64,000 nt of DNA from a virus, in IMG/VR virus record IMGVR_UViG_3300027833_000013, positions 105,460 to 169,459 of that record; one strand, written 5' to 3'. The notes below the pieces were generated by a model. That model saw only the letters and a list, made by a program, of their open reading frames with translations, ran no database searches and was not told the DNA's origin. Position 1 is the stretch's first letter, and every line of letters starts with the position of its first letter. Made by a program: the position numbers and the translations under genes. Shown in pieces: positions 1-64,000 of this stretch.

Positions 1-1
1 T

Positions 2-3000
2 TTAGTTACAACAGATTCAAATGTTTCAAATAAGTGGAGCATATACGATTTAGTTGATAATAAGTGGGTAAGACGTGTAAGTCAGCGTTATGATACAAAC
101 TTATACTGGAAATATGCAGACTGGTATGCACCAGGGTATAATAACTTTACGGCAGTGGTTGATTTAATCTCAGCAAGTTATTTGTTAGATAGTTTAGTTG
201 ATAACGACATTGGTGACACAGTAAAAATTGAGAACGTCGGATCCGGCGGTTGGCTATTACTTGAAAAAATTGATAACCAGATTAATGTTGATTACACTGT
301 GAACTATAAGACAGTTGGCAAACAAAATGCAACTATACAATTTATTGATACGTTATATAATGTTAGTAAAAGTAAAATAGGATTTGATAGTAATAACTAT
401 GATACTGTGTTCTTTGATGCACAGCCTGTTACTGAAACTAGAATAATACTTGAAACAATTAGAGATAATTTGTTTGTTGATAATTTAGAAGCAGAGTATA
501 ATACATTATTCTTGGCTAGTGTCAGATATGCATTCAGTGAACAACCAAATATTGACTGGGCGTTTAAAACTAGCTTTGTAAAAGCACAACATAACTTAGG
601 TGATCTTGCACAAAAAGTTACATTTAAAAATGATAACTTAGAAAGCTATCAAACTTATATAAACGAAGTCAAGCCATATAAAACTAAGGTTAGAGAATAC
701 GTAAGTTCGTTTACTAATACAGACCTTACTAGTACTACAACTGCTGACTTTGATTTATCACCCAAGTATGATGTTGCAGAAGGCAAGATAACAGCGTCTA
801 ATGCAAAAGTATCAAGCACTAATGTTTATGGTGAAAGAGATGTATCTTCATATCCAGACAAACATTGGTTTGATAATGTTGGTTACAAAATTACAAGTGT
901 TGATATTGGTAATAAAGGAACTGCATATACATTGCCCCCAGTAGTTAAGTTTGAAGGCGGCGGCGGCACAGGTGCTACTGCAAAGGCGTTCTTAAATAAT
1001 GGTAAGTTAAGTGAAATAAAAATATTAACACAAGGTAGTGGATATATTAGCGCACCAACAGTAGTACTTGACGGTGGCCTGAGTGATACAGGAACAATTG
1101 GCAGGGCAACTGCAATACTAGGCAATGGCGTAGTTAGAGGTACTAAAGTTTCGTTTAAATTTGATAGAGTAAGCGGAGTACCTTATATTACTACACTAGC
1201 TACAACAGAAACTTTTAATGGAACTGGTAGTAAATTTAACTTTGATCTTAAATGGCCAATGGATAGAAAAATAACAAACACAATCGTTGTTGTTTCTAAT
1301 ATTGAACTATTGAGAAGTGAATACACATTTACTAATATTAAAGATACTACTAAGGGGTATGATAGAAATATAGGAAGAATATCATTTACTACTCCTCCTA
1401 AATTAGGAACAGCAATATCTATTACCTATACTAAAGACACGAATTTACTAGATGCACAGGATAGGATATCTTTATTATACAATCCGACTACTGGTATGGT
1501 AGGACAAGACATTTCACAATTAATGGACGGGATTGATTATGGCGGTGTTGAGATCAAGAGCTTTGGTTTTGAAGGCAGTGCAGGCTTTGATACTGATCCG
1601 TTCTTTACACAAACCTTTGATACTTATGATAATACGTATGAGGATTTAGTCTTTCAACTAGATGGTTCAACTGCTACACTAATATGGACAACTCCATTAG
1701 AAGACGGAGTAATATATAACGTTTATAAAAACAATGTGCGCATTGATGATCAGTATTATAACGATTCAAGCGAAGCAACTAATCCAAATGCTAAAATGCT
1801 TAGTATTGTCGGTGACGGCACTCAAGTAGAATTAAATATACAAGATGCAGGAATAACTGGTGTAGACACTGACACGTTTATTATTAGAAAAACTACTAGT
1901 GACGGTAGCTTTAAACCTGACACAACTTCTTATGATACACTACTCGATGGCGGCACTACATTATACGATACTGCTAGGGGCATTGACGCCGCAGAAATAG
2001 TAGTTGATGGTGACGGATTTGTTACACAAACAACTAATAAAGGTCCTGAAGAATTAGTACCTGGACAAGTATTAGATACATTAGATCTAAAAGTTGTACA
2101 TAGGCCAGTTGAAGGCGGCAGTACAATTTATAGTGATGTATATTGGACAGACGGCACTACTGCTACATTTAACTTAGGCGGCCATCCAAATTCAGCAGAT
2201 GCTGTTTTTGTAAGAATTGACAATGTTAAAGTTGCATCAACACAATACACAGTAGATTATGTAACTAATACAATTACATTTACAACACCTCCAGCTACAA
2301 GAAAATTGTTAAACACCATTGTATTAGGGTCTGCAGGCCAAAAGATATTAGATATTAATACATTTACTGGAGACGGAAGTACAATAGAGTTTATTACTAA
2401 TGTAGAATGGCAAACAGGAATGACAAACTTTGTTAATATTAACGGAGTATCGCAAGAAGTTACTGTTTTCTCAGCAGAAAGTAGTTATGGTGTTGACGAA
2501 GGTTACGCAGGACTAAGATTTACAACTGCACCTGCACTTGATGCAGTAATTGATTATGGATTGTTTTACGCAACAGGTACTAACTTTAGTCAAGTTGCAA
2601 GTCAGACATTTGTAGCAGACGGTAGCACATTGACATATGCTCTTGTAAATCCACCAATAGGTAATAATCCAGTTGCTAATCAAACAATTGTTAAAGTTAA
2701 CGGAACAATATTAGATGCAGGATATAGTGATAGACATGTTATTAGCGCCAACGTACTACAATATCAATTACAGAATTGGCAGCTAGGATTAAACACGATT
2801 AGAGGCCAAGACATTGAAATTTACTTAGACGGCATTAAGTTAGTTAGGAATATCCAATACAAATGGGATTCTGCTAGTAATATAGTTAATATGACAGCTA
2901 ACGTAGCAACTGCTGGACAAATACTTGATGTGTTCTTAATAGCTGATGGTGCATATGCATTTGGATATGTAGGAATTGAAGCCGGAGTAGATAGTTCAAC

Positions 3001-4078
3001 TAAGTTTATTTCAACTCCTGGTACCATATACTTTGACACTGCTCCTGGAATAGATGCTGTTGTTGAAATAACTACATTTAGTAATCACGACATTCAAGAT
3101 ATTGAAAGAATTAAGTATAATGTAATTAGTAGAACTTCAGTATCAGAGGGTACTGTAGACTTCCAAGAATATACATTATTAACAAACGGATTTGTAAAAT
3201 TACGCAAGCCTGTTAACGATTCGAGATATGTTTGGGTAATATTAAATGGAATACAACTAACCCCGGCAACTGATTATTATGTAACTGAAGATCAAATGCA
3301 TATTAAAATTGTTAAAGCCATTAGTGCAAATGACATTGTTGAATTAATTCACTTTACTGCTACTCCGACTAGCCAAAAGTTTGGATTTAGACAATTTAAG
3401 GATGTGCTCAATCGTGTTCACTACAAGCGGATGGATGAAACGAATAAGTATATGTTAAGCCAACCACTTAATTGGTATGACTTAAAAATTGAACTTTTAG
3501 ATGCAACCGGGTTGCCGACCCCTAACAAGACATCGAAAATACCAGGAGTGGTGTTTATTGATGGTGAGAGAATTGAGTACTTTGTGAAACAAAATAATAC
3601 TTTAAGACAAATACGTAGAGGAACGCTTGGAACTGGTGTAAGTACACTATACCCTGCAGGAACTTCTGCAACGGAACAAAGTATTGGCCAAACAATTCCT
3701 TATACAGACGAAACACTTACACAAGTACTTACAGCAGACGGTACGTCTACTGCGTATGTATTAGATTTTATACCTAATAATGTAAATGAATTTGAAGTAT
3801 TTGTTGCAGGCAAGCGTCTAAGAAAGAACGCAATATCAATCTTTAACCCAATTCTTGACTTAGATAGTCCCGAGGGCGACGAAACGGCAAACGCTGAGTT
3901 TAGCGTAGACGGTAATACTAGTACGTTAACACTTAGTGTTGCGCCATTAGAGAATCAAAAAATTATTATTATAAGAAAACTAGGCAAACTTTGGACAGAC
4001 GCCGGAACTAGCCTAACTAGACAAGAAAATGACATTGCGAGGTTCCTTCGAGCGAAAGTTACGGAGCTAGTCAAATAA
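2..4078 (+). CDS. Giant virion structural protein (baseplate wedge/tail-associated), 5'-truncated
   Basis: Frame is open from position 2 (LVTTDSNVSNKW...) through the 1307-aa ORF. Contains GxGY-xxxP-V..GGGG repeats typical of baseplate wedge/VrlC-like proteins and repeated F/L-x-[AG]-DG-S/T beta-modules, and heads the tail gene block. Confidence 0.75.
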   Translation, partial: LVTTDSNVSNKWSIYDLVDNKWVRRVSQRYDTNLYWKYADWYAPGYNNFTAVVDLISASYLLDSLVDNDIGDTVKIENVGSGGWLLLEKIDNQINVDYTVNYKTVGKQNATIQFIDTLYNVSKSKIGFDSNNYDTVFFDAQPVTETRIILETIRDNLFVDNLEAEYNTLFLASVRYAFSEQPNIDWAFKTSFVKAQHNLGDLAQKVTFKNDNLESYQTYINEVKPYKTKVREYVSSFTNTDLTSTTTADFDLSPKYDVAEGKITASNAKVSSTNVYGERDVSSYPDKHWFDNVGYKITSVDIGNKGTAYTLPPVVKFEGGGGTGATAKAFLNNGKLSEIKILTQGSGYISAPTVVLDGGLSDTGTIGRATAILGNGVVRGTKVSFKFDRVSGVPYITTLATTETFNGTGSKFNFDLKWPMDRKITNTIVVVSNIELLRSEYTFTNIKDTTKGYDRNIGRISFTTPPKLGTAISITYTKDTNLLDAQDRISLLYNPTTGMVGQDISQLMDGIDYGGVEIKSFGFEGSAGFDTDPFFTQTFDTYDNTYEDLVFQLDGSTATLIWTTPLEDGVIYNVYKNNVRIDDQYYNDSSEATNPNAKMLSIVGDGTQVELNIQDAGITGVDTDTFIIRKTTSDGSFKPDTTSYDTLLDGGTTLYDTARGIDAAEIVVDGDGFVTQTTNKGPEELVPGQVLDTLDLKVVHRPVEGGSTIYSDVYWTDGTTATFNLGGHPNSADAVFVRIDNVKVASTQYTVDYVTNTITFTTPPATRKLLNTIVLGSAGQKILDINTFTGDGSTIEFITNVEWQTGMTNFVNINGVSQEVTVFSAESSYGVDEGYAGLRFTTAPALDAVIDYGLFYATGTNFSQVASQTFVADGSTLTYALVNPPIGNNPVANQTIVKVNGTILDAGYSDRHVISANVLQYQLQNWQLGLNTIRGQDIEIYLDGIKLVRNIQYKWDSASNIVNMTANVATAGQILDVFLIADGAYAFGYVGIEAGVDSSTKFISTPGTIYFDTAPGIDAVVEITTFSNHDIQDIERIKYNVISRTSVSEGTVDFQEYTLLTNGFVKLRKPVNDSRYVWVILNGIQLTPATDYYVTEDQMHIKIVKAISANDIVELIHFTATPTSQKFGFRQFKDVLNRVHYKRMDETNKYMLSQPLNWYDLKIELLDATGLPTPNKTSKIPGVVFIDGERIEYFVKQNNTLRQIRRGTLGTGVSTLYPAGTSATEQSIGQTIPYTDETLTQVLTADGTSTAYVLDFIPNNVNEFEVFVAGKRLRKNAISIFNPILDLDSPEGDETANAEFSVDGNTSTLTLSVAPLENQKIIIIRKLGKLWTDAGTSLTRQENDIARFLRAKVTELVK

Positions 4079-4081
4079 ATA
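4075..4081 (+). promoter_or_regulatory. Putative T4-like late promoter core (ATAAATA)
   Basis: ATAAATA at the gene junction ~20 nt before the ATG; the same motif precedes other structural genes. Confidence 0.5.
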
Positions 4082-4102
4082 CATATAGCAGTGAGAGACA
4101 AA

Positions 4103-4708
4103 ATGACAGATAAATTAAATGATACATCAGGAATAGCAGTCCAAGGACACATTAAAATAAGTGATCCTAAAACTGGCGAAGTATATGTTGACAAGCGCAA
4201 TGCAATTCATTATGAAAATATGAGTCTTGCACTTGCTGAAAGTTTAGCTAATGCAGGTAAAGGACCCATTTACGAAATGAGTTTTGGTAATGGCGGCACT
4301 AGTGTCGACCCAACTGGCATTATTACATATTTAACGCCTAATAGTACAGGAACAAATGCTAGTTTATACAATCAAACATTTACTAAAGTAGTAGATGATT
4401 TAAGTACAAACAACACAGATCCTGTAAGAAACAAATTAGAAACTAGGCACGTAAGTGGTACTAATTATACAGATATAATTGTAACGTGTTTGCTTGATTA
4501 CGGCGAGCCGTCGGGCCAAGATGCATTTGATACTGCAACAGATGCTTCGAGTACATATGTGTTCGACGAATTAGGATTAAAAAGCTATGATCCGGCGGGC
4601 GCAGGCAAATTAATTACACATGTAATTTTCCATCCTGTACAAAAATCATTAAATAGACTTATACAAATTGATTATACTGTACGAGTCCAAAGTTTGTCAG
4701 GAGCATAA
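4103..4708 (+). CDS. Virion structural protein (baseplate/tail-fibre attachment-like)
   Basis: ORF 4091..4708, probable ATG at 4103. Has GNGGT, FDELGL and THVIFHPVQKS motifs resembling tail-fibre N-terminal/baseplate proteins; structural context. Confidence 0.6.
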   Translation: MTDKLNDTSGIAVQGHIKISDPKTGEVYVDKRNAIHYENMSLALAESLANAGKGPIYEMSFGNGGTSVDPTGIITYLTPNSTGTNASLYNQTFTKVVDDLSTNNTDPVRNKLETRHVSGTNYTDIIVTCLLDYGEPSGQDAFDTATDASSTYVFDELGLKSYDPAGAGKLITHVIFHPVQKSLNRLIQIDYTVRVQSLSGA

Positions 4709-4712
4709 TTAA

Positions 4713-6740
4713 ATGGCATATACTATTAACTTTACAGATTTTACAAATAAAGGTAGCATTACAGTTGAAGACAATACCTTAAATGTACAAACTAGTTTAA
4801 GTTTTCCTGGAAGACAGACTACTGCTTACGGTACTGCACTTAACGAAAACTTTTTACATATATTAGAAAATTTTGCAAACGTAACTGCACCAAGTAACCC
4901 TGTTGAAGGACAAATTTGGTACGATAATACTCCAGGTAGTGAACAGTTAAAAGTATACGACTCAACTCAATGGGTTGCATCCGGTGGCTTAAAGAAAGCA
5001 CTAACATCGCCAGAGGCAGCAAACAGCGTAGTTGGTGATTTATGGGTAGACACTGATAACCAACAGTTATATTTGTTCACTGGCTCTGGATGGGTATTAG
5101 TTGGTCCAGACTTTAGCGGAGGCCTTACTACAGGAGCACAATCAGTTGAAATAGTAGGACAAGATAACATTGTGTACAATGCAGTACAAGTTGAAGTTGC
5201 GGCTAAACCAGTAGCAATAATTTCAACAGATAGTTTTACTCCTAAGGCAGTAATTAGTGGGTTTTCACAAATACAGCCGGGGATTAACTTATCTAACACA
5301 AATATTTCAGGTGACGGTATACCAAAGTTTGTAGGGCCTGCAGACCAAGCAGAAAACTTATTAGTTGGTACTACTAAAGTACCGGCAGCAAACTTTTTAA
5401 GAAGCGATGCAGTAAGTACAACAAACTTTCAAATTAAAATTAAAAATGATTCCGGACTATTATTAGGTAGCGGCAATCAGCTTGCACTTGAAGTAGAAGG
5501 CGAAGCTGGGGTAATTACACATAACACAAGTGGCAGTAATATTGATATTAGAGTTAACAATTCTGGCACAACACAAACAGCAATTAGAATTGATTCAAAT
5601 ACAAACGTTGGAATTAACAACACTGCACCTGCAGAAAGTTTAGATGTAACCGGAAATATTAAGTTAAGTGGAAACGTATTTGTAGATGGCACTACAGCAA
5701 GTTCGAACTTTGGAAATGGCGCATTAGTTGTTAAAGGCGGTGTTGGCATTGCAGGCAATTTAAACGTTGGCGGCACATTTGATATTGACGGAATACTTAC
5801 TACACAGAATGTAGCACCAGATTCGCCAAACGTAAGGAATATTGGTAACACAGCAAACAAATATTTAGGTATATATGCAACTACATTTAACGGAAACTTG
5901 CTTGGTAATGTAACAGGTACAGTTAGTGGCAGAGCAGGTAGTGCTGATAAATTAGCAAGTAGTACAAACTTTCAAATGACAGGCGAAGTTATTGCTAATC
6001 AATTAGTATTTGACGGCCAAACAGGCGGCAGTACAAAGGTATTTACGACTTCGGTATCAAACGCATTCATTAGTAATAAGACAAGTACAAATAACACTGT
6101 ATCTGATGACGAATTCCTATTAAACCGAACAACAGGCACAACTGGTCTTTATAGAGTTAGTAGAAATACACTATTAGCAAGTGTACCAACTAACCCAGTA
6201 GGTGTGTTAATGCCATACGCTGGTAGAACAGCACCTGCACATTGGCTACTTTGTGATGGTTCAGAAGTACTACAATCAGATTATCCATTTTTGTTTACAT
6301 TAATTGGGTTTGATTATAAGCAATCTAACTTGTTAAGCGATAACGGCGTATTAAAATTTGCATTACCTGATTTAAGAGGCCGTAGTGCAGTTGGTTTAGA
6401 TAATATGGGCGGCGATGCCGCAGGCAGAGTTACTGGATTACGTGGTTCAGAAATTGGTAACAGTGCTGGTACAGAAGATGTAACAATTGGACTTAATAAT
6501 CTACCAGAACACGAACACGATTTAGTTGTTGAGGGAACACAATTTTACGCAATACTTGATGCGGCAAAAGGTGCAGAAAGTCCTGCTTCATCTATTACAT
6601 ACGACTCCCCAACAGGAAGCGGCCAAGGGCAAGCTGTTTCAACTAGTGGCGGAGTAGCAGGCACAACGGGCACAGCAATAGATACAATGAATCCGTTTAT
6701 GTCGATGAATTATATTATCTACACTGGAAACATAACATGA
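4713..6740 (+). CDS. Tail fibre protein with C-terminal phage tail-collar domain
   Basis: PVGVLMPYAGRTAPAHWLLCDGSEV...FALPDLRGR...NNLPEHEH...MNPFMSMNYII is a tail-collar/MdpB-type signature; N-terminal domain shared with the next two ORFs. Confidence 0.85.
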   Translation: MAYTINFTDFTNKGSITVEDNTLNVQTSLSFPGRQTTAYGTALNENFLHILENFANVTAPSNPVEGQIWYDNTPGSEQLKVYDSTQWVASGGLKKALTSPEAANSVVGDLWVDTDNQQLYLFTGSGWVLVGPDFSGGLTTGAQSVEIVGQDNIVYNAVQVEVAAKPVAIISTDSFTPKAVISGFSQIQPGINLSNTNISGDGIPKFVGPADQAENLLVGTTKVPAANFLRSDAVSTTNFQIKIKNDSGLLLGSGNQLALEVEGEAGVITHNTSGSNIDIRVNNSGTTQTAIRIDSNTNVGINNTAPAESLDVTGNIKLSGNVFVDGTTASSNFGNGALVVKGGVGIAGNLNVGGTFDIDGILTTQNVAPDSPNVRNIGNTANKYLGIYATTFNGNLLGNVTGTVSGRAGSADKLASSTNFQMTGEVIANQLVFDGQTGGSTKVFTTSVSNAFISNKTSTNNTVSDDEFLLNRTTGTTGLYRVSRNTLLASVPTNPVGVLMPYAGRTAPAHWLLCDGSEVLQSDYPFLFTLIGFDYKQSNLLSDNGVLKFALPDLRGRSAVGLDNMGGDAAGRVTGLRGSEIGNSAGTEDVTIGLNNLPEHEHDLVVEGTQFYAILDAAKGAESPASSITYDSPTGSGQGQAVSTSGGVAGTTGTAIDTMNPFMSMNYIIYTGNIT

Positions 6741-8551
6741 GCTATAAATTAAATAAAACAGACGGAACTTTACTTGTAGATTTAATAGACGGATCGATAG
6801 ATACAGCTAGTACATCACTTTCGCTAGTAGGCAGGAACTATTCAGGATTTGGTGAAATAATAAATGAAAACTATATTAAGTTATTAGAGAGTTTTTCAAA
6901 TTCATCAAGTCCACTTAACCCTATTGCAGGACAAGTTTGGTGGGACACATCAGATGCTAGATTAAAAGTATATACAGGAACAGCATTTAATCCAGTTGGT
7001 GCTCCGTTTGTGCAATCTTCACAGCCTAGCATGGTTGCTGGCGATTTATGGATTAACAATAACGAAGATCAGCTGTATTTCTTTGATGGTGCAGGTGTTC
7101 CTACACTAGCAGGACCAGCATATTCGTCACAACAAGGTAAGTCGGGCTTTATAATAGTATCAAGACTTGATACACAGAGCAGGAATAGAACATGTGCTGA
7201 CTTATATGTTGGTGGAACGTTAATGGCTGTAATGAGTGCTATTGAATTTACTCCTGCAACAGCGATTTCTGGTATAACTGGCAATGTTAAAAAAGGTATT
7301 AATGTTATTGATACTAATTCTTCAACAGGATTTACGTATCAAGGAGTTGCAGACAAAGCACTAAACTTAATCAAGGCAGATGGTACTTCTGTTAGTGCAG
7401 ACAGTTTCCTTTCATCAATAGCAGACGGTTCAACAACCGGATCATTGCAAGTATTAAACTCCAATGGTATTACAGTAGGACCAAATGCTAATCAGATTAT
7501 GAAAATAGTCGGTAATAGCTTTGTTACAGAAAATGCTAGAATTGATGATGACTATATTATTAAAGTTACTAGTTCTGCGGCAGGATCACAATCTATTGAT
7601 GCAGTTCATATTGATACATCTAATAAGCGTGTCGGTATATTTCAATCTACTCCGTTACATACATTAGACGTAACAGGCGATATGCGTGTTACCGGTAACT
7701 TAATTGTTGAAGGAGCAAGCGCAAGCATTGACGTTTCGACATTAAGAGTTGAAGACAAACAAATAGAACTTGCTATTACAAGTGATAGTACATTACTAAA
7801 TGATGCAGGCGTTGATGATGCAGGCATACTAGTTAGAGTAACTGGTGATGATAAGAGTTTTACTTGGAAGAATGCAACTAAAGCATGGACTTCGTCAGAG
7901 CACATGGACATTGTAACAGGCAAGTCATATAAAATTGGCGGAACTAATGTATTATCAGCAACAACACTAGCTAGTAGTGTAACAAGTGCAACAGGATTAA
8001 CTACTGTTGGTACATTAGGTAACTTACAAATTGACAATACTAATATTAATGATGCTACTATTACAACAACTGCATTAGGATTAACAATTACTAGTGCCGA
8101 TACTATTACTATTAGCAACAGTAGAAGAATTACTGGCGTAGGTGCGCCATCGGTTGGAGCAGACGTTACGAACAAAACGTATGTAGATCAGCAAATTGCA
8201 GGCTCTTCTATTGCGTTTGGTTTAGACATTACTGGATTGAACGATACACAGATAGCACTAATCATTAATGACTTAGTTCCGGCAAGTGGCGTATCAAATG
8301 GCACAGTAGCTAGAATACACGGCACATCACTCGGCGGAGCAAATGTTACAGGTATTGATGTTACGGCAGTAACGACTAAATCATTCATAACAGTTGATAA
8401 AAACGGAACTGAAAATCAATCCGTTTTACAAGACATTGGATTCACTAATGCAACAGGTACAGTAAGCGTAACAGTTACACGAAGTTTGAAGCAATTTATT
8501 ACCTCCGGTGGTAATTGGACATTTGATCAAAACTTAACAAGTAGCGTGTAA
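6737..8551 (+). CDS. Tail fibre/baseplate-associated protein (paralogue of 4713 and 8585)
   Basis: Shared N-terminal motif LVGRNYSGFGE..NENY..LLE.F..P..GQVWWD; Ser/Thr/Gly-rich beta-repeat body; ATGA overlap with the upstream gene. Confidence 0.75.
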   Translation: MSYKLNKTDGTLLVDLIDGSIDTASTSLSLVGRNYSGFGEIINENYIKLLESFSNSSSPLNPIAGQVWWDTSDARLKVYTGTAFNPVGAPFVQSSQPSMVAGDLWINNNEDQLYFFDGAGVPTLAGPAYSSQQGKSGFIIVSRLDTQSRNRTCADLYVGGTLMAVMSAIEFTPATAISGITGNVKKGINVIDTNSSTGFTYQGVADKALNLIKADGTSVSADSFLSSIADGSTTGSLQVLNSNGITVGPNANQIMKIVGNSFVTENARIDDDYIIKVTSSAAGSQSIDAVHIDTSNKRVGIFQSTPLHTLDVTGDMRVTGNLIVEGASASIDVSTLRVEDKQIELAITSDSTLLNDAGVDDAGILVRVTGDDKSFTWKNATKAWTSSEHMDIVTGKSYKIGGTNVLSATTLASSVTSATGLTTVGTLGNLQIDNTNINDATITTTALGLTITSADTITISNSRRITGVGAPSVGADVTNKTYVDQQIAGSSIAFGLDITGLNDTQIALIINDLVPASGVSNGTVARIHGTSLGGANVTGIDVTAVTTKSFITVDKNGTENQSVLQDIGFTNATGTVSVTVTRSLKQFITSGGNWTFDQNLTSSV

Positions 8552-8553
8552 CG

Positions 8554-8560
8554 ATAAATA
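8554..8560 (+). promoter_or_regulatory. Putative late promoter core (ATAAATA)
   Basis: GATAAATA in a 33-nt intergenic gap, 24 nt upstream of ATG 8585. Confidence 0.5.
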
Positions 8561-8584
8561 TAATAGACAAAGGGTTAAAAACAC

Positions 8585-10054
8585 ATGGCATACACAATTA
8601 ATAGATACGCAGGTACTACTTTAGCTACTGTACAAGACGGAACAGTAGATGCAACTTCCGATTTACGGTTTGTAGGTAAGAACTATGCAGGTTACGGTGA
8701 AATACAGAATGAAAACTTCTTATTCTTACTTGAAAATTTTAGTGGAGCATCACAACCACCAAAGGCTATATCAGGACAAGTTTGGTATGACAGTGCAGTA
8801 CAAAAATTAAAGTTTTATAATGGTACTAAATTTAAAAATACCGGCGGAGCAGAAGTATCGGCGACACAGCCAGTTGGATTAACATCAGGCGACTTTTGGT
8901 GGGATAGTGGTAACAATCAGTTATATGCATATGACGGAACATCATTTATATTAGTAGGACCACAAAGTACAGGTAGTGGCGTTACACAGATGCAAAGTAA
9001 AACTGTTAAAGATACTACGTCAACAAATAGAAGTGTTATTGCCGCGACAATTAACGATGAAGTAGTTTATTTAATCAGTAGTATTGAATTTACTATTGAT
9101 AGTACAGATGCATCAAATGCAATTACAGGATTTGATGTAGTTAAGAAAGGCCTTACTTTAATTAACACTACAGTGGCCACAAACGGAGTTACAAGTTCTG
9201 ATCATGTGTATCATGGCACGTCATCAAACGCATTAAGATTAGGTGGAAATTTAGCAAGTGATTACTTACTAAGTTCTTCAGGTTCATTTACAGATGTTGT
9301 ACGTTTTGCAGATACTGGATATTCAGTAGGCGATAGTAATGATTTGCTTATTAAAATTGAAAATGGTAATGACGGTGTAATTGGCAACCAAGTGGGCACT
9401 AACAGTATTATTAAAATAAAAGCTAATAATGCATCAGGTTCATTAACTCATTCTGCAACATTTACAGCATTAGGAATGACCCCTGCAAGTACTAACGCAT
9501 TTGACATCGGAGCGTCGGGCAATGTATGGGCTAACGTTTATGCAACAAACTTACAAGGTAATGCAACAACTGCAAGTGCTTTAAAATTAAGCGGAACTGT
9601 ATATACTCCAAATGCTTCGGCAATTGCAAATACAGCGGCAATTAGAGATGCATCAGGTAACTTAACAGCAAACTTATTCCAAGGCATTGCAACACAAGCA
9701 CGTTATGCTGACTTAGCAGAGAAATACACAACAACAGAAGAATTGCCAGCAGGTACAGCAGTAGCAGTAGGCGGCGAAGCAGAAGTTCAACCAGCAGTAG
9801 CAAGTAATCATTGCATTGGAGTTGTTTCAACTGATCCGGCATACATGATGAACAGTGAAGCAGAAGGTCAATATATTGGACTTAAAGGACGTTTACCAGT
9901 AAGAGTAAAAGGCCTTGTTAAAAAAGGCCAAGCTGTATATGCATTAGACAATGGTGTATGTACTACACTTTCAACAACGGCACTGGTAGGAATTGCACTT
10001 GAGTCAAGTGATGACATAAACGAAAAATTAATCGAGTGTGTTTTAAAAGTATAA
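8585..10054 (+). CDS. Tail fibre protein with C-terminal autoproteolytic chaperone-like (peptidase G2/IMC-type) domain
   Basis: Shared N-terminal domain; C-terminal YADLAEKY...IGVVSTDPAYMMN...GRLPVRVKG...GIALES matches the phage intramolecular chaperone pattern. Confidence 0.75.
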   Translation: MAYTINRYAGTTLATVQDGTVDATSDLRFVGKNYAGYGEIQNENFLFLLENFSGASQPPKAISGQVWYDSAVQKLKFYNGTKFKNTGGAEVSATQPVGLTSGDFWWDSGNNQLYAYDGTSFILVGPQSTGSGVTQMQSKTVKDTTSTNRSVIAATINDEVVYLISSIEFTIDSTDASNAITGFDVVKKGLTLINTTVATNGVTSSDHVYHGTSSNALRLGGNLASDYLLSSSGSFTDVVRFADTGYSVGDSNDLLIKIENGNDGVIGNQVGTNSIIKIKANNASGSLTHSATFTALGMTPASTNAFDIGASGNVWANVYATNLQGNATTASALKLSGTVYTPNASAIANTAAIRDASGNLTANLFQGIATQARYADLAEKYTTTEELPAGTAVAVGGEAEVQPAVASNHCIGVVSTDPAYMMNSEAEGQYIGLKGRLPVRVKGLVKKGQAVYALDNGVCTTLSTTALVGIALESSDDINEKLIECVLKV

Positions 10055-10057
10055 ATA
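10050..10057 (+). promoter_or_regulatory. T4-type late promoter consensus TATAAATA
   Basis: Exact TATAAATA overlapping the upstream stop codon, 35 nt before ATG 10093; AAGGAAG RBS downstream. Confidence 0.6.
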
Positions 10058-10092
10058 GTTATATACGTATATATAAAAGTAAGGAAGAATAA

Positions 10093-10989
10093 ATGGCGGT
10101 AGGCGACTTAATTACAGCGGCACGATATAATAACGCACAAGCGCGGGTGGCTGCGATTATGGGAGTTGGTGCCACTACTGAAGGATACGGACAAACGTTA
10201 GAAAGTTCTCAAGTTAGTACTGCATTAACAGTAACAGCAGAACATATTAATGATTTGTATACTGATATTATTAGCGGCAGAATACACCAAACTGGTGCTA
10301 CTCCTAACAGTATAACACAAATTGTTGTAGGCAATACTATTGCTGATGCAACTAGTGATGATCCAGACGGAACTGCCAAAGGCTTCCAAGATTACGAAGA
10401 CTTAATAGCAATACTTGAAGCATCGCCAGGTAGATTTGCACTAAGTGCATCACAATCGACTAGCGGAACTGGTGTTACTAGTTCTAGAACAGCACAGTGG
10501 AACACAGATGTGTCGACTGTTGTGCGTGTTGATTTTTCATCATCGGATGCACGTAGAAATTATTTTAATGCCGGTAGCACAATTAAGTTTGAAGCATCAT
10601 TAACAAGTCAAAGCGGATCAAAATCTAACGATTGGGCAAGTATGTTAACTAATATGGGCACAATTGCAATGGGGTATACTGCTACTACTACAACTGGTAC
10701 AGGAACAACTAGTTCAATTGGCAATTTTGATCTAACTGGAACTAATCAAGTAATATTCCGTAAGCCAGGAACAGGTGTTTACTCTGCAAACGATTATTAT
10801 GTTTATGCAAAAGCAAACTCAGCTACACAATTAGAATTTACAATACTATTCCAAGAAGAAGCGGCAGGTAATCCAAATATCGACGAACAAGTAAACGGTA
10901 CACTAACTAGTACAGTTAAGTTTACTCGAGCAAGTGGATCATATGTTACTACACCAGCACCGAGCTTTGTTACTGTAACTTCACTTTAA
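10093..10989 (+). CDS. Virion structural protein (tail-associated), Thr/Ser-rich
   Basis: 298 aa, T/S/G-rich with an RRNYFNAG motif; ends the structural block. Confidence 0.6.
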   Translation: MAVGDLITAARYNNAQARVAAIMGVGATTEGYGQTLESSQVSTALTVTAEHINDLYTDIISGRIHQTGATPNSITQIVVGNTIADATSDDPDGTAKGFQDYEDLIAILEASPGRFALSASQSTSGTGVTSSRTAQWNTDVSTVVRVDFSSSDARRNYFNAGSTIKFEASLTSQSGSKSNDWASMLTNMGTIAMGYTATTTTGTGTTSSIGNFDLTGTNQVIFRKPGTGVYSANDYYVYAKANSATQLEFTILFQEEAAGNPNIDEQVNGTLTSTVKFTRASGSYVTTPAPSFVTVTSL

Positions 10990-10992
10990 CCA

Positions 10993-11021
10993 TTGACAAC
11001 CTTAACTTTTTAGTATATACT
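10993..11021 (+). promoter_or_regulatory. Sigma70-type promoter at the head of the enzyme cluster
   Basis: TTGACA (10993-10998)-17 nt-TATACT (11016-11021); AAGGAG RBS at 11035-11040 and ATG at 11046. Confidence 0.8.
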
Positions 11022-11045
11022 ATACAGTATATCTAAGGAGTAACT

Positions 11046-11381
11046 ATGGACGAACGACTAGAAAAAGCATTAGCTGTTAGTAAAGCATTAGAAACACATC
11101 AAAATCAAAAAAATATTCTTCATAAGCAGTATAAAGATAATTTACTCTATTACTTTGATGGACATAAAGTTAGTGTAGACCTTTCTTTAATTAGTTACTG
11201 TACTAATAGAACAGGACCTGTAGTTATTATAGACGATAACAAGACTCCGACACTTATTGATAACGTTGAAGAATTTAATAAAAAAATAACAGCAATGTAC
11301 GACACTGCAACACGTAAATACCTTGTTGAATTTAAAAAGATTAAATCAAAAAGGTCAGTAGAGGAATTAATCGACCTATGA
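11046..11381 (+). CDS. Hypothetical protein
   Basis: 111-aa ORF with a strong RBS, overlapping the next gene (ATGA). Confidence 0.7.
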   Translation: MDERLEKALAVSKALETHQNQKNILHKQYKDNLLYYFDGHKVSVDLSLISYCTNRTGPVVIIDDNKTPTLIDNVEEFNKKITAMYDTATRKYLVEFKKIKSKRSVEELIDL

Positions 11382-12226
11382 CTCAAGGCGTATTGTTATT
11401 TGCATATAATTCTAAACATATGGATTATACAAAACAAGCTATATATTGTGCAAAACTTATCAAAGAATACCTTGGTAAGGAAGTTGCACTAGTAACTGAT
11501 AACGAAGAATATATTCAACGTCAATATCCGTTTTATACAAAGTATATAGATCATGTTATTACAACTGGTCATGAGGATAATGTACAAGAGCGTGTGTACA
11601 ATGACGGACTGTATCACAGTGATCGCCAACGTTGGTATAATACTAATAGAAGCTCATGTTTTGAATTGACTCCGTTTGACGAAACACTTGTAATAGATAC
11701 AGATGTTTTAATTTTTAATGACGAATTAAATAGATGCTTTGACTCGACAGAAGATTTTCTAATATCTAAAGATTATAACTTTGTTGATATGAAGCGCGAC
11801 TATTCAGAGTTTAATAAAGTGTCTGATACAACATGTGATATGTTTTGGGCAACTGCATTTTATTTTAAAAAAACTGCATTTACAAATGTATTTTTTGATC
11901 TTATCGAACACATTAAAGAAAATTGGCATTTCTATAGACTAGTATATGAAGTTGTAGAAGTTAAGTTTAGAAACGATTATGCATTTAGCATAGCAATACA
12001 TATGCTTCGAGGCATGAAAGACGCAACTTGGCCATCCCGTGTTCCTGCAAGCATTTGGATTACTGTAGATAAAGACATACTACATTCAATAAACGATACT
12101 AAATTAACCGTGTTATTACACAAAGAATACGACTATCAAGCAAGTGCAATTTGTGATGCTAATGTACACGTAATGAATAAGTTTTCATTAGAACGTTGCA
12201 TTGACAAGGTATTTGAAAATGAGTAA
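11378..12226 (+). CDS. GT-A fold glycosyltransferase-like protein (GT8/mannosyltransferase-like)
   Basis: GVLLFA start, VALVTD, TPFDETLVIDTD (DxD motif), RNDYAFSIA. Confidence 0.7.
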   Translation: MTQGVLLFAYNSKHMDYTKQAIYCAKLIKEYLGKEVALVTDNEEYIQRQYPFYTKYIDHVITTGHEDNVQERVYNDGLYHSDRQRWYNTNRSSCFELTPFDETLVIDTDVLIFNDELNRCFDSTEDFLISKDYNFVDMKRDYSEFNKVSDTTCDMFWATAFYFKKTAFTNVFFDLIEHIKENWHFYRLVYEVVEVKFRNDYAFSIAIHMLRGMKDATWPSRVPASIWITVDKDILHSINDTKLTVLLHKEYDYQASAICDANVHVMNKFSLERCIDKVFENE

Positions 12227-13058
12227 CGGTGTATGTTTACTAGCACAAAATAACGATACTACTGATTATATTAGACAAGCCTACGCACTTGCATTAAGCA
12301 TTATTGCAAAGTCTCCTAAACAAAAAGTAAGCCTTATTACTAATGACAGTGTGCGTGACAAATACAGAAAAGTATTTGATCAAATCATTCCTATTCCTTG
12401 GGACGATAGTGCAACTAAAAGTAACTGGAAAATTGAAAATAGATGGAAAGTTTATCATGCAACACCTTACAGAAATACTATAGTATTTGATGTTGACATG
12501 CTAGTATTAGAGGATTTAGACATATACTGGAATCAGTTACAAAAAAATAATGTTGATCACGATATACTTTTTACTACGCAAGTGGTCAATTATAGGAACG
12601 AGCCTGTAACAAGTAGGTATTATAGAAAAACATTTGATGCAAACAACTTGCCTAATTTATATTCAGGAATGTATTACTTTAAAAAAGCAGAAACTACAAA
12701 ACAATTTTTTGGCTTGCTAAAAACTGTTATGTGGAATTGGGGCGACTTTTACAAGATCAGTCTAAGTAAAATACCTCAAGAATGGTGTAGCTTTGATGTG
12801 TGTACTGCAATAACTGCAAAGTTATTAGATAGGACATACACTATCGGAGACAACAATAATATTCTTGAGTTTACCCATATGAAATCGAGATTACAGAATG
12901 TTGATATTGATGATAAATGGACTAAGTCTCTTTTTGTAGATTTTAATAAAGATCTTAATTTAATAGTTGGCGGAATTAAGCAGTCAGGAATATTTCATTA
13001 TGTTGAAGATGAATTCTTAACAGACGAAATAGTTAGTATACTAGAGGAAGCAATATGA
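12219..13058 (+). CDS. GT-A fold glycosyltransferase-like protein (paralogue of 11378)
   Basis: GVCLLA, VSLITND, FDQIIPI, TPYRNTIVFDVD (DxD), YSGMYYFKK; ATG 12219 preferred over TTG 12201. Confidence 0.7.
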   Translation: MSNGVCLLAQNNDTTDYIRQAYALALSIIAKSPKQKVSLITNDSVRDKYRKVFDQIIPIPWDDSATKSNWKIENRWKVYHATPYRNTIVFDVDMLVLEDLDIYWNQLQKNNVDHDILFTTQVVNYRNEPVTSRYYRKTFDANNLPNLYSGMYYFKKAETTKQFFGLLKTVMWNWGDFYKISLSKIPQEWCSFDVCTAITAKLLDRTYTIGDNNNILEFTHMKSRLQNVDIDDKWTKSLFVDFNKDLNLIVGGIKQSGIFHYVEDEFLTDEIVSILEEAI

Positions 13059-13681
13059 GTTACTATGCGTATTACAATGAAAAATGCGAAGTTACACAGA
13101 TATCTAATGAGCCAGATCTGTCTACGAACGACATGTATATTTTAATTGATGAAGAAATGTTTATTGCATTTGCTAATGAAAAAATTAATTATATCAATTA
13201 TAAAGTTATAAGCGGAAAGTTAACACTTAAAGCAGAAATTGAATTAGAAAAATATACTGACTCAAGAATCCCAATTGAACTTACTGATACATTAATAGAA
13301 AACTGCATGGTAGTAACACAAGATAAAAAAAATAAACATTGGTTTGCACAGTGTTATCTTAGTAGTGATGTTATAGAAAACTTTCTACTTATGCCAAAAG
13401 AACAAATTGAAAAAAAGATATTTACATTTTATGTAACAGCAAAAGACAACAGATTTATTTTACTTGATACAATAAAAATACCTGCAAAGTTTGTCCTCAC
13501 AAAGAATGAAGGATGGCACACTGAAGCAACTAGTGCAGATACTGGAGATGTGGTTGAAGTATTTACTGCACCGGCGTATACTATACCTAATATAGACAAA
13601 GAAATAGTAACTCAGGATGTTAGATTACTCGTCAGAAGAGACTTTTTAACCTATCATCATAAAGTAGGAGAACTTACATGA
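13055..13681 (+). CDS. Hypothetical protein
   Basis: 208-aa ORF translationally coupled on both sides. Confidence 0.65.
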   Translation: MSYYAYYNEKCEVTQISNEPDLSTNDMYILIDEEMFIAFANEKINYINYKVISGKLTLKAEIELEKYTDSRIPIELTDTLIENCMVVTQDKKNKHWFAQCYLSSDVIENFLLMPKEQIEKKIFTFYVTAKDNRFILLDTIKIPAKFVLTKNEGWHTEATSADTGDVVEVFTAPAYTIPNIDKEIVTQDVRLLVRRDFLTYHHKVGELT

Positions 13682-14598
13682 AAATTATAGATTATGATAT
13701 TATATACTTGTCATACGACGAGCCAAACGCAGAAAAAAACTATGCAGACCTATTAAGTAAAGTGCCTTGGGCAAAACGGGTGCATGGTGTAGAAGGCAGT
13801 GATGCCGCACACAAAGCATGTGCAAACCTAAGTGAAACAGATCGTTTTATTACAGTAGATGGCGACAACATTATTAATGCAGAGTTTTTAGGACAAGAAC
13901 TTGACTTTGATGATCATGCAGATTTAGAACACAGTGTAATTAGTTGGTGCGGCAGGAATATAATTAACGGATTAATGTACGGCAATGGTGGATTAAAATG
14001 TTGGCCAAAGCAGTATGTGTTAGATATGAAAACACATGAAAACGCAGAAGCAGACAACCCGCATGCACAAGTTGACTTTTGCTGGGATCTAAAATACATA
14101 CAGCAAAACAGTTGGTATAGCGATGTACATAATAATGAAACTGCACTACAAGCATGGAGGGCAGGGTTCCGTGAAGGTGTTAAGATGTCATTAGATCAAG
14201 GAGTGCGACCAACTAAAGAAGCTTTCTTACAAGGCCATTGGAAAAACTTACATAGGTTGTGGGTGTGGTTAATGGCAGGCGCTGATGTAGAAAATGGACT
14301 ATGGGCTATTTATGGTGCTCGAGAAGGATTATATATGACAATGTGTACAGATTGGGATTATGTACAAGTTAGGGATTTTGAATATTTAAACGAGTACTGG
14401 AATAAAACAGTTAGTGTATATATAAATGACGACAACTTGTTAGAATCAATTCAACGGTTAGGCAACAGTCTTATTGATGAATTAGAAATACCCATTGCTA
14501 AGAATCCTTTAGATGCACAACAAAGTAAGTTCTTTAAAGAAGTTTACCAGAATCCGAGTAGGAATGCACGACAACAGTTTGTGATTGATCCTGAATGA
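13678..14598 (+). CDS. GT-A-like (GT2-related) protein
   Basis: DIIYLSYDEP, RVHGVEG..AAH, FITVDGD (DxD), YGNGGLK, AWRAGFRE; paralogue of 20568. Confidence 0.55.
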   Translation: MKIIDYDIIYLSYDEPNAEKNYADLLSKVPWAKRVHGVEGSDAAHKACANLSETDRFITVDGDNIINAEFLGQELDFDDHADLEHSVISWCGRNIINGLMYGNGGLKCWPKQYVLDMKTHENAEADNPHAQVDFCWDLKYIQQNSWYSDVHNNETALQAWRAGFREGVKMSLDQGVRPTKEAFLQGHWKNLHRLWVWLMAGADVENGLWAIYGAREGLYMTMCTDWDYVQVRDFEYLNEYWNKTVSVYINDDNLLESIQRLGNSLIDELEIPIAKNPLDAQQSKFFKEVYQNPSRNARQQFVIDPE

Positions 14599-15965
14599 GT
14601 AACGAACAACGTATAGAAGAATTAAAACTAAAAAAAGATCTAATAAATTCTGTTAGTTGTAGTTTCTGTACGGCTAAGTGGTTACAAACAACCCTTATGT
14701 TACAAAATGGATATAACCATAGTTGCCATCACCCGGCACCGCATAAAATTCCATTAGAAGAAATAGAAGCAGATCCCGCAGCCTTGCACAATAGTAAGTT
14801 TAAAAAAGAACAACGTGCTATGATGTTAAAAGGTGACCGCCCTTCGGAATGTGATTACTGTTGGAAGATTGAAGATTTAGACAAAGATTATTTTTCAGAC
14901 AGACATTATAAAACAGCAGACAACTGGGCATGGGACAGATTTGAAGATATTGCTAAAAGCAATCCACAAGATAATGTATATCCTAGTTACTTAGAAGTTA
15001 GTTTTTCAAATGCTTGTAATTTTGCATGTGCTTACTGCTCGCCTGAAATTAGCAGTAAGTGGATGGAAGATATAAAACAAAACGGTGAGTATCCGGACGG
15101 TGCTCATAACTTAGATTATTTAAAGCAAGCTGGAAAATTTCCATATGCAAACAACGAAGACAATCCGTATGTAACAGCATTTTGGAAATGGTTTCCTGAT
15201 GCACTTCCGCATTTAAAAGTTCTACGTATTACAGGCGGCGAACCTACAATGAGTAAAGATACTTGGAAGTTATTAGATTACATAATTAATAATCCACAAC
15301 CTCAATTAGAAATTGCAGTTAATACAAATTTAAATGTTCCAGCAAAGCTAATAGATAAATTAATATACTATAGCGGCGAGCTTGAAGGTAAACTTAAAAA
15401 GTTTGACATATACACAAGTGCTGAAGCAGTTGGTGACCAAAATGATTATGTAAGAGATGGGATGAATTACAAAGTTTGGATGACTAATGTACATCGTATG
15501 TTGTATGAAACTAATAGTACTGTAGCAATAATGACAACTATTAATATTTTAAGTTTGCCTAGCTTTGCTAAATTTATACAAGACGTTATGGAACTTAGAA
15601 AAGATTACAATTTAAATTTTGAACACAATAGAATTCCGTTAAGCATTAACTATCTTAGATGGCCTTTGCATTTACAAACTATACTATTAGATAAAGAACA
15701 ACGTGTAAAGTACGCTAATGAAATTGAGAGTACATGCGAGTCTTGGCTCAAATATTACAGTAAAGAAAAATATGCTAGAATTTACTTAGAAGAATTTGAT
15801 CAAATAAAACGGTTGTGTAACTATCTTAGAAACACAGAACCAGCTATTCAGTATCGTGGTAACTTTTGCAGATATATACATGCATACGATAAGCGTCGAA
15901 ACAAAAACTTTAAAGATACTTTTCCAGAGTACTCAACATTATTAGAGGATTGGCATGCCAGCTAA
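14595..15965 (+). CDS. Radical SAM protein with N-terminal twitch/SPASM-like Fe-S domain (subfamily A)
   Basis: CNFACAYC motif and TGGEP; N-terminal FCTAKW...SCHHP...ECDYC. Confidence 0.9.
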   Translation: MSNEQRIEELKLKKDLINSVSCSFCTAKWLQTTLMLQNGYNHSCHHPAPHKIPLEEIEADPAALHNSKFKKEQRAMMLKGDRPSECDYCWKIEDLDKDYFSDRHYKTADNWAWDRFEDIAKSNPQDNVYPSYLEVSFSNACNFACAYCSPEISSKWMEDIKQNGEYPDGAHNLDYLKQAGKFPYANNEDNPYVTAFWKWFPDALPHLKVLRITGGEPTMSKDTWKLLDYIINNPQPQLEIAVNTNLNVPAKLIDKLIYYSGELEGKLKKFDIYTSAEAVGDQNDYVRDGMNYKVWMTNVHRMLYETNSTVAIMTTINILSLPSFAKFIQDVMELRKDYNLNFEHNRIPLSINYLRWPLHLQTILLDKEQRVKYANEIESTCESWLKYYSKEKYARIYLEEFDQIKRLCNYLRNTEPAIQYRGNFCRYIHAYDKRRNKNFKDTFPEYSTLLEDWHAS

Positions 15966-17400
15966 AGAAGATGAAACATTGCTACAGTACAGGCAACGTA
16001 TAATAGATCCAAAGAGTACTAGCTTCTGTGGTGCAAAATGGTTTAATGCAACTACTTGGTTAGGTAGTGGCACAACTGCTAGTTGTCACCACCCGCCGGC
16101 ACATCAGATTCCATTAGAAGAAGTAGAAGAAAACTACACAGCAATTCACAACACTAAACATAAGAAAGAGATGCGTAGGCAAATGCAAACGGGCGAACGC
16201 CCTGCAGAGTGCGAGTATTGTTGGAAAATGGAAGATATGAAAAAAGATGCAGTAAGTGATCGCACCTTTAAAACTATTATCTATACTGACGAAGAACTAC
16301 AGGCTGCATATGATGCAGACTGGAATGAAAACACAGGTCTTAAAACGTTTGAAATTGCGTTTGATAGAACTTGTAACTTAGCGTGTTCGTATTGCAATGC
16401 TAGTTTTAGTACTACATGGGCAAAAGATATTAATAAGAATGGTCCTTATGAAAACTTAGTCAGTGATGGCGCAGGTGCGTTTAAACACAATGGTGATTGG
16501 GCCGCTCCGTACGATAATGATGCAGACAATCCTTATATACAGGCATTTTGGAAATGGTGGGATAACGGCCTTGCAGATAGTTTAGATGAACTACGCATTA
16601 CAGGTGGCGAACCACTAATGAGCGGCAACACTTGGAAACTATTTGATTGGTATTCTAAACAGAAATCAGATATGCGATTTGCTATTAACTCGAACTTAAT
16701 TGCAAAAGAAAGCATTATTAATAAGTTGATTGAAAAAGCCCAAGGAATTAAAAAGTTCCACATTTATACTAGCTGTGAAGCAGTTGGTGAACAGGCTGAA
16801 TACATCCGGGACGGGTTAGTTTACGATCAATGGGTAAACAACGTAACACGTATTTTAGATGAAACTGACGTAGAGCTACATTGCATGATGACTATTAATA
16901 GTTTATGCTTGTTTAGTATTACAGAATTTCTTGATCAAATCTATACGCTAAAAGAACGTACAGGAACAAAAACGCCGACAGTAAGTTTAAACTTATTACG
17001 TTTTCCAAGTTTCCAAAGTCCTTTAGCATTGCCAGTACATCTTAAAGATTATTGCTACAATAAACTAAATGATTGGTATAACGTAAACAAGCACAAAGCG
17101 TTATGGCACGAGCATGAAAAAGCAAGCATCGAACGTTTAATAGATTATCTAGTTACTGTAGATGCTCCGCATAGACGCACGAGCAATCCTGTAACACTAT
17201 GGCGCGACTTTAAAACATTTTATCAGCAATATGATGTACGTAGAAATAAAAACATAAACGTGTTTCCAAAAATCCTAACAGATTGGATAGAAAGTATTCC
17301 TGATACAGATGCAAGTATTACAGAACTTGCAGAAAAAGAAGGATGGATATTAAATCCTGATAATAAGAATATTGCCAAAGGACTAGCAACATATGACTAA
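15955..17400 (+). CDS. Radical SAM protein with N-terminal twitch-like domain (subfamily A)
   Basis: CNLACSYC, TGGEP; FCGAKW...SCHHP...ECEYC; tandem paralogue of 14595. Confidence 0.9.
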   Translation: MPAKEDETLLQYRQRIIDPKSTSFCGAKWFNATTWLGSGTTASCHHPPAHQIPLEEVEENYTAIHNTKHKKEMRRQMQTGERPAECEYCWKMEDMKKDAVSDRTFKTIIYTDEELQAAYDADWNENTGLKTFEIAFDRTCNLACSYCNASFSTTWAKDINKNGPYENLVSDGAGAFKHNGDWAAPYDNDADNPYIQAFWKWWDNGLADSLDELRITGGEPLMSGNTWKLFDWYSKQKSDMRFAINSNLIAKESIINKLIEKAQGIKKFHIYTSCEAVGEQAEYIRDGLVYDQWVNNVTRILDETDVELHCMMTINSLCLFSITEFLDQIYTLKERTGTKTPTVSLNLLRFPSFQSPLALPVHLKDYCYNKLNDWYNVNKHKALWHEHEKASIERLIDYLVTVDAPHRRTSNPVTLWRDFKTFYQQYDVRRNKNINVFPKILTDWIESIPDTDASITELAEKEGWILNPDNKNIAKGLATYD

Positions 17401-18646
17401 AGATAATTTTTGTGTAGCACCGTGGATGCATTTACACGTTATTAACGATGGCCGGGCATTTCCTTGTTGTCAAACACCTTTAGAAGATAAACATGCATAT
17501 GGCAATGTAAGAGAAACTGCAATACATGATATCTTAAACAGTACTAAAGCTAAAGGCATGCGCAAAGATATGTTAACAGGTGTGCCATTACCTTCTAGTT
17601 GTGAGCGATGCACATCTAAAGAAAAGCACGGATTTGGTAGTATGCGCACTGGCATGAATCAAAAGTGGTTACCTCAAGTACAAGACGAAGTAGACGCAAC
17701 TCATGCAGACGGAACAATAGACAATCCTGTAATTAAAAATTGGGATTATAGATTTAGTAACTTTTGTAATCTTGCTTGTCCAACTTGCGGTCCATTGTTC
17801 AGTACACAATGGCATGCTGATTATAAAAAATTATTTCCTGACTATCCAATGACCGAAAAGGCACTAGTTGATCTAAAAGATGCAGATTTATTTTGGAGTG
17901 ATTTTTCAAAATATGCTAACCATGCAAAAGAAATTCATATTGCAGGCGGCGAACCATTTATGATGCCCGAAAATAATAAAGTGTTAACTGCATTAGAACA
18001 AGAAGAAAATTACGATATTGCAATACGATATAGTACAAACTGTACAGTATTAAAGCAAGGAAAAGAAAATATTCTAGACCGATTACAGAAGTTTAGTTAT
18101 ATACATCTTAGTTGTAGTATTGATGCCGCAGGCGATGCTTTCGAATACATTCGATATAAAGGTAAGTGGGACGTTGTTTTAAATAATTTAAAAGAAATTA
18201 GACAAAGTGGCCACAACTATTGGATTCATCCTACAGTAAGTATATTAAATATTTTTAGAATTACAGAGTTGCACGAAGAACTTTGGAACGCAGATATTAT
18301 ACCAGCAAAACGAGTACATTATAATGCCGACGGAACTGGTGCAGAATTTCACATAGAAAACTACTGGGTTGACAGGATGCACTTTAATCCATTATTTGTT
18401 CCTGAATATTATAGTATGACAATAATGCCAGCACACCTTAAAGAGCAGGCCGCCGATAAAATTACAACTTATGGCAAACGACTAGAGAAGGAACATAGTA
18501 TTCCGTTCCATGGCTGGCAAGCCTTAATTGATTTTATGTATCAGGCAGATGACAGTCATTTGTATGATGAATTTTTAAGTAAAACACACAATTTAGATAA
18601 ATTACGTGGCAATGATTTTTATAAAATTAACAAGGAATTTAAATAG
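17393..18646 (+). CDS. Radical SAM protein with N-terminal twitch domain (subfamily B)
   Basis: FCVAPW.H...PCC...SCERC, then CNLACPTC and AGGEP. Confidence 0.9.
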   Translation: MTKDNFCVAPWMHLHVINDGRAFPCCQTPLEDKHAYGNVRETAIHDILNSTKAKGMRKDMLTGVPLPSSCERCTSKEKHGFGSMRTGMNQKWLPQVQDEVDATHADGTIDNPVIKNWDYRFSNFCNLACPTCGPLFSTQWHADYKKLFPDYPMTEKALVDLKDADLFWSDFSKYANHAKEIHIAGGEPFMMPENNKVLTALEQEENYDIAIRYSTNCTVLKQGKENILDRLQKFSYIHLSCSIDAAGDAFEYIRYKGKWDVVLNNLKEIRQSGHNYWIHPTVSILNIFRITELHEELWNADIIPAKRVHYNADGTGAEFHIENYWVDRMHFNPLFVPEYYSMTIMPAHLKEQAADKITTYGKRLEKEHSIPFHGWQALIDFMYQADDSHLYDEFLSKTHNLDKLRGNDFYKINKEFK

Positions 18647-19647
18647 TGAGTAAAAAAAGTAAGCTAGAAAAGGTATCTCAATCGCAACTAGCAAAGACCA
18701 TAGTAACGAACAAGACAATACAGAAAGATAATTACGACAGTCCTGGTAGCGATTGGGATAATGTTTCCCACTTAGGGGTTGATCATCTAGATACATCAGC
18801 AGTTTCACCTTTTCGAGTTAAATCATTTGATGATCTTAGAAACTATGGCCCGTGGCAACCACTGCACCTATTAAGAAAACGTGCAGGCGAAACTCGTGAG
18901 AATGTATCATTCGATGTGCCCTGGGTACACGAAACTGAAATTCCATATCTTAAAGAACAGCCTTGGAAATATAGAATAAATGAATACGGATTTAGAGACG
19001 AATGGAAATTTAAAACTAAACGTGCAAACATAGGCTACTTTGGATGCAGTATGACATATGGTGAAGGCGTCGATACCCCAGATCTATGGAGTACTCATAT
19101 AACAAATGCGTATAAGTTAACAGGGTTAAACTTTGGTGTAGGCGGCGCCGGTCCTTTGCGTGTAGCAAGAACATTTGCCGCAGTACAGCAAACAATGAAA
19201 TTAAAGTATGCTATAATAATGCTACCACAAATCTCAAGAGTAGAACTATGGCAATACAACAATTATCAGCAACCAAAACAGCATCCTAGATTACATACTA
19301 TAAACTTAATTCCTAATTTTCCACCTAGTCCTACAGATTTTACGGGAGGAGATGACGTGTATAATGATTACTTTAAAGTTATGACAGATGAACAATCAAT
19401 TAGTCAGTGTGTACAAGCGTGTAATTGGATAACTCAAACAGCAAGAGCAAACAAGACTCGGGTACTATTCTGTTCTTGGGATCCGTTTAGTTTATGGGCT
19501 ATGCACAATGCAGGAGTTCCTAATTTGCATAATAAAATGTTTAAAAGGCTAGACTTAGGTAGAGATCAAATGCACCCGGGCCCGGAGTCTAATTTACAAT
19601 TTAGTAAAAGTATAAGAAGGTGGATAGATGCTAACCCTTGGCTTTAG
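18646..19647 (+). CDS. SGNH/GDSL-family hydrolase or acyltransferase
   Basis: YFGCSMTYGEG (block I), NFGVGGAG (block II), RDQMHPG (DxxH). Confidence 0.7.
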   Translation: MSKKSKLEKVSQSQLAKTIVTNKTIQKDNYDSPGSDWDNVSHLGVDHLDTSAVSPFRVKSFDDLRNYGPWQPLHLLRKRAGETRENVSFDVPWVHETEIPYLKEQPWKYRINEYGFRDEWKFKTKRANIGYFGCSMTYGEGVDTPDLWSTHITNAYKLTGLNFGVGGAGPLRVARTFAAVQQTMKLKYAIIMLPQISRVELWQYNNYQQPKQHPRLHTINLIPNFPPSPTDFTGGDDVYNDYFKVMTDEQSISQCVQACNWITQTARANKTRVLFCSWDPFSLWAMHNAGVPNLHNKMFKRLDLGRDQMHPGPESNLQFSKSIRRWIDANPWL

Positions 19648-20575
19648 AAATATACACGGCGTTAGTACTAGTATTAATTTACTGCCAGATAACACCGAAA
19701 CATCATTAGTATGGCAATCTGCATTAGACACTTTATTAGAAACGCACAATGATAAAATATTTCAAAAGAACTTTAGTCTATTAGGACATCCTACACATAA
19801 TAGATCTAAACAGCACATGATAAATGATCTAGAACGAAGTGTTAACATTGTAAACATACATACAGAATACGAAATTGACGAAGACTTTTCTACATTTGAT
19901 CAAGAAACATTAAACAGATTGCATCATCATTTTGAAATATTACAAGGACAACTTTGGAACCCCAGTTCATTTTTAACTACAGCGTCTGGAGAAGTGCGGT
20001 GTGCAATATGTTATTTAAATCATTGCTGTCATGAACTAGAAGCATATTATGATTCGTATGAAAAGGAATATACTAACTATAACGGTTATTTTTACTATAA
20101 CTTGTTAGGTATAACAGATAGAACTGACATGCCGCTAGGAATAAAAAAGCAATTTACTACTGACATAACTGACGGCATGGTATATTTACATTATGCTCAA
20201 ACAGGTAAAACTTGGTACGAAGCATACTTAGATAACGATTTAGAAATAGACCCTAGCAATATATCAGAACATAGGGTTATCACAGGCGAATTTAATTTAT
20301 ACTCTGGACCAGGGTTTAGTTTTCCAACAGACAGTAATTTTACATCATGGTTAGAATCAAAAAATGTAGATCCTAATGATTCTGATTTAGCATTAGGATA
20401 TGCACCAGTTGCAACAGTAGATGTACCATATACTGAACTACAAGAAATATTAAAAGAATACGATGACTTTCATAGTATTGAATTTAATGGTAAAAAAATT
20501 GAATATAACTATAGACATACCGACCTAGAGTATGTTATAATGTTAGAACATATGTGGAGTAAATGGAATGTATGA
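19628..20575 (+). CDS. Hypothetical protein, His-rich helical (possible metal binding)
   Basis: LNRLHHHFE and LNHCCHELE motifs; no family recognised. Confidence 0.55.
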   Translation: MLTLGFRNIHGVSTSINLLPDNTETSLVWQSALDTLLETHNDKIFQKNFSLLGHPTHNRSKQHMINDLERSVNIVNIHTEYEIDEDFSTFDQETLNRLHHHFEILQGQLWNPSSFLTTASGEVRCAICYLNHCCHELEAYYDSYEKEYTNYNGYFYYNLLGITDRTDMPLGIKKQFTTDITDGMVYLHYAQTGKTWYEAYLDNDLEIDPSNISEHRVITGEFNLYSGPGFSFPTDSNFTSWLESKNVDPNDSDLALGYAPVATVDVPYTELQEILKEYDDFHSIEFNGKKIEYNYRHTDLEYVIMLEHMWSKWNV

Positions 20576-21248
20576 CATTATTTTTATAAGCTATAATGAA
20601 CCAGAAGCTGATGCTAACTGGGAACGTCTTACTGAAACATACTTCTGGGCTAAACGTGTACACGGTGTAACTGGAATTCATCAAGCCCACATACAAGGTG
20701 CTAAACTAGCTAACACAGAAATGGTTTGGTTTGTTGATGCAGATGCAATAGTAATGGATGACTTTGACTTTAGTTACGAACCTGATAAAGATAACCTAGA
20801 CACAGTGCATGTATGGCGTAGTCAAAACCCGGTTAACGGATTAGTGTACGGCAACGGCGGAATAAAACTATTTCCTCGTCAGCTTACTATTGACATGGAT
20901 TTGTCACAACCTGATATGACAACTAGTATAACGCACAAATTTAAAGTAATGCACGAAATTGCAAACATTACAGCATTTAATACCAACCCTTTCAGTACAT
21001 GGCGTAGTGCATTTAGAGAATGTGCAAAATTAAGCAGTAAAGTAATTGATCGGCAAAAAAATGAAGAAACAGATAGTAGACTGGATACGTGGTGTACCGT
21101 TGGGCGTGAAAACTTATTTGGTGACTATGCTATTCGTGGTTCCATTGCTGGGCGTAAGTATGGCGCTACTCATCAAGGCGATACTGCCGCTTTAAGATTA
21201 GTAAACAATTATGATTGGCTAAAGGAGCAATTTGATGCAGACGTTTGA
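20568..21248 (+). CDS. GT-A-like protein (paralogue of 13678)
   Basis: DIIFISYNEP, RVHGVTG, WFVDAD (DxD), YGNGGIK, TWRSAFRE. Confidence 0.6.
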   Translation: MYDIIFISYNEPEADANWERLTETYFWAKRVHGVTGIHQAHIQGAKLANTEMVWFVDADAIVMDDFDFSYEPDKDNLDTVHVWRSQNPVNGLVYGNGGIKLFPRQLTIDMDLSQPDMTTSITHKFKVMHEIANITAFNTNPFSTWRSAFRECAKLSSKVIDRQKNEETDSRLDTWCTVGRENLFGDYAIRGSIAGRKYGATHQGDTAALRLVNNYDWLKEQFDADV

Positions 21249-22200
21249 ACTACTAGATAGATTTGAACTTCTGTATCCTACTAACAGTAAGTTAGCTGAT
21301 TTGCGCCGGGCATATATTGACAAAGACCTAAGCAGTATTTTTAGATTACTAAATGCTGACGAAGAGTTGCGTAAAGCAATTATGGAAAAAAACTTACACA
21401 GTATTTTTAGAATTGTAGATACTTTTGATACTGAAGAACTTCGTAAAGCAGTGGTTGAAGATAATTTGCATAGTATTTTTAGATTAGTTGAAGATGAAGA
21501 TTTACGCAAGTTAATTATGGAAGATAACACTTGGAAGTTGTGGCCGGTACTACACAACTATACTGACACACAATTTGTTGAAGCATTTAAAAACTTCTTT
21601 GTTAACGAAACAGAGATATGGGACGATTGTTTTAGTCGCGGTCAAATAGAAAGTAAACTATGGTTAATAAAAGAACTTAAAAAGTGCAATATAGATCTTG
21701 GTATAGTATTTCTATGTGGCGGCTGGTACGCTACATTAGCTACTATGTTGTTTGAAAGTACAATTAACGTAGATAAGATACGTAGTTTTGATATTGATCC
21801 TAGTTGCCGAAGTATTGCTGAAACATTTAATAAACCGTGGGTTAAGGATAACTGGCAATTCAAATCATCTACAAAAGATATCATGGATATTAATTATGAG
21901 TTTGAAAGTTACGAAGTAATTAGAGCTGACGGAACAACGTGTCCTTTAGATGATACGCCAGACACAATTATCAATACAAGTTGTGAACATATTGAAAACT
22001 TTTCAAAATGGTATGATCTAATACCAGACGGTAAACTAGTTATACTACAAAGCAATAACTTTTTTGAAGTAGAGGAACATGTTAATTGTGTTGGAAGTAT
22101 AGAAGAGTTTGCGGTAAAGGCACCTATGGATAATATTTTATACAGCGGCGAATTAGAGTTGCCCAAATACAAAAGGTTTATGTTAATTGGATATAAGTGA
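21232..22200 (+). CDS. Class I SAM-dependent methyltransferase with N-terminal helical repeats
   Basis: VFLCGGWYA (motif I-like), SFDIDP, IINTSCEH; N-terminal ~21-24-aa repeats. Confidence 0.7.
   Translation: MMQTFELLDRFELLYPTNSKLADLRRAYIDKDLSSIFRLLNADEELRKAIMEKNLHSIFRIVDTFDTEELRKAVVEDNLHSIFRLVEDEDLRKLIMEDNTWKLWPVLHNYTDTQFVEAFKNFFVNETEIWDDCFSRGQIESKLWLIKELKKCNIDLGIVFLCGGWYATLATMLFESTINVDKIRSFDIDPSCRSIAETFNKPWVKDNWQFKSSTKDIMDINYEFESYEVIRADGTTCPLDDTPDTIINTSCEHIENFSKWYDLIPDGKLVILQSNNFFEVEEHVNCVGSIEEFAVKAPMDNILYSGELELPKYKRFMLIGYK
21301..21543 (+). repeat. About 3.5 imperfect in-frame repeats (EE-LRKA..E.NLHSIFRL/IV)
   Basis: LRRAYIDKDLSSIFRLL / LRKAIMEKNLHSIFRIV / LRKAVVEDNLHSIFRLV / LRKLIMEDN; the DNA string agtatttttaga recurs three times. 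Confidence 0.85.
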
Positions 22201-22423
22201 TCTTACACTCAGACAGCTTCAGACTGAAAGTGCTAGGGCACTAAGTACTATGCAAGCCACTAATAACAATATACATCAATTTAATAAACAAGCACATCAT
22301 AATAGTCAAAATTGGTATAGTGCTGTTATTAATTGGTACATTGAACAGTACGGAGATTTGCCAAGTAAAGTCGGTCCTGGTAAAGACGTTAAACTAATGA
22401 TGGAGGAACTTAATGATATTTGA
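22187..22423 (+). CDS. Small hypothetical protein (78 aa)
   Basis: Fills the gap between two coupled genes and overlaps both. Confidence 0.6.
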   Translation: MDISDLTLRQLQTESARALSTMQATNNNIHQFNKQAHHNSQNWYSAVINWYIEQYGDLPSKVGPGKDVKLMMEELNDI

Positions 22424-23063
22424 AAATTCACAAGATACTTGGTCTATAGATCTATGGCCTGACATTACTGACATAGGCCTAAAAATTTCAGGTGGTGCCG
22501 ACAGTGCCATTGTAGCATACATGTTAGCATTATATGTCACAAAAGAACGCCCTGAAATTACCATACATCCTGTAACAATAATTGCTGACACTAAACCCTA
22601 TCAATATATCTATGCATGTGCAGTATTACGTAAAATTGAAGAGCTAACAGGAATTGTATTTGCTAAACATCAATATACTACTACTGATGCTAAAAATAAT
22701 TATGTTGGTGGACAAGAAGCATTTATGGATTCTTTATATAAACGAGAATTATTCTCATTTCATTATGCAGGAATTACTGCTAATCCAAGTGAAGACGATG
22801 CTCCGCAGTTGTATACCGATGATACCGATCTGCCAACTGATGACAGATCAAAACAACTTGTAAAAAAAGATAATTGGCAGTTACCTCTTGTTAATGTTGA
22901 TAAGCGCGGAGTCGCAGAACATTACAATAGACTAGGTGTAATGGAAGAATTATTTCCACTTACTCGTAGTTGCGAACAAAATGATGTATATACGTTTGAA
23001 AAACACTGTGAAGTATGTTGGTTTTGTAAAGAACGCTATTATGGATTTAATAGATATGTATAA
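22413..23063 (+). CDS. QueC-like PP-loop ATPase (adenylating enzyme)
   Basis: KISGGADS PP-loop; PLVNVDK; TRSC...HCEVCWFCKER zinc site as in the QueC family. Confidence 0.7.
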   Translation: MIFENSQDTWSIDLWPDITDIGLKISGGADSAIVAYMLALYVTKERPEITIHPVTIIADTKPYQYIYACAVLRKIEELTGIVFAKHQYTTTDAKNNYVGGQEAFMDSLYKRELFSFHYAGITANPSEDDAPQLYTDDTDLPTDDRSKQLVKKDNWQLPLVNVDKRGVAEHYNRLGVMEELFPLTRSCEQNDVYTFEKHCEVCWFCKERYYGFNRYV

Positions 23064-24120
23064 CTATGCTGATATAAAAAGCATACACCTTGAAGTAACA
23101 CAAAACTGTCAAGCCAACTGTCCTATGTGTGATCGCAATATGAACGGCAAAGGCATTAATCCACACATTAATTTAGATGAACTTAGTTTAGAAGATTGTT
23201 ACAAGATATTTAAACCAGAGTTTGTAGCACAGTTAGACACAATGTACATGTGCGGCAACTTAGGCGATCCAGTAGTTGCTCGTGATACTTTGGAAATATT
23301 CAGTTATTTTAGAGAGCATAATCCTACAATGTGGCTTAGTATGAATACTAATGGAGGAGCAAGAGAACCTCAATGGTGGCATGCACTTGCATTGATATTT
23401 GGCAAACATGGCTCTATTATTTTTAGTGTTGACGGTCTTAGTGATACTAATCATTTGTATAGGCAAGGTGTAGTATGGCGCAATGTAGAACGTAGTATGA
23501 AAGCGTTTATTAATGGCGGAGGCAGAGCCCGTTGGGACTTCTTAATATTTGAACACAATCAACATCAAGTAGAAGAAGCAGAAGCACTTGCAATGTCCTG
23601 GGGTTGCGAAAAGTTTATGAAAAAGAAAACAGGACGCTTTATTACACAAGATTCAAAGAAGAAAGAATCTCATCAGGCGCTTGACAAAAAAGGCAACACT
23701 ACAACGGAAATTAAGAAACCAGATGCAAAGTATGTTAACAAAGCACTTAGTAAGCAAGAAGTAATTATCAACAAGTACGGCTCTATGGATGCATACTATG
23801 ATGCGGCACCTATCATTTGTAAAGTAAAGAAAGATAATAGCTTATTCATAACAGCAGAGGGCCTAGCGATGCCATGTTGTTGGACTGCTGGACGTATGTA
23901 TAAATGGTGGCACAAGGATCCTAAAGTAGAACAGATATGGGACTTTATTGATAAAGATGCACTAGATGCACGTAATGGTTTAGAGCAAGTATTTGCTACA
24001 GGTGCATTTGATAGAATACAAGACAGTTGGAATAAACAAAGTATAGCAGACGGTAAACTTAAAGTATGTTCTATGAAGTGCGGTGCTGAGTTTGATCCAT
24101 TTGCGGAGCAGTTTAAATGA
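23056..24120 (+). CDS. Radical SAM protein with C-terminal Cys-rich domain (subfamily C)
   Basis: HLEVTQNCQANCPMC, MCGNLGDP, TNGG, FSVDG; C-terminal PCCW...CSMKC. ATG 23056 preferred. Confidence 0.9.
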   Translation: MYNYADIKSIHLEVTQNCQANCPMCDRNMNGKGINPHINLDELSLEDCYKIFKPEFVAQLDTMYMCGNLGDPVVARDTLEIFSYFREHNPTMWLSMNTNGGAREPQWWHALALIFGKHGSIIFSVDGLSDTNHLYRQGVVWRNVERSMKAFINGGGRARWDFLIFEHNQHQVEEAEALAMSWGCEKFMKKKTGRFITQDSKKKESHQALDKKGNTTTEIKKPDAKYVNKALSKQEVIINKYGSMDAYYDAAPIICKVKKDNSLFITAEGLAMPCCWTAGRMYKWWHKDPKVEQIWDFIDKDALDARNGLEQVFATGAFDRIQDSWNKQSIADGKLKVCSMKCGAEFDPFAEQFK

Positions 24121-24857
24121 AGAAATTATTTATAGTAGGATGCAGTTATACTCATTGGTCTGACGGCGATTGTTTTGGCGAAAGCTATCCTGCACTTATT
24201 GCAAAGGAATATCCTAACTGGCACGTTTATGATGCCGGCGAGCCGGGTGGTGCAAACGATAGTGTGTATTTAAGGCTACAATATTTAACAGAACAATACG
24301 GAACTCCTGACAAAGTTATTGTACAATGGACCCATCTAGGCAGAACAAATGTGTTTTTGCAAGAATTGACGCACATGCCTAGAGTAACAGAGTACATAAC
24401 AGAAGGAAACTATACTTTCCACACTGAACAAGAACATCCATCGAGCAGTTTTGCAATAACTCCCTCAACAGTTGATCCTGTAAACCGCAGTGGGTTTCAT
24501 AAACTACAACTACAAAAATTATCTAGATCTTCCAAGTTAAGAATGCAAACGTTAGAACAATTTTATGCCTGGTTTTTAAACAGTCAAACACTTTATTGGC
24601 ATACACAAAAAGAAATAGATTTAGTTAATGCAGTGTATGGAAAAGACAACGTTCTAATGTACGACTGGCAGAATCGATATTCTCCAGGAACTCTTTTAAC
24701 GATGCCTAATAACTGGATTGGTAGCCTTGCTTATGCATTTAGAAAGAAAAATAAGTTTATGAGTTTAGGAATAGATGATGCCCCTCATTATGCCGCCGAA
24801 GGACATTTAGAAGTATACAAATGGCTTGAGCCACACCTGAATAAACTGCTAACTTAA
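24117..24857 (+). CDS. SGNH-family protein
   Basis: IVGCSYT, AGEPGGAND, VQWT, DDAPHY. Confidence 0.65.
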   Translation: MKKLFIVGCSYTHWSDGDCFGESYPALIAKEYPNWHVYDAGEPGGANDSVYLRLQYLTEQYGTPDKVIVQWTHLGRTNVFLQELTHMPRVTEYITEGNYTFHTEQEHPSSSFAITPSTVDPVNRSGFHKLQLQKLSRSSKLRMQTLEQFYAWFLNSQTLYWHTQKEIDLVNAVYGKDNVLMYDWQNRYSPGTLLTMPNNWIGSLAYAFRKKNKFMSLGIDDAPHYAAEGHLEVYKWLEPHLNKLLT

Positions 24858-24874
24858 TTAGGATAAGTATTAAT

Positions 24875-26290
24875 ATGACAAATAACACTAAGTTACCATC
24901 AGAAACATTTTGCTTATTACCATGGGTACACCTTAGTACAAGGCCCGACGGCAGTATGCGAGTATGCTGTACTGCAAATGCTAGTAGTGTTGGAGCTACT
25001 AATGACAAAGAACACGGCGGACAAGTGGGCATCCTTAAAACAGATGATGGCAAGCCTAATAACTTAAATGTTAGTGATTTTGAAACCGCATGGAATAGTA
25101 AGTACATGAAAAATGTGCGTAAGCAAATGCTTGCAGGCGAAAAGCCGCCTAGCTGTTTAAAATGTTACAAAGAAGAAGCCGCTGGGCATCGTAGTAAGCG
25201 ACAATGGGAAACACACTATTGGAGCCAACGAGTTGATTTAGATAAAATCCTTGCTGACACACAACCAGATGGAGAAGTTCCTCCTAACTTAGCATACATT
25301 GATTTACGTTTTGGTACTAAGTGTCAGCTTGCTTGTGTTATGTGTAGTCCGCACGATAGCAGTGGTTGGATTAAAGATTATAAAAAGATCTTTCCTGAAG
25401 TAAAAAATGAATCACTTAAAGAGATCATGCAATGGCAAGATAAAGGTAGTACTAACGGCAGTAGCTACAACTGGCACAAACAAAACCCTACGTTTTGGAA
25501 ACAGTTTTATGAGCAAATGCCAAGTATGCAACAGATTTATTTTGCAGGCGGCGAAAGTCTTATCATTGAAGAACACTATGAAATACTTGAACATGCTATT
25601 AAGATGGGATATGCAAAAGACTTAGAACTACGTTATAACTCAAACGGAGTTGAATGGCGTGATGATTTGTTTGACCTATGGAAAGAATTTAAACTAGTAC
25701 GTTTCCACTATAGTATTGACAGTATAAAAGAGATGAACGATTACATTCGTTATCCTAGTACTTGGACACGCCAAGAAGAAGTATTCCATTTGTTAGATAC
25801 ACAAACTAGTAACAATGTTGAAATTACTATTGCGTGTGCAGTGCAAGCCCTTAACGTATATTACTTACCAGACTTTATTCAATGGAAGCTAGAACAAAAG
25901 TTTAAGAAAGTTAACATGTGGCCATTCGGCGCTGGCGGTATTAGTCAGCACTTTGTATATTGGCCAGCTCACCTAAATGTTAAGAGTTTGCCTGCAGACT
26001 TTAAAGCTAAATGTAGAGCAAAGTACGAAGCATGGTACCCTTGGTGGGAAGCAAACTGGGAGTTAGGCATTCCGGAATGGCACAAGGGTAAAGTAGATTA
26101 TGAGCAATGGCGTACTGCTGAGTATGGCATTAAACGACTTAACGGTATTCTTAGCTTCATGGAAAGCGAAGACTGGAGCCAACGCTTACCTGAGATGAAA
26201 GAGTTTTTAGGATTATGTGACAAGCAACGTGGAAACACTTTTGAAGAAACGTTTCCAGAAATGATTGAAATCTTTAAGGATATATTATGA
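24875..26290 (+). CDS. Radical SAM protein with N-terminal twitch domain (subfamily B)
   Basis: FCLLPWVH...VCC...SCLKC; CQLACVMC; AGGES. Confidence 0.9.
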   Translation: MTNNTKLPSETFCLLPWVHLSTRPDGSMRVCCTANASSVGATNDKEHGGQVGILKTDDGKPNNLNVSDFETAWNSKYMKNVRKQMLAGEKPPSCLKCYKEEAAGHRSKRQWETHYWSQRVDLDKILADTQPDGEVPPNLAYIDLRFGTKCQLACVMCSPHDSSGWIKDYKKIFPEVKNESLKEIMQWQDKGSTNGSSYNWHKQNPTFWKQFYEQMPSMQQIYFAGGESLIIEEHYEILEHAIKMGYAKDLELRYNSNGVEWRDDLFDLWKEFKLVRFHYSIDSIKEMNDYIRYPSTWTRQEEVFHLLDTQTSNNVEITIACAVQALNVYYLPDFIQWKLEQKFKKVNMWPFGAGGISQHFVYWPAHLNVKSLPADFKAKCRAKYEAWYPWWEANWELGIPEWHKGKVDYEQWRTAEYGIKRLNGILSFMESEDWSQRLPEMKEFLGLCDKQRGNTFEETFPEMIEIFKDIL

Positions 26291-27648
26291 GTTGTACATT
26301 TTGTCCATTACCGTGGAATAGTATTAACCTACGTAATAATGGCGACTTACGTATATGTTGTAATACCAACAGCTATACTAAAAATAGAGGAATTCTGCGT
26401 AAAGAAGACGGCACTACTCCTTATAATGCTGGCAAAGATGATTGGCAAGAAGCCCGTAATGCTGAACTACTAAAAGAAGTGCGTGTTAGTATGATGAAGG
26501 GTGAATGGCATCCCGAGTGCGAACGTTGCCGGCAGGAAGAAGTAAATGGCATGCGTAGTCGACGTGAATACGAAAATGAAGATTGGGGCAAATGGTTTGG
26601 TGATATGAGTCTTGAAAAAGTCTTGCCTATTACTGAAGAAGATGGCACACTTGATACAAGTAAGCAAGACATTGAGTTTATGGACATACGTTATGGTAAC
26701 TTCTGTAATTTAAAATGTCGCATGTGTGGTCCTACTGACAGTCATATGTGGTATGCAGATCATGTTAAATTAAATGATGGAAAAACAGGCTTCAAAGATA
26801 GTGGCGGCAGAGTAGTATTAGAAAAAAATAAAAAAGGTAAATGGGATACCGACCATTTTAACTGGTTTCAAAATAATGATCTTTACTGGGACAACTTTGA
26901 AAAGTATGGCCCTGACGCAAAAAAACTTTATATTGTAGGTGGTGAACCTTTAATTATTCCTGAACATCAGGAAAGTCTTGAACGATTAGTTGCTAGTGGA
27001 AAATCTAAAAAAATACAATTAGAATATAACTCAAACTTAACTATGGTGCCGGATAGACTAGTATATCTTTGGGAACAGTTTAAACAAATACGTATTGGAG
27101 TTAGTATAGATGGTATAGACGATGTATTTAACTACCAACGTACTCCTGCAAAATTTGATGCAGTATATAAGAATATGATGACGTTGCAAAATAACGAACG
27201 TATTAATCTTAAAGCATGGTTTGCTTATACTGTTACACCTATGAATGTATTTCATACAGCAGACTTTATGAAATGGAAATTAACTGAAAGTGGATTAGAT
27301 AAGTTTAATCCAGTTGATGGCGCTAAACCTGTAATTACACATCATATGTGTCACAGTCCAAAGCATTATAATATTAAAGTTCTACCGCAATACCTAAAAG
27401 ATCAAGTAGCACAGCATTACCAAGAACATAAAGACTGGGTTATGACTACAGACTTTAGTGATAAAGTTAAAAATAATTTTGTTAAAGTATTAACAGGTAT
27501 TGAAAAGTTTATGATGAGTGAAGATTATTCAAAAGAGCATTTAGAGCCTTTTATATACACTACAAAAAAACTAGACGAATTAAGGAAACAAAATATATTA
27601 GATATTGTCCCGCAATACAAGGAATTGTTTAATGCACATAACAAGTGA
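26287..27648 (+). CDS. Radical SAM protein with N-terminal twitch domain (subfamily B)
   Basis: FCPLPW...ICC...ECERC; CNLKCRMC; VGGEP. Confidence 0.9.
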   Translation: MSCTFCPLPWNSINLRNNGDLRICCNTNSYTKNRGILRKEDGTTPYNAGKDDWQEARNAELLKEVRVSMMKGEWHPECERCRQEEVNGMRSRREYENEDWGKWFGDMSLEKVLPITEEDGTLDTSKQDIEFMDIRYGNFCNLKCRMCGPTDSHMWYADHVKLNDGKTGFKDSGGRVVLEKNKKGKWDTDHFNWFQNNDLYWDNFEKYGPDAKKLYIVGGEPLIIPEHQESLERLVASGKSKKIQLEYNSNLTMVPDRLVYLWEQFKQIRIGVSIDGIDDVFNYQRTPAKFDAVYKNMMTLQNNERINLKAWFAYTVTPMNVFHTADFMKWKLTESGLDKFNPVDGAKPVITHHMCHSPKHYNIKVLPQYLKDQVAQHYQEHKDWVMTTDFSDKVKNNFVKVLTGIEKFMMSEDYSKEHLEPFIYTTKKLDELRKQNILDIVPQYKELFNAHNK

Positions 27649-28525
27649 AAATTTAGATTGTTGCATTGTAACACTGTTTATTCATAATGTGTGTAATTTT
27701 AACTGTAGCTATTGTAGTGACTTTCATAGAGACGGATCGCATCGTTGGCCGGATGATTGGACAAAATATTTAGAGTTTATAAACGAATTAAAGAAAAGAA
27801 ACAAATACTTGTATGTAGAAGTATTAGGAGGCGAGCCTACTGTATGGCCTAAGTTTCAAGAGTTTGTTGATGCAATTAGTGACGAAAATGTATTTGTAGA
27901 ATATGCTACTAATGCTAGTCGAACACTTCGATATTGGGAAAAGTTTAGAGAACAAAATACATTTGTATTTTTAAGCTGGCATAATGAAGAAGCAGATGAT
28001 GATCATTTTGTTAAAGTAGCTGAAATAATGCAACACAAAGCAAGTGTTAGTGTTCCTTTGATGATAGTACCTGACACATTTGAACGTGCTAAGGTGTTGT
28101 ACAACCGCCTAACAAAACTTAATGTAGAAATTACACCTAAGTTTGTGCGTACGAGTATTCACGGACATAGTTACTTTGAATATACAGATGAACAAAGAGA
28201 ATGGATTCAAAATACTAGTCATAATAAAATGAAACCGTTTGGCATTAAATGGAAGTTCCCGCAGACGTTACGATTTGATGGTAAAGAAATGAAATTTATG
28301 AAAGTGCTAGATCAGGGCTTGCATAAGTTTGAAGGGTATACTTGTACAGCTGGATTAAAAAGATTAATGGTTGAGCCTGACGGCAATATACTACGTTGTA
28401 CAAAACGAGTAGGCGGTAGTATTGGTAACATAAACACAGGATACACGTTACCTGATGATCCTATTGTATGTAACTACAAAGCATGTCCTTGTAAATTAGA
28501 TGCAGTGGTAGAAAAATGGATATAG
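27632..28525 (+). CDS. Radical SAM protein with C-terminal SPASM/twitch domain (subfamily D)
   Basis: CNFNCSYC, GGEPT, SWHNE; FEGYTCTAG...C...CNYKACPC. ATG 27632 preferred. Confidence 0.9.
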   Translation: MHITSENLDCCIVTLFIHNVCNFNCSYCSDFHRDGSHRWPDDWTKYLEFINELKKRNKYLYVEVLGGEPTVWPKFQEFVDAISDENVFVEYATNASRTLRYWEKFREQNTFVFLSWHNEEADDDHFVKVAEIMQHKASVSVPLMIVPDTFERAKVLYNRLTKLNVEITPKFVRTSIHGHSYFEYTDEQREWIQNTSHNKMKPFGIKWKFPQTLRFDGKEMKFMKVLDQGLHKFEGYTCTAGLKRLMVEPDGNILRCTKRVGGSIGNINTGYTLPDDPIVCNYKACPCKLDAVVEKWI

Positions 28526-29214
28526 ATCCTTTTCTTACAGTGGCTACAAAAGAGTTTTGTAATAACACCTTTCCGTTTCAAGATGCTAGAGAAGAAGAAC
28601 TCTTTCACAAAAATCGAAAGCGTTTAAAGAAATATAAAGAAGGATTTTATTTTAAAAATCCTATAGAGTACAACATTAATAAATTTGGCTATAGATGCGA
28701 TCATATTATTCCGCCTGCTACTGATTATATGTTAGTAATGGGGGGTAGTCATACTTATGGACATTCGTTACATAAAGAAAATAGATATAGTGATCTATTA
28801 GAAGAACACTATAATATACCAGTACTTAATATTGGTGTTTCAGGTGGATCTCCTAATCTTATCAAAGATAATATACTTCAATTATTAACTAGCGGACATC
28901 AATTACCGAAACTTATATCAATTCAGTGGCCACCAAGTGCCCGAATTTGTTTTGGGCATTCCTTAATAAATTATAATTCAAGTATTTTTCAAAAAATAAT
29001 TGACCTAGATAGTTTAGAAATATATAGTAACACCGCACAACAACAAACATATTGGCTACTTTCAAATTTTAATATACCATTTGTTGAATTTCAAGTATTT
29101 GGCAGTACGACAACCTTTGTTACTGATTACGCTAGAGACTTAGAACATCCAGGAACAGAGTCAAACAAAAAAATATTTGAATATCATAGAGAAGAAATAG
29201 ACAAATGGATTTAA
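28516..29214 (+). CDS. SGNH-family protein
   Basis: VMGGSHTYG, NIGVSGGS, IQWP, RDLEHPG. Confidence 0.7.
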   Translation: MDIDPFLTVATKEFCNNTFPFQDAREEELFHKNRKRLKKYKEGFYFKNPIEYNINKFGYRCDHIIPPATDYMLVMGGSHTYGHSLHKENRYSDLLEEHYNIPVLNIGVSGGSPNLIKDNILQLLTSGHQLPKLISIQWPPSARICFGHSLINYNSSIFQKIIDLDSLEIYSNTAQQQTYWLLSNFNIPFVEFQVFGSTTTFVTDYARDLEHPGTESNKKIFEYHREEIDKWI

Positions 29215-29738
29215 ATATCAGCGAAGGTTGGATAAGTCTTCAAGAAATGGAATTTGTTAAAAATCAAATAACAGCAACAACTGGTAATATTTTAGAAGTT
29301 GGCGCGGCAAATGGAAGATTGTTTACTTATTTACATAGCTCTTGCCCAGACTGGAAATACATAGCAGTAGATCCGTGGGAGCAAGAAGATGTAAGACTAC
29401 AAGTTGATTGGGATAAAGGATATTTTGACCCTAACAACTTAAAAGAAGTTATTACTATAGATATGTTTAAATCAAATTGTCCGTATGCAGAAACGCATGA
29501 AATGTATTTTGACAAGTTTGAATCTATGCACAAATATGACATAATAAGTATGGGATTAGTAAGTAAAAGCATAGACTGGAACAGTGTTTATAAAAAAGCA
29601 TTTTTAATGTTAAAACCTAACGGAGTTATCATTGGAAGAAATTTAACGCATAAAAGATATGGCCCTATGATTAAAGAAGCAATACAAGGATACAAAATTC
29701 TTGATACCTGCAAGGGCTCGTTTGTAATAGGAAAATAG
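29205..29738 (+). CDS. Class I SAM-dependent methyltransferase (Methyltransf_24-like)
   Basis: ILEVGAANG motif I, AVDPW, LKPNGVIIG. Confidence 0.75.
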   Translation: MDLNISEGWISLQEMEFVKNQITATTGNILEVGAANGRLFTYLHSSCPDWKYIAVDPWEQEDVRLQVDWDKGYFDPNNLKEVITIDMFKSNCPYAETHEMYFDKFESMHKYDIISMGLVSKSIDWNSVYKKAFLMLKPNGVIIGRNLTHKRYGPMIKEAIQGYKILDTCKGSFVIGK

Positions 29739-29739
29739 T

Positions 29740-30666
29740 ATGGAATACACTGATATAACATTTGAAATGTTAGGCACACGTAGACAGCGTCCTATGTATC
29801 TTAGTAAGTTTACTAAGTTTAGACAAGAACTGTCTATGAAAGATTATCCTAAGGATCCGCATGCATATACAACATACTTCTTAGAAGAGATAGACAAATG
29901 GATTAATGCACATAAACGTGTAAAATATACAGGCTTAGAGACCTTTACACGCAGAGATGCTATACTTGGCACTACACATCAATTAGATGAATTACACCAG
30001 CTGTACGGTGCTAACATAGCTACATACAAAGGCGAATACAAGTATCATCGAAGACTAACAGACTTTACTGTTAAACAGATTACACATTATAAAGACCTAA
30101 AACCAGGCGATGTATTTATTGTAAGCTATCCAAGTTGCATTACTACAGGTTACCATGAGAACTTTGATTTGCTACTAGACTATTGTGACGAGCATAGTAT
30201 ACCAGTGCATATAGATGGTGCTTGGTTTGGACAATGCAGAAACTTTGATTTTGATGTTACACACCCGGCTGTAAAAAGTGTTAGTGTAAGTTTATCAAAA
30301 GCACTAGGCATGGGCAGTCAGCGTATAGGTATCAGATATACTAAAGAGAAAACCGTTGGCCCGATAAGTATTATGAATGACTTTGCATATGCAAATGTTA
30401 GTGATATGTGGGTAGGTGTAGAAGCAATGAAACATTTTGGTACAGACTACTGGTGGAGTAACTATAGTGACCTATATAGTAAAGTTTGTAAAGACTTTAA
30501 CCTGGGTGAAACAAATAGTATTCATGTAGGCTGGTTAGACGAAGGAGAACACGGAATTAATCAATTTGGTGTACGCACACCGTTGCGTTTTTTAATTGAA
30601 GGCAAGTTTGACGAGCGCGGCACTGATAAAGGTCTAAACAAGATTGAAAGAGAAGAGAGGGTATGA
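29740..30666 (+). CDS. PLP-dependent enzyme, fold type I (aminotransferase class I/II-like)
   Basis: YPSCITTG, HIDGAW, SLSKALG..QRIG (Schiff-base Lys). Confidence 0.75.
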   Translation: MEYTDITFEMLGTRRQRPMYLSKFTKFRQELSMKDYPKDPHAYTTYFLEEIDKWINAHKRVKYTGLETFTRRDAILGTTHQLDELHQLYGANIATYKGEYKYHRRLTDFTVKQITHYKDLKPGDVFIVSYPSCITTGYHENFDLLLDYCDEHSIPVHIDGAWFGQCRNFDFDVTHPAVKSVSVSLSKALGMGSQRIGIRYTKEKTVGPISIMNDFAYANVSDMWVGVEAMKHFGTDYWWSNYSDLYSKVCKDFNLGETNSIHVGWLDEGEHGINQFGVRTPLRFLIEGKFDERGTDKGLNKIEREERV

Positions 30667-31277
30667 TAAGCAACGAATCGCCCTTATTAGATGGATGGAT
30701 TTCTCAAGAAGAATGTGACCTAGTTTTAAAATATATGAAACTAGACACTGGGACTATTTTAGAAACAGGCTCTGCAATTGGAAGATTGTTTGATTACTTG
30801 TACCCAAAAAAACCTAATTGGAAATATGTAAGTGTTGACCCTCTTTCAATTAAGGAAGTACATAGACAGCTAGATTATAATAAAAGATATTGGGATGAAG
30901 GTAATCACGGAGAACGAATTACTCCGGAGCACTTACAAAATAATATTCCATTTGCTGAATACCACGATAAGACTTTTGAAAATTTTAAAACAAAGAAAAA
31001 ATTTGATATTATTAGTATGGGAATGAGCAACCCAGAGATAAATTGGCATGCTGTATACGCCAAAGCGGTAACTATGTTAACTCCAACAGGTGTCATCATA
31101 GGCCGACAGCTTTACAATGATACCATGCAAAATCCGTTAACTATTAGACAATCAATTAAACCGTATGTTCACTTAGAAGCACCTGTGTGCGGATCATTTG
31201 TAATAAATGGCACTAAATGGACTGACTTAAATAACGATGAATTTATATATCAGCGTCAAATTAGGATTTTAAAATAA
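30663..31277 (+). CDS. Class I methyltransferase (paralogue of 29205)
   Basis: GWIS, ILETGSAIGRLF, WKYVSVDP, DIISMG, LTPTGVIIGR. Confidence 0.75.
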   Translation: MISNESPLLDGWISQEECDLVLKYMKLDTGTILETGSAIGRLFDYLYPKKPNWKYVSVDPLSIKEVHRQLDYNKRYWDEGNHGERITPEHLQNNIPFAEYHDKTFENFKTKKKFDIISMGMSNPEINWHAVYAKAVTMLTPTGVIIGRQLYNDTMQNPLTIRQSIKPYVHLEAPVCGSFVINGTKWTDLNNDEFIYQRQIRILK

Positions 31278-31951
31278 TGCAGTACGGAACTTATAGCCAT
31301 GAGTTAAATGTTGACCAATATAATACTAACGCTCAAGCATTATTTAAAAGCAACAATATAAAATATACTGGTGCAAAAAACTTTAACTATTTTATTGATG
31401 TCCCTAATGATGTAAATAAAACTTTGTCTAATTATTTTTCAGATAAGTTAGGACACTTTGATTGGGCGTTTCAGTACTTTCATAGCGGAGAACCTGCAGG
31501 TTTACATACAGATTATACAGTAGTACCTTGGGACGATAAAGTAGAATGTCGTGTTGATGTTGGTGTAATAGTTCCTTTAGAATGGAATTGTAAACAACCG
31601 TATACTATAAATTATAATAGAGTTGAAGAACAGCCTCGCAAAGTAGTATATCGTAAAGGAGAAATGCGATACACTGACAACGACGAAATAGTAGAATATA
31701 GAACAGACAGTATATTAGATGACGAAGTACTAAAATACAATCCAAAAGGTACAGAATATTATAAGCTATATCAAGACTTAAAAGTGCATAGTGTTTATGA
31801 ATGGAAGCTAGGTACAGCAATGGTATTTGATACTAGCAGGTGGCATAGTAGTAGTTGGTTTCTAACAGATAACAAATTGCCTGATGTTTCAACAGAATAC
31901 AAACGAGCTATCATTGGATTTGGATCAACCGATGTACAAAAAGGAAAATAA
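31277..31951 (+). CDS. 2OG-Fe(II) oxygenase-like (DSBH) protein
   Basis: GLHTD...FDTSRWH...KR facial-triad pattern. Confidence 0.55.
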   Translation: MQYGTYSHELNVDQYNTNAQALFKSNNIKYTGAKNFNYFIDVPNDVNKTLSNYFSDKLGHFDWAFQYFHSGEPAGLHTDYTVVPWDDKVECRVDVGVIVPLEWNCKQPYTINYNRVEEQPRKVVYRKGEMRYTDNDEIVEYRTDSILDDEVLKYNPKGTEYYKLYQDLKVHSVYEWKLGTAMVFDTSRWHSSSWFLTDNKLPDVSTEYKRAIIGFGSTDVQKGK

Positions 31952-33138
31952 TGTTTACAGCAATTAACCACAGTCGTAAAGAAGAATTTAGCGTGGTGTG
32001 GGACCTTGGCCGCAGATGCACTTATGCATGTAGTTATTGCGGCCCACACCACAGTAACAAAACCAGCCCATTAGCTGATATAGACAAACTTAAACATACA
32101 CTAGACGGAGTTGTTGAATATGCACAGCTAATGGACTTGTATAGAAAAGAACCACTTACTCTAGATATAGCTTATACAGGCGGCGAACCAACAATACATC
32201 CTGCATTTTTTGAATTTGTAAGATATGCAAAAAATACATATCCGTTTGTAAGATCTAATATCACAACAAACGGATGCTATACAGAGAAAAAATGTAGAGA
32301 AATAATGGATTGTGTAAACAGTACTACAGTAAGTTACCATGCAGAAGGAACTCCAGAACAAAAAAAATTAGTAATAGCAAACATAAAGTTAATGCACGAA
32401 AGTGATTATAATTTTAGAATTAATCATATGTTCCACAAAGATTACTTTGACGAATGTATTGAATTAGCAGAATGGTTTGACGAACTAGGTATAAAATACA
32501 CTAGTAGGCCTATAGGTGATAGTAACAAAAAAGAAGATATAGCCACCGGCCAAGCACACGAGTATACTCCTAAACAATTAGAATATTTTAAGAATCAATG
32601 GACACAGAAACCAAAGCCAAAGACAAATTTAATACCTACAACGACTGTAATACAAATGGCAGAAAAGAAAACATCGCTTGAAACTATTGGTAGACCTTGT
32701 TGTAATGGTAAATGTTTAAGCATTAAAGTTGATGATAAATGGACTAAAGATTTTAGAGTACCAACAACTAATTTTAAAGGCTGGAACTGTATGGTTAACT
32801 GGGACTTCCTTTTTATCAATAGTGAACTAGACGGGGTTTGGCATCATCAAACTTGTCAAGTTAACATGGATGGTCAAATTGGGCCAATTGGAAAAGCAAG
32901 CGAGTTTGGCCCAATAATTGATAAGTTACGTACAACACTACGTAGCGGCAAAATGCCTGTTATTAGATGTCCCAAGATGCATTGTGGTTGCGGCCTTTGT
33001 AGTCCTAAAGCATTAAATGATGAAGATGCTAAAGAAATTTTTGATAGTCGTACTAAGCATTTAGAGCCAGTATTCCAAGATGGCATAAAAGATATTAGCA
33101 ATGATAAAACTGTATATAGAATGTTTAAGGAAATTTAA
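31951..33138 (+). CDS. Radical SAM protein (subfamily D) with Cys-rich C-terminus
   Basis: WDLGRRCTYACSYC, TGGEPT, SYHAE, FKGWNC, CPKMHCGCGLC. Confidence 0.9.
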   Translation: MFTAINHSRKEEFSVVWDLGRRCTYACSYCGPHHSNKTSPLADIDKLKHTLDGVVEYAQLMDLYRKEPLTLDIAYTGGEPTIHPAFFEFVRYAKNTYPFVRSNITTNGCYTEKKCREIMDCVNSTTVSYHAEGTPEQKKLVIANIKLMHESDYNFRINHMFHKDYFDECIELAEWFDELGIKYTSRPIGDSNKKEDIATGQAHEYTPKQLEYFKNQWTQKPKPKTNLIPTTTVIQMAEKKTSLETIGRPCCNGKCLSIKVDDKWTKDFRVPTTNFKGWNCMVNWDFLFINSELDGVWHHQTCQVNMDGQIGPIGKASEFGPIIDKLRTTLRSGKMPVIRCPKMHCGCGLCSPKALNDEDAKEIFDSRTKHLEPVFQDGIKDISNDKTVYRMFKEI

Positions 33139-33801
33139 ATGAAATTGCTGCCTCTAGAAAAACAAATACGAAGTAGAAAAACATATTATAGTTTTTTAGA
33201 TAAACCTGTGTCACAGGATAAGATAGATATATTACTTAGAAATGCAGACGGAGCTACTCCTGCATTGTGCGATCAGTATGACTATAGAGTAGATATATGG
33301 CCTGATCACCTTAAACAGATTTTATTCAAAACATCTATATTAGATATAACACAGGAAGAAAGTGCTGTACATAAAAAGGCAATAAAGCTCTTTGAACAAA
33401 CTGGATCTTGGAAAAGCCTTAAACAGAAATATGGTGATAGGATATGTGTAAATCCTCAAGTGTTTGCCCCAGTAGTTCTTGCGTTTTCTCAACCACACGA
33501 CCCCAAACATGATTTCATGCACGAGGCAACTACTAATGCAATGGCATTTCAAATGTGGCATTTAGTCCAATTAAGCCAAGATTTAGGTTTAGATCATGCA
33601 TTTTGTAGAGGATTCGATACCCGTGCTTTAAAAGAACAAATACAAGTAAGTAGGTATAAAGGTCCTAACGTAGGTTACTACTTTCCGCATGTGTTCTTAT
33701 GTATAGGTTACGGTGATCTTGCTAAACACAATGTCCCACGCCCTAAGCCCGGCAAAGGTATATTAAACACCCTAAGGTTTAAAGCAAATGAAAATAGATA
33801 A
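33139..33801 (+). CDS. Nitroreductase-family flavoprotein
   Basis: IRSRKTYYSFLDKPVSQDKI...ATP, LGLDHAFC, LCIGY. Confidence 0.65.
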   Translation: MKLLPLEKQIRSRKTYYSFLDKPVSQDKIDILLRNADGATPALCDQYDYRVDIWPDHLKQILFKTSILDITQEESAVHKKAIKLFEQTGSWKSLKQKYGDRICVNPQVFAPVVLAFSQPHDPKHDFMHEATTNAMAFQMWHLVQLSQDLGLDHAFCRGFDTRALKEQIQVSRYKGPNVGYYFPHVFLCIGYGDLAKHNVPRPKPGKGILNTLRFKANENR

Positions 33802-34411
33802 TGTAACAGCAAGTTCTATAGCAGAGCAATGTCAGCGTAACTGGAATCAAAACAAAAAAGTTAGTGATGAACACATTAACGAAATTATTCAAGTTGCAAC
33901 TAATATGCCAACCAAGCAAAATAGAGAATATTATCAATTAGTAGTAAGTACTGATCTAGAGTTAAATAGACAACTATACTCTGTTGCTATAGACGATAGC
34001 AACCTAGGATTTAAAAAACAATTTCACAGGAATGGACAAGTTCTTGCACCATTATTATTACTATGGTTTTCTACAAAACCTATTGAGGATAAATTTAATG
34101 ATGACTTTACAGAACAATTTCAAATCTCAATAGGTATTTCATCAGGTGCGGCAGCATTACATGCAACAAGTTTAGGATATAAAACTGGGTTCTGTTGTTG
34201 TATGAAATGGAAAACTGCCCGTCAGTTATTGAAAGCAAAAGGAGTATACCTTTCAAGTCAATTAGTTGGTCATGGATTGGCGCTAGGTATTGGTTTCCCT
34301 AGTACTGATCATAGAGGAGATGTTGTAGTTGATAAAAAGATTAGATTAACATTAGAAAATGACGGCATTGAATGTGGCATTGAAAAAGATATTATGGTAC
34401 ATAAGGTATGA
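33788..34411 (+). CDS. Nitroreductase-family flavoprotein
   Basis: QRNW..KVSDEHI...PTKQN, IGISSG, ATSLGYKTGF, LGIGFP. Confidence 0.7.
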   Translation: MKIDNVTASSIAEQCQRNWNQNKKVSDEHINEIIQVATNMPTKQNREYYQLVVSTDLELNRQLYSVAIDDSNLGFKKQFHRNGQVLAPLLLLWFSTKPIEDKFNDDFTEQFQISIGISSGAAALHATSLGYKTGFCCCMKWKTARQLLKAKGVYLSSQLVGHGLALGIGFPSTDHRGDVVVDKKIRLTLENDGIECGIEKDIMVHKV

Positions 34412-35463
34412 GTTGGTTTGATACTACACAAATTGGAAGAATACAATTAGAACTTACTAATTATTGTAATGCGTTCTGTCCTCAGTGTGATAGGGCAGAA
34501 TTAATTTCTCAATATGATAAATGGACTAAACGTGCAACTAATAACCTTAATAATAATCATATTACTTTACAAAATGTAAAAGACTGGTTTGGACGTTATA
34601 AATGGGATAATTTACAGTTTATAAACTACTGCGGTAATGTTGACGAGCCTACAATTAATCCTGAGATAATCGAAATAACAAAATGGTTTAATAATATTTT
34701 AGGAGACCGAAATATTGCTATTAATATAGCATCTAATGGCGGAACTAGGAACGAAGCATTTTGGCAGGAACTAGGAGAACTAAGTGCTGCCAATCCTAGA
34801 ATTCGTGTAACATTTGGGATTGATGGATTAGAAGATACAAATCATATATATAGAAAAAATGTTAACTGGGATATACTACAAAAAAACTTTAGAGCGTATA
34901 TTGGCGCAGGCGGAAATGCAAGTTGGCAGTTTATTGTATTTGATCATAACAAGCATCAATTAGAAGAAATAAAACAACGATTAGATAGTGAAGGTTTTAA
35001 AGGATTAAAGTTATTACAATCTAATAGGTTAGATATACCAGGACAAAAAGAAGTAAACATTGTTAAAAAAGTTAAAGTTCCTAAGTGGTACGATACAACT
35101 AATGGTGATAACATGGCTGGCAAGTCTGTTAAAAATCTTAGAGATAAGGGAGAAACATTATCTTGTGTTAAGTGTCCTGCTAAACTTAAATCAAAAAATA
35201 CAGCATTCCATGAAGAACACGGTAACATATATGTTAGTGCATTGGGATACGTAACCCCTTGCTGTTGGATGGGGAACCCAACAGAATTAATTAAACTATG
35301 GGATAGTAATCCTAACACAGATCCTAAGTTACATAATTTATATAATACTAATTTAGATAATATTATAAATGGTAACTGGTGGACACATATTGATAGTCAA
35401 ATGCAGGACTATAAATTATGTGTAATGAAATGTAAAGATCTACAAGGAGATACGCACATATGA
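34408..35463 (+). CDS. Radical SAM protein (subfamily C, paralogue of 23056)
   Basis: QLELTNYCNAFCPQC, YCGNVDEP, SNGG, FGIDG, WQFIVF, PCCW...CVMKC. Confidence 0.9.
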   Translation: MSWFDTTQIGRIQLELTNYCNAFCPQCDRAELISQYDKWTKRATNNLNNNHITLQNVKDWFGRYKWDNLQFINYCGNVDEPTINPEIIEITKWFNNILGDRNIAINIASNGGTRNEAFWQELGELSAANPRIRVTFGIDGLEDTNHIYRKNVNWDILQKNFRAYIGAGGNASWQFIVFDHNKHQLEEIKQRLDSEGFKGLKLLQSNRLDIPGQKEVNIVKKVKVPKWYDTTNGDNMAGKSVKNLRDKGETLSCVKCPAKLKSKNTAFHEEHGNIYVSALGYVTPCCWMGNPTELIKLWDSNPNTDPKLHNLYNTNLDNIINGNWWTHIDSQMQDYKLCVMKCKDLQGDTHI

Positions 35464-36212
35464 AATATCCGACGTATTATTTTAACAAAAATTTTAAAAA
35501 TGTTGCAGTTAAGTTATCAGGAGGAACCGATAGTAGTTTACTTTATTATAAAATATGTAAATTTTACAAAGGCACAAATACCAACATATTTCCAATTACA
35601 TTAGTATCTGATAAAAAGCCATTTTATAGAGATAGCACAACTCGTATTACATTAATAGTAAAGGGGTTAACAGGAGTATCTCCTACACAACATATCTTTG
35701 TTGAAGGGCCACATTCAGAATACGAACAACTATTAAATAATGCTGTTTTAAATTTTCATAAACAAAATAGATTAGATATAGTATACACTGGAATAACAAT
35801 TAATCCACCATTAGAAAAACTTTCTAAAAGTTTAATGCGATGGAATTATGAAAAATACGACAGTATGGAATATAATTATCCTTCAGTTAATCATTACAAA
35901 GATATAACAAAAGGATTTAATCATATAGAAAAAAGAGATAGCAAAAGAGATATAGAGTTAAATACAGAATCTGTTAGTATAGTTAATGGCACTACAGATT
36001 TATTATGTAATAATCCCTTTAGTGAGTGTAACAAAAAAGCTGTAGCTAACGAATATGCAAAACTAGATCTAATGGAAAGTTTATTTCCATTTACAATTTC
36101 TTGTGCAGATTATACAGACGAAACATATACAACTTTAGACGAACATCAACACTGTGAAAACAACTGTTTTCCTTGTATGGAACGTTATTGGGCATTTAGG
36201 AGATTTGTATAG
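35460..36212 (+). CDS. QueC-like PP-loop ATPase (paralogue of 22413)
   Basis: KLSGGTDS, GITINP, TISC...HCENNCFPCMER. Confidence 0.7.
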   Translation: MKYPTYYFNKNFKNVAVKLSGGTDSSLLYYKICKFYKGTNTNIFPITLVSDKKPFYRDSTTRITLIVKGLTGVSPTQHIFVEGPHSEYEQLLNNAVLNFHKQNRLDIVYTGITINPPLEKLSKSLMRWNYEKYDSMEYNYPSVNHYKDITKGFNHIEKRDSKRDIELNTESVSIVNGTTDLLCNNPFSECNKKAVANEYAKLDLMESLFPFTISCADYTDETYTTLDEHQHCENNCFPCMERYWAFRRFV

Positions 36213-36739
36213 TGCATGATATAGCCGATATTAAAAAATCTTTCCAGCAAGGAAATGCAGATCTTTCGTTTGAAATAGATGGGTTGCCCATTGCACTGGA
36301 AGAATGGTTTACTAGAATTTCTATTGATTTATCCGGCAGTGCCAATACTGCATTGTTAACGTACTTGCTAATGACAGAACTAACAAATCGAAAGCAAAAT
36401 TGTGAAATACATCTACTTAACCATCGCAGATCAAATAGCAGTATGATAAAATGGCTAACAAATTATTATATTAACAATAAATTCCACTCAGTAGTAGTAC
36501 ACCAAGTTGTAAATGACAACGAGTATTGGCAGTATGCAAAAGAGAATTTTTTTATTAATATGCATTACAATGCATCTATAAGCGGTCGTAAAGAAGATTT
36601 AGATCGTTTTCGGTTTGTACACTATAAAAACCAAGAAGCAAGTCCGTTTTCTTATATAACCAAAGACTGGATAATTAAGCAATATATAGATCATGACATT
36701 ATGGATTTACTTAATCATACCACCTGGGCAAAGGAATAA
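36212..36739 (+). CDS. Degenerate QueC-like/PP-loop protein
   Basis: SIDLSGSANTALL (eroded SGGxDS) and PFSYITKDWIIKQY..MDLL..T resemble the paralogues; the Zn motif is lost. Confidence 0.45.
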   Translation: MHDIADIKKSFQQGNADLSFEIDGLPIALEEWFTRISIDLSGSANTALLTYLLMTELTNRKQNCEIHLLNHRRSNSSMIKWLTNYYINNKFHSVVVHQVVNDNEYWQYAKENFFINMHYNASISGRKEDLDRFRFVHYKNQEASPFSYITKDWIIKQYIDHDIMDLLNHTTWAKE

Positions 36740-36740
36740 A

Positions 36741-37784
36741 ATGGAATATAACGGAAATGAAGTTTTAAGAGTTACAAATCCACATATATGCATTTCGTGG
36801 TTAATGGGTAATTGGTGTAATTTTAAATGTGCATATTGTTTTGATCATGCTAATTTAGGAACGCACTATCCGCCTGTAGTAGATGATACACTTATAAAAA
36901 ATATTACTCATTTAGTAAAAGAAATACGTAAAGGCGATCCTGACAGACAAATACGATGGAACCTTACAGGAGGAGAGCCTACTGCACAAAAAGGTTTTGG
37001 AAAACTATTATCAGTTATGGCAGCCGCAGATGATAACAGTTATGTGAGTGTAGTTACAAACGGAACAAGACCTATTGCTTGGTGGGAAAAAAATATACAG
37101 TATGTGCATCGGCTTATTGTTTCAGTACATCCTGAATCTGATATTCAGCATACTATTAAATTACTAAAAGCAGTTAACGGAAAATGTCGCACTGTAACAT
37201 TTAGTGTAATGCTAGGATCTCAAAATTTTGATGATGCGATTGCAAAATATAAATCTTTAATGTTTACAACTGCACCAGAGTACGGTCTTTGTAATGTAGT
37301 AATTAATACACTTAGGCGCACATCAAGAAATGATGCATTTACTCCTTTAACACAGGAGCAACACGGCATAATAAAAAATTTAGTTGGAGAATATCTTGCT
37401 AAGAAAGATCGAAATACAACACCTCTAATAGAACAGCTACCAGAAGACCTTGTGCGTCGGACATTGATAACACCGCATACTATAGAAACTGAAGAAACCG
37501 GCGTTGAACGATTTTTTCCTGTGTCACAAAAAAATTCTTTAAAAGGAACATTTTCTGGCTATAAATGTTTAGCTCCGCAAGAATGGATTGAAATTGATGA
37601 GCGTGGAGAACTGGGCAGGTTATCGTGTAAGGCTCGTGTTGGTCCTAAGACTAATATTTTTGATCTAAATTTTGTTAAAGAATATAAAGCTCCAACACAT
37701 GAGATGACTTGTCGTACTTGGATGCCTGAGTGTAACTGTATTGGATTATTAGAAACTGGAAAATATTTACCATTGACTAACTAA
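36741..37784 (+). CDS. Radical SAM protein (subfamily D)
   Basis: SWLMGNWCNFKCAYC, TGGEPT, SVHPE, FSGYKC, CRTWMPECNC. ATG 36741 follows an AAGGA RBS. Confidence 0.9.
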   Translation: MEYNGNEVLRVTNPHICISWLMGNWCNFKCAYCFDHANLGTHYPPVVDDTLIKNITHLVKEIRKGDPDRQIRWNLTGGEPTAQKGFGKLLSVMAAADDNSYVSVVTNGTRPIAWWEKNIQYVHRLIVSVHPESDIQHTIKLLKAVNGKCRTVTFSVMLGSQNFDDAIAKYKSLMFTTAPEYGLCNVVINTLRRTSRNDAFTPLTQEQHGIIKNLVGEYLAKKDRNTTPLIEQLPEDLVRRTLITPHTIETEETGVERFFPVSQKNSLKGTFSGYKCLAPQEWIEIDERGELGRLSCKARVGPKTNIFDLNFVKEYKAPTHEMTCRTWMPECNCIGLLETGKYLPLTN

Positions 37785-37801
37785 ATAGAAGGTGCTATAA
37801 T
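37773..37801 (+). promoter_or_regulatory. Sigma70-type promoter (extended -10), probably leaderless
   Basis: TTGACT-17 nt-TATAAT with TG at -15/-14; ATG only 5 nt after the -10 box. Confidence 0.7.
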
Positions 37802-37806
37802 AAATT

Positions 37807-38922
37807 ATGAATGAAGATTTAAAATGGTCAAATTATGATTTTACTAAAATCCCTCTTAATGAGATTGTCTCTGTGGGGCAACGCACTCTGCTTTATCGCG
37901 ATCTATTTACTGTATCATGGCTCCTTGGAAGATTCTGTAACTACAAATGTTCCTACTGTTGGCCTTATGCAAGATCAGATCGTAAAGACCACAGACCTAC
38001 CGAGTTATGCTTGCGTACAGTGGATGAAATTAAACGTCAGGCCAGAGACAACGGCTTCAATTCTTTCCACTTCTCCTTGTCAGGAGGAGAGCCTACTTTC
38101 CATCCTGGATACTTGGATATATTAAAGCATCTTGCTGACGATGTTGATAACACTAATTATACTAGTGTGCATATGACAACAAACATGTCACGTAATATAA
38201 AGTGGCACGAGGAATATGTAGAAGCAGTTAAGCCGTTTCACCGTGCTAGTATAACTGCAAGTTTACACACAGAGCATGTAAACAGCATTGAGAAGATGCA
38301 AGACTTTGCAGATAAATTAATTTTCTGTCAAGAGCATGATGTACAGACTACTATTAATATGGTAATGGTACCAGACTGGTTTGAACGTGATTGGGAAAAT
38401 GCATTGTTCTTTCACGAGCAAGGCATAAACGTAACACTAAAGCCTCAAAGTGACCCTACAGCAAGCCGAGTAGTAGACGGGTATACAAAGGACAACTTAA
38501 AACGTTTGTACAACGGTATGCCGCAACGTGCGTATACAGAAACTATGCGTAAATGGGCAGGTCGTCCAAAGCCTACTTTTGAAATGCCTACAGATGTTGA
38601 AGGTAAAAACGATGCTAGTGTGCCTTGGCATATGCAAGTAGAGTTAAAAGATAAAGACGGTAAAAAGTACTACATGGACCAAGCAGAACGTTTTAATGCC
38701 TTTAATTTTAATAATTTCGAAGGATGGGCATGCAATGCCGGTTACAGCGGACTTATAATACGCGAGCCTGACGGTTCGGTAAAACGTAGTTATAGTTGCC
38801 ATGATGCGCCACTAGGCAACATCGAAACAGGGTTCGAACTGTTTAAGACACCTAAAACTTGTATCACTAAGAGTTGCGTAAGTTCGGCTGATTCAAAGAT
38901 ACCTAAACGTAAAATTTTGTAA
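37807..38922 (+). CDS. Radical SAM protein (subfamily D)
   Basis: SWLLGRFCNYKCSYC, SGGEPT, SLHTE, FEGWACNAG, CITKSC. Confidence 0.9.
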   Translation: MNEDLKWSNYDFTKIPLNEIVSVGQRTLLYRDLFTVSWLLGRFCNYKCSYCWPYARSDRKDHRPTELCLRTVDEIKRQARDNGFNSFHFSLSGGEPTFHPGYLDILKHLADDVDNTNYTSVHMTTNMSRNIKWHEEYVEAVKPFHRASITASLHTEHVNSIEKMQDFADKLIFCQEHDVQTTINMVMVPDWFERDWENALFFHEQGINVTLKPQSDPTASRVVDGYTKDNLKRLYNGMPQRAYTETMRKWAGRPKPTFEMPTDVEGKNDASVPWHMQVELKDKDGKKYYMDQAERFNAFNFNNFEGWACNAGYSGLIIREPDGSVKRSYSCHDAPLGNIETGFELFKTPKTCITKSCVSSADSKIPKRKIL

Positions 38923-39907
38923 TCATTATTTCTTCTGCTACGTGACATTGTTCTTGTAAGCAAGTTGTTGTAGTGTCCTTAAATAAAGGAATGTTGTCTA
39001 CAAAAATATTACCAATAGTTCCTTCATTACTGCATACACCGTGTTTCATCCTGCCGTCGGCTTCGATAAGTAATTTACGTTTTACAACCTCACACTGCCA
39101 TCCTTTAAACTTATTCATTCCGTTTGCAATAAACTGTGATATAGGCATCTTTTCAACACCGTGTTTAGTTTCTAGTAATACGTCAGGCAAATAATCTTGT
39201 GAATTATCTTCAAGTTGATTTAAATAAGAAAGTTCTTCTTTAGTAAAGTATCCATCATTGCCGATAGATTGCTTATACCCTTTTAAATACCTACTTGACT
39301 CATATGGTTGATTAAATGTTTTTGTTTCTTTATTGTATAAAGGAAATACCGGTAACTTTACAGTTGGGATATTGTGCTTTAATAACTCGTGTTCTAGTTG
39401 TTCTACTTTATGAAATAAGTTTTTTACAAGCATTGCTCTAATTTCAACATCGCCGCCTGCCGCTTTAATCATTACAGCAAGGTTTACAATAGTCTCTATA
39501 TCAGCAGACTCGGGATGAAAACTTATTTTCATTTCTAAATTTTTAAATGAGAATGTATCTCTACATTTTTCATACATCTTTATAGGCATGCTTCCGTTAG
39601 TAAACATCATAATATGAAAATTGTTATTAGACAGATATTTTAACCATTTATCAATATTAGGTATCAAGAATGGCTCACCTCCTGTAATAACAATCATTGT
39701 TTCTTTATCTAATGGAATTGCATTACGTAATTTTTTAGAAGCGTTAATTAATGCATCAATTGACGGAATTTTCTTCTTATTAATTGCTATATGATTGCTA
39801 GGACTACAATAGCTACAATCGTAATTACACATGTCAACAGGACGCCATTGTACCGTGTAATCAGTATTCCATTTTTCTAGATATAATTTAGAGAAGTTCA
39901 TACACAT
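38903..39907 (-). CDS. Radical SAM protein (subfamily D), inverted orientation
   Basis: WRPVDMCNYDCSYC, TGGEP, SFHPE, FKGWQC, CLQEQC. Confidence 0.9.
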   Translation of the reverse strand: MCMNFSKLYLEKWNTDYTVQWRPVDMCNYDCSYCSPSNHIAINKKKIPSIDALINASKKLRNAIPLDKETMIVITGGEPFLIPNIDKWLKYLSNNNFHIMMFTNGSMPIKMYEKCRDTFSFKNLEMKISFHPESADIETIVNLAVMIKAAGGDVEIRAMLVKNLFHKVEQLEHELLKHNIPTVKLPVFPLYNKETKTFNQPYESSRYLKGYKQSIGNDGYFTKEELSYLNQLEDNSQDYLPDVLLETKHGVEKMPISQFIANGMNKFKGWQCEVVKRKLLIEADGRMKHGVCSNEGTIGNIFVDNIPLFKDTTTTCLQEQCHVAEEIMITKFYV

Positions 39908-39956
39908 AGTTATCCACCTTTATTGTTACACTTTGCTATATGTGATAATTATTAGT

Positions 39957-40580
39957 ATGCATAACTTATATTCTTCACTTACACAGTACGGTACTCAGAT
40001 AGCTCTTAGATCTAAAGAACAATTCCCTTCGGTGCAATATGTCAAATGGACTGAAGAAAATTTTAAATACGTAAAATATAATCCAAGAAATAGTTTTAAT
40101 AGATGGGGACTTAGTCTTACTAGCTACGATGGCGGCTTGTCGGGTATTCCAGATCTTGACAGTTTACATCAGTATAACCTAGAAAATAACACAACTATCG
40201 AAGAATCAGAGTTTAATATTCCAACCCCTGCGTACTTAGATAACTATCACATACAAGAATTTTTAAAGCCTTATAGCAAGTATATGTACAGAACGCATAT
40301 ACTTAAACTAGATCCAGGTGGATTCTTTCCACAACATAGAGATTTTAGAGGTAGCAATTTTAATAGTGTACGGCTTATATCTCCGCTAAAGAACCACTGT
40401 ACGTTTATTATGGATAACAAAGTGCTTAACTGGGAAAAAGGATGGCTATATTTTCTAGACACTGCAAAAGTACATTCACTATTTAACACGCAAACAAAGC
40501 CAAGTTATTGGTTAGTAGCTAATATAGATTTAAATGAGGAATCGTTTAATATTATAACAGATAATTTTGATAGAAGATAA
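39957..40580 (+). CDS. Asp/Asn beta-hydroxylase-like 2OG-Fe(II) oxygenase
   Basis: LKLDPGGFFPQHRD...FLDTAKVHSLFN; ATG 39957 preferred. Confidence 0.7.
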   Translation: MHNLYSSLTQYGTQIALRSKEQFPSVQYVKWTEENFKYVKYNPRNSFNRWGLSLTSYDGGLSGIPDLDSLHQYNLENNTTIEESEFNIPTPAYLDNYHIQEFLKPYSKYMYRTHILKLDPGGFFPQHRDFRGSNFNSVRLISPLKNHCTFIMDNKVLNWEKGWLYFLDTAKVHSLFNTQTKPSYWLVANIDLNEESFNIITDNFDRR

Positions 40581-41131
40581 TGAAAATAGAAGTAATAAAA
40601 GACAAACACCTTAGTATGCTCCAACAGTTTTGCAACCAATGTGCAGAATTGCAATATGAAAATAATAAATCTTTAACAGCTATGAAACTATTGTGGTGCA
40701 AAGATTGGGGTGAATATTTTTGTGCAATTAAAGATAACAAAATAATAGCAGTAGCAGGCTGTCACCCATTGCCAGAAGTAGGCCCTAAGGCCTGGCGTAT
40801 AATGTTTAGAGGATGCGAACTACCCCAAACTGATACATTTAAGGGACTAGGCAAAGGCGATTGGAATAGTATTACACAACGTGAAATGATTCCTAAGTTT
40901 ATCGAATGGTGCCCAAGTGACCAACTATACATTACTACTAACACATATCATGAACATTCAAATGGCAAAGCATCGCGCAATCATCGACTGATGGGGTTAC
41001 TTGCAAAGCAAAAAATACTTGACAAGCACAGTGAAATGATGTTATACTATACAGAACAGACTGTCTGGAAATTAAATATTCAAGAATATACTAGGCGTAG
41101 AAGTTTGTTGAAAGGAAACTATGTGGTTTAA
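40580..41131 (+). CDS. GNAT-like acyltransferase (tentative)
   Basis: YFCAIKDNKIIAVAG...WRIMFRG...LYITTN pattern resembles the GNAT fold. Confidence 0.4.
   Translation: MKIEVIKDKHLSMLQQFCNQCAELQYENNKSLTAMKLLWCKDWGEYFCAIKDNKIIAVAGCHPLPEVGPKAWRIMFRGCELPQTDTFKGLGKGDWNSITQREMIPKFIEWCPSDQLYITTNTYHEHSNGKASRNHRLMGLLAKQKILDKHSEMMLYYTEQTVWKLNIQEYTRRRSLLKGNYVV
41019..41048 (+). promoter_or_regulatory. Internal sigma70-type promoter
   Basis: TTGACA-18 nt-TATACT with an extended TG, inside the GNAT-like gene and upstream of ORF 41121. Confidence 0.5.
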
Positions 41132-41378
41132 TCTTAAACATTTACAAGAAGCAAAAACAAAAGCTGGCAAACCTAACGCAGGATACTGGTGGCACTTTAA
41201 ACTTGCTATAATGGAATTTTTCTTTCTATTATTTGTTTGTATTGGAAGCCTAATACATGCAATTTTTCCTTGGGTTCTTGATTTTAAATTATTAGAATGG
41301 CGAATTGCTAGGCTAAAACAACTTAAAAAGAAATTACCAGATGACCCACAACTAAAGAAGGTACACTTTGATGACTAA
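41121..41378 (+). CDS. Small membrane protein, DUF6356-like
   Basis: KHL...YWWHFKLA...LIHAIFPW pattern with a hydrophobic helix. Confidence 0.55.
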   Translation: MWFNLKHLQEAKTKAGKPNAGYWWHFKLAIMEFFFLLFVCIGSLIHAIFPWVLDFKLLEWRIARLKQLKKKLPDDPQLKKVHFDD

Positions 41379-42207
41379 TGTATTAGACTTAATAGCATAC
41401 AGAGATGGTGAATACAAACCATTGCGAGAAATTGGCCCTAGTATATTAGATTTTGGATTTATTCATTGTGATGCTACATATGATGTTATGCCTGTTTATA
41501 ACGGCAAAGCATTTTGTTATGATAGACATTCAACAAGATTTGAAAACAGTGCAAAACGTTATGGACTAGAGTTGCCAGATGTAGATAGATTATCCATTGT
41601 TAAAGAACTTAAAAAACTAAATGATGTTACAGACGCATTTGTTTGGTTTCTTGTATGGAGAGGCGCACCGCCAAGCGGCAATCCTAGAGATATAAAAAAC
41701 TGTCCAATACATTTTGCTATGTATATCAAGCCAAGTTATCCTATTGCAGATAATCCAATTGTAACTTTACATTTAGATACAAATACAAACAGAGTCAGCG
41801 ATGATTACTATGGACAAGAATATAAAAACATGGCTTGGCTTGACTTAACAATGAGCCAACGCAATAAACCAAAAGATGCAGACACAACTATTCTTGTAGA
41901 TGTAGACGGTAATGTTACCGAAGGACCTGGATTTAATGTTGGCATAGTATCTAACGGAGTTATATACACAGCAGATAAGAATGTTCTCAAAGGCATTACA
42001 ATGACAGTGGTAGAAGATATCGCAAGGGATAATGGCATCATGTTTTGTAGGTTACCAATTTCACAAGAACAGTTTAACAACGCAAACGAAGTGTTTATAA
42101 CTAGTTCGAGTGGTGGTGTAACAGCAACGCAAAAGTCTGGACCTGTTACTGAACTTCTTATTAACAGGTACAAAGACAAAATGGAAGAGTATGGAACCGT
42201 ATTATAA
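41368..42207 (+). CDS. PLP fold type IV aminotransferase, (R)-amine transaminase-like
   Basis: LDFGFIHCDATYDV, RH..RF..SA, YKNMAWLDL (Lys), EGPGFNV, LKGIT, EVFITSSSGG. Confidence 0.85.
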   Translation: MMTNVLDLIAYRDGEYKPLREIGPSILDFGFIHCDATYDVMPVYNGKAFCYDRHSTRFENSAKRYGLELPDVDRLSIVKELKKLNDVTDAFVWFLVWRGAPPSGNPRDIKNCPIHFAMYIKPSYPIADNPIVTLHLDTNTNRVSDDYYGQEYKNMAWLDLTMSQRNKPKDADTTILVDVDGNVTEGPGFNVGIVSNGVIYTADKNVLKGITMTVVEDIARDNGIMFCRLPISQEQFNNANEVFITSSSGGVTATQKSGPVTELLINRYKDKMEEYGTVL

Positions 42208-42691
42208 ACTTGTACCATACGCAATTAGTGATCAGACAAAGCAAGAGTTATTAGATATAGCTCTTGCTCCTGATACATTTGTGGATATAAGCTATAAAAT
42301 AAGTTTCTTTAAATTACCTAGTACACTACAAAGATTTAATACTACTGGATTAAATTGCGTATGTCAACTGCTACGTGTTTCTGAATCTGGTAGCACTATA
42401 CATAAAGATCGTAATAGGTACAACGAATACGATAATCAGTATATGCCTCGACATACTGTAATTAGTTTTGCATTAACTAACAATTGTGGAGAGACACATT
42501 TCTATGACGACAATAAGAACTTTGTAACCAGTATAGATTATGCAGGCCACGGCGCTATATTAAATACTGGAGAACATTACCATAACGTTCACTTTACAGA
42601 AGATAACAATACTAGAATAGTATTTCAATTATGTTTTGAAGAAAGATTTAGTGAAGTATGTAACTTATATAATAAAGGAATTGTAATATGA
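42191..42691 (+). CDS. 2OG-Fe(II) oxygenase-like protein
   Basis: IHKD...LNTGEHYHNV...RIVFQL. Confidence 0.55.
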   Translation: MEPYYKLVPYAISDQTKQELLDIALAPDTFVDISYKISFFKLPSTLQRFNTTGLNCVCQLLRVSESGSTIHKDRNRYNEYDNQYMPRHTVISFALTNNCGETHFYDDNKNFVTSIDYAGHGAILNTGEHYHNVHFTEDNNTRIVFQLCFEERFSEVCNLYNKGIVI

Positions 42692-44055
42692 AAAAGATTA
42701 TAATAGTCGGCGGTGGATCCGCCGCTTGGGCATCAGCATACCAAATTTTACGTAGCGAGTCGGTTGACGAAATACAAGTTATTCACAGTGGTACAGTTCC
42801 TATTATTGGAACAGGGGAAGGAGCAACTGGTTCTTTAGATGATATAATCCTTAAAGGAGACCATAAAGAGTTTTTAGAAAAAACTAACTCTACAGTTAAG
42901 CTAGGGATACTTTTTGAAAACTGGCAAGGCAACGGCACTAAGTTTAACAAATATGTAGATGCCTGGCATTATGATGCTATAAGAGGTGGCGCCGGAAAAG
43001 ACATAGACGTTATGTATAAAATACTTGACGAAGGCATAGACACCGACGATGTTAGTATTAATGCTTTTTTAATGAAGCATAAACTACAAGACTTTGAAGA
43101 AGTTAAACGACATACATTTCACTTTGATGGTAAGAATGTAGGACAATTTTTTAAAGATCGTTGTCTTGCTAGTAACAAAGTAACTAGTATAATAGATACC
43201 ATTACTGATATAGAAGTTAATAATGGAAAAGTGATTAGTTTACATGGTGAGAAAGATTCATATATAGCAGATTTTTATATTGACTCAACTGGATTTAGAA
43301 GATTATTTGCATCCTTTATTAAGCATGAATTTGAACCTTACGAAGAGTGGCTAGATATAAATGCCGCTGTTCCGTTTCTTCTTCCAGCAAAGAAGCAAGC
43401 ATATACAGTTTCAAGAGCAATGAAGAATGGTTGGATGTGGGAAGTTCCTAAAACAAATAACTTAGGTTCTGGCTATAACTACAGCACTAAGCATATCTCA
43501 TCAGATGAAGTAATTGCTGAAGCACAGGAATATCTTGGACACAATATTAAACCGATTAAAGTAGTTGAATACACTAGTGGGTGTTATAAAAAAACTGCTG
43601 GTCCTAATTATGCATTTATTGGACTAAGTGCAGGTTTTATAGAACCACTTGAAGCAACAGCATTACATTGTAGCATTTATAGTGCAGAAGAATTAATAAA
43701 ATACTTTAAAGGTGAAAAAACATTAGATCAATACAATGATTATGTATACGAAATGGTAACTGACTTTAGAGACTTCACAATATTGCATTACAGGATGGCA
43801 ACAAGAAATGATACAAAATTTTGGCAAGATCAAAAGAAGAAACCTATCCCAGAAAAGTTACAAGAGCAAATTAAACTATTTGAAAATGGAAGTTTAGAGT
43901 GTCTGTACAATACAACACACATATACTTTATGTTTCAAACATCAGTTGGATTCAATTTTATTAAAAAGCCAAAAGTATTTGACTATGATAAAACTATTGA
44001 AATACCAACATTAGATGCTATAAACAGAATTAAACAAAAACACAATGTGGAATAA
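42688..44055 (+). CDS. Flavin-dependent (tryptophan-halogenase family) halogenase
   Basis: IIIVGGGSA, IGTGEGAT, TVKLGILFENW (catalytic Lys), DSTGF, GWMWEVP, FIEPLEAT. Confidence 0.9.
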   Translation: MKKIIIVGGGSAAWASAYQILRSESVDEIQVIHSGTVPIIGTGEGATGSLDDIILKGDHKEFLEKTNSTVKLGILFENWQGNGTKFNKYVDAWHYDAIRGGAGKDIDVMYKILDEGIDTDDVSINAFLMKHKLQDFEEVKRHTFHFDGKNVGQFFKDRCLASNKVTSIIDTITDIEVNNGKVISLHGEKDSYIADFYIDSTGFRRLFASFIKHEFEPYEEWLDINAAVPFLLPAKKQAYTVSRAMKNGWMWEVPKTNNLGSGYNYSTKHISSDEVIAEAQEYLGHNIKPIKVVEYTSGCYKKTAGPNYAFIGLSAGFIEPLEATALHCSIYSAEELIKYFKGEKTLDQYNDYVYEMVTDFRDFTILHYRMATRNDTKFWQDQKKKPIPEKLQEQIKLFENGSLECLYNTTHIYFMFQTSVGFNFIKKPKVFDYDKTIEIPTLDAINRIKQKHNVE

Positions 44056-44060
44056 TCTGT

Positions 44061-45092
44061 ATGAAAATTAAACACAATATTAAATTAGATTTTAGTGATG
44101 TTCTTATTGAACCGAAAGCAAGCAGTGTTCCGCTTACACGTAAAAGTGTTGACATTGAAATAGATTGGTTAGGTACTACTGCAACTCCTGTAATAGTATC
44201 AAACATGCTTAGTACTGGTACTTACAAAATTGCAAATATGCTTACTCCGTTACGTGTCTTTACGTTCTTACATAAAGAATATACTGCTGAACAGCATATT
44301 ACAGAGTTAGAAAAAATGCAAGACAGAAAGTTCATTGCTATTACAAGTGGTGTACAAAGTTGGGATAAAGAAAAAACAATTGAAGTAGTTTCTAAATTTC
44401 CTGACATAGGAATAATTAATGTCGACATTGCAAATGTGTATGCTAATATAGACGGCATGATTAAAACTATTAAACTATACAGAGAAAAATTTCCACATAT
44501 AAAAATTAGTGCAGGCAATATAGCAACGGGTGAACCTATTAAAGTATTAGCCGATGCCGGCGCAAATTTTATTAAGGTAGGAGTAGGTAGTGGAGCCGCT
44601 TGTAGGACACGTTCAGAAGTTGGCACTGGCATACCTCAACTAAGTGCTATTATGGATTGCTATGAAGAAGCTGTTAAATATAGCGTCGAAATTATTTCAG
44701 ACGGAGGATGTGTTACTGCCGGAGATGTTTGCAAAGCAATTGGCGCCGGAGCCAAAATGGTAATGGTAGCTGGCATGGTATCTAAGTCAGAAGAGTGTGA
44801 TAATATTGTAGAAATAGATGGTAAAAAATATGTAAACTTTTATGGGTTAGGCAGTACAACTATGTATAACCGAACAAAACCAACAGAACAAGAGTATAGA
44901 CCTAACGAAGGCAGAGACTTGCTAATACCGTGTAAAGGGTCTATTACAAGCGTTATACAGCAGATACAAGGCGGTTTACGTAGTGTATGCACTTATGTAG
45001 GTGCAGAACATATAGATCAATTACACAAACGTACAGTGTTTGTACGTGTAAATAATCAAATAAACAATAGTTTAGCAAGATATGAACAATGA
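44061..45092 (+). CDS. guaC: GMP reductase (IMPDH/GMPR family)
   Basis: LDFSDVL, AGNIAT, KVGVGSGAACRTR (catalytic Cys), PQLSA, SDGG, YRPNEG, GGLRSVCTYVGA; no CBS insert. Confidence 0.8.
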   Translation: MKIKHNIKLDFSDVLIEPKASSVPLTRKSVDIEIDWLGTTATPVIVSNMLSTGTYKIANMLTPLRVFTFLHKEYTAEQHITELEKMQDRKFIAITSGVQSWDKEKTIEVVSKFPDIGIINVDIANVYANIDGMIKTIKLYREKFPHIKISAGNIATGEPIKVLADAGANFIKVGVGSGAACRTRSEVGTGIPQLSAIMDCYEEAVKYSVEIISDGGCVTAGDVCKAIGAGAKMVMVAGMVSKSEECDNIVEIDGKKYVNFYGLGSTTMYNRTKPTEQEYRPNEGRDLLIPCKGSITSVIQQIQGGLRSVCTYVGAEHIDQLHKRTVFVRVNNQINNSLARYEQ

Positions 45093-45787
45093 TAGATTAT
45101 GCACATATACTTAAAAATGGTGTTGAAATAAGTAGTAGTGGTACTACAGGACCTGCTAAAACAGTCTTTAGAACGCCCGATAACTTACAGGCATGTAATG
45201 ATGTTGCTATTGATGCACAACAGCTTACACGAAGCTCTAAGGTGCTTACAGTAACACGTATGACCCACGCAGGCGGCTTATTGACTCAAACATTACCTGC
45301 ACATAGTATTGGCGCAGAATATAAAATACAACAATTTAATGTATATACTTTCTTAAAAGACTTTAAAGACTATACACATACATTCTTGGCACCTGCGCAA
45401 ATGATGGCGTTAATGCATACAAAAGGATTTAAAGATTGTGATCTTACTGGTAAGCGTATACTAGGCGGAAGCGATCCTGTTAGTTGGGAAATGATAGAAG
45501 CTTTTGTAAGTAAAGGGGCTATTATACAACCTAATTGGGGAATGAGCGAAATAGGACCAATTACTATTAATATAGAATTTGATAGTATGGATAAAGTACA
45601 GTATGTTAAACAACGATCACCAGATGATTATACTATTATGGGAGATACCTATTATTGCGATTGGAAAATAGTAAAGCAAGAACTTTACGTTAAAGGACCA
45701 ACTAGTATATATGATGAATGGTTTGCTACAGGCGACAATGTAGCATTAGACATGGGTAGAAGGATGTATTATATTGGCCGTAAATAG
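45089..45787 (+). CDS. Minimal ANL-family adenylating enzyme (AMP-binding core only)
   Basis: SSSGTTGPAK (A3), WGMSE (A5), ELYVKGP (A6), WFATGD (A7), IGR (A8), then stop. Confidence 0.75.
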   Translation: MIDYAHILKNGVEISSSGTTGPAKTVFRTPDNLQACNDVAIDAQQLTRSSKVLTVTRMTHAGGLLTQTLPAHSIGAEYKIQQFNVYTFLKDFKDYTHTFLAPAQMMALMHTKGFKDCDLTGKRILGGSDPVSWEMIEAFVSKGAIIQPNWGMSEIGPITINIEFDSMDKVQYVKQRSPDDYTIMGDTYYCDWKIVKQELYVKGPTSIYDEWFATGDNVALDMGRRMYYIGRK

Positions 45788-46310
45788 AATTGTAGCATTT
45801 GGTTGTTCTAATACTGTTGGCGAAGCATGTAGCACTAATTGGCCAAAAGAATTAGGACTATTATTAGACTGTGAAGTTGTAAATTGTGCTGAAATAGGAT
45901 GCAGTGGACGTTATATTATACACGCAATGCGACATTTTAAATTTGAAAAAGATGATGTTTGTATTGTAGCATGGCCTGAAATAACTCGATATTGTTGGTT
46001 AAAAGGCGAAAATAACTTTAAACATATCGGAGTATGGAAAGATTCTGATAGTACATTATATAAAAAGTATTTTTCAGATTATCATGCTGAACAAGATTTT
46101 TACTTGTACGAAGATTATGCTAGGTTATATGCAAAACAAAATAATATTACCTATTTAGATTATTTAAGTTGTTATACCTTTGTAAATACTAAAAAGCATA
46201 AAATGGAATTACATGACTATGGAACAGATGATAAACATCCGGGTAAACTTAGTCATATAATTTTTGCACAACAAATTAGAAAGGATATAAAAGATGGAGC
46301 CGTATTTTAA
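45774..46310 (+). CDS. SGNH-family protein
   Basis: AFGCSNTVG, NCAEIGCS, VAWP, DDKHPG. Confidence 0.7.
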   Translation: MAVNRIVAFGCSNTVGEACSTNWPKELGLLLDCEVVNCAEIGCSGRYIIHAMRHFKFEKDDVCIVAWPEITRYCWLKGENNFKHIGVWKDSDSTLYKKYFSDYHAEQDFYLYEDYARLYAKQNNITYLDYLSCYTFVNTKKHKMELHDYGTDDKHPGKLSHIIFAQQIRKDIKDGAVF

Positions 46311-46878
46311 GTATGTAGAAGGTATAAATTTTACACCTGAAACACGTAAAAAACTTGCAGATAATATTTTATCTAATGCTGAAGATTATATCAGAAGTGC
46401 TAATTATAGACATAATAAGTACGGAAAATATGATTGGAATTGGTTCTGTCCACGTAACTTAATTCCTACAAAACTTATGGACGAAGTTGGTAAACGTTTT
46501 AATATACCAGTTTCATATGAAATACTAGGACAAACACCTTATACAGATGGTAAGATACATACTGATCGAAAAGTAGAAGGACTTCCGCCTAGAGTTACAC
46601 TAATAAACTTTCCAATATATCCGTTTGATATGAGCGTATATGGACCAACTAATTTCTTTAAATTAATTGAAGGAAGTTACTCAGACTATGACAATGCTAT
46701 ATTTGAATTACAGTGTAGTGTTGATTACAGTCATAATCTTCCTGTAATTTTTAATCTACAAGAATATCACAATGCAGTAAACGATACAGATGATTACAGA
46801 TTTAATTGTCAGTTTACAACTGACCTAGAAGGTCCTGAGATATTTGAACTTTATAATTCTGGTAAGTTGTTTACTTAG
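46294..46878 (+). CDS. 2OG-Fe(II) oxygenase-like protein
   Basis: IHTD...LINFP...FNLQEYHNA...RFNCQ. Confidence 0.55.
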   Translation: MEPYFKYVEGINFTPETRKKLADNILSNAEDYIRSANYRHNKYGKYDWNWFCPRNLIPTKLMDEVGKRFNIPVSYEILGQTPYTDGKIHTDRKVEGLPPRVTLINFPIYPFDMSVYGPTNFFKLIEGSYSDYDNAIFELQCSVDYSHNLPVIFNLQEYHNAVNDTDDYRFNCQFTTDLEGPEIFELYNSGKLFT

Positions 46879-48479
46879 GCTATAATAGCACCTTGTAATG
46901 CAAGTACTTGCCAACCATTAGTACCATAAATCATTGTAACACTATCGTTAATATCGTTAAATGTAATAGTTGTTCCGTTTGCAAGTGTAGTTGGAGTAAG
47001 TGTTCCATCACCGCCATCAACAATCATTGCGATTGTTTTGATTTGACCTGCTGTACCATTAGCTAGTGTGTATGCATCTGTACCAGTTGTTGTTATTTCC
47101 GTGTGCAGTGTTGTTACACTAATTGCACCTGGTCCACTAAGACTTTGTACGTCACCAAATATACCGCCTACAATTTTAACATTACCTGTGCCGTTAGCAC
47201 TTAGAGTTAAATCAGCATCAGCTGTAAATGAGTCTACAGTATCAACTTTAAATACACCAGTTTCTGATAATTCTGCTTTCTTTAAATATGTAGCAATTAA
47301 ACCGTTTCTAACATAAAAACACATTTTTGCCGCAATGTTGTTTGCTGATATGCTTACAACTTCTGACTTAACGCTAGTACCAACTTGTACAGCCGATCCA
47401 TCGTAGCCTGACCAACTTATACCACCTAAGCTATCACTTGCTTGTGTAGCTGTAAATGCCTGCGCTGTACCGCGTACCTTAAATAAGCCTAATTCGTTTG
47501 CTATAGCAGTATCACCAGTGTTGGTGATATTCATAGCTGTTTGAGAAAACGCTCCGTGTTGATTTGAATATACAGATATTTGTTGTCTAGTTGCATCAGA
47601 TGCAACATTTTTAAATAATTGTAGGTTTGCTTCAAAGAACGAGTTAATAGCAGTATCAATCGGGCCAGTAATTTTGCCAGCAACTCCGTCAAGTAACAGT
47701 GTTGAATCATCTCCAAATACGCTACCTTGTACATCGCCAGTATGAAGACCTGTGCTATTACCTGTTAAGTTACCTACTAAGTTACCTGTTAAGTCGCCTA
47801 CTACGTCACCTGTTAAGTCGCCTACTACGTCACCGGTGTGTACGCCAAATGTATTACCGGTAATTACACCTGTTTGTCCGTCTATAATTCTTGTACTGTT
47901 GTCAGCATATACGCTACCAATTAGGTTACCTTCTAGATCACCTGTAAATGTAGCTTGTCCTGCAACAGCACCATTGCTAACAATTTTACTTACACCATCT
48001 TCTGCAAATATATCACCTACAATGTTTGCAGTAACAGTTAATGCGTTAATAGTTCTATTAGCAGTATTAAGCATTATTGAACTATCATCACCTATGATGT
48101 TAGCATTAAGGTCAGTACCGTCACCTTCTGGTGTTCCAGCAACCCATGCTGTACCGTTCCATAATAATGACTCGCCTAATTTTGGACTTGCGTTAACGTT
48201 AGTTAAGTCATTAAGCTCTGCCGCGGCATTCTGCGCCGCCGTAATCCAATTAGCACCATCGTACTTGATAATATCATTGGTAGATGGACTTCCTGCACTT
48301 ACATTTGCTAAGTCATTTAATGTTGAAGTACCTGCAGAAGAATCAACAACAATACCACCACCTGTGGATCCGTCTCCTACATATAGCTTCTTGGTGTCTG
48401 TAGCATAGACAAGTTCGCCTTCTAAAGGAGTAATTCCTTGACGTTGGCTGTCTGTGCCTCTTCTAATGCGTAAACTCAT
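46875..48479 (-). CDS. Tail fibre protein with Mtd-like (major tropism determinant) N-terminal domain
   Basis: MSLRIRRGT...PLEGELVYATDTKKLYVGDG; LNDL.NV...WNG..W repeats; G-D/N-L/V-x tetrapeptide repeats. Confidence 0.8.
   Translation of the reverse strand: MSLRIRRGTDSQRQGITPLEGELVYATDTKKLYVGDGSTGGGIVVDSSAGTSTLNDLANVSAGSPSTNDIIKYDGANWITAAQNAAAELNDLTNVNASPKLGESLLWNGTAWVAGTPEGDGTDLNANIIGDDSSIMLNTANRTINALTVTANIVGDIFAEDGVSKIVSNGAVAGQATFTGDLEGNLIGSVYADNSTRIIDGQTGVITGNTFGVHTGDVVGDLTGDVVGDLTGNLVGNLTGNSTGLHTGDVQGSVFGDDSTLLLDGVAGKITGPIDTAINSFFEANLQLFKNVASDATRQQISVYSNQHGAFSQTAMNITNTGDTAIANELGLFKVRGTAQAFTATQASDSLGGISWSGYDGSAVQVGTSVKSEVVSISANNIAAKMCFYVRNGLIATYLKKAELSETGVFKVDTVDSFTADADLTLSANGTGNVKIVGGIFGDVQSLSGPGAISVTTLHTEITTTGTDAYTLANGTAGQIKTIAMIVDGGDGTLTPTTLANGTTITFNDINDSVTMIYGTNGWQVLALQGAIIA
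47761..47832. repeat. 24-bp tandem repeat x3 (GDVVGDLT units) in the tail fibre
   Basis: cctgttaagtcgcctactacgtca exact at 47785-47808 and 47809-47832; degenerate copy at 47761-47784. Confidence 0.9.
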
Positions 48480-48510
48480 TTGGTAACTCCTGATAATCTA
48501 TTAGTAACAG

Positions 48511-48517
48511 TATTTAT
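48511..48517 (-). promoter_or_regulatory. Putative late promoter core (ATAAATA) for the tail fibre gene
   Basis: GATAAATA on the minus strand ~30 nt upstream of ATG 48479; AGGAG RBS in between. Confidence 0.5.
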
Positions 48518-48531
48518 CATTTAGATAAGTT

Positions 48532-48855
48532 TCATGTGCCTTTCTTAAGAAAGTGTTTAGTACGTCTTTGCATATCATACTTAACTTTCTTAGTGTTGAT
48601 CCTAAAATCAACATTTTCAATTACATGTTCATACTCTTCTAATAGTTCTTCTAAACCGTACTCTATATCGTCAGTAGTTACATTAGCCTCTTGTTCACGA
48701 GCAACATCAATTTCCCATACCTTACCGTCAGTAAATGTAACATAAATTGCGTCAAGGTATGCAATTGGAATAGTTTTAACCTGAATATCTTTAAATACTT
48801 CGGGCCAATGTTTTACAACGTCCGGGTGCAGTCTGCCTTCTTTATTATCAGGCAC
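48532..48855 (-). CDS. Hypothetical protein
   Basis: 107-aa ORF in a coupled minus-strand series. Confidence 0.65.
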   Translation of the reverse strand: MPDNKEGRLHPDVVKHWPEVFKDIQVKTIPIAYLDAIYVTFTDGKVWEIDVAREQEANVTTDDIEYGLEELLEEYEHVIENVDFRINTKKVKYDMQRRTKHFLKKGT

Positions 48856-49501
48856 TTGCTTTAGTCTTCTTAACAGCGGTCTTTTTTACTGTAGGGACTA
48901 ACTCTTCTGCTTGTGCTCTTAGTGCTTTAGCTTCTTTGTATAATGAATCTGCCTGTGAACGGTACTGTGCCGCTAATACATCGTCAGTTAATACTGTGTC
49001 TGTTGTTGTTACAGCTTCATCCATTGCTGATGTTGTGTTTGTGTAAGATGCCGCCGCTTGGGCTGAAGGCACTGGCTCATCTGAAACATTCGAAACTGGA
49101 GCAGTTGTACCATTAGGATCTTTAATAGCAAGATCAGCAATAGTAATACCTTTTTGATCTGCCATAATTTGATTAAGTTCAGCAAGATTTATAGTTGTTT
49201 GGAAGTTTGGAGTCATAGTAATTCCAGAAGTTTCCGTTTTCATAAGTTTGCCAGTTTGACTAAATCGTGCAAGCATATTAGAACCATCAGGCAGTTTAGT
49301 TCGCATCATTGCTGATCCTAACTCGTACTCTGATTGACCTGTTGTACTTTCAACTAAGTTAATTAATGTATCATGATCGCCTGCTTCGAGACTCTCTGTC
49401 ATAATAACTAAGCAGTTAGTAGGATCATTTGGAATAACTCTAAACGCTACAATTGCTTTTCTGTTGTTAGCCAATCGACCAACGTGTTTCATATTTTGCA
49501 T
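48848..49501 (-). CDS. Hypothetical protein
   Basis: ORF track 48848..49537; ATG at 49501 is preceded by AAGGAG. Confidence 0.65.
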   Translation of the reverse strand: MQNMKHVGRLANNRKAIVAFRVIPNDPTNCLVIMTESLEAGDHDTLINLVESTTGQSEYELGSAMMRTKLPDGSNMLARFSQTGKLMKTETSGITMTPNFQTTINLAELNQIMADQKGITIADLAIKDPNGTTAPVSNVSDEPVPSAQAAASYTNTTSAMDEAVTTTDTVLTDDVLAAQYRSQADSLYKEAKALRAQAEELVPTVKKTAVKKTKASA

Positions 49502-49502
49502 A

Positions 49503-49751
49503 TTACGCTCCTTCTTGTGGTTGTTGCTGTGCGGCAACTGCCGCTAAGAAACTATCTAGTTTGTTGTAAGTTTGTCCGATTTGAACCATTTCATTTGGTT
49601 TAAATGCCCCACGTGAACTAGCAACATCGATAATTTGTTTAAGTGCTTGTAGGTCCTGTACTGAAAGATCTGCACCCGGCGCTTGTTCTGCCGATGGTGT
49701 TGCAGGTGCTTCAGTTACTTCTTCTACAGGTGCTTCTGTCTTTTCGTTCAT
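49503..49751 (-). CDS. Small acidic hypothetical protein
   Basis: 82 aa, AAGGAG RBS, IIDVASSRGAFK motif. Confidence 0.65.
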   Translation of the reverse strand: MNEKTEAPVEEVTEAPATPSAEQAPGADLSVQDLQALKQIIDVASSRGAFKPNEMVQIGQTYNKLDSFLAAVAAQQQPQEGA

Positions 49752-49787
49752 AATTCTCTCCTTGTATAGTATATATGCGTACTTTAT

Positions 49788-50051
49788 TTAGTTGTACTTC
49801 AAAAGTGGACAAGCCAACATGAAATAACTTAGTTCTTTAGGTTCTTCAAACCCTATTTTTAGAACAGGCCTTTGATCTAAATCAATTGCTGGTCCTATGT
49901 AGTACCTTCCTTTAAGATTATCTTTAACCCAATTAGTTATTGCGTCAAGAAGGTTATATGTCATAGGTATAGTGCAGTATTCAAAATGCGGAGGTGGTAT
50001 TGTCAATGTTCTTAAATTAAATACATTTAATGGATTAGGTTCTTTTAACAA
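49788..50051 (-). CDS. Hypothetical protein
   Basis: 87-aa ORF abutting the VWA gene. Confidence 0.55.
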   Translation of the reverse strand: MLKEPNPLNVFNLRTLTIPPPHFEYCTIPMTYNLLDAITNWVKDNLKGRYYIGPAIDLDQRPVLKIGFEEPKELSYFMLACPLLKYN

Positions 50052-51332
50052 CTATGCTGCCTCGTCGTAGTGTACTGACATGCCAAATGGGCTTTCAAGA
50101 TCTTTATCACGGTTGCTGTGAATAACAAACAGTGTATCACAGTAGTCTGCATCACCCCAGCTATCCCAAGCATACCCGTCTGTAAACATAATAAACTTCT
50201 TAGGCTGGATGTCATGTTCTTTCATATAATCCCAGTTGCACATAAACTCTGTACCACCGCCGCCCATAATTTCATAGTCTGCTAGTTCTTCGCCGCATGC
50301 AGGATTAAATTCTTGTTCGTTGTATACCTTTGTATCAAAGCACCATACTTTAATGTTATAGTCGTCATACTCTTCCATAATACCTTGTACTTCACCTAAG
50401 AAGTCTGCGCCTTGCTGATTGCCAATTGATCCTGACATATCTAACGCAACACAAATATCAATAGTGTTATCAAAATTCATACCTGGGATAATTGCATTAG
50501 TGTGCCAGGCTTTGCGTGACGGACGAGTAAATGTAAAGTCATTACGTATCGTTGACTGAATCTGTTGACGAATAAGTTCACGCCAGTTCATTTTAGGTTC
50601 AGTAATATCTTTAATCATACGTGCAATCTCTCCTGGAAGATTGCCTGCCCCTGCGGCTTGTGCAGATGAAATCATACTTTCTTTAAGTTCGTCACGTATC
50701 TTTTTTAATTCTTCTTTAGAATAAGTAGGACGTCCGTTACCAGTACCTTCTTTTGTACCTTGTGGACCCTGCTTGTCTTTGCCATCTGGCCCTGGCTTTT
50801 CCCAGTCTACATGTTCGTCAAGTAGTTGTCCTAATGCATCCAATTCATCTTGGTCATATTTATTAAAGATGTCATCGTATACTTGCTCTGAACTCCACTT
50901 GTCGTATTTAAAGTCTTGGAAGATTTCAATTTGATCTACACGTTCACCAATGCGATCACGTACTAGTACATTGTTAACCAAATAGTCGCATGCAATGTTG
51001 TAAATTTGTGCGTCTCGGTCTTCACGTCTTACAATATGGTCAAATACACAATGTAGAATTTCGTGTGCAATAACAAATTCAATCTGCTTGTTAGTAAGCA
51101 TGTTAAAGAACTGTGTATTGTAATATAGATTCTTACCGTCTGTTGCCGCTGTAGGGCACCAATCGTCACATGTTTTAACTGCCATTCTAGTTGCCATGTT
51201 ACCAAAGAACGGATGACGCAATAACAATCCTACGCGAGCAATAATTACACGGTCATGTACTTCTACTTGCATATCAGCAAGTTCTTTTGCTGTAAGATCT
51301 TTTGGTGTAAAACCTTTAGTTTCAATAGTCAT
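50052..51332 (-). CDS. Metallopeptidase-VWA domain protein (DUF2201-like), MoxR partner
   Basis: TAATDG, AHEILH (HExxH), DMSGS (MIDAS), GGGGT.F, FTDG. Confidence 0.85.
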   Translation of the reverse strand: MTIETKGFTPKDLTAKELADMQVEVHDRVIIARVGLLLRHPFFGNMATRMAVKTCDDWCPTAATDGKNLYYNTQFFNMLTNKQIEFVIAHEILHCVFDHIVRREDRDAQIYNIACDYLVNNVLVRDRIGERVDQIEIFQDFKYDKWSSEQVYDDIFNKYDQDELDALGQLLDEHVDWEKPGPDGKDKQGPQGTKEGTGNGRPTYSKEELKKIRDELKESMISSAQAAGAGNLPGEIARMIKDITEPKMNWRELIRQQIQSTIRNDFTFTRPSRKAWHTNAIIPGMNFDNTIDICVALDMSGSIGNQQGADFLGEVQGIMEEYDDYNIKVWCFDTKVYNEQEFNPACGEELADYEIMGGGGTEFMCNWDYMKEHDIQPKKFIMFTDGYAWDSWGDADYCDTLFVIHSNRDKDLESPFGMSVHYDEAA

Positions 51333-51363
51333 TTGTTTTGCCCTTTATCTAACTGTTGTATAC

Positions 51364-51391
51364 AGTATAGCATCTTTGCAGTGTATGTCAA
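51364..51391 (-). promoter_or_regulatory. Sigma70-type promoter for the VWA gene
   Basis: TTGACA-16 nt-TATACT with an extended TG. Confidence 0.65.
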
Positions 51392-51402
51392 CCGAAATGG
51401 AA

Positions 51403-51426
51403 GGTAGAGCGCCTAAACGCCCTACC
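51403..51426 (-). terminator. Stem-loop downstream of the MoxR gene (putative terminator)
   Basis: Minus strand GGTAGGGCG-TTTAGG-CGCTCTACC (9-bp stem with one G-U pair) followed by TTCCATTT. Confidence 0.5.
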
Positions 51427-51435
51427 GTATACATA

Positions 51436-52521
51436 CTAGCTACCATTAGCGGCTTGTATGTACTTACCATAACGCTCATGGAATTCATCAAAACATTCTA
51501 CTTCGTCTGGGTCGATTGGAAGTTGATATTGTGTAATAGCAAGTCGAATGCCCATTACAACTAGTTCTGTTTCAAAGTTATCCATTGCAAAGCGCAGGAA
51601 GTTGCTAACTTTGTCATCAAACTTTTTATCGTTCTTGTCTGATGCTTCTTTTAGCTCGTAGCAGAGTGAAACAGTTAAGGAATACATGGCACTGATTTCT
51701 TTAGTTTTCAGCTCTTTTACTTTCCCTGCTAGGATGTCAGTTGGGTTAGGCATGCTAGACGCAACTTTGCGATGCGCCATAAATTTGACAGCCAACCCTT
51801 CCCCTACTGACCCACTGATCAAATCAGTGGTTGTTTCATCATCGTCGTCCTCAAGTAGTTCTGATACAAAAGACCATGAACGAGGCGTAGCAAATGCTCG
51901 ACTAGGTGAACGCGGATCAAAGTCGTAAAGGTCTTTCTTAGCAAAAGTAAGATAACCTACTACGTCTCTGTGTTGGTCGTTATTAACTGCCCATTGAAAC
52001 CAATCGTCAAAATCAACACGCAACTCTATGTGTACAAATCGATTTGCTAACGGAGCAGGCATTCTGTATGTAACACCTTTATCGGCATCTCTGTTACCTG
52101 CGGCAACAAGTAATACATTGTCTGGTAGCTTGTATTGTCCTACACGACGATTAAGAACTAACTGGTATGCCGCCGCCTGTACTGCTGGCGCTGCCGAGTT
52201 CATTTCATCTAAAAATACAACAACATAATCAAACTGTGCGGCAAACTCTTCTGTTGGAAGTTCTGCAGGAGGTGCCCATTTCATCGTATTATCTGATTCA
52301 CTATAATACGGCATGCCCTTAATGTCTGTTGGATCCCATAATGACAAACGAATGTCAATTAGATGTGAATTACCTAGTTCATTAGCAACTTGTCCAATAA
52401 TGTCAGACTTACCAATACCCGGAGGTCCCCACATAAAAATAGGACGTTTCTTTTTAAATGCACGTACAATGCTTTTCTTAGCACTATTGGGCGTTACTTG
52501 ACGTGTTACTAAACTTTCCAT
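51436..52521 (-). CDS. MoxR-family AAA+ ATPase
   Basis: WGPPGIGKS (Walker A), FLDEMN (Walker B), AAGNR, LANRF, ATPRSW. Confidence 0.9.
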   Translation of the reverse strand: MESLVTRQVTPNSAKKSIVRAFKKKRPIFMWGPPGIGKSDIIGQVANELGNSHLIDIRLSLWDPTDIKGMPYYSESDNTMKWAPPAELPTEEFAAQFDYVVVFLDEMNSAAPAVQAAAYQLVLNRRVGQYKLPDNVLLVAAGNRDADKGVTYRMPAPLANRFVHIELRVDFDDWFQWAVNNDQHRDVVGYLTFAKKDLYDFDPRSPSRAFATPRSWSFVSELLEDDDDETTTDLISGSVGEGLAVKFMAHRKVASSMPNPTDILAGKVKELKTKEISAMYSLTVSLCYELKEASDKNDKKFDDKVSNFLRFAMDNFETELVVMGIRLAITQYQLPIDPDEVECFDEFHERYGKYIQAANGS

Positions 52522-52579
52522 TTTGTATTCCTCTTACATTTAATATATGTTATCAGTGCCTACTTCAAACTATACATAT

Positions 52580-52608
52580 ATTATAGTATAAGATACAATT
52601 AATGTCAA
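52580..52608 (-). promoter_or_regulatory. Perfect sigma70 consensus promoter for the MoxR gene
   Basis: TTGACA-17 nt-TATAAT; GAGGA RBS before ATG 52521. Confidence 0.85.
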
Positions 52609-53024
52609 CCTTTTATTTCGTAATAGTTTCCTGTTTTTTCTTGTTCTGGGTGTTTACCTTGGTAGTCTAACACTGCCGCTTTAATAGCATCTTCTGCTAG
52701 TACACTACAATGAATCTTTACTGGAGGTAATGCTAGTTCAGAAGCAAGTTCGGTATTTTTTATTTTACCTGCTTCACCTAACGACATACCTTTAACCCAT
52801 GTAGTTAATAAACTACTGCTGGCAATAGCACTGCCACACCCATATGTTTTAAATTTAGCATCTTCTATAATGCCATTTTCATCGACTTTAATTTGCAATC
52901 GCATAACATCGCCACATGCCGGTGCTCCTACCATTCCAGTTCCGATGCTTTCGTCTTTGTCATCAAACTTGCCTACATTACGAGGATTCTCGTAATGGTC
53001 CATCACTTTATCTGAATATGCCAT
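52605..53024 (-). CDS. iscU: Fe-S cluster assembly scaffold IscU
   Basis: MAYSDKVMDHYENPRNVG, GAPACGD, FKTYGCGSAIASS, LPPVKIHCS (HscA-binding LPPVK motif). Confidence 0.95.
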   Translation of the reverse strand: MAYSDKVMDHYENPRNVGKFDDKDESIGTGMVGAPACGDVMRLQIKVDENGIIEDAKFKTYGCGSAIASSSLLTTWVKGMSLGEAGKIKNTELASELALPPVKIHCSVLAEDAIKAAVLDYQGKHPEQEKTGNYYEIKG

Positions 53025-53050
53025 AATTGTAGTCTCTAGTTATACTGTAG

Positions 53051-53057
53051 TATTTAT
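53051..53057 (-). promoter_or_regulatory. Putative late promoter core (ATAAATA) upstream of iscU
   Basis: AATAAATA on the minus strand 26 nt upstream of the iscU ATG. Confidence 0.4.
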
Positions 53058-53060
53058 TAC

Positions 53061-53450
53061 TTAAATATTTTTATTTTGTCTATTTAAGGCTTTTGTTATT
53101 CCGTACTTACGAACATCACCAGAAAACAAACTTAGTTCTACTGCCTTCCGTTCGTCTGTAACAACAATTCCATGTCTTCCTAAGAACCAAGGACAGTCGA
53201 GAAAGTTGTCCATCCAAATAAGAGAATTAGTTGTAAGTTCAAAGTCTTGCGGAAATGGTACATCATATGTTGCTAATTGCACTTCATCAACTACTACTCT
53301 AAGGCCTTCGTCTGTTAACCGCAAACCGCCTGTTTCTTTTATTCTTGTGTTCTGCCACCATTGGGGCATATACTCTAATAAGGTACCTTCAGTAATTGCG
53401 ATATTTAATTGTTTTAAAAATATCTTAGTGTAGGTTTCTTTCCAGTTCAT
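53061..53450 (-). CDS. Hypothetical protein
   Basis: 129 aa, GGLRLTDEG motif; coupled to the upstream gene. Confidence 0.65.
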   Translation of the reverse strand: MNWKETYTKIFLKQLNIAITEGTLLEYMPQWWQNTRIKETGGLRLTDEGLRVVVDEVQLATYDVPFPQDFELTTNSLIWMDNFLDCPWFLGRHGIVVTDERKAVELSLFSGDVRKYGITKALNRQNKNI

Positions 53451-53737
53451 TCTTCTGAGACTAACTCGCCAGCAGTAAGTTTATATACTGAAAAGTCTGT
53501 ACAGTCAAATGTATCGTTTAACTTTTTAGCTAAGTTGTGTGCATGTCCTGGATTGGAAAAACTAACTTTCTTATACTTTGGCCCAGGATAATTAGTAAGA
53601 ATATTTGCACTTTTTAAATTAAAAGGCTTTCCTTTATGAAAGACTGACCAGATAGCTTCTGCAACTAGTACTTGTTCACTGCGATATGTTTTTTTGTCAA
53701 TATGCTCTAAAATAACTGTTGGTTTAGGTCTACTCAT
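53447..53737 (-). CDS. Hypothetical protein
   Basis: 96 aa (YPGPKYKKVSFSNPGHA); AGGA RBS and an ATAAATA motif at 53768-53774. Confidence 0.7.
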   Translation of the reverse strand: MSRPKPTVILEHIDKKTYRSEQVLVAEAIWSVFHKGKPFNLKSANILTNYPGPKYKKVSFSNPGHAHNLAKKLNDTFDCTDFSVYKLTAGELVSEE

Positions 53738-53799
53738 ATACGTTGTCCTTTTAATTAACTACGTATATATTTATCTTTTTTATCCATTAAGTTAGTAGT

Positions 53800-54048
53800 T
53801 TACTTCCAATTAGTGCCACCGTCTAATTGTACTTCTATTGAGTCGTCGACACTTGATGCATTTTCTTTAACAAACACTTCTAGCTCACCATGCAACCGAG
53901 CCATAGTTATTCCTAGTGTATATGCAAGGTTCTTTGCCTGAGGCATAGTTAGCTTGATTTCTCGAGCATTACTAGCCTCAGCACTTTTTACTTGTTGAAT
54001 AAAATTTTGTATTGCACTAGTGTTTAGTGGTTCAGATATTGTTGACAC
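53800..54048 (-). CDS. Hypothetical protein
   Basis: 82-aa ORF overlapping the upstream gene. Confidence 0.6.
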   Translation of the reverse strand: MSTISEPLNTSAIQNFIQQVKSAEASNAREIKLTMPQAKNLAYTLGITMARLHGELEVFVKENASSVDDSIEVQLDGGTNWK

Positions 54049-54496
54049 GACTTAACTCCGTACGCATTTCAATATCTGTTTTAAACGGACCACTGTAGTT
54101 ATAGCGTTCAATTGTGATTAGTTTAGGACAAAAGCTCTTTACCCAGCCTTTTTCAAATTCAATACAATAATATCCTGCACAATAAAGACTTTTGCTTTTA
54201 TTACTCTTTGTAAATAAGGGTAACTTATTTTTTACATCGTACATTGGATTATGCGGAACACAACTAGTAGGAAAGCCGTGCGCCTCTTTATCGCCTATTG
54301 TTGGTGCATCGCCGGCTGTCCAATTAATCTTGCCTAGTTTTTCCTTTAGTTGATTAAAGTTGCCAAATACCTCTACGCCGGTACTACAGCTATAAGTGTA
54401 ACATTCTTCATTAGCACTTAGTGTTCCTACTTTTTGTCCTTCTTCTTCAACGATCCAAAATTTACCTTTTAAAACTTCTTTTGCTTTTATTGTCAT
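54032..54496 (-). CDS. Hypothetical protein
   Basis: 154 aa with SLYCAGYY, SFCPK and GPFKT motifs. Confidence 0.65.
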   Translation of the reverse strand: MTIKAKEVLKGKFWIVEEEGQKVGTLSANEECYTYSCSTGVEVFGNFNQLKEKLGKINWTAGDAPTIGDKEAHGFPTSCVPHNPMYDVKNKLPLFTKSNKSKSLYCAGYYCIEFEKGWVKSFCPKLITIERYNYSGPFKTDIEMRTELSRVNNI

Positions 54497-55479
54497 CCGG
54501 GGTACCTCGCTTGTAATGGTTCTGCAAATACCTGTGCCTGGTCAGCAACTCGTTGCATATCCCACTTTGCACAGAACTTCATAAGACGCATGCCAACTTG
54601 TGTAATGCTCTTAGGTGTCATATGTTCTTTAATTACACTATCTAAAATGTTTCTAATGTCTTCAGGTTGTGCAGTCAAGTCACACAACACAACATTACGA
54701 TTATAATCATCTAGTACACGATGTTCTACACCGTTATGATCAGTCCAACGCTGTAGCATCATATTATTCCAGTTGTAGCCTTTTGTAGTCTTATCAGCAT
54801 ATGCTTCAATAAGACCGACTTTATTCTTAGTGCCTTTTTTACGTACACCAGGGTAAGCACTAAACACGTTATCACTAGTGTCGCCACGCATACACTTCTC
54901 AAACAACATAAAGTCAGGCTCGGGTGCCAGCTTTGCTTCTTTAGTCTTCTTATCAATAACTTCACTACCGTCGTCGTTAAAGTAACCTTTGTCTGTAATA
55001 GTTACATTAGCAATACCATTGTACTGACGTACTGTAGGACTAACAAGTTGCGCAAAGTCGCCATCAGTACTAATAATAACATGTTTATCATTAGGATGTG
55101 ATTGTACCCAGCCTGCAATAAGATCATCTGCTTCTAGTTGCTTGTGTTGCATAACTGTGCAGTTAGTCTTGTCTGTAACAAAGTTCTTAAACTCGTCGAA
55201 GATCTCCCAAAACGCCGTGTCTTCTTCAGCTTGTTGCGGCGTAAGTGCATCTCGTGCTACTTGTCTATTACGCTTGTAAGGTTCGTAATAGTCCTTGCGC
55301 CAGCTACGCCCTTCTAAACAAAAAACAATATGATCTGCTTTAAAGTCTTTCCAAGCCTTCTTAACGCTGTTAAGTGTAATGTGTAGTGCCATGCCTACTT
55401 TAGTATCTAAGTCGCCACGTACAACATGCCGAGCTCTAAAGAACGTGTTAGCTGTATCTACTAGAATGTAAGTTGCCAT
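54493..55479 (-). CDS. rnh: 5'-3' exonuclease / T4-like RNase H (FEN family)
   Basis: ILVD, SWRK..Y..YK.NR, LEADD, STDGDF.QL, GDTSDN. ATG 55479 preferred. Confidence 0.85.
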   Translation of the reverse strand: MATYILVDTANTFFRARHVVRGDLDTKVGMALHITLNSVKKAWKDFKADHIVFCLEGRSWRKDYYEPYKRNRQVARDALTPQQAEEDTAFWEIFDEFKNFVTDKTNCTVMQHKQLEADDLIAGWVQSHPNDKHVIISTDGDFAQLVSPTVRQYNGIANVTITDKGYFNDDGSEVIDKKTKEAKLAPEPDFMLFEKCMRGDTSDNVFSAYPGVRKKGTKNKVGLIEAYADKTTKGYNWNNMMLQRWTDHNGVEHRVLDDYNRNVVLCDLTAQPEDIRNILDSVIKEHMTPKSITQVGMRLMKFCAKWDMQRVADQAQVFAEPLQARYPG

Positions 55480-55480
55480 A

Positions 55481-55567
55481 TTATGGACACCCTGATATAC
55501 ATAATGAGAACAAGTCACCATTCTGTACGAATGCAACAAGTAGTGTAATGCCTAAAATTTCTAACAT
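55481..55567 (-). CDS. 28-aa hydrophobic peptide (not in the ORF track)
   Basis: MLEILGITLLVAFVQNGDLFSLCISGCP*; first ORF after a consensus promoter; its stop lies 1 nt before the rnh ATG. Confidence 0.5.
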   Translation of the reverse strand: MLEILGITLLVAFVQNGDLFSLCISGCP

Positions 55568-55596
55568 AGTTTTGCCTTTGTGTAAATTATATTACT

Positions 55597-55625
55597 ATTA
55601 TAACATCATTTATGAATGTTGTCAA
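55597..55625 (-). promoter_or_regulatory. Perfect sigma70 consensus promoter
   Basis: TTGACA-17 nt-TATAAT with an extended TG. Confidence 0.85.
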
Positions 55626-56020
55626 CTAATTTCACTTTTACCTTTGCCCATAGGTACAACATTAATGTACCCCATATCTCTATCAACTGATTGTTCTGAT
55701 TCTTCAAGCATCTGTGTTACTACAGTTTTAAACCAACTATCTACAATTTCTTCGTTGGTTTCACCTGAATAACCTGCATCAAGTAGTTCTTCAATAAACT
55801 GATTATTCCAGTCGATCTCAAAGAAACCGTTCTTAATATTCTCGGGATTAAGCTGTGTATCAATAACTGCAACCCATGCTTTACCAAGTTTAGTAGCTTC
55901 TTCTTTTTCTGCGTCTAGAGCTTTTCTTCGTTCAGTTTCTAATGCATCATTTGTATCTGTAGATTCTACTACAGCCTCTTCTTCTTTTTTATCACGTACT
56001 AGTTTATTCCACCAACCCAT
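55622..56020 (-). CDS. Hypothetical protein
   Basis: 132 aa, acidic, NGFFEIDWN motif. Confidence 0.65.
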   Translation of the reverse strand: MGWWNKLVRDKKEEEAVVESTDTNDALETERRKALDAEKEEATKLGKAWVAVIDTQLNPENIKNGFFEIDWNNQFIEELLDAGYSGETNEEIVDSWFKTVVTQMLEESEQSVDRDMGYINVVPMGKGKSEIS

Positions 56021-56133
56021 TATAATAATCCTTTTCTTCTTAGTTTAACATCAAGCTCTTCATACATCTTCACCGGAGCCTTCATTGCCTTTTCGTGCTG
56101 TGCGTTCTTATAATCTCTAAGTTCCCCAGGCAT
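56020..56133 (-). CDS. 37-aa small protein
   Basis: MPGELRDYKNAQHEKAMKAPVKMYEELDVKLRRKGLL*; overlaps the queE end and has a TAATG overlap with the next gene. Confidence 0.45.
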   Translation of the reverse strand: MPGELRDYKNAQHEKAMKAPVKMYEELDVKLRRKGLL

Positions 56134-57013
56134 TTCCGAATAGTGAGATGTGGAGTCTTGGAGTGAATCGCCATCCTTTTTCCATACAGACTTGCGCGAC
56201 TTCTTGAACATTAAGAACATACTCTTCCGAGCGTCCTCCAAGCGGCATACAATATACTGGACACTCAACGCCGATGTCACGATATGCTTGCACAGCTCGC
56301 CCAGCTTCTTCAATGTCTGAACGATCAGCAACAACAAATTTAAGATAAATGTCACTACCAGCAACAGTGGAATAATTAAGAGCAACATCAGGTTTGATAG
56401 CGTCCTCCCAAGATTCTCCACTAACGCTAAGTTTAGGGCTACAACTCCATGTGACTGTAATTCTGTCACTGTCATTGAGATAGTTGTAGAGGTCGTCGTG
56501 TAAAACTTGTGTAGTGTTTGTTTCAAATGTAACATTTTTTAAATCCTTCATGCGTGGATGTTCGAACAGCTCTACATAAAGTCGTTGCCACGCTAACAAC
56601 GGTTCGCCACCTGTCATAATAAGATGGATATCTTGACCGTTATCCATTGTCCACTTACCTTCTGGAGTAAGCGATAGTAGATGTTCTACTACTTCTTCAA
56701 TCTCTGCAAGTTTGTTAAAGTCTTTAAACTCAGGATAGATACTAGCATAAGTATCACACCCTGTATGAATAATAGGCAAGTCTGTAAACTTTTCAGTCCT
56801 TGCAATAATACCATCATCTAGTAAGTCTTTTACTTCTTGATTGTATCGTTGTCCTGCTTCGTGCTTCTCTGCACGACTAGGCTCATCTTTACCAAGTCCG
56901 AAGTTCATACAACGAAAGTTACAACCAAATGTACGCAGGAATACACTAGGTACTCCTACAAACTTGCCTTCACCTTGTACGCTATAGAACGCTTCTGAAT
57001 ATCGTAGTTTCAT
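56117..57013 (-). CDS. queE: 7-carboxy-7-deazaguanine synthase QueE (radical SAM)
   Basis: SEAFYSVQGEG..GVPSVFLRTFGCNFRC...GCDT, TGGEP, FETN, SPKL, RLH. Confidence 0.9.
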   Translation of the reverse strand: MKLRYSEAFYSVQGEGKFVGVPSVFLRTFGCNFRCMNFGLGKDEPSRAEKHEAGQRYNQEVKDLLDDGIIARTEKFTDLPIIHTGCDTYASIYPEFKDFNKLAEIEEVVEHLLSLTPEGKWTMDNGQDIHLIMTGGEPLLAWQRLYVELFEHPRMKDLKNVTFETNTTQVLHDDLYNYLNDSDRITVTWSCSPKLSVSGESWEDAIKPDVALNYSTVAGSDIYLKFVVADRSDIEEAGRAVQAYRDIGVECPVYCMPLGGRSEEYVLNVQEVAQVCMEKGWRFTPRLHISLFGNAWGT

Positions 57014-57039
57014 AGTTGTTCCTTATGATTATTAGTTTA

Positions 57040-57068
57040 ATTATACATTCTATTTAGGTTACTGTCAA
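57040..57068 (-). promoter_or_regulatory. Perfect sigma70 consensus promoter for queE
   Basis: TTGACA-17 nt-TATAAT; AAGGA RBS before ATG 57013. Confidence 0.85.
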
Positions 57069-57875
57069 GTGTTTTAGAAATTTTGTTGCAATTAAATGAT
57101 GAAACTTTTTAGTATAATGTTCACCGTCACTAGTATAATACGCTGTATGGTCAATGTGCTTGCTTTTAAAATAAGTTTCTATACTAGTCTTTGCTACTGT
57201 TGTAGCCTTTAACTTGCCATAAAAGTCTAGTTCTTTTGGAAATTGTAGACGATCCCTCATTTGAAATAGATAAATCGGTATATTCTTATCTGCACACATA
57301 TTATCCCATGTATACACGTCTTTAAAAAAGTCACGTTGCTCTAAGTGTGTATTAAGTTCAAAGAATGTTTTAATTTGCATATAAGATGCTTTTCTTATAT
57401 CCGGCTCTACTAATCCTGTTTCATAACTAAATTCAATGCCAGGAAAATTGTCATAGTCTTCTGTTGTTGGCTTTTGATACAACTGAAAATAGTCACCTGC
57501 TATACTAGCATCTAAATATCTATCACTAAGTCCATCCTTGGATGTTCCTTCAAAGTGAGTAAACTGGTCTATTGGAACTGTGTCTGATATTAGCTTTTCG
57601 TTATGTGCTAACATAAATCTATTCAAACTACTTAGTAATACAAACACTTCGTCTATGTCATTGTACTTTTTAAATATACTGCCTAACCAATCAGAATACG
57701 CTCGGTTATTACTTCCGGGCATAGCATATACTACTACATTCTTATTATGTTCTTTAGCATATAGTTCGGCATAGTTGTTGTCTTGCCAAACTTTAAAACT
57801 ACCAGGACCTATTTGCCCTGGTAGAGTGTCGTAACCGCATGTATGACTGTCGCCAATAAACAGTGTTCTACCCAA
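57054..57875 (-). CDS. SGNH-family protein
   Basis: FIGDSHTCG, AMPGSNN, DGEHY. Confidence 0.7.
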   Translation of the reverse strand: MGRTLFIGDSHTCGYDTLPGQIGPGSFKVWQDNNYAELYAKEHNKNVVVYAMPGSNNRAYSDWLGSIFKKYNDIDEVFVLLSSLNRFMLAHNEKLISDTVPIDQFTHFEGTSKDGLSDRYLDASIAGDYFQLYQKPTTEDYDNFPGIEFSYETGLVEPDIRKASYMQIKTFFELNTHLEQRDFFKDVYTWDNMCADKNIPIYLFQMRDRLQFPKELDFYGKLKATTVAKTSIETYFKSKHIDHTAYYTSDGEHYTKKFHHLIATKFLKHLTVT

Positions 57876-58068
57876 AATATTTACTCAACATTTCTAAGCG
57901 ATCATCAGCTTCGGCCATTTTATCAAGCTCTGCTTGAACAGCTTCCATCACATCACTGTGTTCGCCAATGCCGGCTGGGTTAGTTAAATACACTTCAATA
58001 TTTGCTCTATGCAATGCAAGTGCTCCTTCGGCATGTTTCTGTGCCGCTTTTATCATCATTTCACGCAT
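57868..58068 (-). CDS. Small hypothetical protein
   Basis: 66 aa, NPAGIGEHSD motif, AAGGA RBS. Confidence 0.65.
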   Translation of the reverse strand: MREMMIKAAQKHAEGALALHRANIEVYLTNPAGIGEHSDVMEAVQAELDKMAEADDRLEMLSKYFG

Positions 58069-58080
58069 TTATTTTCCTTT

Positions 58081-58467
58081 CTACGCTTGCTGGGATCCCG
58101 CTAAGTTTTCCCAGTCTACTTCATTATCAGTATTTAGATAATTACCTTTTTGGGGGATGACATGTCTGACTCCGCCGCGTGGATCTTTTACATCACCATT
58201 ACGACGAGGGATTAAATGTATATGCGGATACATTACAGTTTGTCCGGCGGCCTCGCCTACATTTTGTCCGATATTAAATGCATCACAATATCCACGTTGT
58301 GTCCAATCATACCCCCATTGATATGCTGCCTTCATGCAGGCTGTTAGATGTTCCCAGTCTTCTACTTTGGGCACAAATAAAACATGTCCTTCTGTAACTG
58401 GATATTTGTCTTTGTATACAGTAAATAATTTTGTATCAATTAGTACATCAGTCCACGGCTTATCCAT
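58081..58467 (-). CDS. HIT-family nucleotide hydrolase
   Basis: PVTEGHVLFVPK, NIGQNVGEAAGQTV, YPHIHLIPR (first triad His replaced by Tyr). Confidence 0.85.
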   Translation of the reverse strand: MDKPWTDVLIDTKLFTVYKDKYPVTEGHVLFVPKVEDWEHLTACMKAAYQWGYDWTQRGYCDAFNIGQNVGEAAGQTVMYPHIHLIPRRNGDVKDPRGGVRHVIPQKGNYLNTDNEVDWENLAGSQQA

Positions 58468-59074
58468 TTATTTCATCCATTGTTATTGACATATTAAAAC
58501 TAATAGTTGCTCGTTCTGCATCAACTTTTTGTTCAGCTACTAGGTGCTGTAAGTATGATGGAAAGATAATTAGTCTACCTGTTTTGGGCTTAATACTAAA
58601 CTGCGGAGTAGTGTATGCAGTTACTTCCATATTATTAGCCCAAGGCCAACTACACTCTTTGTTCTTATCAATAAATGTCAGTGTAGCATCTTCTTCAGTT
58701 GCTTGCACATAATACACTCCACTCCAAGTACTTGGAATATGATTGTGTGGCATATGTGTACTATACAGTCTATTAATACTAAACCAACTACCTGTAAAAA
58801 TTAGATCATTTTTTAATCCAATAGCTTTGTTTGCTTCTATACCCGACATACCTATAAACTCTCGAAGATCAGAAAGCATAGGGTGATCTATAATTTGTTG
58901 TTGAGGATCGTAGTTAGTGTAGCCGTTAAGGCTATAGTTGTTAACTGACGTGTCGTCTTTTTCAATCTGTTTCATTAACGGTAACAACGATTGCTTAAGA
59001 GCTTCGCCGTTTTCAAATTCAGTACCAAATACTGGCACTGGAAATAAATCCATTCTATCTAATTCAATACTCAC
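58460..59074 (-). CDS. Putative 2OG-Fe(II) oxygenase
   Basis: LFPVPV, HMPHNH..STWSGVYYV, IIFPSYLQH.V, RATISFN. Confidence 0.75.
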   Translation of the reverse strand: MSIELDRMDLFPVPVFGTEFENGEALKQSLLPLMKQIEKDDTSVNNYSLNGYTNYDPQQQIIDHPMLSDLREFIGMSGIEANKAIGLKNDLIFTGSWFSINRLYSTHMPHNHIPSTWSGVYYVQATEEDATLTFIDKNKECSWPWANNMEVTAYTTPQFSIKPKTGRLIIFPSYLQHLVAEQKVDAERATISFNMSITMDEING

Positions 59075-59630
59075 TTACATTCTCCCAAGGATAAACAAGC
59101 CATACATCTTCTTCTGCTTTGTTAACTTCGTGACAGGAATATCTCACACTGTCAAAGTTACTAGATAAATTTTCAGTTAATGTAGCAAATCTCACATTAG
59201 CTTGATCACCATTCCATACACTGTTCCAAGCATCGTGTTCCATTGGCAAACATCCTGATGGCCAATCTTCTTTAATCCAGTTAAATGTAGCACCTGTATC
59301 GTTGATGTCGTCTACAATAAGGATGTTCTTGCGCAGTTTTGTATCCCATCGAGCACCAGTAACCCCAGTTTCTTCAGGATAGTTATAACCAAACGCATCT
59401 TCGCTCATCCAACAGTTAGATTCAGGTCCTTGCTCGTCGTCTCGCAAACTTACTTTGAGTGCTTCGCAACGAATACCAGTCATATTACTAATAATAGTAG
59501 CAGGTACATTACCACCACGGGTAATTCCTACAATATAATCAGGACGCCAGTTGTCAGCGTACATTTGGTTTACAATACTAACGCACATACGTTCTACGTC
59601 AGTCCAAGTATAATAATGTTTCTTAATCAT
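59064..59630 (-). CDS. Purine phosphoribosyltransferase (Gpt/XGPRT-like)
   Basis: TW.DV, GITRGG.VPA, ILIVDDINDTGAT (PRPP loop), WLVYPWE. Confidence 0.85.
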   Translation of the reverse strand: MIKKHYYTWTDVERMCVSIVNQMYADNWRPDYIVGITRGGNVPATIISNMTGIRCEALKVSLRDDEQGPESNCWMSEDAFGYNYPEETGVTGARWDTKLRKNILIVDDINDTGATFNWIKEDWPSGCLPMEHDAWNSVWNGDQANVRFATLTENLSSNFDSVRYSCHEVNKAEEDVWLVYPWENVSEY

Positions 59631-59976
59631 CTTGTTTACCTTTGTAATCTTGTTCTACTAATTTATATACAGTTTGAAAGTTTTCGTATGCTTTTGCAAG
59701 TGCAGGATATTCATTACACATAGCATTTACAGTATCTACATCAGGCAATGTTTCAGTCCACAATGTAGGAACAATTTTAATGTTATCATAGTCAAACGTG
59801 AACTGATCATTTGATGAAAGTATATCACTTATGTCAACTGTATTAGTTGAAATGCCACTAATAGTAGTAGTAATACTATCTAAATTAGATGAAGTAATAT
59901 TAGTATCCATATTGTAATCACTTAGATCAATTGTAATTGTATCAGCCGTTGATTGCGTCATATAATGCTTCTCCAC
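59623..59976 (-). CDS. Hypothetical protein
   Basis: 117 aa, low-complexity T/S/I N-terminus, MCNEYPALAKAYENF. Confidence 0.55.
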   Translation of the reverse strand: MEKHYMTQSTADTITIDLSDYNMDTNITSSNLDSITTTISGISTNTVDISDILSSNDQFTFDYDNIKIVPTLWTETLPDVDTVNAMCNEYPALAKAYENFQTVYKLVEQDYKGKQDD

Positions 59977-60997
59977 TAAAAAATTCTTTGTTAAGTTTTG
60001 TGCGTTGCTTTTCTAATGACACTTGCAAGTCATTATAGTTTTCCATATAGTTTACAATCTGTGCAACTACTTTGTCTCTATTATGCAAGTAAGCATCGTA
60101 GTTCTCAGTCCATGCACTTGGATATTTAAACTCAGGCAGTGCCATTTCGCTGTAACTTAGTCTATCAGGTACCATAGGAATAGCATCTACTAATGCACCT
60201 TCGTACCAACTAATGCCAAGTGTTTCTTGCAAGTTAGCACTAAACACCATCTTAGCTTCGCCTAGTAGGTTGTGATATTCGTTCTTTGTAAGTTGTTGTT
60301 CTTGACAAACAACAAATTCATATTGTGGCAAACGCTGTGCTAAGTCTCTAAAGATTTCAACTTGCTTCTCGGGAGCAACTCTATGCGGAAACAAGATTAA
60401 GTCTCGCTTCTCCATGCCTTTATAACTAGTTAGGCTATCTTTAAGATACTCCATAGGCCAACCAACCTTAATTGCTTTATCTATATCAACGTCATAATTG
60501 TCTATCATAGTATCTGTAAACAAGTCTATATGGAAATCTGTAGCATAGAAGTTATCATCATAACATTCATACATTGACATTTCAGCGTGACGTACCCAAG
60601 GTTTATCACCTATAAGTCTGCCAAGGAAATCATGAGGATCATAACTACCAGCATGCCATAAGCCGCCAATATTAATGTCAACATCTAGAAGTTCTGCCAT
60701 ATACTTTAATTGTATAACAGTAGGGTTCCAGGCATCAGTGTATAAGAAATAGTCACCATTGGATACTTGTCCTTTACAGAACATTTCGCCGATGGTTTCT
60801 AGTTGTTTACTTTTGTAAACGTTTGTGCCACCGAAGTTGAGAAACGCCCCAGGCGTAGTTGCCTGAGGAGTCTCTCCGCCACTAATGACTTTTACATCTT
60901 CATTAGTAGCTCGTCGCATTTGTTTAGGAAGATATTCTTTCCACTGTTTAGTGTAACGTGTATCTACTGCTTCAATGTCTACAATGAAGATTGTCAT
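59942..60997 (-). CDS. GT-B glycosyltransferase (GT4-like)
   Basis: WHAGSYDP, FPHRVAPEKQ, ANLQETLGISWYEG (ExxxxxxxE), PDRLSYSE. Confidence 0.75.
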   Translation of the reverse strand: MTIFIVDIEAVDTRYTKQWKEYLPKQMRRATNEDVKVISGGETPQATTPGAFLNFGGTNVYKSKQLETIGEMFCKGQVSNGDYFLYTDAWNPTVIQLKYMAELLDVDINIGGLWHAGSYDPHDFLGRLIGDKPWVRHAEMSMYECYDDNFYATDFHIDLFTDTMIDNYDVDIDKAIKVGWPMEYLKDSLTSYKGMEKRDLILFPHRVAPEKQVEIFRDLAQRLPQYEFVVCQEQQLTKNEYHNLLGEAKMVFSANLQETLGISWYEGALVDAIPMVPDRLSYSEMALPEFKYPSAWTENYDAYLHNRDKVVAQIVNYMENYNDLQVSLEKQRTKLNKEFFSGEALYDAING

Positions 60998-61195
60998 TTA
61001 GTTTTTCCTTGCGTTTTTACGTGCCATAGCACGTACCCATCCTTGATACTTTTGATAAGCAATCCATACTGGAGCCTTATCGTTATAAAGATCTTTTTCA
61101 TCAAAGATCTTTCCTTCAAAGCGACAATAGTCGCGGTACTTGTCCAAATCGTTAAAAACTCGATTATATGAATTACGATTAAATTCAGTAGCCAT
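60998..61195 (-). CDS. Small hypothetical protein
   Basis: Probable start MATEFNRN (61195) after an AAGGA RBS. Confidence 0.55.
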   Translation of the reverse strand: MATEFNRNSYNRVFNDLDKYRDYCRFEGKIFDEKDLYNDKAPVWIAYQKYQGWVRAMARKNARKN

Positions 61196-61217
61196 TGTAG
61201 TGTTTCCTTTGTAATAG

Positions 61218-61739
61218 CTAAATTGCGGGATAGTAAATTGAACAGCCATTTTCGCCGTCTTCGGCAACATTAATCTCTACAAAGCGGCTTGGGTACTTTA
61301 CAGAAATTTCTTCGTACAAGTCGTCTGCAATCATCTCACAGCTCTTGTGATCCAGTTGAATAACATCTTGTGCATACAACCGTTCCATCCAGCGTTTAAA
61401 CTGAATGAATTCAATATCGCGATCATCGTGAAACACTTCGATGCGAACTTTAAAATGAAAAATATGGCGATGCGGAACACCTAAGAATGATACATCATCC
61501 CAATCGCCAGTTGCTAGTTTAGGGTCAGTGTCTGCACCCGGGTACATATGTACACCTTCTTTGCGGAATGTAACCCAAATACTTCTTTGTGCATTATTTA
61601 GTGCATTTTCTTTTGCCATTTTTGCATCCTCTTCTTTCATTCTTCTACCCATGTAGTCATGATAACTTTCTCTGTTAACTGATTTGTAACTAGGGTAACC
61701 TTTTTCAAATACTGGACTAGTGTTGTTATCGTTGCTCAT
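61218..61739 (-). CDS. QueD-like T-fold protein (DpdL-type, LxxxHRHxF motif)
   Basis: EGVHMYP, LGVPHRHIF, IEFIQFK, SCEMIA, VAEDGENG: a PTPS/QueD fold lacking the canonical CxxxHGH. Confidence 0.75.
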   Translation of the reverse strand: MSNDNNTSPVFEKGYPSYKSVNRESYHDYMGRRMKEEDAKMAKENALNNAQRSIWVTFRKEGVHMYPGADTDPKLATGDWDDVSFLGVPHRHIFHFKVRIEVFHDDRDIEFIQFKRWMERLYAQDVIQLDHKSCEMIADDLYEEISVKYPSRFVEINVAEDGENGCSIYYPAI

Positions 61740-61745
61740 AGTATT

Positions 61746-61774
61746 AGTATACGCTCACTTTAGAACTTTGTCAA
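61746..61774 (-). promoter_or_regulatory. Sigma70-type promoter, probably leaderless
   Basis: TTGACA-17 nt-TATACT; ATG 61739 lies 6 nt after the -10 box. Confidence 0.7.
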
Positions 61775-62276
61775 GGCCATATTTGCTCCAATCCGTAAAT
61801 TTATTACGGTCCATCAAATCATGCAGGCTATGGCACCAAACACCTGGGTTACTTGCTTTAAAATCTTTATCGTCGATCTTAATCATTGCATTATAGCCCC
61901 ACTGTTTAACATATGGAACTACAACTCTTAGTTGCGGAATAAAATAATCTGTTTCAGTTAGACCGCCGTCTAAGAACCATTCTAAGTTAATATCACTTGG
62001 AATGTCTAAACTACAAAGAATACCTTCATCAGTAAACAAACGGATTAACTTATCCCAGTTTTCAAACTCATCTGCTGTAACAGGATCATAACTATGATTA
62101 GCACCAAAGAAAATGTGTTCACATTGTTCGTTTATGTAGTGTTCTTTAATTGCATAGTAATCTTGTATGCCAGTAACAAACAACGTCTTCATACCGTATG
62201 CAGGAGTCTTCTCAACTTCTACACCTGTAAAAAAGATGATGTCGTTCGCTTCGCCAGTATCGTAATCTCTTTTCAT
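61755..62276 (-). CDS. Conserved-looking hypothetical protein in the dpd locus
   Basis: 173 aa; HIFFGANHS, KIDD.DF, NPGVWCH motifs. Confidence 0.65.
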   Translation of the reverse strand: MKRDYDTGEANDIIFFTGVEVEKTPAYGMKTLFVTGIQDYYAIKEHYINEQCEHIFFGANHSYDPVTADEFENWDKLIRLFTDEGILCSLDIPSDINLEWFLDGGLTETDYFIPQLRVVVPYVKQWGYNAMIKIDDKDFKASNPGVWCHSLHDLMDRNKFTDWSKYGLDKVLK

Positions 62277-62488
62277 AAGTTACCATTTCCTAATAATTTA
62301 AGTTCAGATTCAAGTCTGTGAATCTCATCTTTTAACCAAAGTTTTTTAGTTTTTAACCTTCTGATTACATAATTATCGACAAACGTTTTTTCTAATTCTA
62401 AAACTTCGTTGTCTAATTCTCTATGTTTTTTGTACACCTCTTGTAAGTGTACAACAATCTTATCGTGTGCTTCACTATAGTTCCCCAA
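62273..62488 (-). CDS. DUF465/YdcH-like small helical protein
   Basis: KHRELDNEV...IRRLKTKKLWLKDEI. Confidence 0.6.
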   Translation of the reverse strand: MGNYSEAHDKIVVHLQEVYKKHRELDNEVLELEKTFVDNYVIRRLKTKKLWLKDEIHRLESELKLLGNGNL

Positions 62489-63998
62489 CTTCGAGTACCT
62501 CCAGTTTAGTTTCGTCTAATGTTTCTTCATCTTCAACTGCTTCCGGTTCTTCTACGTCGAACAATGCATTAAAGTGTGTACTAGCATTTACAGTCTTCTT
62601 ACCAATAGCACCACGTGTGCCCGGAATAGCCATCCAAAACTTTGTGTACTTTTCAATAGTTGCTAATGATTCTTCTTTAGTTGTTTTAGAAAAGATCTCT
62701 TCAACAACATCTTTAAACAAAATGCGATCAAACTTTTCATCTACAAGCATCTTAGGTATAACGCCTGCATCGTACTGTCTATTTGCTTCTTGTACAGCAT
62801 TAATGTGTGTCCATACGTTATGGCCCATCTGTATAGCATAACTAAAGCTATCCCAGCTTGTTGAGTCTCTGCCACGTACAGTTGTGTTGCCGTCGGCATC
62901 TAGTAAAGGATTACCTGCTTTGTCTAAGTCAACATCGCCTTTGAGTACTTTAATAGTACCGATCTTATTAGTATCACCGACTGCATATGTACACACATCG
63001 TTTACTAACAAACCATCAGTTAGTGGACTGTCTTCAAACACTTTAAAAATACCGTCTTGTGTAGTAGCATCTTTAAATGTTCTAGTGTCTGTAGCATATT
63101 TTAGTTCGTCTACACTAGGCACCATTCGGTAAGTCCACTTGCCTCTATCTGGTGTTTCAACTGAAGTGTATACCTGTCCATTAGCAGTTGCTAAGAACGG
63201 ACTTGCACAATCAAATGTAAGCATCATAGTAGGGTTGTAGTACTTGCGTATACCACGTTGTATGTCTGTTAGCAAGCATGCCCACTCTAGCTTAGATGTG
63301 CCTAAGAAGTGCATTACATCGTGTATGCCGCTTTGTAGTAGTCCATCGTAGTGTAATGATACAACCCGTTTAAGAACCAAATGCACATCGCACATATTCT
63401 GTCCACCCATTGACCACCCATTAAAGTGATTGTCAGGATACTTAACTGGATCACAATAGTCTTTCATTTGCTGATACCAATCTTCTGCATCAGCGTGATT
63501 CTCACCTTGCAATACGTTAAGGAACTTACACGCACCTGTTCTATGCTTCATCCAGTAGTCATTGTTAATACGTGTTGCTACTACTGCTTCTTGGTAAGTA
63601 CTAATGCCAGTTGCCTTTGCACCTGCAGGTGAACGTGCAACCCACGCTGGAATATCAAGTATCATTCCGTAGTCCATGTATGCATCCATCCAACGCAACA
63701 CTCCGTCACGTTTCTTTTGTGCTTTAGGACAATTAGGATCTTTCCAATCGCCTTCCCAAACACCTTTACCAATTTGGAAACCACCACTATCACCTAGTGC
63801 CCAAGTATTTGCACGATCTCTATTACGGATCATATCTTCTTTAGGACTGTGTTTATTAGTGTCTAACTCAGCGTGTCCTGCAGAATAAAGCGTCCACTTG
63901 TATGTAAACGCTCCTTCTTTAGCATTAAGATAGTTAAGACTTTCTACACCATTGGCAAAATTATTAGGTATACGTGCATCAGGAACATACGGACCAGT
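62475..63998 (-). CDS. TGT-family base-exchange enzyme (DpdA-like DNA guanine transglycosylase), 5'-truncated by the window edge
   Basis: GDSGGFQ, MILDIP, VLQG, GWSMGG, HFLG, FDCAS and HN are TGT motifs; the frame stays open from 63833 to the window end (TGPYVPDARIP...LYSAGHA). Confidence 0.8.
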   Translation of the reverse strand, partial: TGPYVPDARIPNNFANGVESLNYLNAKEGAFTYKWTLYSAGHAELDTNKHSPKEDMIRNRDRANTWALGDSGGFQIGKGVWEGDWKDPNCPKAQKKRDGVLRWMDAYMDYGMILDIPAWVARSPAGAKATGISTYQEAVVATRINNDYWMKHRTGACKFLNVLQGENHADAEDWYQQMKDYCDPVKYPDNHFNGWSMGGQNMCDVHLVLKRVVSLHYDGLLQSGIHDVMHFLGTSKLEWACLLTDIQRGIRKYYNPTMMLTFDCASPFLATANGQVYTSVETPDRGKWTYRMVPSVDELKYATDTRTFKDATTQDGIFKVFEDSPLTDGLLVNDVCTYAVGDTNKIGTIKVLKGDVDLDKAGNPLLDADGNTTVRGRDSTSWDSFSYAIQMGHNVWTHINAVQEANRQYDAGVIPKMLVDEKFDRILFKDVVEEIFSKTTKEESLATIEKYTKFWMAIPGTRGAIGKKTVNASTHFNALFDVEEPEAVEDEETLDETKLEVLEVGEL

Positions 63999-64000
63999 TA

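Follow-up and report, generated by a model that had tools for sequence, protein, structure and literature searches.

What does a virus do with 12 radical SAM enzymes encoded next to its tail fibres? We considered this question for a 36-kb island (positions 11046-46878) in a 64,000-nucleotide window of the IMG/VR virus record IMGVR_UViG_3300027833_000013. (Genes are named by their first coordinate in the window; 10093 and the island genes lie on the + strand unless marked.) The island probably encodes enzymes that build a decorated glycan in the cytoplasm. A virion protein is the leading, still tentative, candidate for its target. Similarly provisional is the full reading, in which a constant backbone and interchangeable cassettes together form a cytoplasmic system for building and tailoring a glycan that is most likely destined for a phage protein.

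The island is a genuine block directly behind the tail-fibre genes of a marine jumbo phage. The original prediction described about 42 mostly overlapping, co-oriented genes. The genes are indeed packed (43 ORFs, with 36 of the 42 junctions overlapping or abutting), and 42 of the 43 are on the + strand; the exception to the shared orientation is one radical SAM gene (38903-39907, - strand). The island was also said to be bracketed by tail-fibre genes. Upstream, 4713 and 8585 match PHROG tail-fibre families, and the right border is a convergent, Mtd_N-type fibre-like gene (46875-48479, - strand) with TAAATA upstream, beyond which lie non-structural genes. The gene directly upstream (10093-10989, outside the island), however, has no match to any family or in the PDB. 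Its product, a putative structural protein, is rich in serine and threonine (26%, versus a genome median of 13%).

We rejected the idea that the island is unique to this genome, because an ordered backbone is found in many aquatic jumbo phages; hundreds of related phages keep such a block. The backbone genes are 11046, 11378, 12219, 13055, 13678, the radical SAM gene 14595, 20568, 21235, and the radical SAM genes 23041, 24875 and 37807. Their order is identical in three long relatives, and swappable cassettes sit between them. Much of one cassette (27632-37784) is found again as a block in relatives L098 and L104. Wherever a comparator existed, island genes had dN/dS of 0.02-0.25, which indicates purifying selection. 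These results uphold the prediction of a real, selected, fibre-linked tailoring island: across related jumbo phages, the cassettes are hypervariable and the place behind the fibre genes is fixed. A single pathway using all 43 genes did not survive, as the halogenase, GMP reductase-like and aminotransferase genes are rare passengers among related islands. Four marine metatranscriptome runs, from three studies, yielded contigs that overlap parts of island genes, in most cases with 90-99% identity; because these contigs come from relatives and could reflect DNA carry-over, they give at most a hint of expression.

The sole cultured match is the Ralstonia phage RsoM2USA, which carries an 8-gene version of the island adjoining tail-tube and sheath-like genes. 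A GT2-like/radical SAM core is also common to phages and Bdellovibrionota chromosomes. (Many of the top genome-contig matches were phage contigs inside MAG bins, so we left these out of host assignment.) In trees of the glycosyltransferase (GT) pair 13678/20568 and of the radical SAM protein 37807, both GT paralogues are present in phages and in Bdellovibrionota, and the trees give no direction of transfer.

All 12 of the predicted CxxxCxxC radical SAM proteins are intact and match PF04055 (10 above the cut-off), and nothing else in the 169-kb contig does. Each has extra cysteines of the auxiliary-cluster type, N-terminal in 5 and C-terminal in 7. Twelve is an ordinary number for this phage clade; four relatives have 17-20. 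Three N-twitch enzymes are encoded at 14595-18646 (14595, which is backbone, and 15955 and 17393, which are variable) and two more at 24875-27648 (24875, backbone, and 26287). These five score 302-422 bits against NF033640 (N_Twi_rSAM; cut-off 170 bits) and have twitch cysteines N-terminal to the CxxxCxxC motif. We found no reaction assigned to NF033640 and, by sequence, no solved relative of its members here; the seven remaining enzymes belong to no curated family. Radical SAM 37807, which follows a conserved sigma70-type promoter (37773-38922 together), has at least 591 viral relatives. The twitch radical SAM enzymes BtrN, NeoN and HygY have known reactions such as oxidation, epimerisation and dehydration.

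SPASM/twitch enzymes often act on peptides (PMC8326336), so the island's enzymes might edit peptides or fibre proteins directly, introducing RiPP-like cross-links or epimerising residues, and glycosylation would then be secondary. The 78-aa ORF 22187 is conserved in some islands and would suit this role, but it is absent from most. Furthermore, all RiPP-maturase models scored far under their cut-offs for the island enzymes, and a PqqD/RRE search of five records had no match (its control matched in 4 genomes), although a divergent RRE may have escaped it. We consider direct peptide editing very unlikely.

Sugar-type chemistry, as predicted, is the best fit, given the GT folds, the NDP-sugar genes of relatives and a GT2-rich bacterial locus. 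(We recognised no nucleotide-sugar synthesis gene within this island; relatives' islands have NDP-sugar epimerase and UDP-glucose dehydrogenase genes.) The first backbone gene (11046-11381) encodes a small virus-specific protein, for which a resemblance to the fibre-chaperone-like DUF4376 (feature score 0.89) is a lead only, as Pfam PF14301 is matched by 0 of 24 family members. Next is a paralogous pair (11378-12226 and 12219-13058) that the modelled fold of 11378 places with GT8/GT24-fold glycosyltransferases, with a DxD motif in which D107 and D109 are invariant. The predicted structure of 11378 (pLDDT 92.5) best matches UGGT (Z 15.6, rmsd 3.6 over 227 residues), followed by glycogenin (15.3), LgtC (14.9), the Skp1 galactosyltransferase (14.6), GlyE (14.0) and the PBCV-1 capsid GT (12.0). 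By this model the pair has a GT-A fold of the GT8/GT24 clan and is putatively sugar-transferring; because the top matches are tied and one is a lipooligosaccharide enzyme, the acceptor cannot be read from the fold.

The fast-evolving backbone protein 13055 (13055-13681) has no assigned function, and an atlas search with it returned only unnamed viral clusters, with scores under 0.9. It is followed by 13678 (13678-14598), a GT2-like GT-A backbone protein that also occurs in Bdellovibrionota. Its paralogue 20568 lies in a backbone segment (20512-22200) with a sigma70-like site and the putative methyltransferase 21235. Pfam GT2 matches 13678/20568 at E = 0.037. Four GT-A-like proteins had been predicted, and the folds of 11378 and 20568, each with one paralogue in the island (12219 and 13678), agree with this; but the fold of 20568 (Z 11.6 to B4GALNT1 and 10.6 to IspD) fits nucleotidyltransferases as well as glycosyltransferases. 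Profile comparison found no sequence link between the two pairs and did not confirm 21235, a methyltransferase by motif only. PDB searches with HMM profiles of 11378, 20568, 21235 and 10093 gave nothing useful, and PHROGs and Pfam did not recognise the backbone proteins other than the radical SAM enzymes.

What would these enzymes modify? The original prediction favoured the Ser/Thr-rich virion fibres, and a Ser/Thr-rich neighbour is indeed tightly linked: of 62 distinct loci with the GT8 pair, 61 have a 10093-family gene at most 4 ORFs before it, on its upstream side, including RsoM2USA and a Bdellovibrionales contig. For this reason, 10093 is our lead candidate acceptor, although Ser/Thr richness as such is common in fibre proteins. 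Two observations weaken the case for a virion target. First, the island does not start with the motif of the fibre genes: at its head is a conserved sigma70-type promoter, TTGACA-N17-TATACT (10993-11021), of a kind present at 42 of 46 island starts, while the fibre genes are TAAATA-led. (We rejected the label "late operon" for the island.) Second, bacteria without the phage structural genes also use part of the core; the core shared with Bdellovibrionota persists without 10093 or the GT8 pair.

Judged by its motif, the promoter would suit a host-directed role equally well. The phage might alter LPS, capsule, or pilin or flagellin glycans early in infection, via host lipid carriers and transporters, and so block other phages or grazers. 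In bacteria, the orthologues of the core lie in a locus that is rich in GT2 genes and also encodes membrane proteins, which agrees with this, and host-surface remodelling was already proposed for the host-recognition cluster (HRC) of pelagimyophages (PMC7029224) and for cyanophage GT clusters (PMC7824862). However, we recognised no membrane transferase in the island, no flippase is annotated, and a single 85-aa protein has a strong hydrophobic stretch. The RsoM2USA unit is preceded by TAAATA, with no sigma70 consensus, and remodelling leaves the near-invariant link between the GT8 pair and the 10093 family unexplained. We think that host-surface remodelling is unlikely.

The tailoring enzymes are mostly in variable segments. 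An SGNH-like protein and an unknown 315-aa protein are encoded at 18646-20575, and 22187-24857 holds the 78-aa protein, a QueC-like PP-loop protein, the backbone radical SAM enzyme 23041-24120 and another SGNH-like protein. The cassette 27632-37784 has 4 radical SAM enzymes, an SGNH-like protein, 2 methyltransferases, a PLP fold-I-like protein, a 2OG-like protein, 2 nitroreductase-like and 2 QueC-like proteins. The variable tail (39957-46878) encodes three 2OG/AspH-like proteins, a GNAT-like protein, a DUF6356-like 85-aa protein, a class IV aminotransferase, a flavin halogenase, a GMP reductase-like protein, a truncated ANL protein and an SGNH-like protein.

The predicted identities fared unevenly. 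The halogenase 42688 matches the flavin-dependent halogenase VirX1 (PDB 6QGM, E = 5.7e-39) and retains the flavin, Lys and WxWxxP motifs, and the GMP reductase and ANL matches are well supported. So is the class IV PLP aminotransferase, while the second PLP enzyme, 29740, is weaker (E = 0.002); one nitroreductase is at the cut-off and the other just below. Among the four 2OG-Fe(II)-like proteins, the Asp/Asn hydroxylase 39957 is firm, 42191 and 46294 are tied to it by profile, and 31277 was assigned by motif only. Support is weaker for the three methyltransferases: 29205 and 30663 fall under the Pfam cut-off, and 21235 has the motif only. The four SGNH proteins form a single family by profile but match DUF6473 weakly, 36212 among the three QueC-like proteins is short and degenerate, and the GNAT-like 40580 is a weak match (E = 0.02).

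With such enzymes, the island or its cassettes might instead make a free glycosylated, acylated or halogenated metabolite, an idea similar to one published for cyanophage clusters (PMC7824862). The halogenase, ANL, GNAT-like, aminotransferase and nitroreductase-like genes fit, as do the desaturase, TauD and B12-rSAM genes of relatives' islands and a 20568-like GT of Photorhabdus in a GT and ABC-exporter-like locus. But scaffold-like enzymes are rare passengers among relatives, we recognised no scaffold synthase or exporter in the island, and its position behind the fibre genes is fixed, all of which make a free metabolite distinctly unlikely.

Phages also combine radical SAM, PLP, flavin and acetyltransferase enzymes in thymidine hypermodification (PMC8989533), so these classes, with the GTs, might decorate phage bases. 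The QueC-like genes, a QueE gene at window 56117-57013 and the early-type promoter are consistent with this. However, the island lies among structural rather than replication genes, there is a separate candidate DNA-modification locus at window 56-64 kb, and the QueC-like genes, besides being variable, are also present in the bacterial glycan locus. DNA hypermodification is highly improbable. The known thymidine pathways need a 5-hmdU kinase and an amino acid:DNA transferase, and neither was found here in a search without a positive control; searches for the transferase (ADDT) and for TET/JBP, likewise without a control match, matched 0 of five records, which are incomplete.

If the product is a glycan on a virion protein, the pathway might run as follows. 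From the promoter motifs, host sigma70 polymerase would transcribe the island before the TAAATA-led structural genes. The phage-specific head unit (11046, the pair with its modelled GT8 fold, and 13055) would then put a first sugar on Ser/Thr residues of the 10093-family protein and perhaps of other fibres. An unusual sugar may be made or added by 13678/20568, the GT-A pair, together with the putative methyltransferase and four conserved radical SAM enzymes (14595, 23041, 24875 and 37807), through radical chemistry such as the oxidation, epimerisation or dehydration known for BtrN, NeoN and HygY. Finally, the variable cassettes could supply further groups (methyl, acyl, amide, amino, hydroxyl or halogen), so that each lineage would have its own surface chemotype for host binding or shielding.

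The original prediction knew of no characterised pathway like this one. Our literature searches agree, but bioinformatic studies have already reported GT/radical SAM islands linked to fibre genes (PMC7029224, PMC7824862). One is the HRC of pelagimyophages and cyanomyophages, in which GT and radical SAM cassettes are gained gradually (PMC7029224). Like our island, it is large and hypervariable, contains GTs alongside fibre genes, and occupies the structural region of a large myovirus genome, after the baseplate/fibre genes. In contrast, the present island belongs to an RsoM2USA-like jumbo clade and has a fixed, ordered backbone, 12-20 radical SAM enzymes, its own sigma70-type promoters and a core shared with Bdellovibrionota. 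The HRC lies between VrlC and neck gp14 of a pelagimyophage or cyanomyophage genome; here an Mtd_N fibre gene forms the right border, and RsoM2USA alone among cultured phages matched. In Megavirinae, the clusters for fibril glycosylation are also virus-encoded and clade-specific (6-33 genes), with glycans shown chemically on virion fibres (PMC10117803), and the PBCV-1 capsid glycosyltransferase shares the fold of 11378. These are eukaryotic viruses, however, with nucleotide-sugar pathways and GTs and no radical SAM arrays described (PMC10117803). Mycobacteriophage GTs decorate virion proteins (Freeman et al. 2023, cited in PMC12619734); the part of PMC12619734 that treats them describes a small number of GTs, with capsid and tail tube as their targets, and reports no radical SAM tailoring. 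Four core GT orthogroups are reported in moraphages (PMC12619734). The VirX1-like halogenase 42688 is an accessory gene, rare among related islands.

GT islands next to fibre genes have been on record in aquatic phages for years, without a product being assigned to them. Because cultured RsoM2USA has a minimal core (genes 355-347) and we name a candidate acceptor, the choice between virion and host surface is directly testable; the published proteomics of this phage covers 10 bands only. It is possible, though doubtful, that a widespread jumbo-phage clade has its own protein O-glycosylation, in which a Ser/Thr-rich virion protein serves as the dedicated acceptor of the first sugar and many uncharacterised twitch radical SAM enzymes then elaborate the glycan, and that the predatory Bdellovibrionota use the same radical core on their own surface glycans. 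If so, this would be a radical-based, combinatorial chemistry of the virion coat without characterised precedent. The island is also a rich source of strongly selected radical SAM enzymes that have yet to be studied, and it links phages with predatory bacteria, both of which need to recognise the surfaces of their prey.

The window is the final 64 kb of a linear virus record of 169 kb whose estimated completeness is 47%, which implies a jumbo phage. Public metagenome assemblies contain identical proteins, and marine metatranscriptome runs contain close relatives; the only cultured phage that matches island gene 11378 (genes are named by their start position in the window) is Ralstonia phage RsoM2USA (344 kb). 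The island (window 11046-46878) has 43 genes. The original prediction described about 42 mostly overlapping, co-oriented genes, and the overlap is borne out (36 of 42 junctions overlap or abut), but one of the 43 genes is on the minus strand. Every island gene with a comparator, a set that leaves out six, has a dN/dS of 0.02-0.25 against relatives.

As predicted, the island encodes 12 radical SAM enzymes (rSAMs): 12 of its proteins match PF04055, and no other protein of the 169-kb contig does. Five of these pass NF033640; in the remaining seven the cysteine sets are C-terminal, and no curated family fitted these proteins in HMM comparisons. The structure model of 11378 (pLDDT 92.5) has a GT8/GT24-type fold, and 12219 is its paralogue. 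The model of 20568 has a GT-A fold that does not set it clearly apart from nucleotidyltransferases; 13678 is a paralogue of 20568. From the rest of the predicted enzyme list, the halogenase, a class IV aminotransferase (PLP), the ANL fragment, the GMP reductase-like protein (GMPR) and one 2OG hydroxylase have good support, while the labels SGNH, GNAT, the remaining 2OG, PLP 29740 and 21235 methyltransferase are based on motifs or weak scores. The putative methyltransferase has a short helical repeat in its N-terminal part (21235-21600), with from none to several copies across relatives. The GNAT-like gene (40580-41131) and the truncated ANL gene (45089-45787) are separate in the window and adjacent in four relatives (L128, L132, L162 and L164), which suggests an acyl-activation and transfer pair. 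What we observe is gene content, the folds of two GTs, synteny, linkage, selection and promoter motifs; what we infer is the reactions, the donor sugars and the acceptor, together with timing and biological role. The product is quite probably a conjugate that contains sugar and is assembled in the cytoplasm.

The island is real and widespread. In pattern scans of IMG/VR, 13678 has 143 relatives and rSAM 37807 at least 591. Wherever the contig extends far enough, fibre-like genes are followed in constant order by 11046, 11378, 12219, 13055 and 13678, and three long relatives retain the full order through 14595, 20568, 21235, 23041, 24875 and 37807. In two of these three, the island is about 49 and 56 kb long and has the same convergent fibre gene at its end; 17-20 rSAM matches were counted in each of four long relatives. 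Content between backbone genes turns over even where flanking genes are 97-99% identical (L007); the synteny comparison proposed in the original prediction yields a backbone ordered behind fibre-like genes with hypervariable content in between. Few of 80 relatives have the halogenase, GMPR or aminotransferase; recurrent cassettes in other islands include NDP-sugar epimerase, UDP-glucose dehydrogenase, B12-rSAM, desaturase, TauD and sulfotransferase-like genes. Different cassettes may have different purposes. Of the backbone, RsoM2USA carries the first eight genes only (354-347). Just upstream of this minimal island, between tail sheath-like and tube-like genes, its gene 358 (L087:15858-16835) is NDP-sugar epimerase-like by an N-terminal motif and is preceded by TAAATA.

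What might the conjugate be attached to? Gene 10093, directly upstream of the island, encodes a protein with 26% Ser+Thr (genome median, 13%) and had no match in family or PDB profile searches. In 72 of 74 loci a member of its family lies directly next to the 11046 homologue, and in 61 of 62 distinct loci one lies no more than four ORFs from the GT8 pair. Even in RsoM2USA, where the unit is beside tail-tube and sheath-like genes, gp355 is a 10093 homologue (E = 2.5e-34). The family is absent from 50 of 51 loci with GT2-like genes only, many of which are short. Nothing argues more strongly for a protein acceptor than this linkage to the GT8 pair, but it falls short of proof, and 10093, a putative virion protein, could be a partner instead of the substrate. 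We tentatively favor a virion or fibre-associated protein as the target, at somewhat below even chances. That the product is a free metabolite seems improbable, and modification of DNA, or direct editing of peptides, would each be very unlikely.

The transcription signals bear on the target as well. A TTGACA-N17-TATACT site lies 25 bases upstream of 11046, and sigma70-type sites matching at least 10 of 12 positions precede 11046 homologues in 42 of 46 distinct upstream sequences, versus 6% of shuffles; TAAATA, which we take to be a late promoter by analogy with T4, is in only 3 of the 46. Sigma70-type sites are likewise found at 37807 (39/58) and partly at 20568 (11/28). TAAATA precedes the structural genes 4091 (15/15), 8585 (38/38), 46875 (8/8) and 10093 (22/45). 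Across the contig, the strongest gene-preceding sigma70-type sites head mostly non-structural genes, including the ADP-heptose operon. Because of this division, the island is a separate transcription unit, probably expressed earlier than the structural genes. Earlier timing suits enzymes that are produced before their substrate, and is equally compatible with remodelling of the host; the host surface is an alternative target, albeit an unlikely one. In RsoM2USA, TAAATA occupies the position before the unit, which slightly favours a virion-timed role in that phage. In the stretch leading up to rSAM 37807 (37773-37807), the conserved -10 box ends just 5-6 bases ahead of the start codon, which suggests a leaderless mRNA; the ADP-heptose operon has the same spacing.

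We also scanned GTDB genomes with the GT2-like profile; many matches were phage contigs inside MAG bins. Bdellovibrionota contigs that lack the GT8 pair encode orthologues of 13678, 23041, 24875 and 37807 (38-66% identity), plus 20568 or 21235. One set is on a 494-kb contig amid ordinary genes, and another is amid four GT2 genes, a QueC-like gene and further rSAMs. Judging from this gene content, such enzymes move together across both phages and bacteria, with glycan-related surroundings; trees gave no direction of transfer between the two. A Bdellovibrionales MAG contig (JABGUH010000022.1, 140 kb; L179/L253) carries the whole head unit, including a 10093-like gene, plus rSAMs, and adjoins pheST, rimM, trmD and rplS. 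This is possibly a capture of the unit by a predatory bacterium, though the contig may be misassembled. In Photorhabdus spp. (L199-L201, L225), a locus of low GC content combines a 20568-like GT with further GTs, an rSAM and ABC-exporter-like genes.

The same genome has a second glyco system outside the window: HldE-, HldD- and GmhB-like genes headed by a perfect sigma70 promoter (L169:784-5693, plus strand), and GT9-like, SGNH-like and carbamoyltransferase genes amid Cys-rich fibre-like genes (L169:14552-18235, minus strand). Within the window, 56117-63833 (minus strand, cut by the contig end) contains QueE-like rSAM, GT-like, PRTase-like and HIT-like genes and a TGT-like ORF, which is identified by motif and had no HMM match; it is a candidate 7-deazaguanine DNA modification locus.

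Virus-encoded clusters have been shown to glycosylate virions in Megavirinae (PMC10117803), and this is also reported for mycobacteriophages (Freeman et al. 2023, as cited in PMC12619734); moraphages have four core GTs (PMC12619734). Jumbo cyanophages carry GT and secondary-metabolite-like clusters (PMC7824862), and in pelagimyophages, hypervariable islands linked to fibre genes contain GTs and rSAM cassettes (PMC7029224). Our literature search found no publication on this backbone or on the NF033640 reaction. The island is a source of unstudied enzymes and comes with a practical system for testing them.
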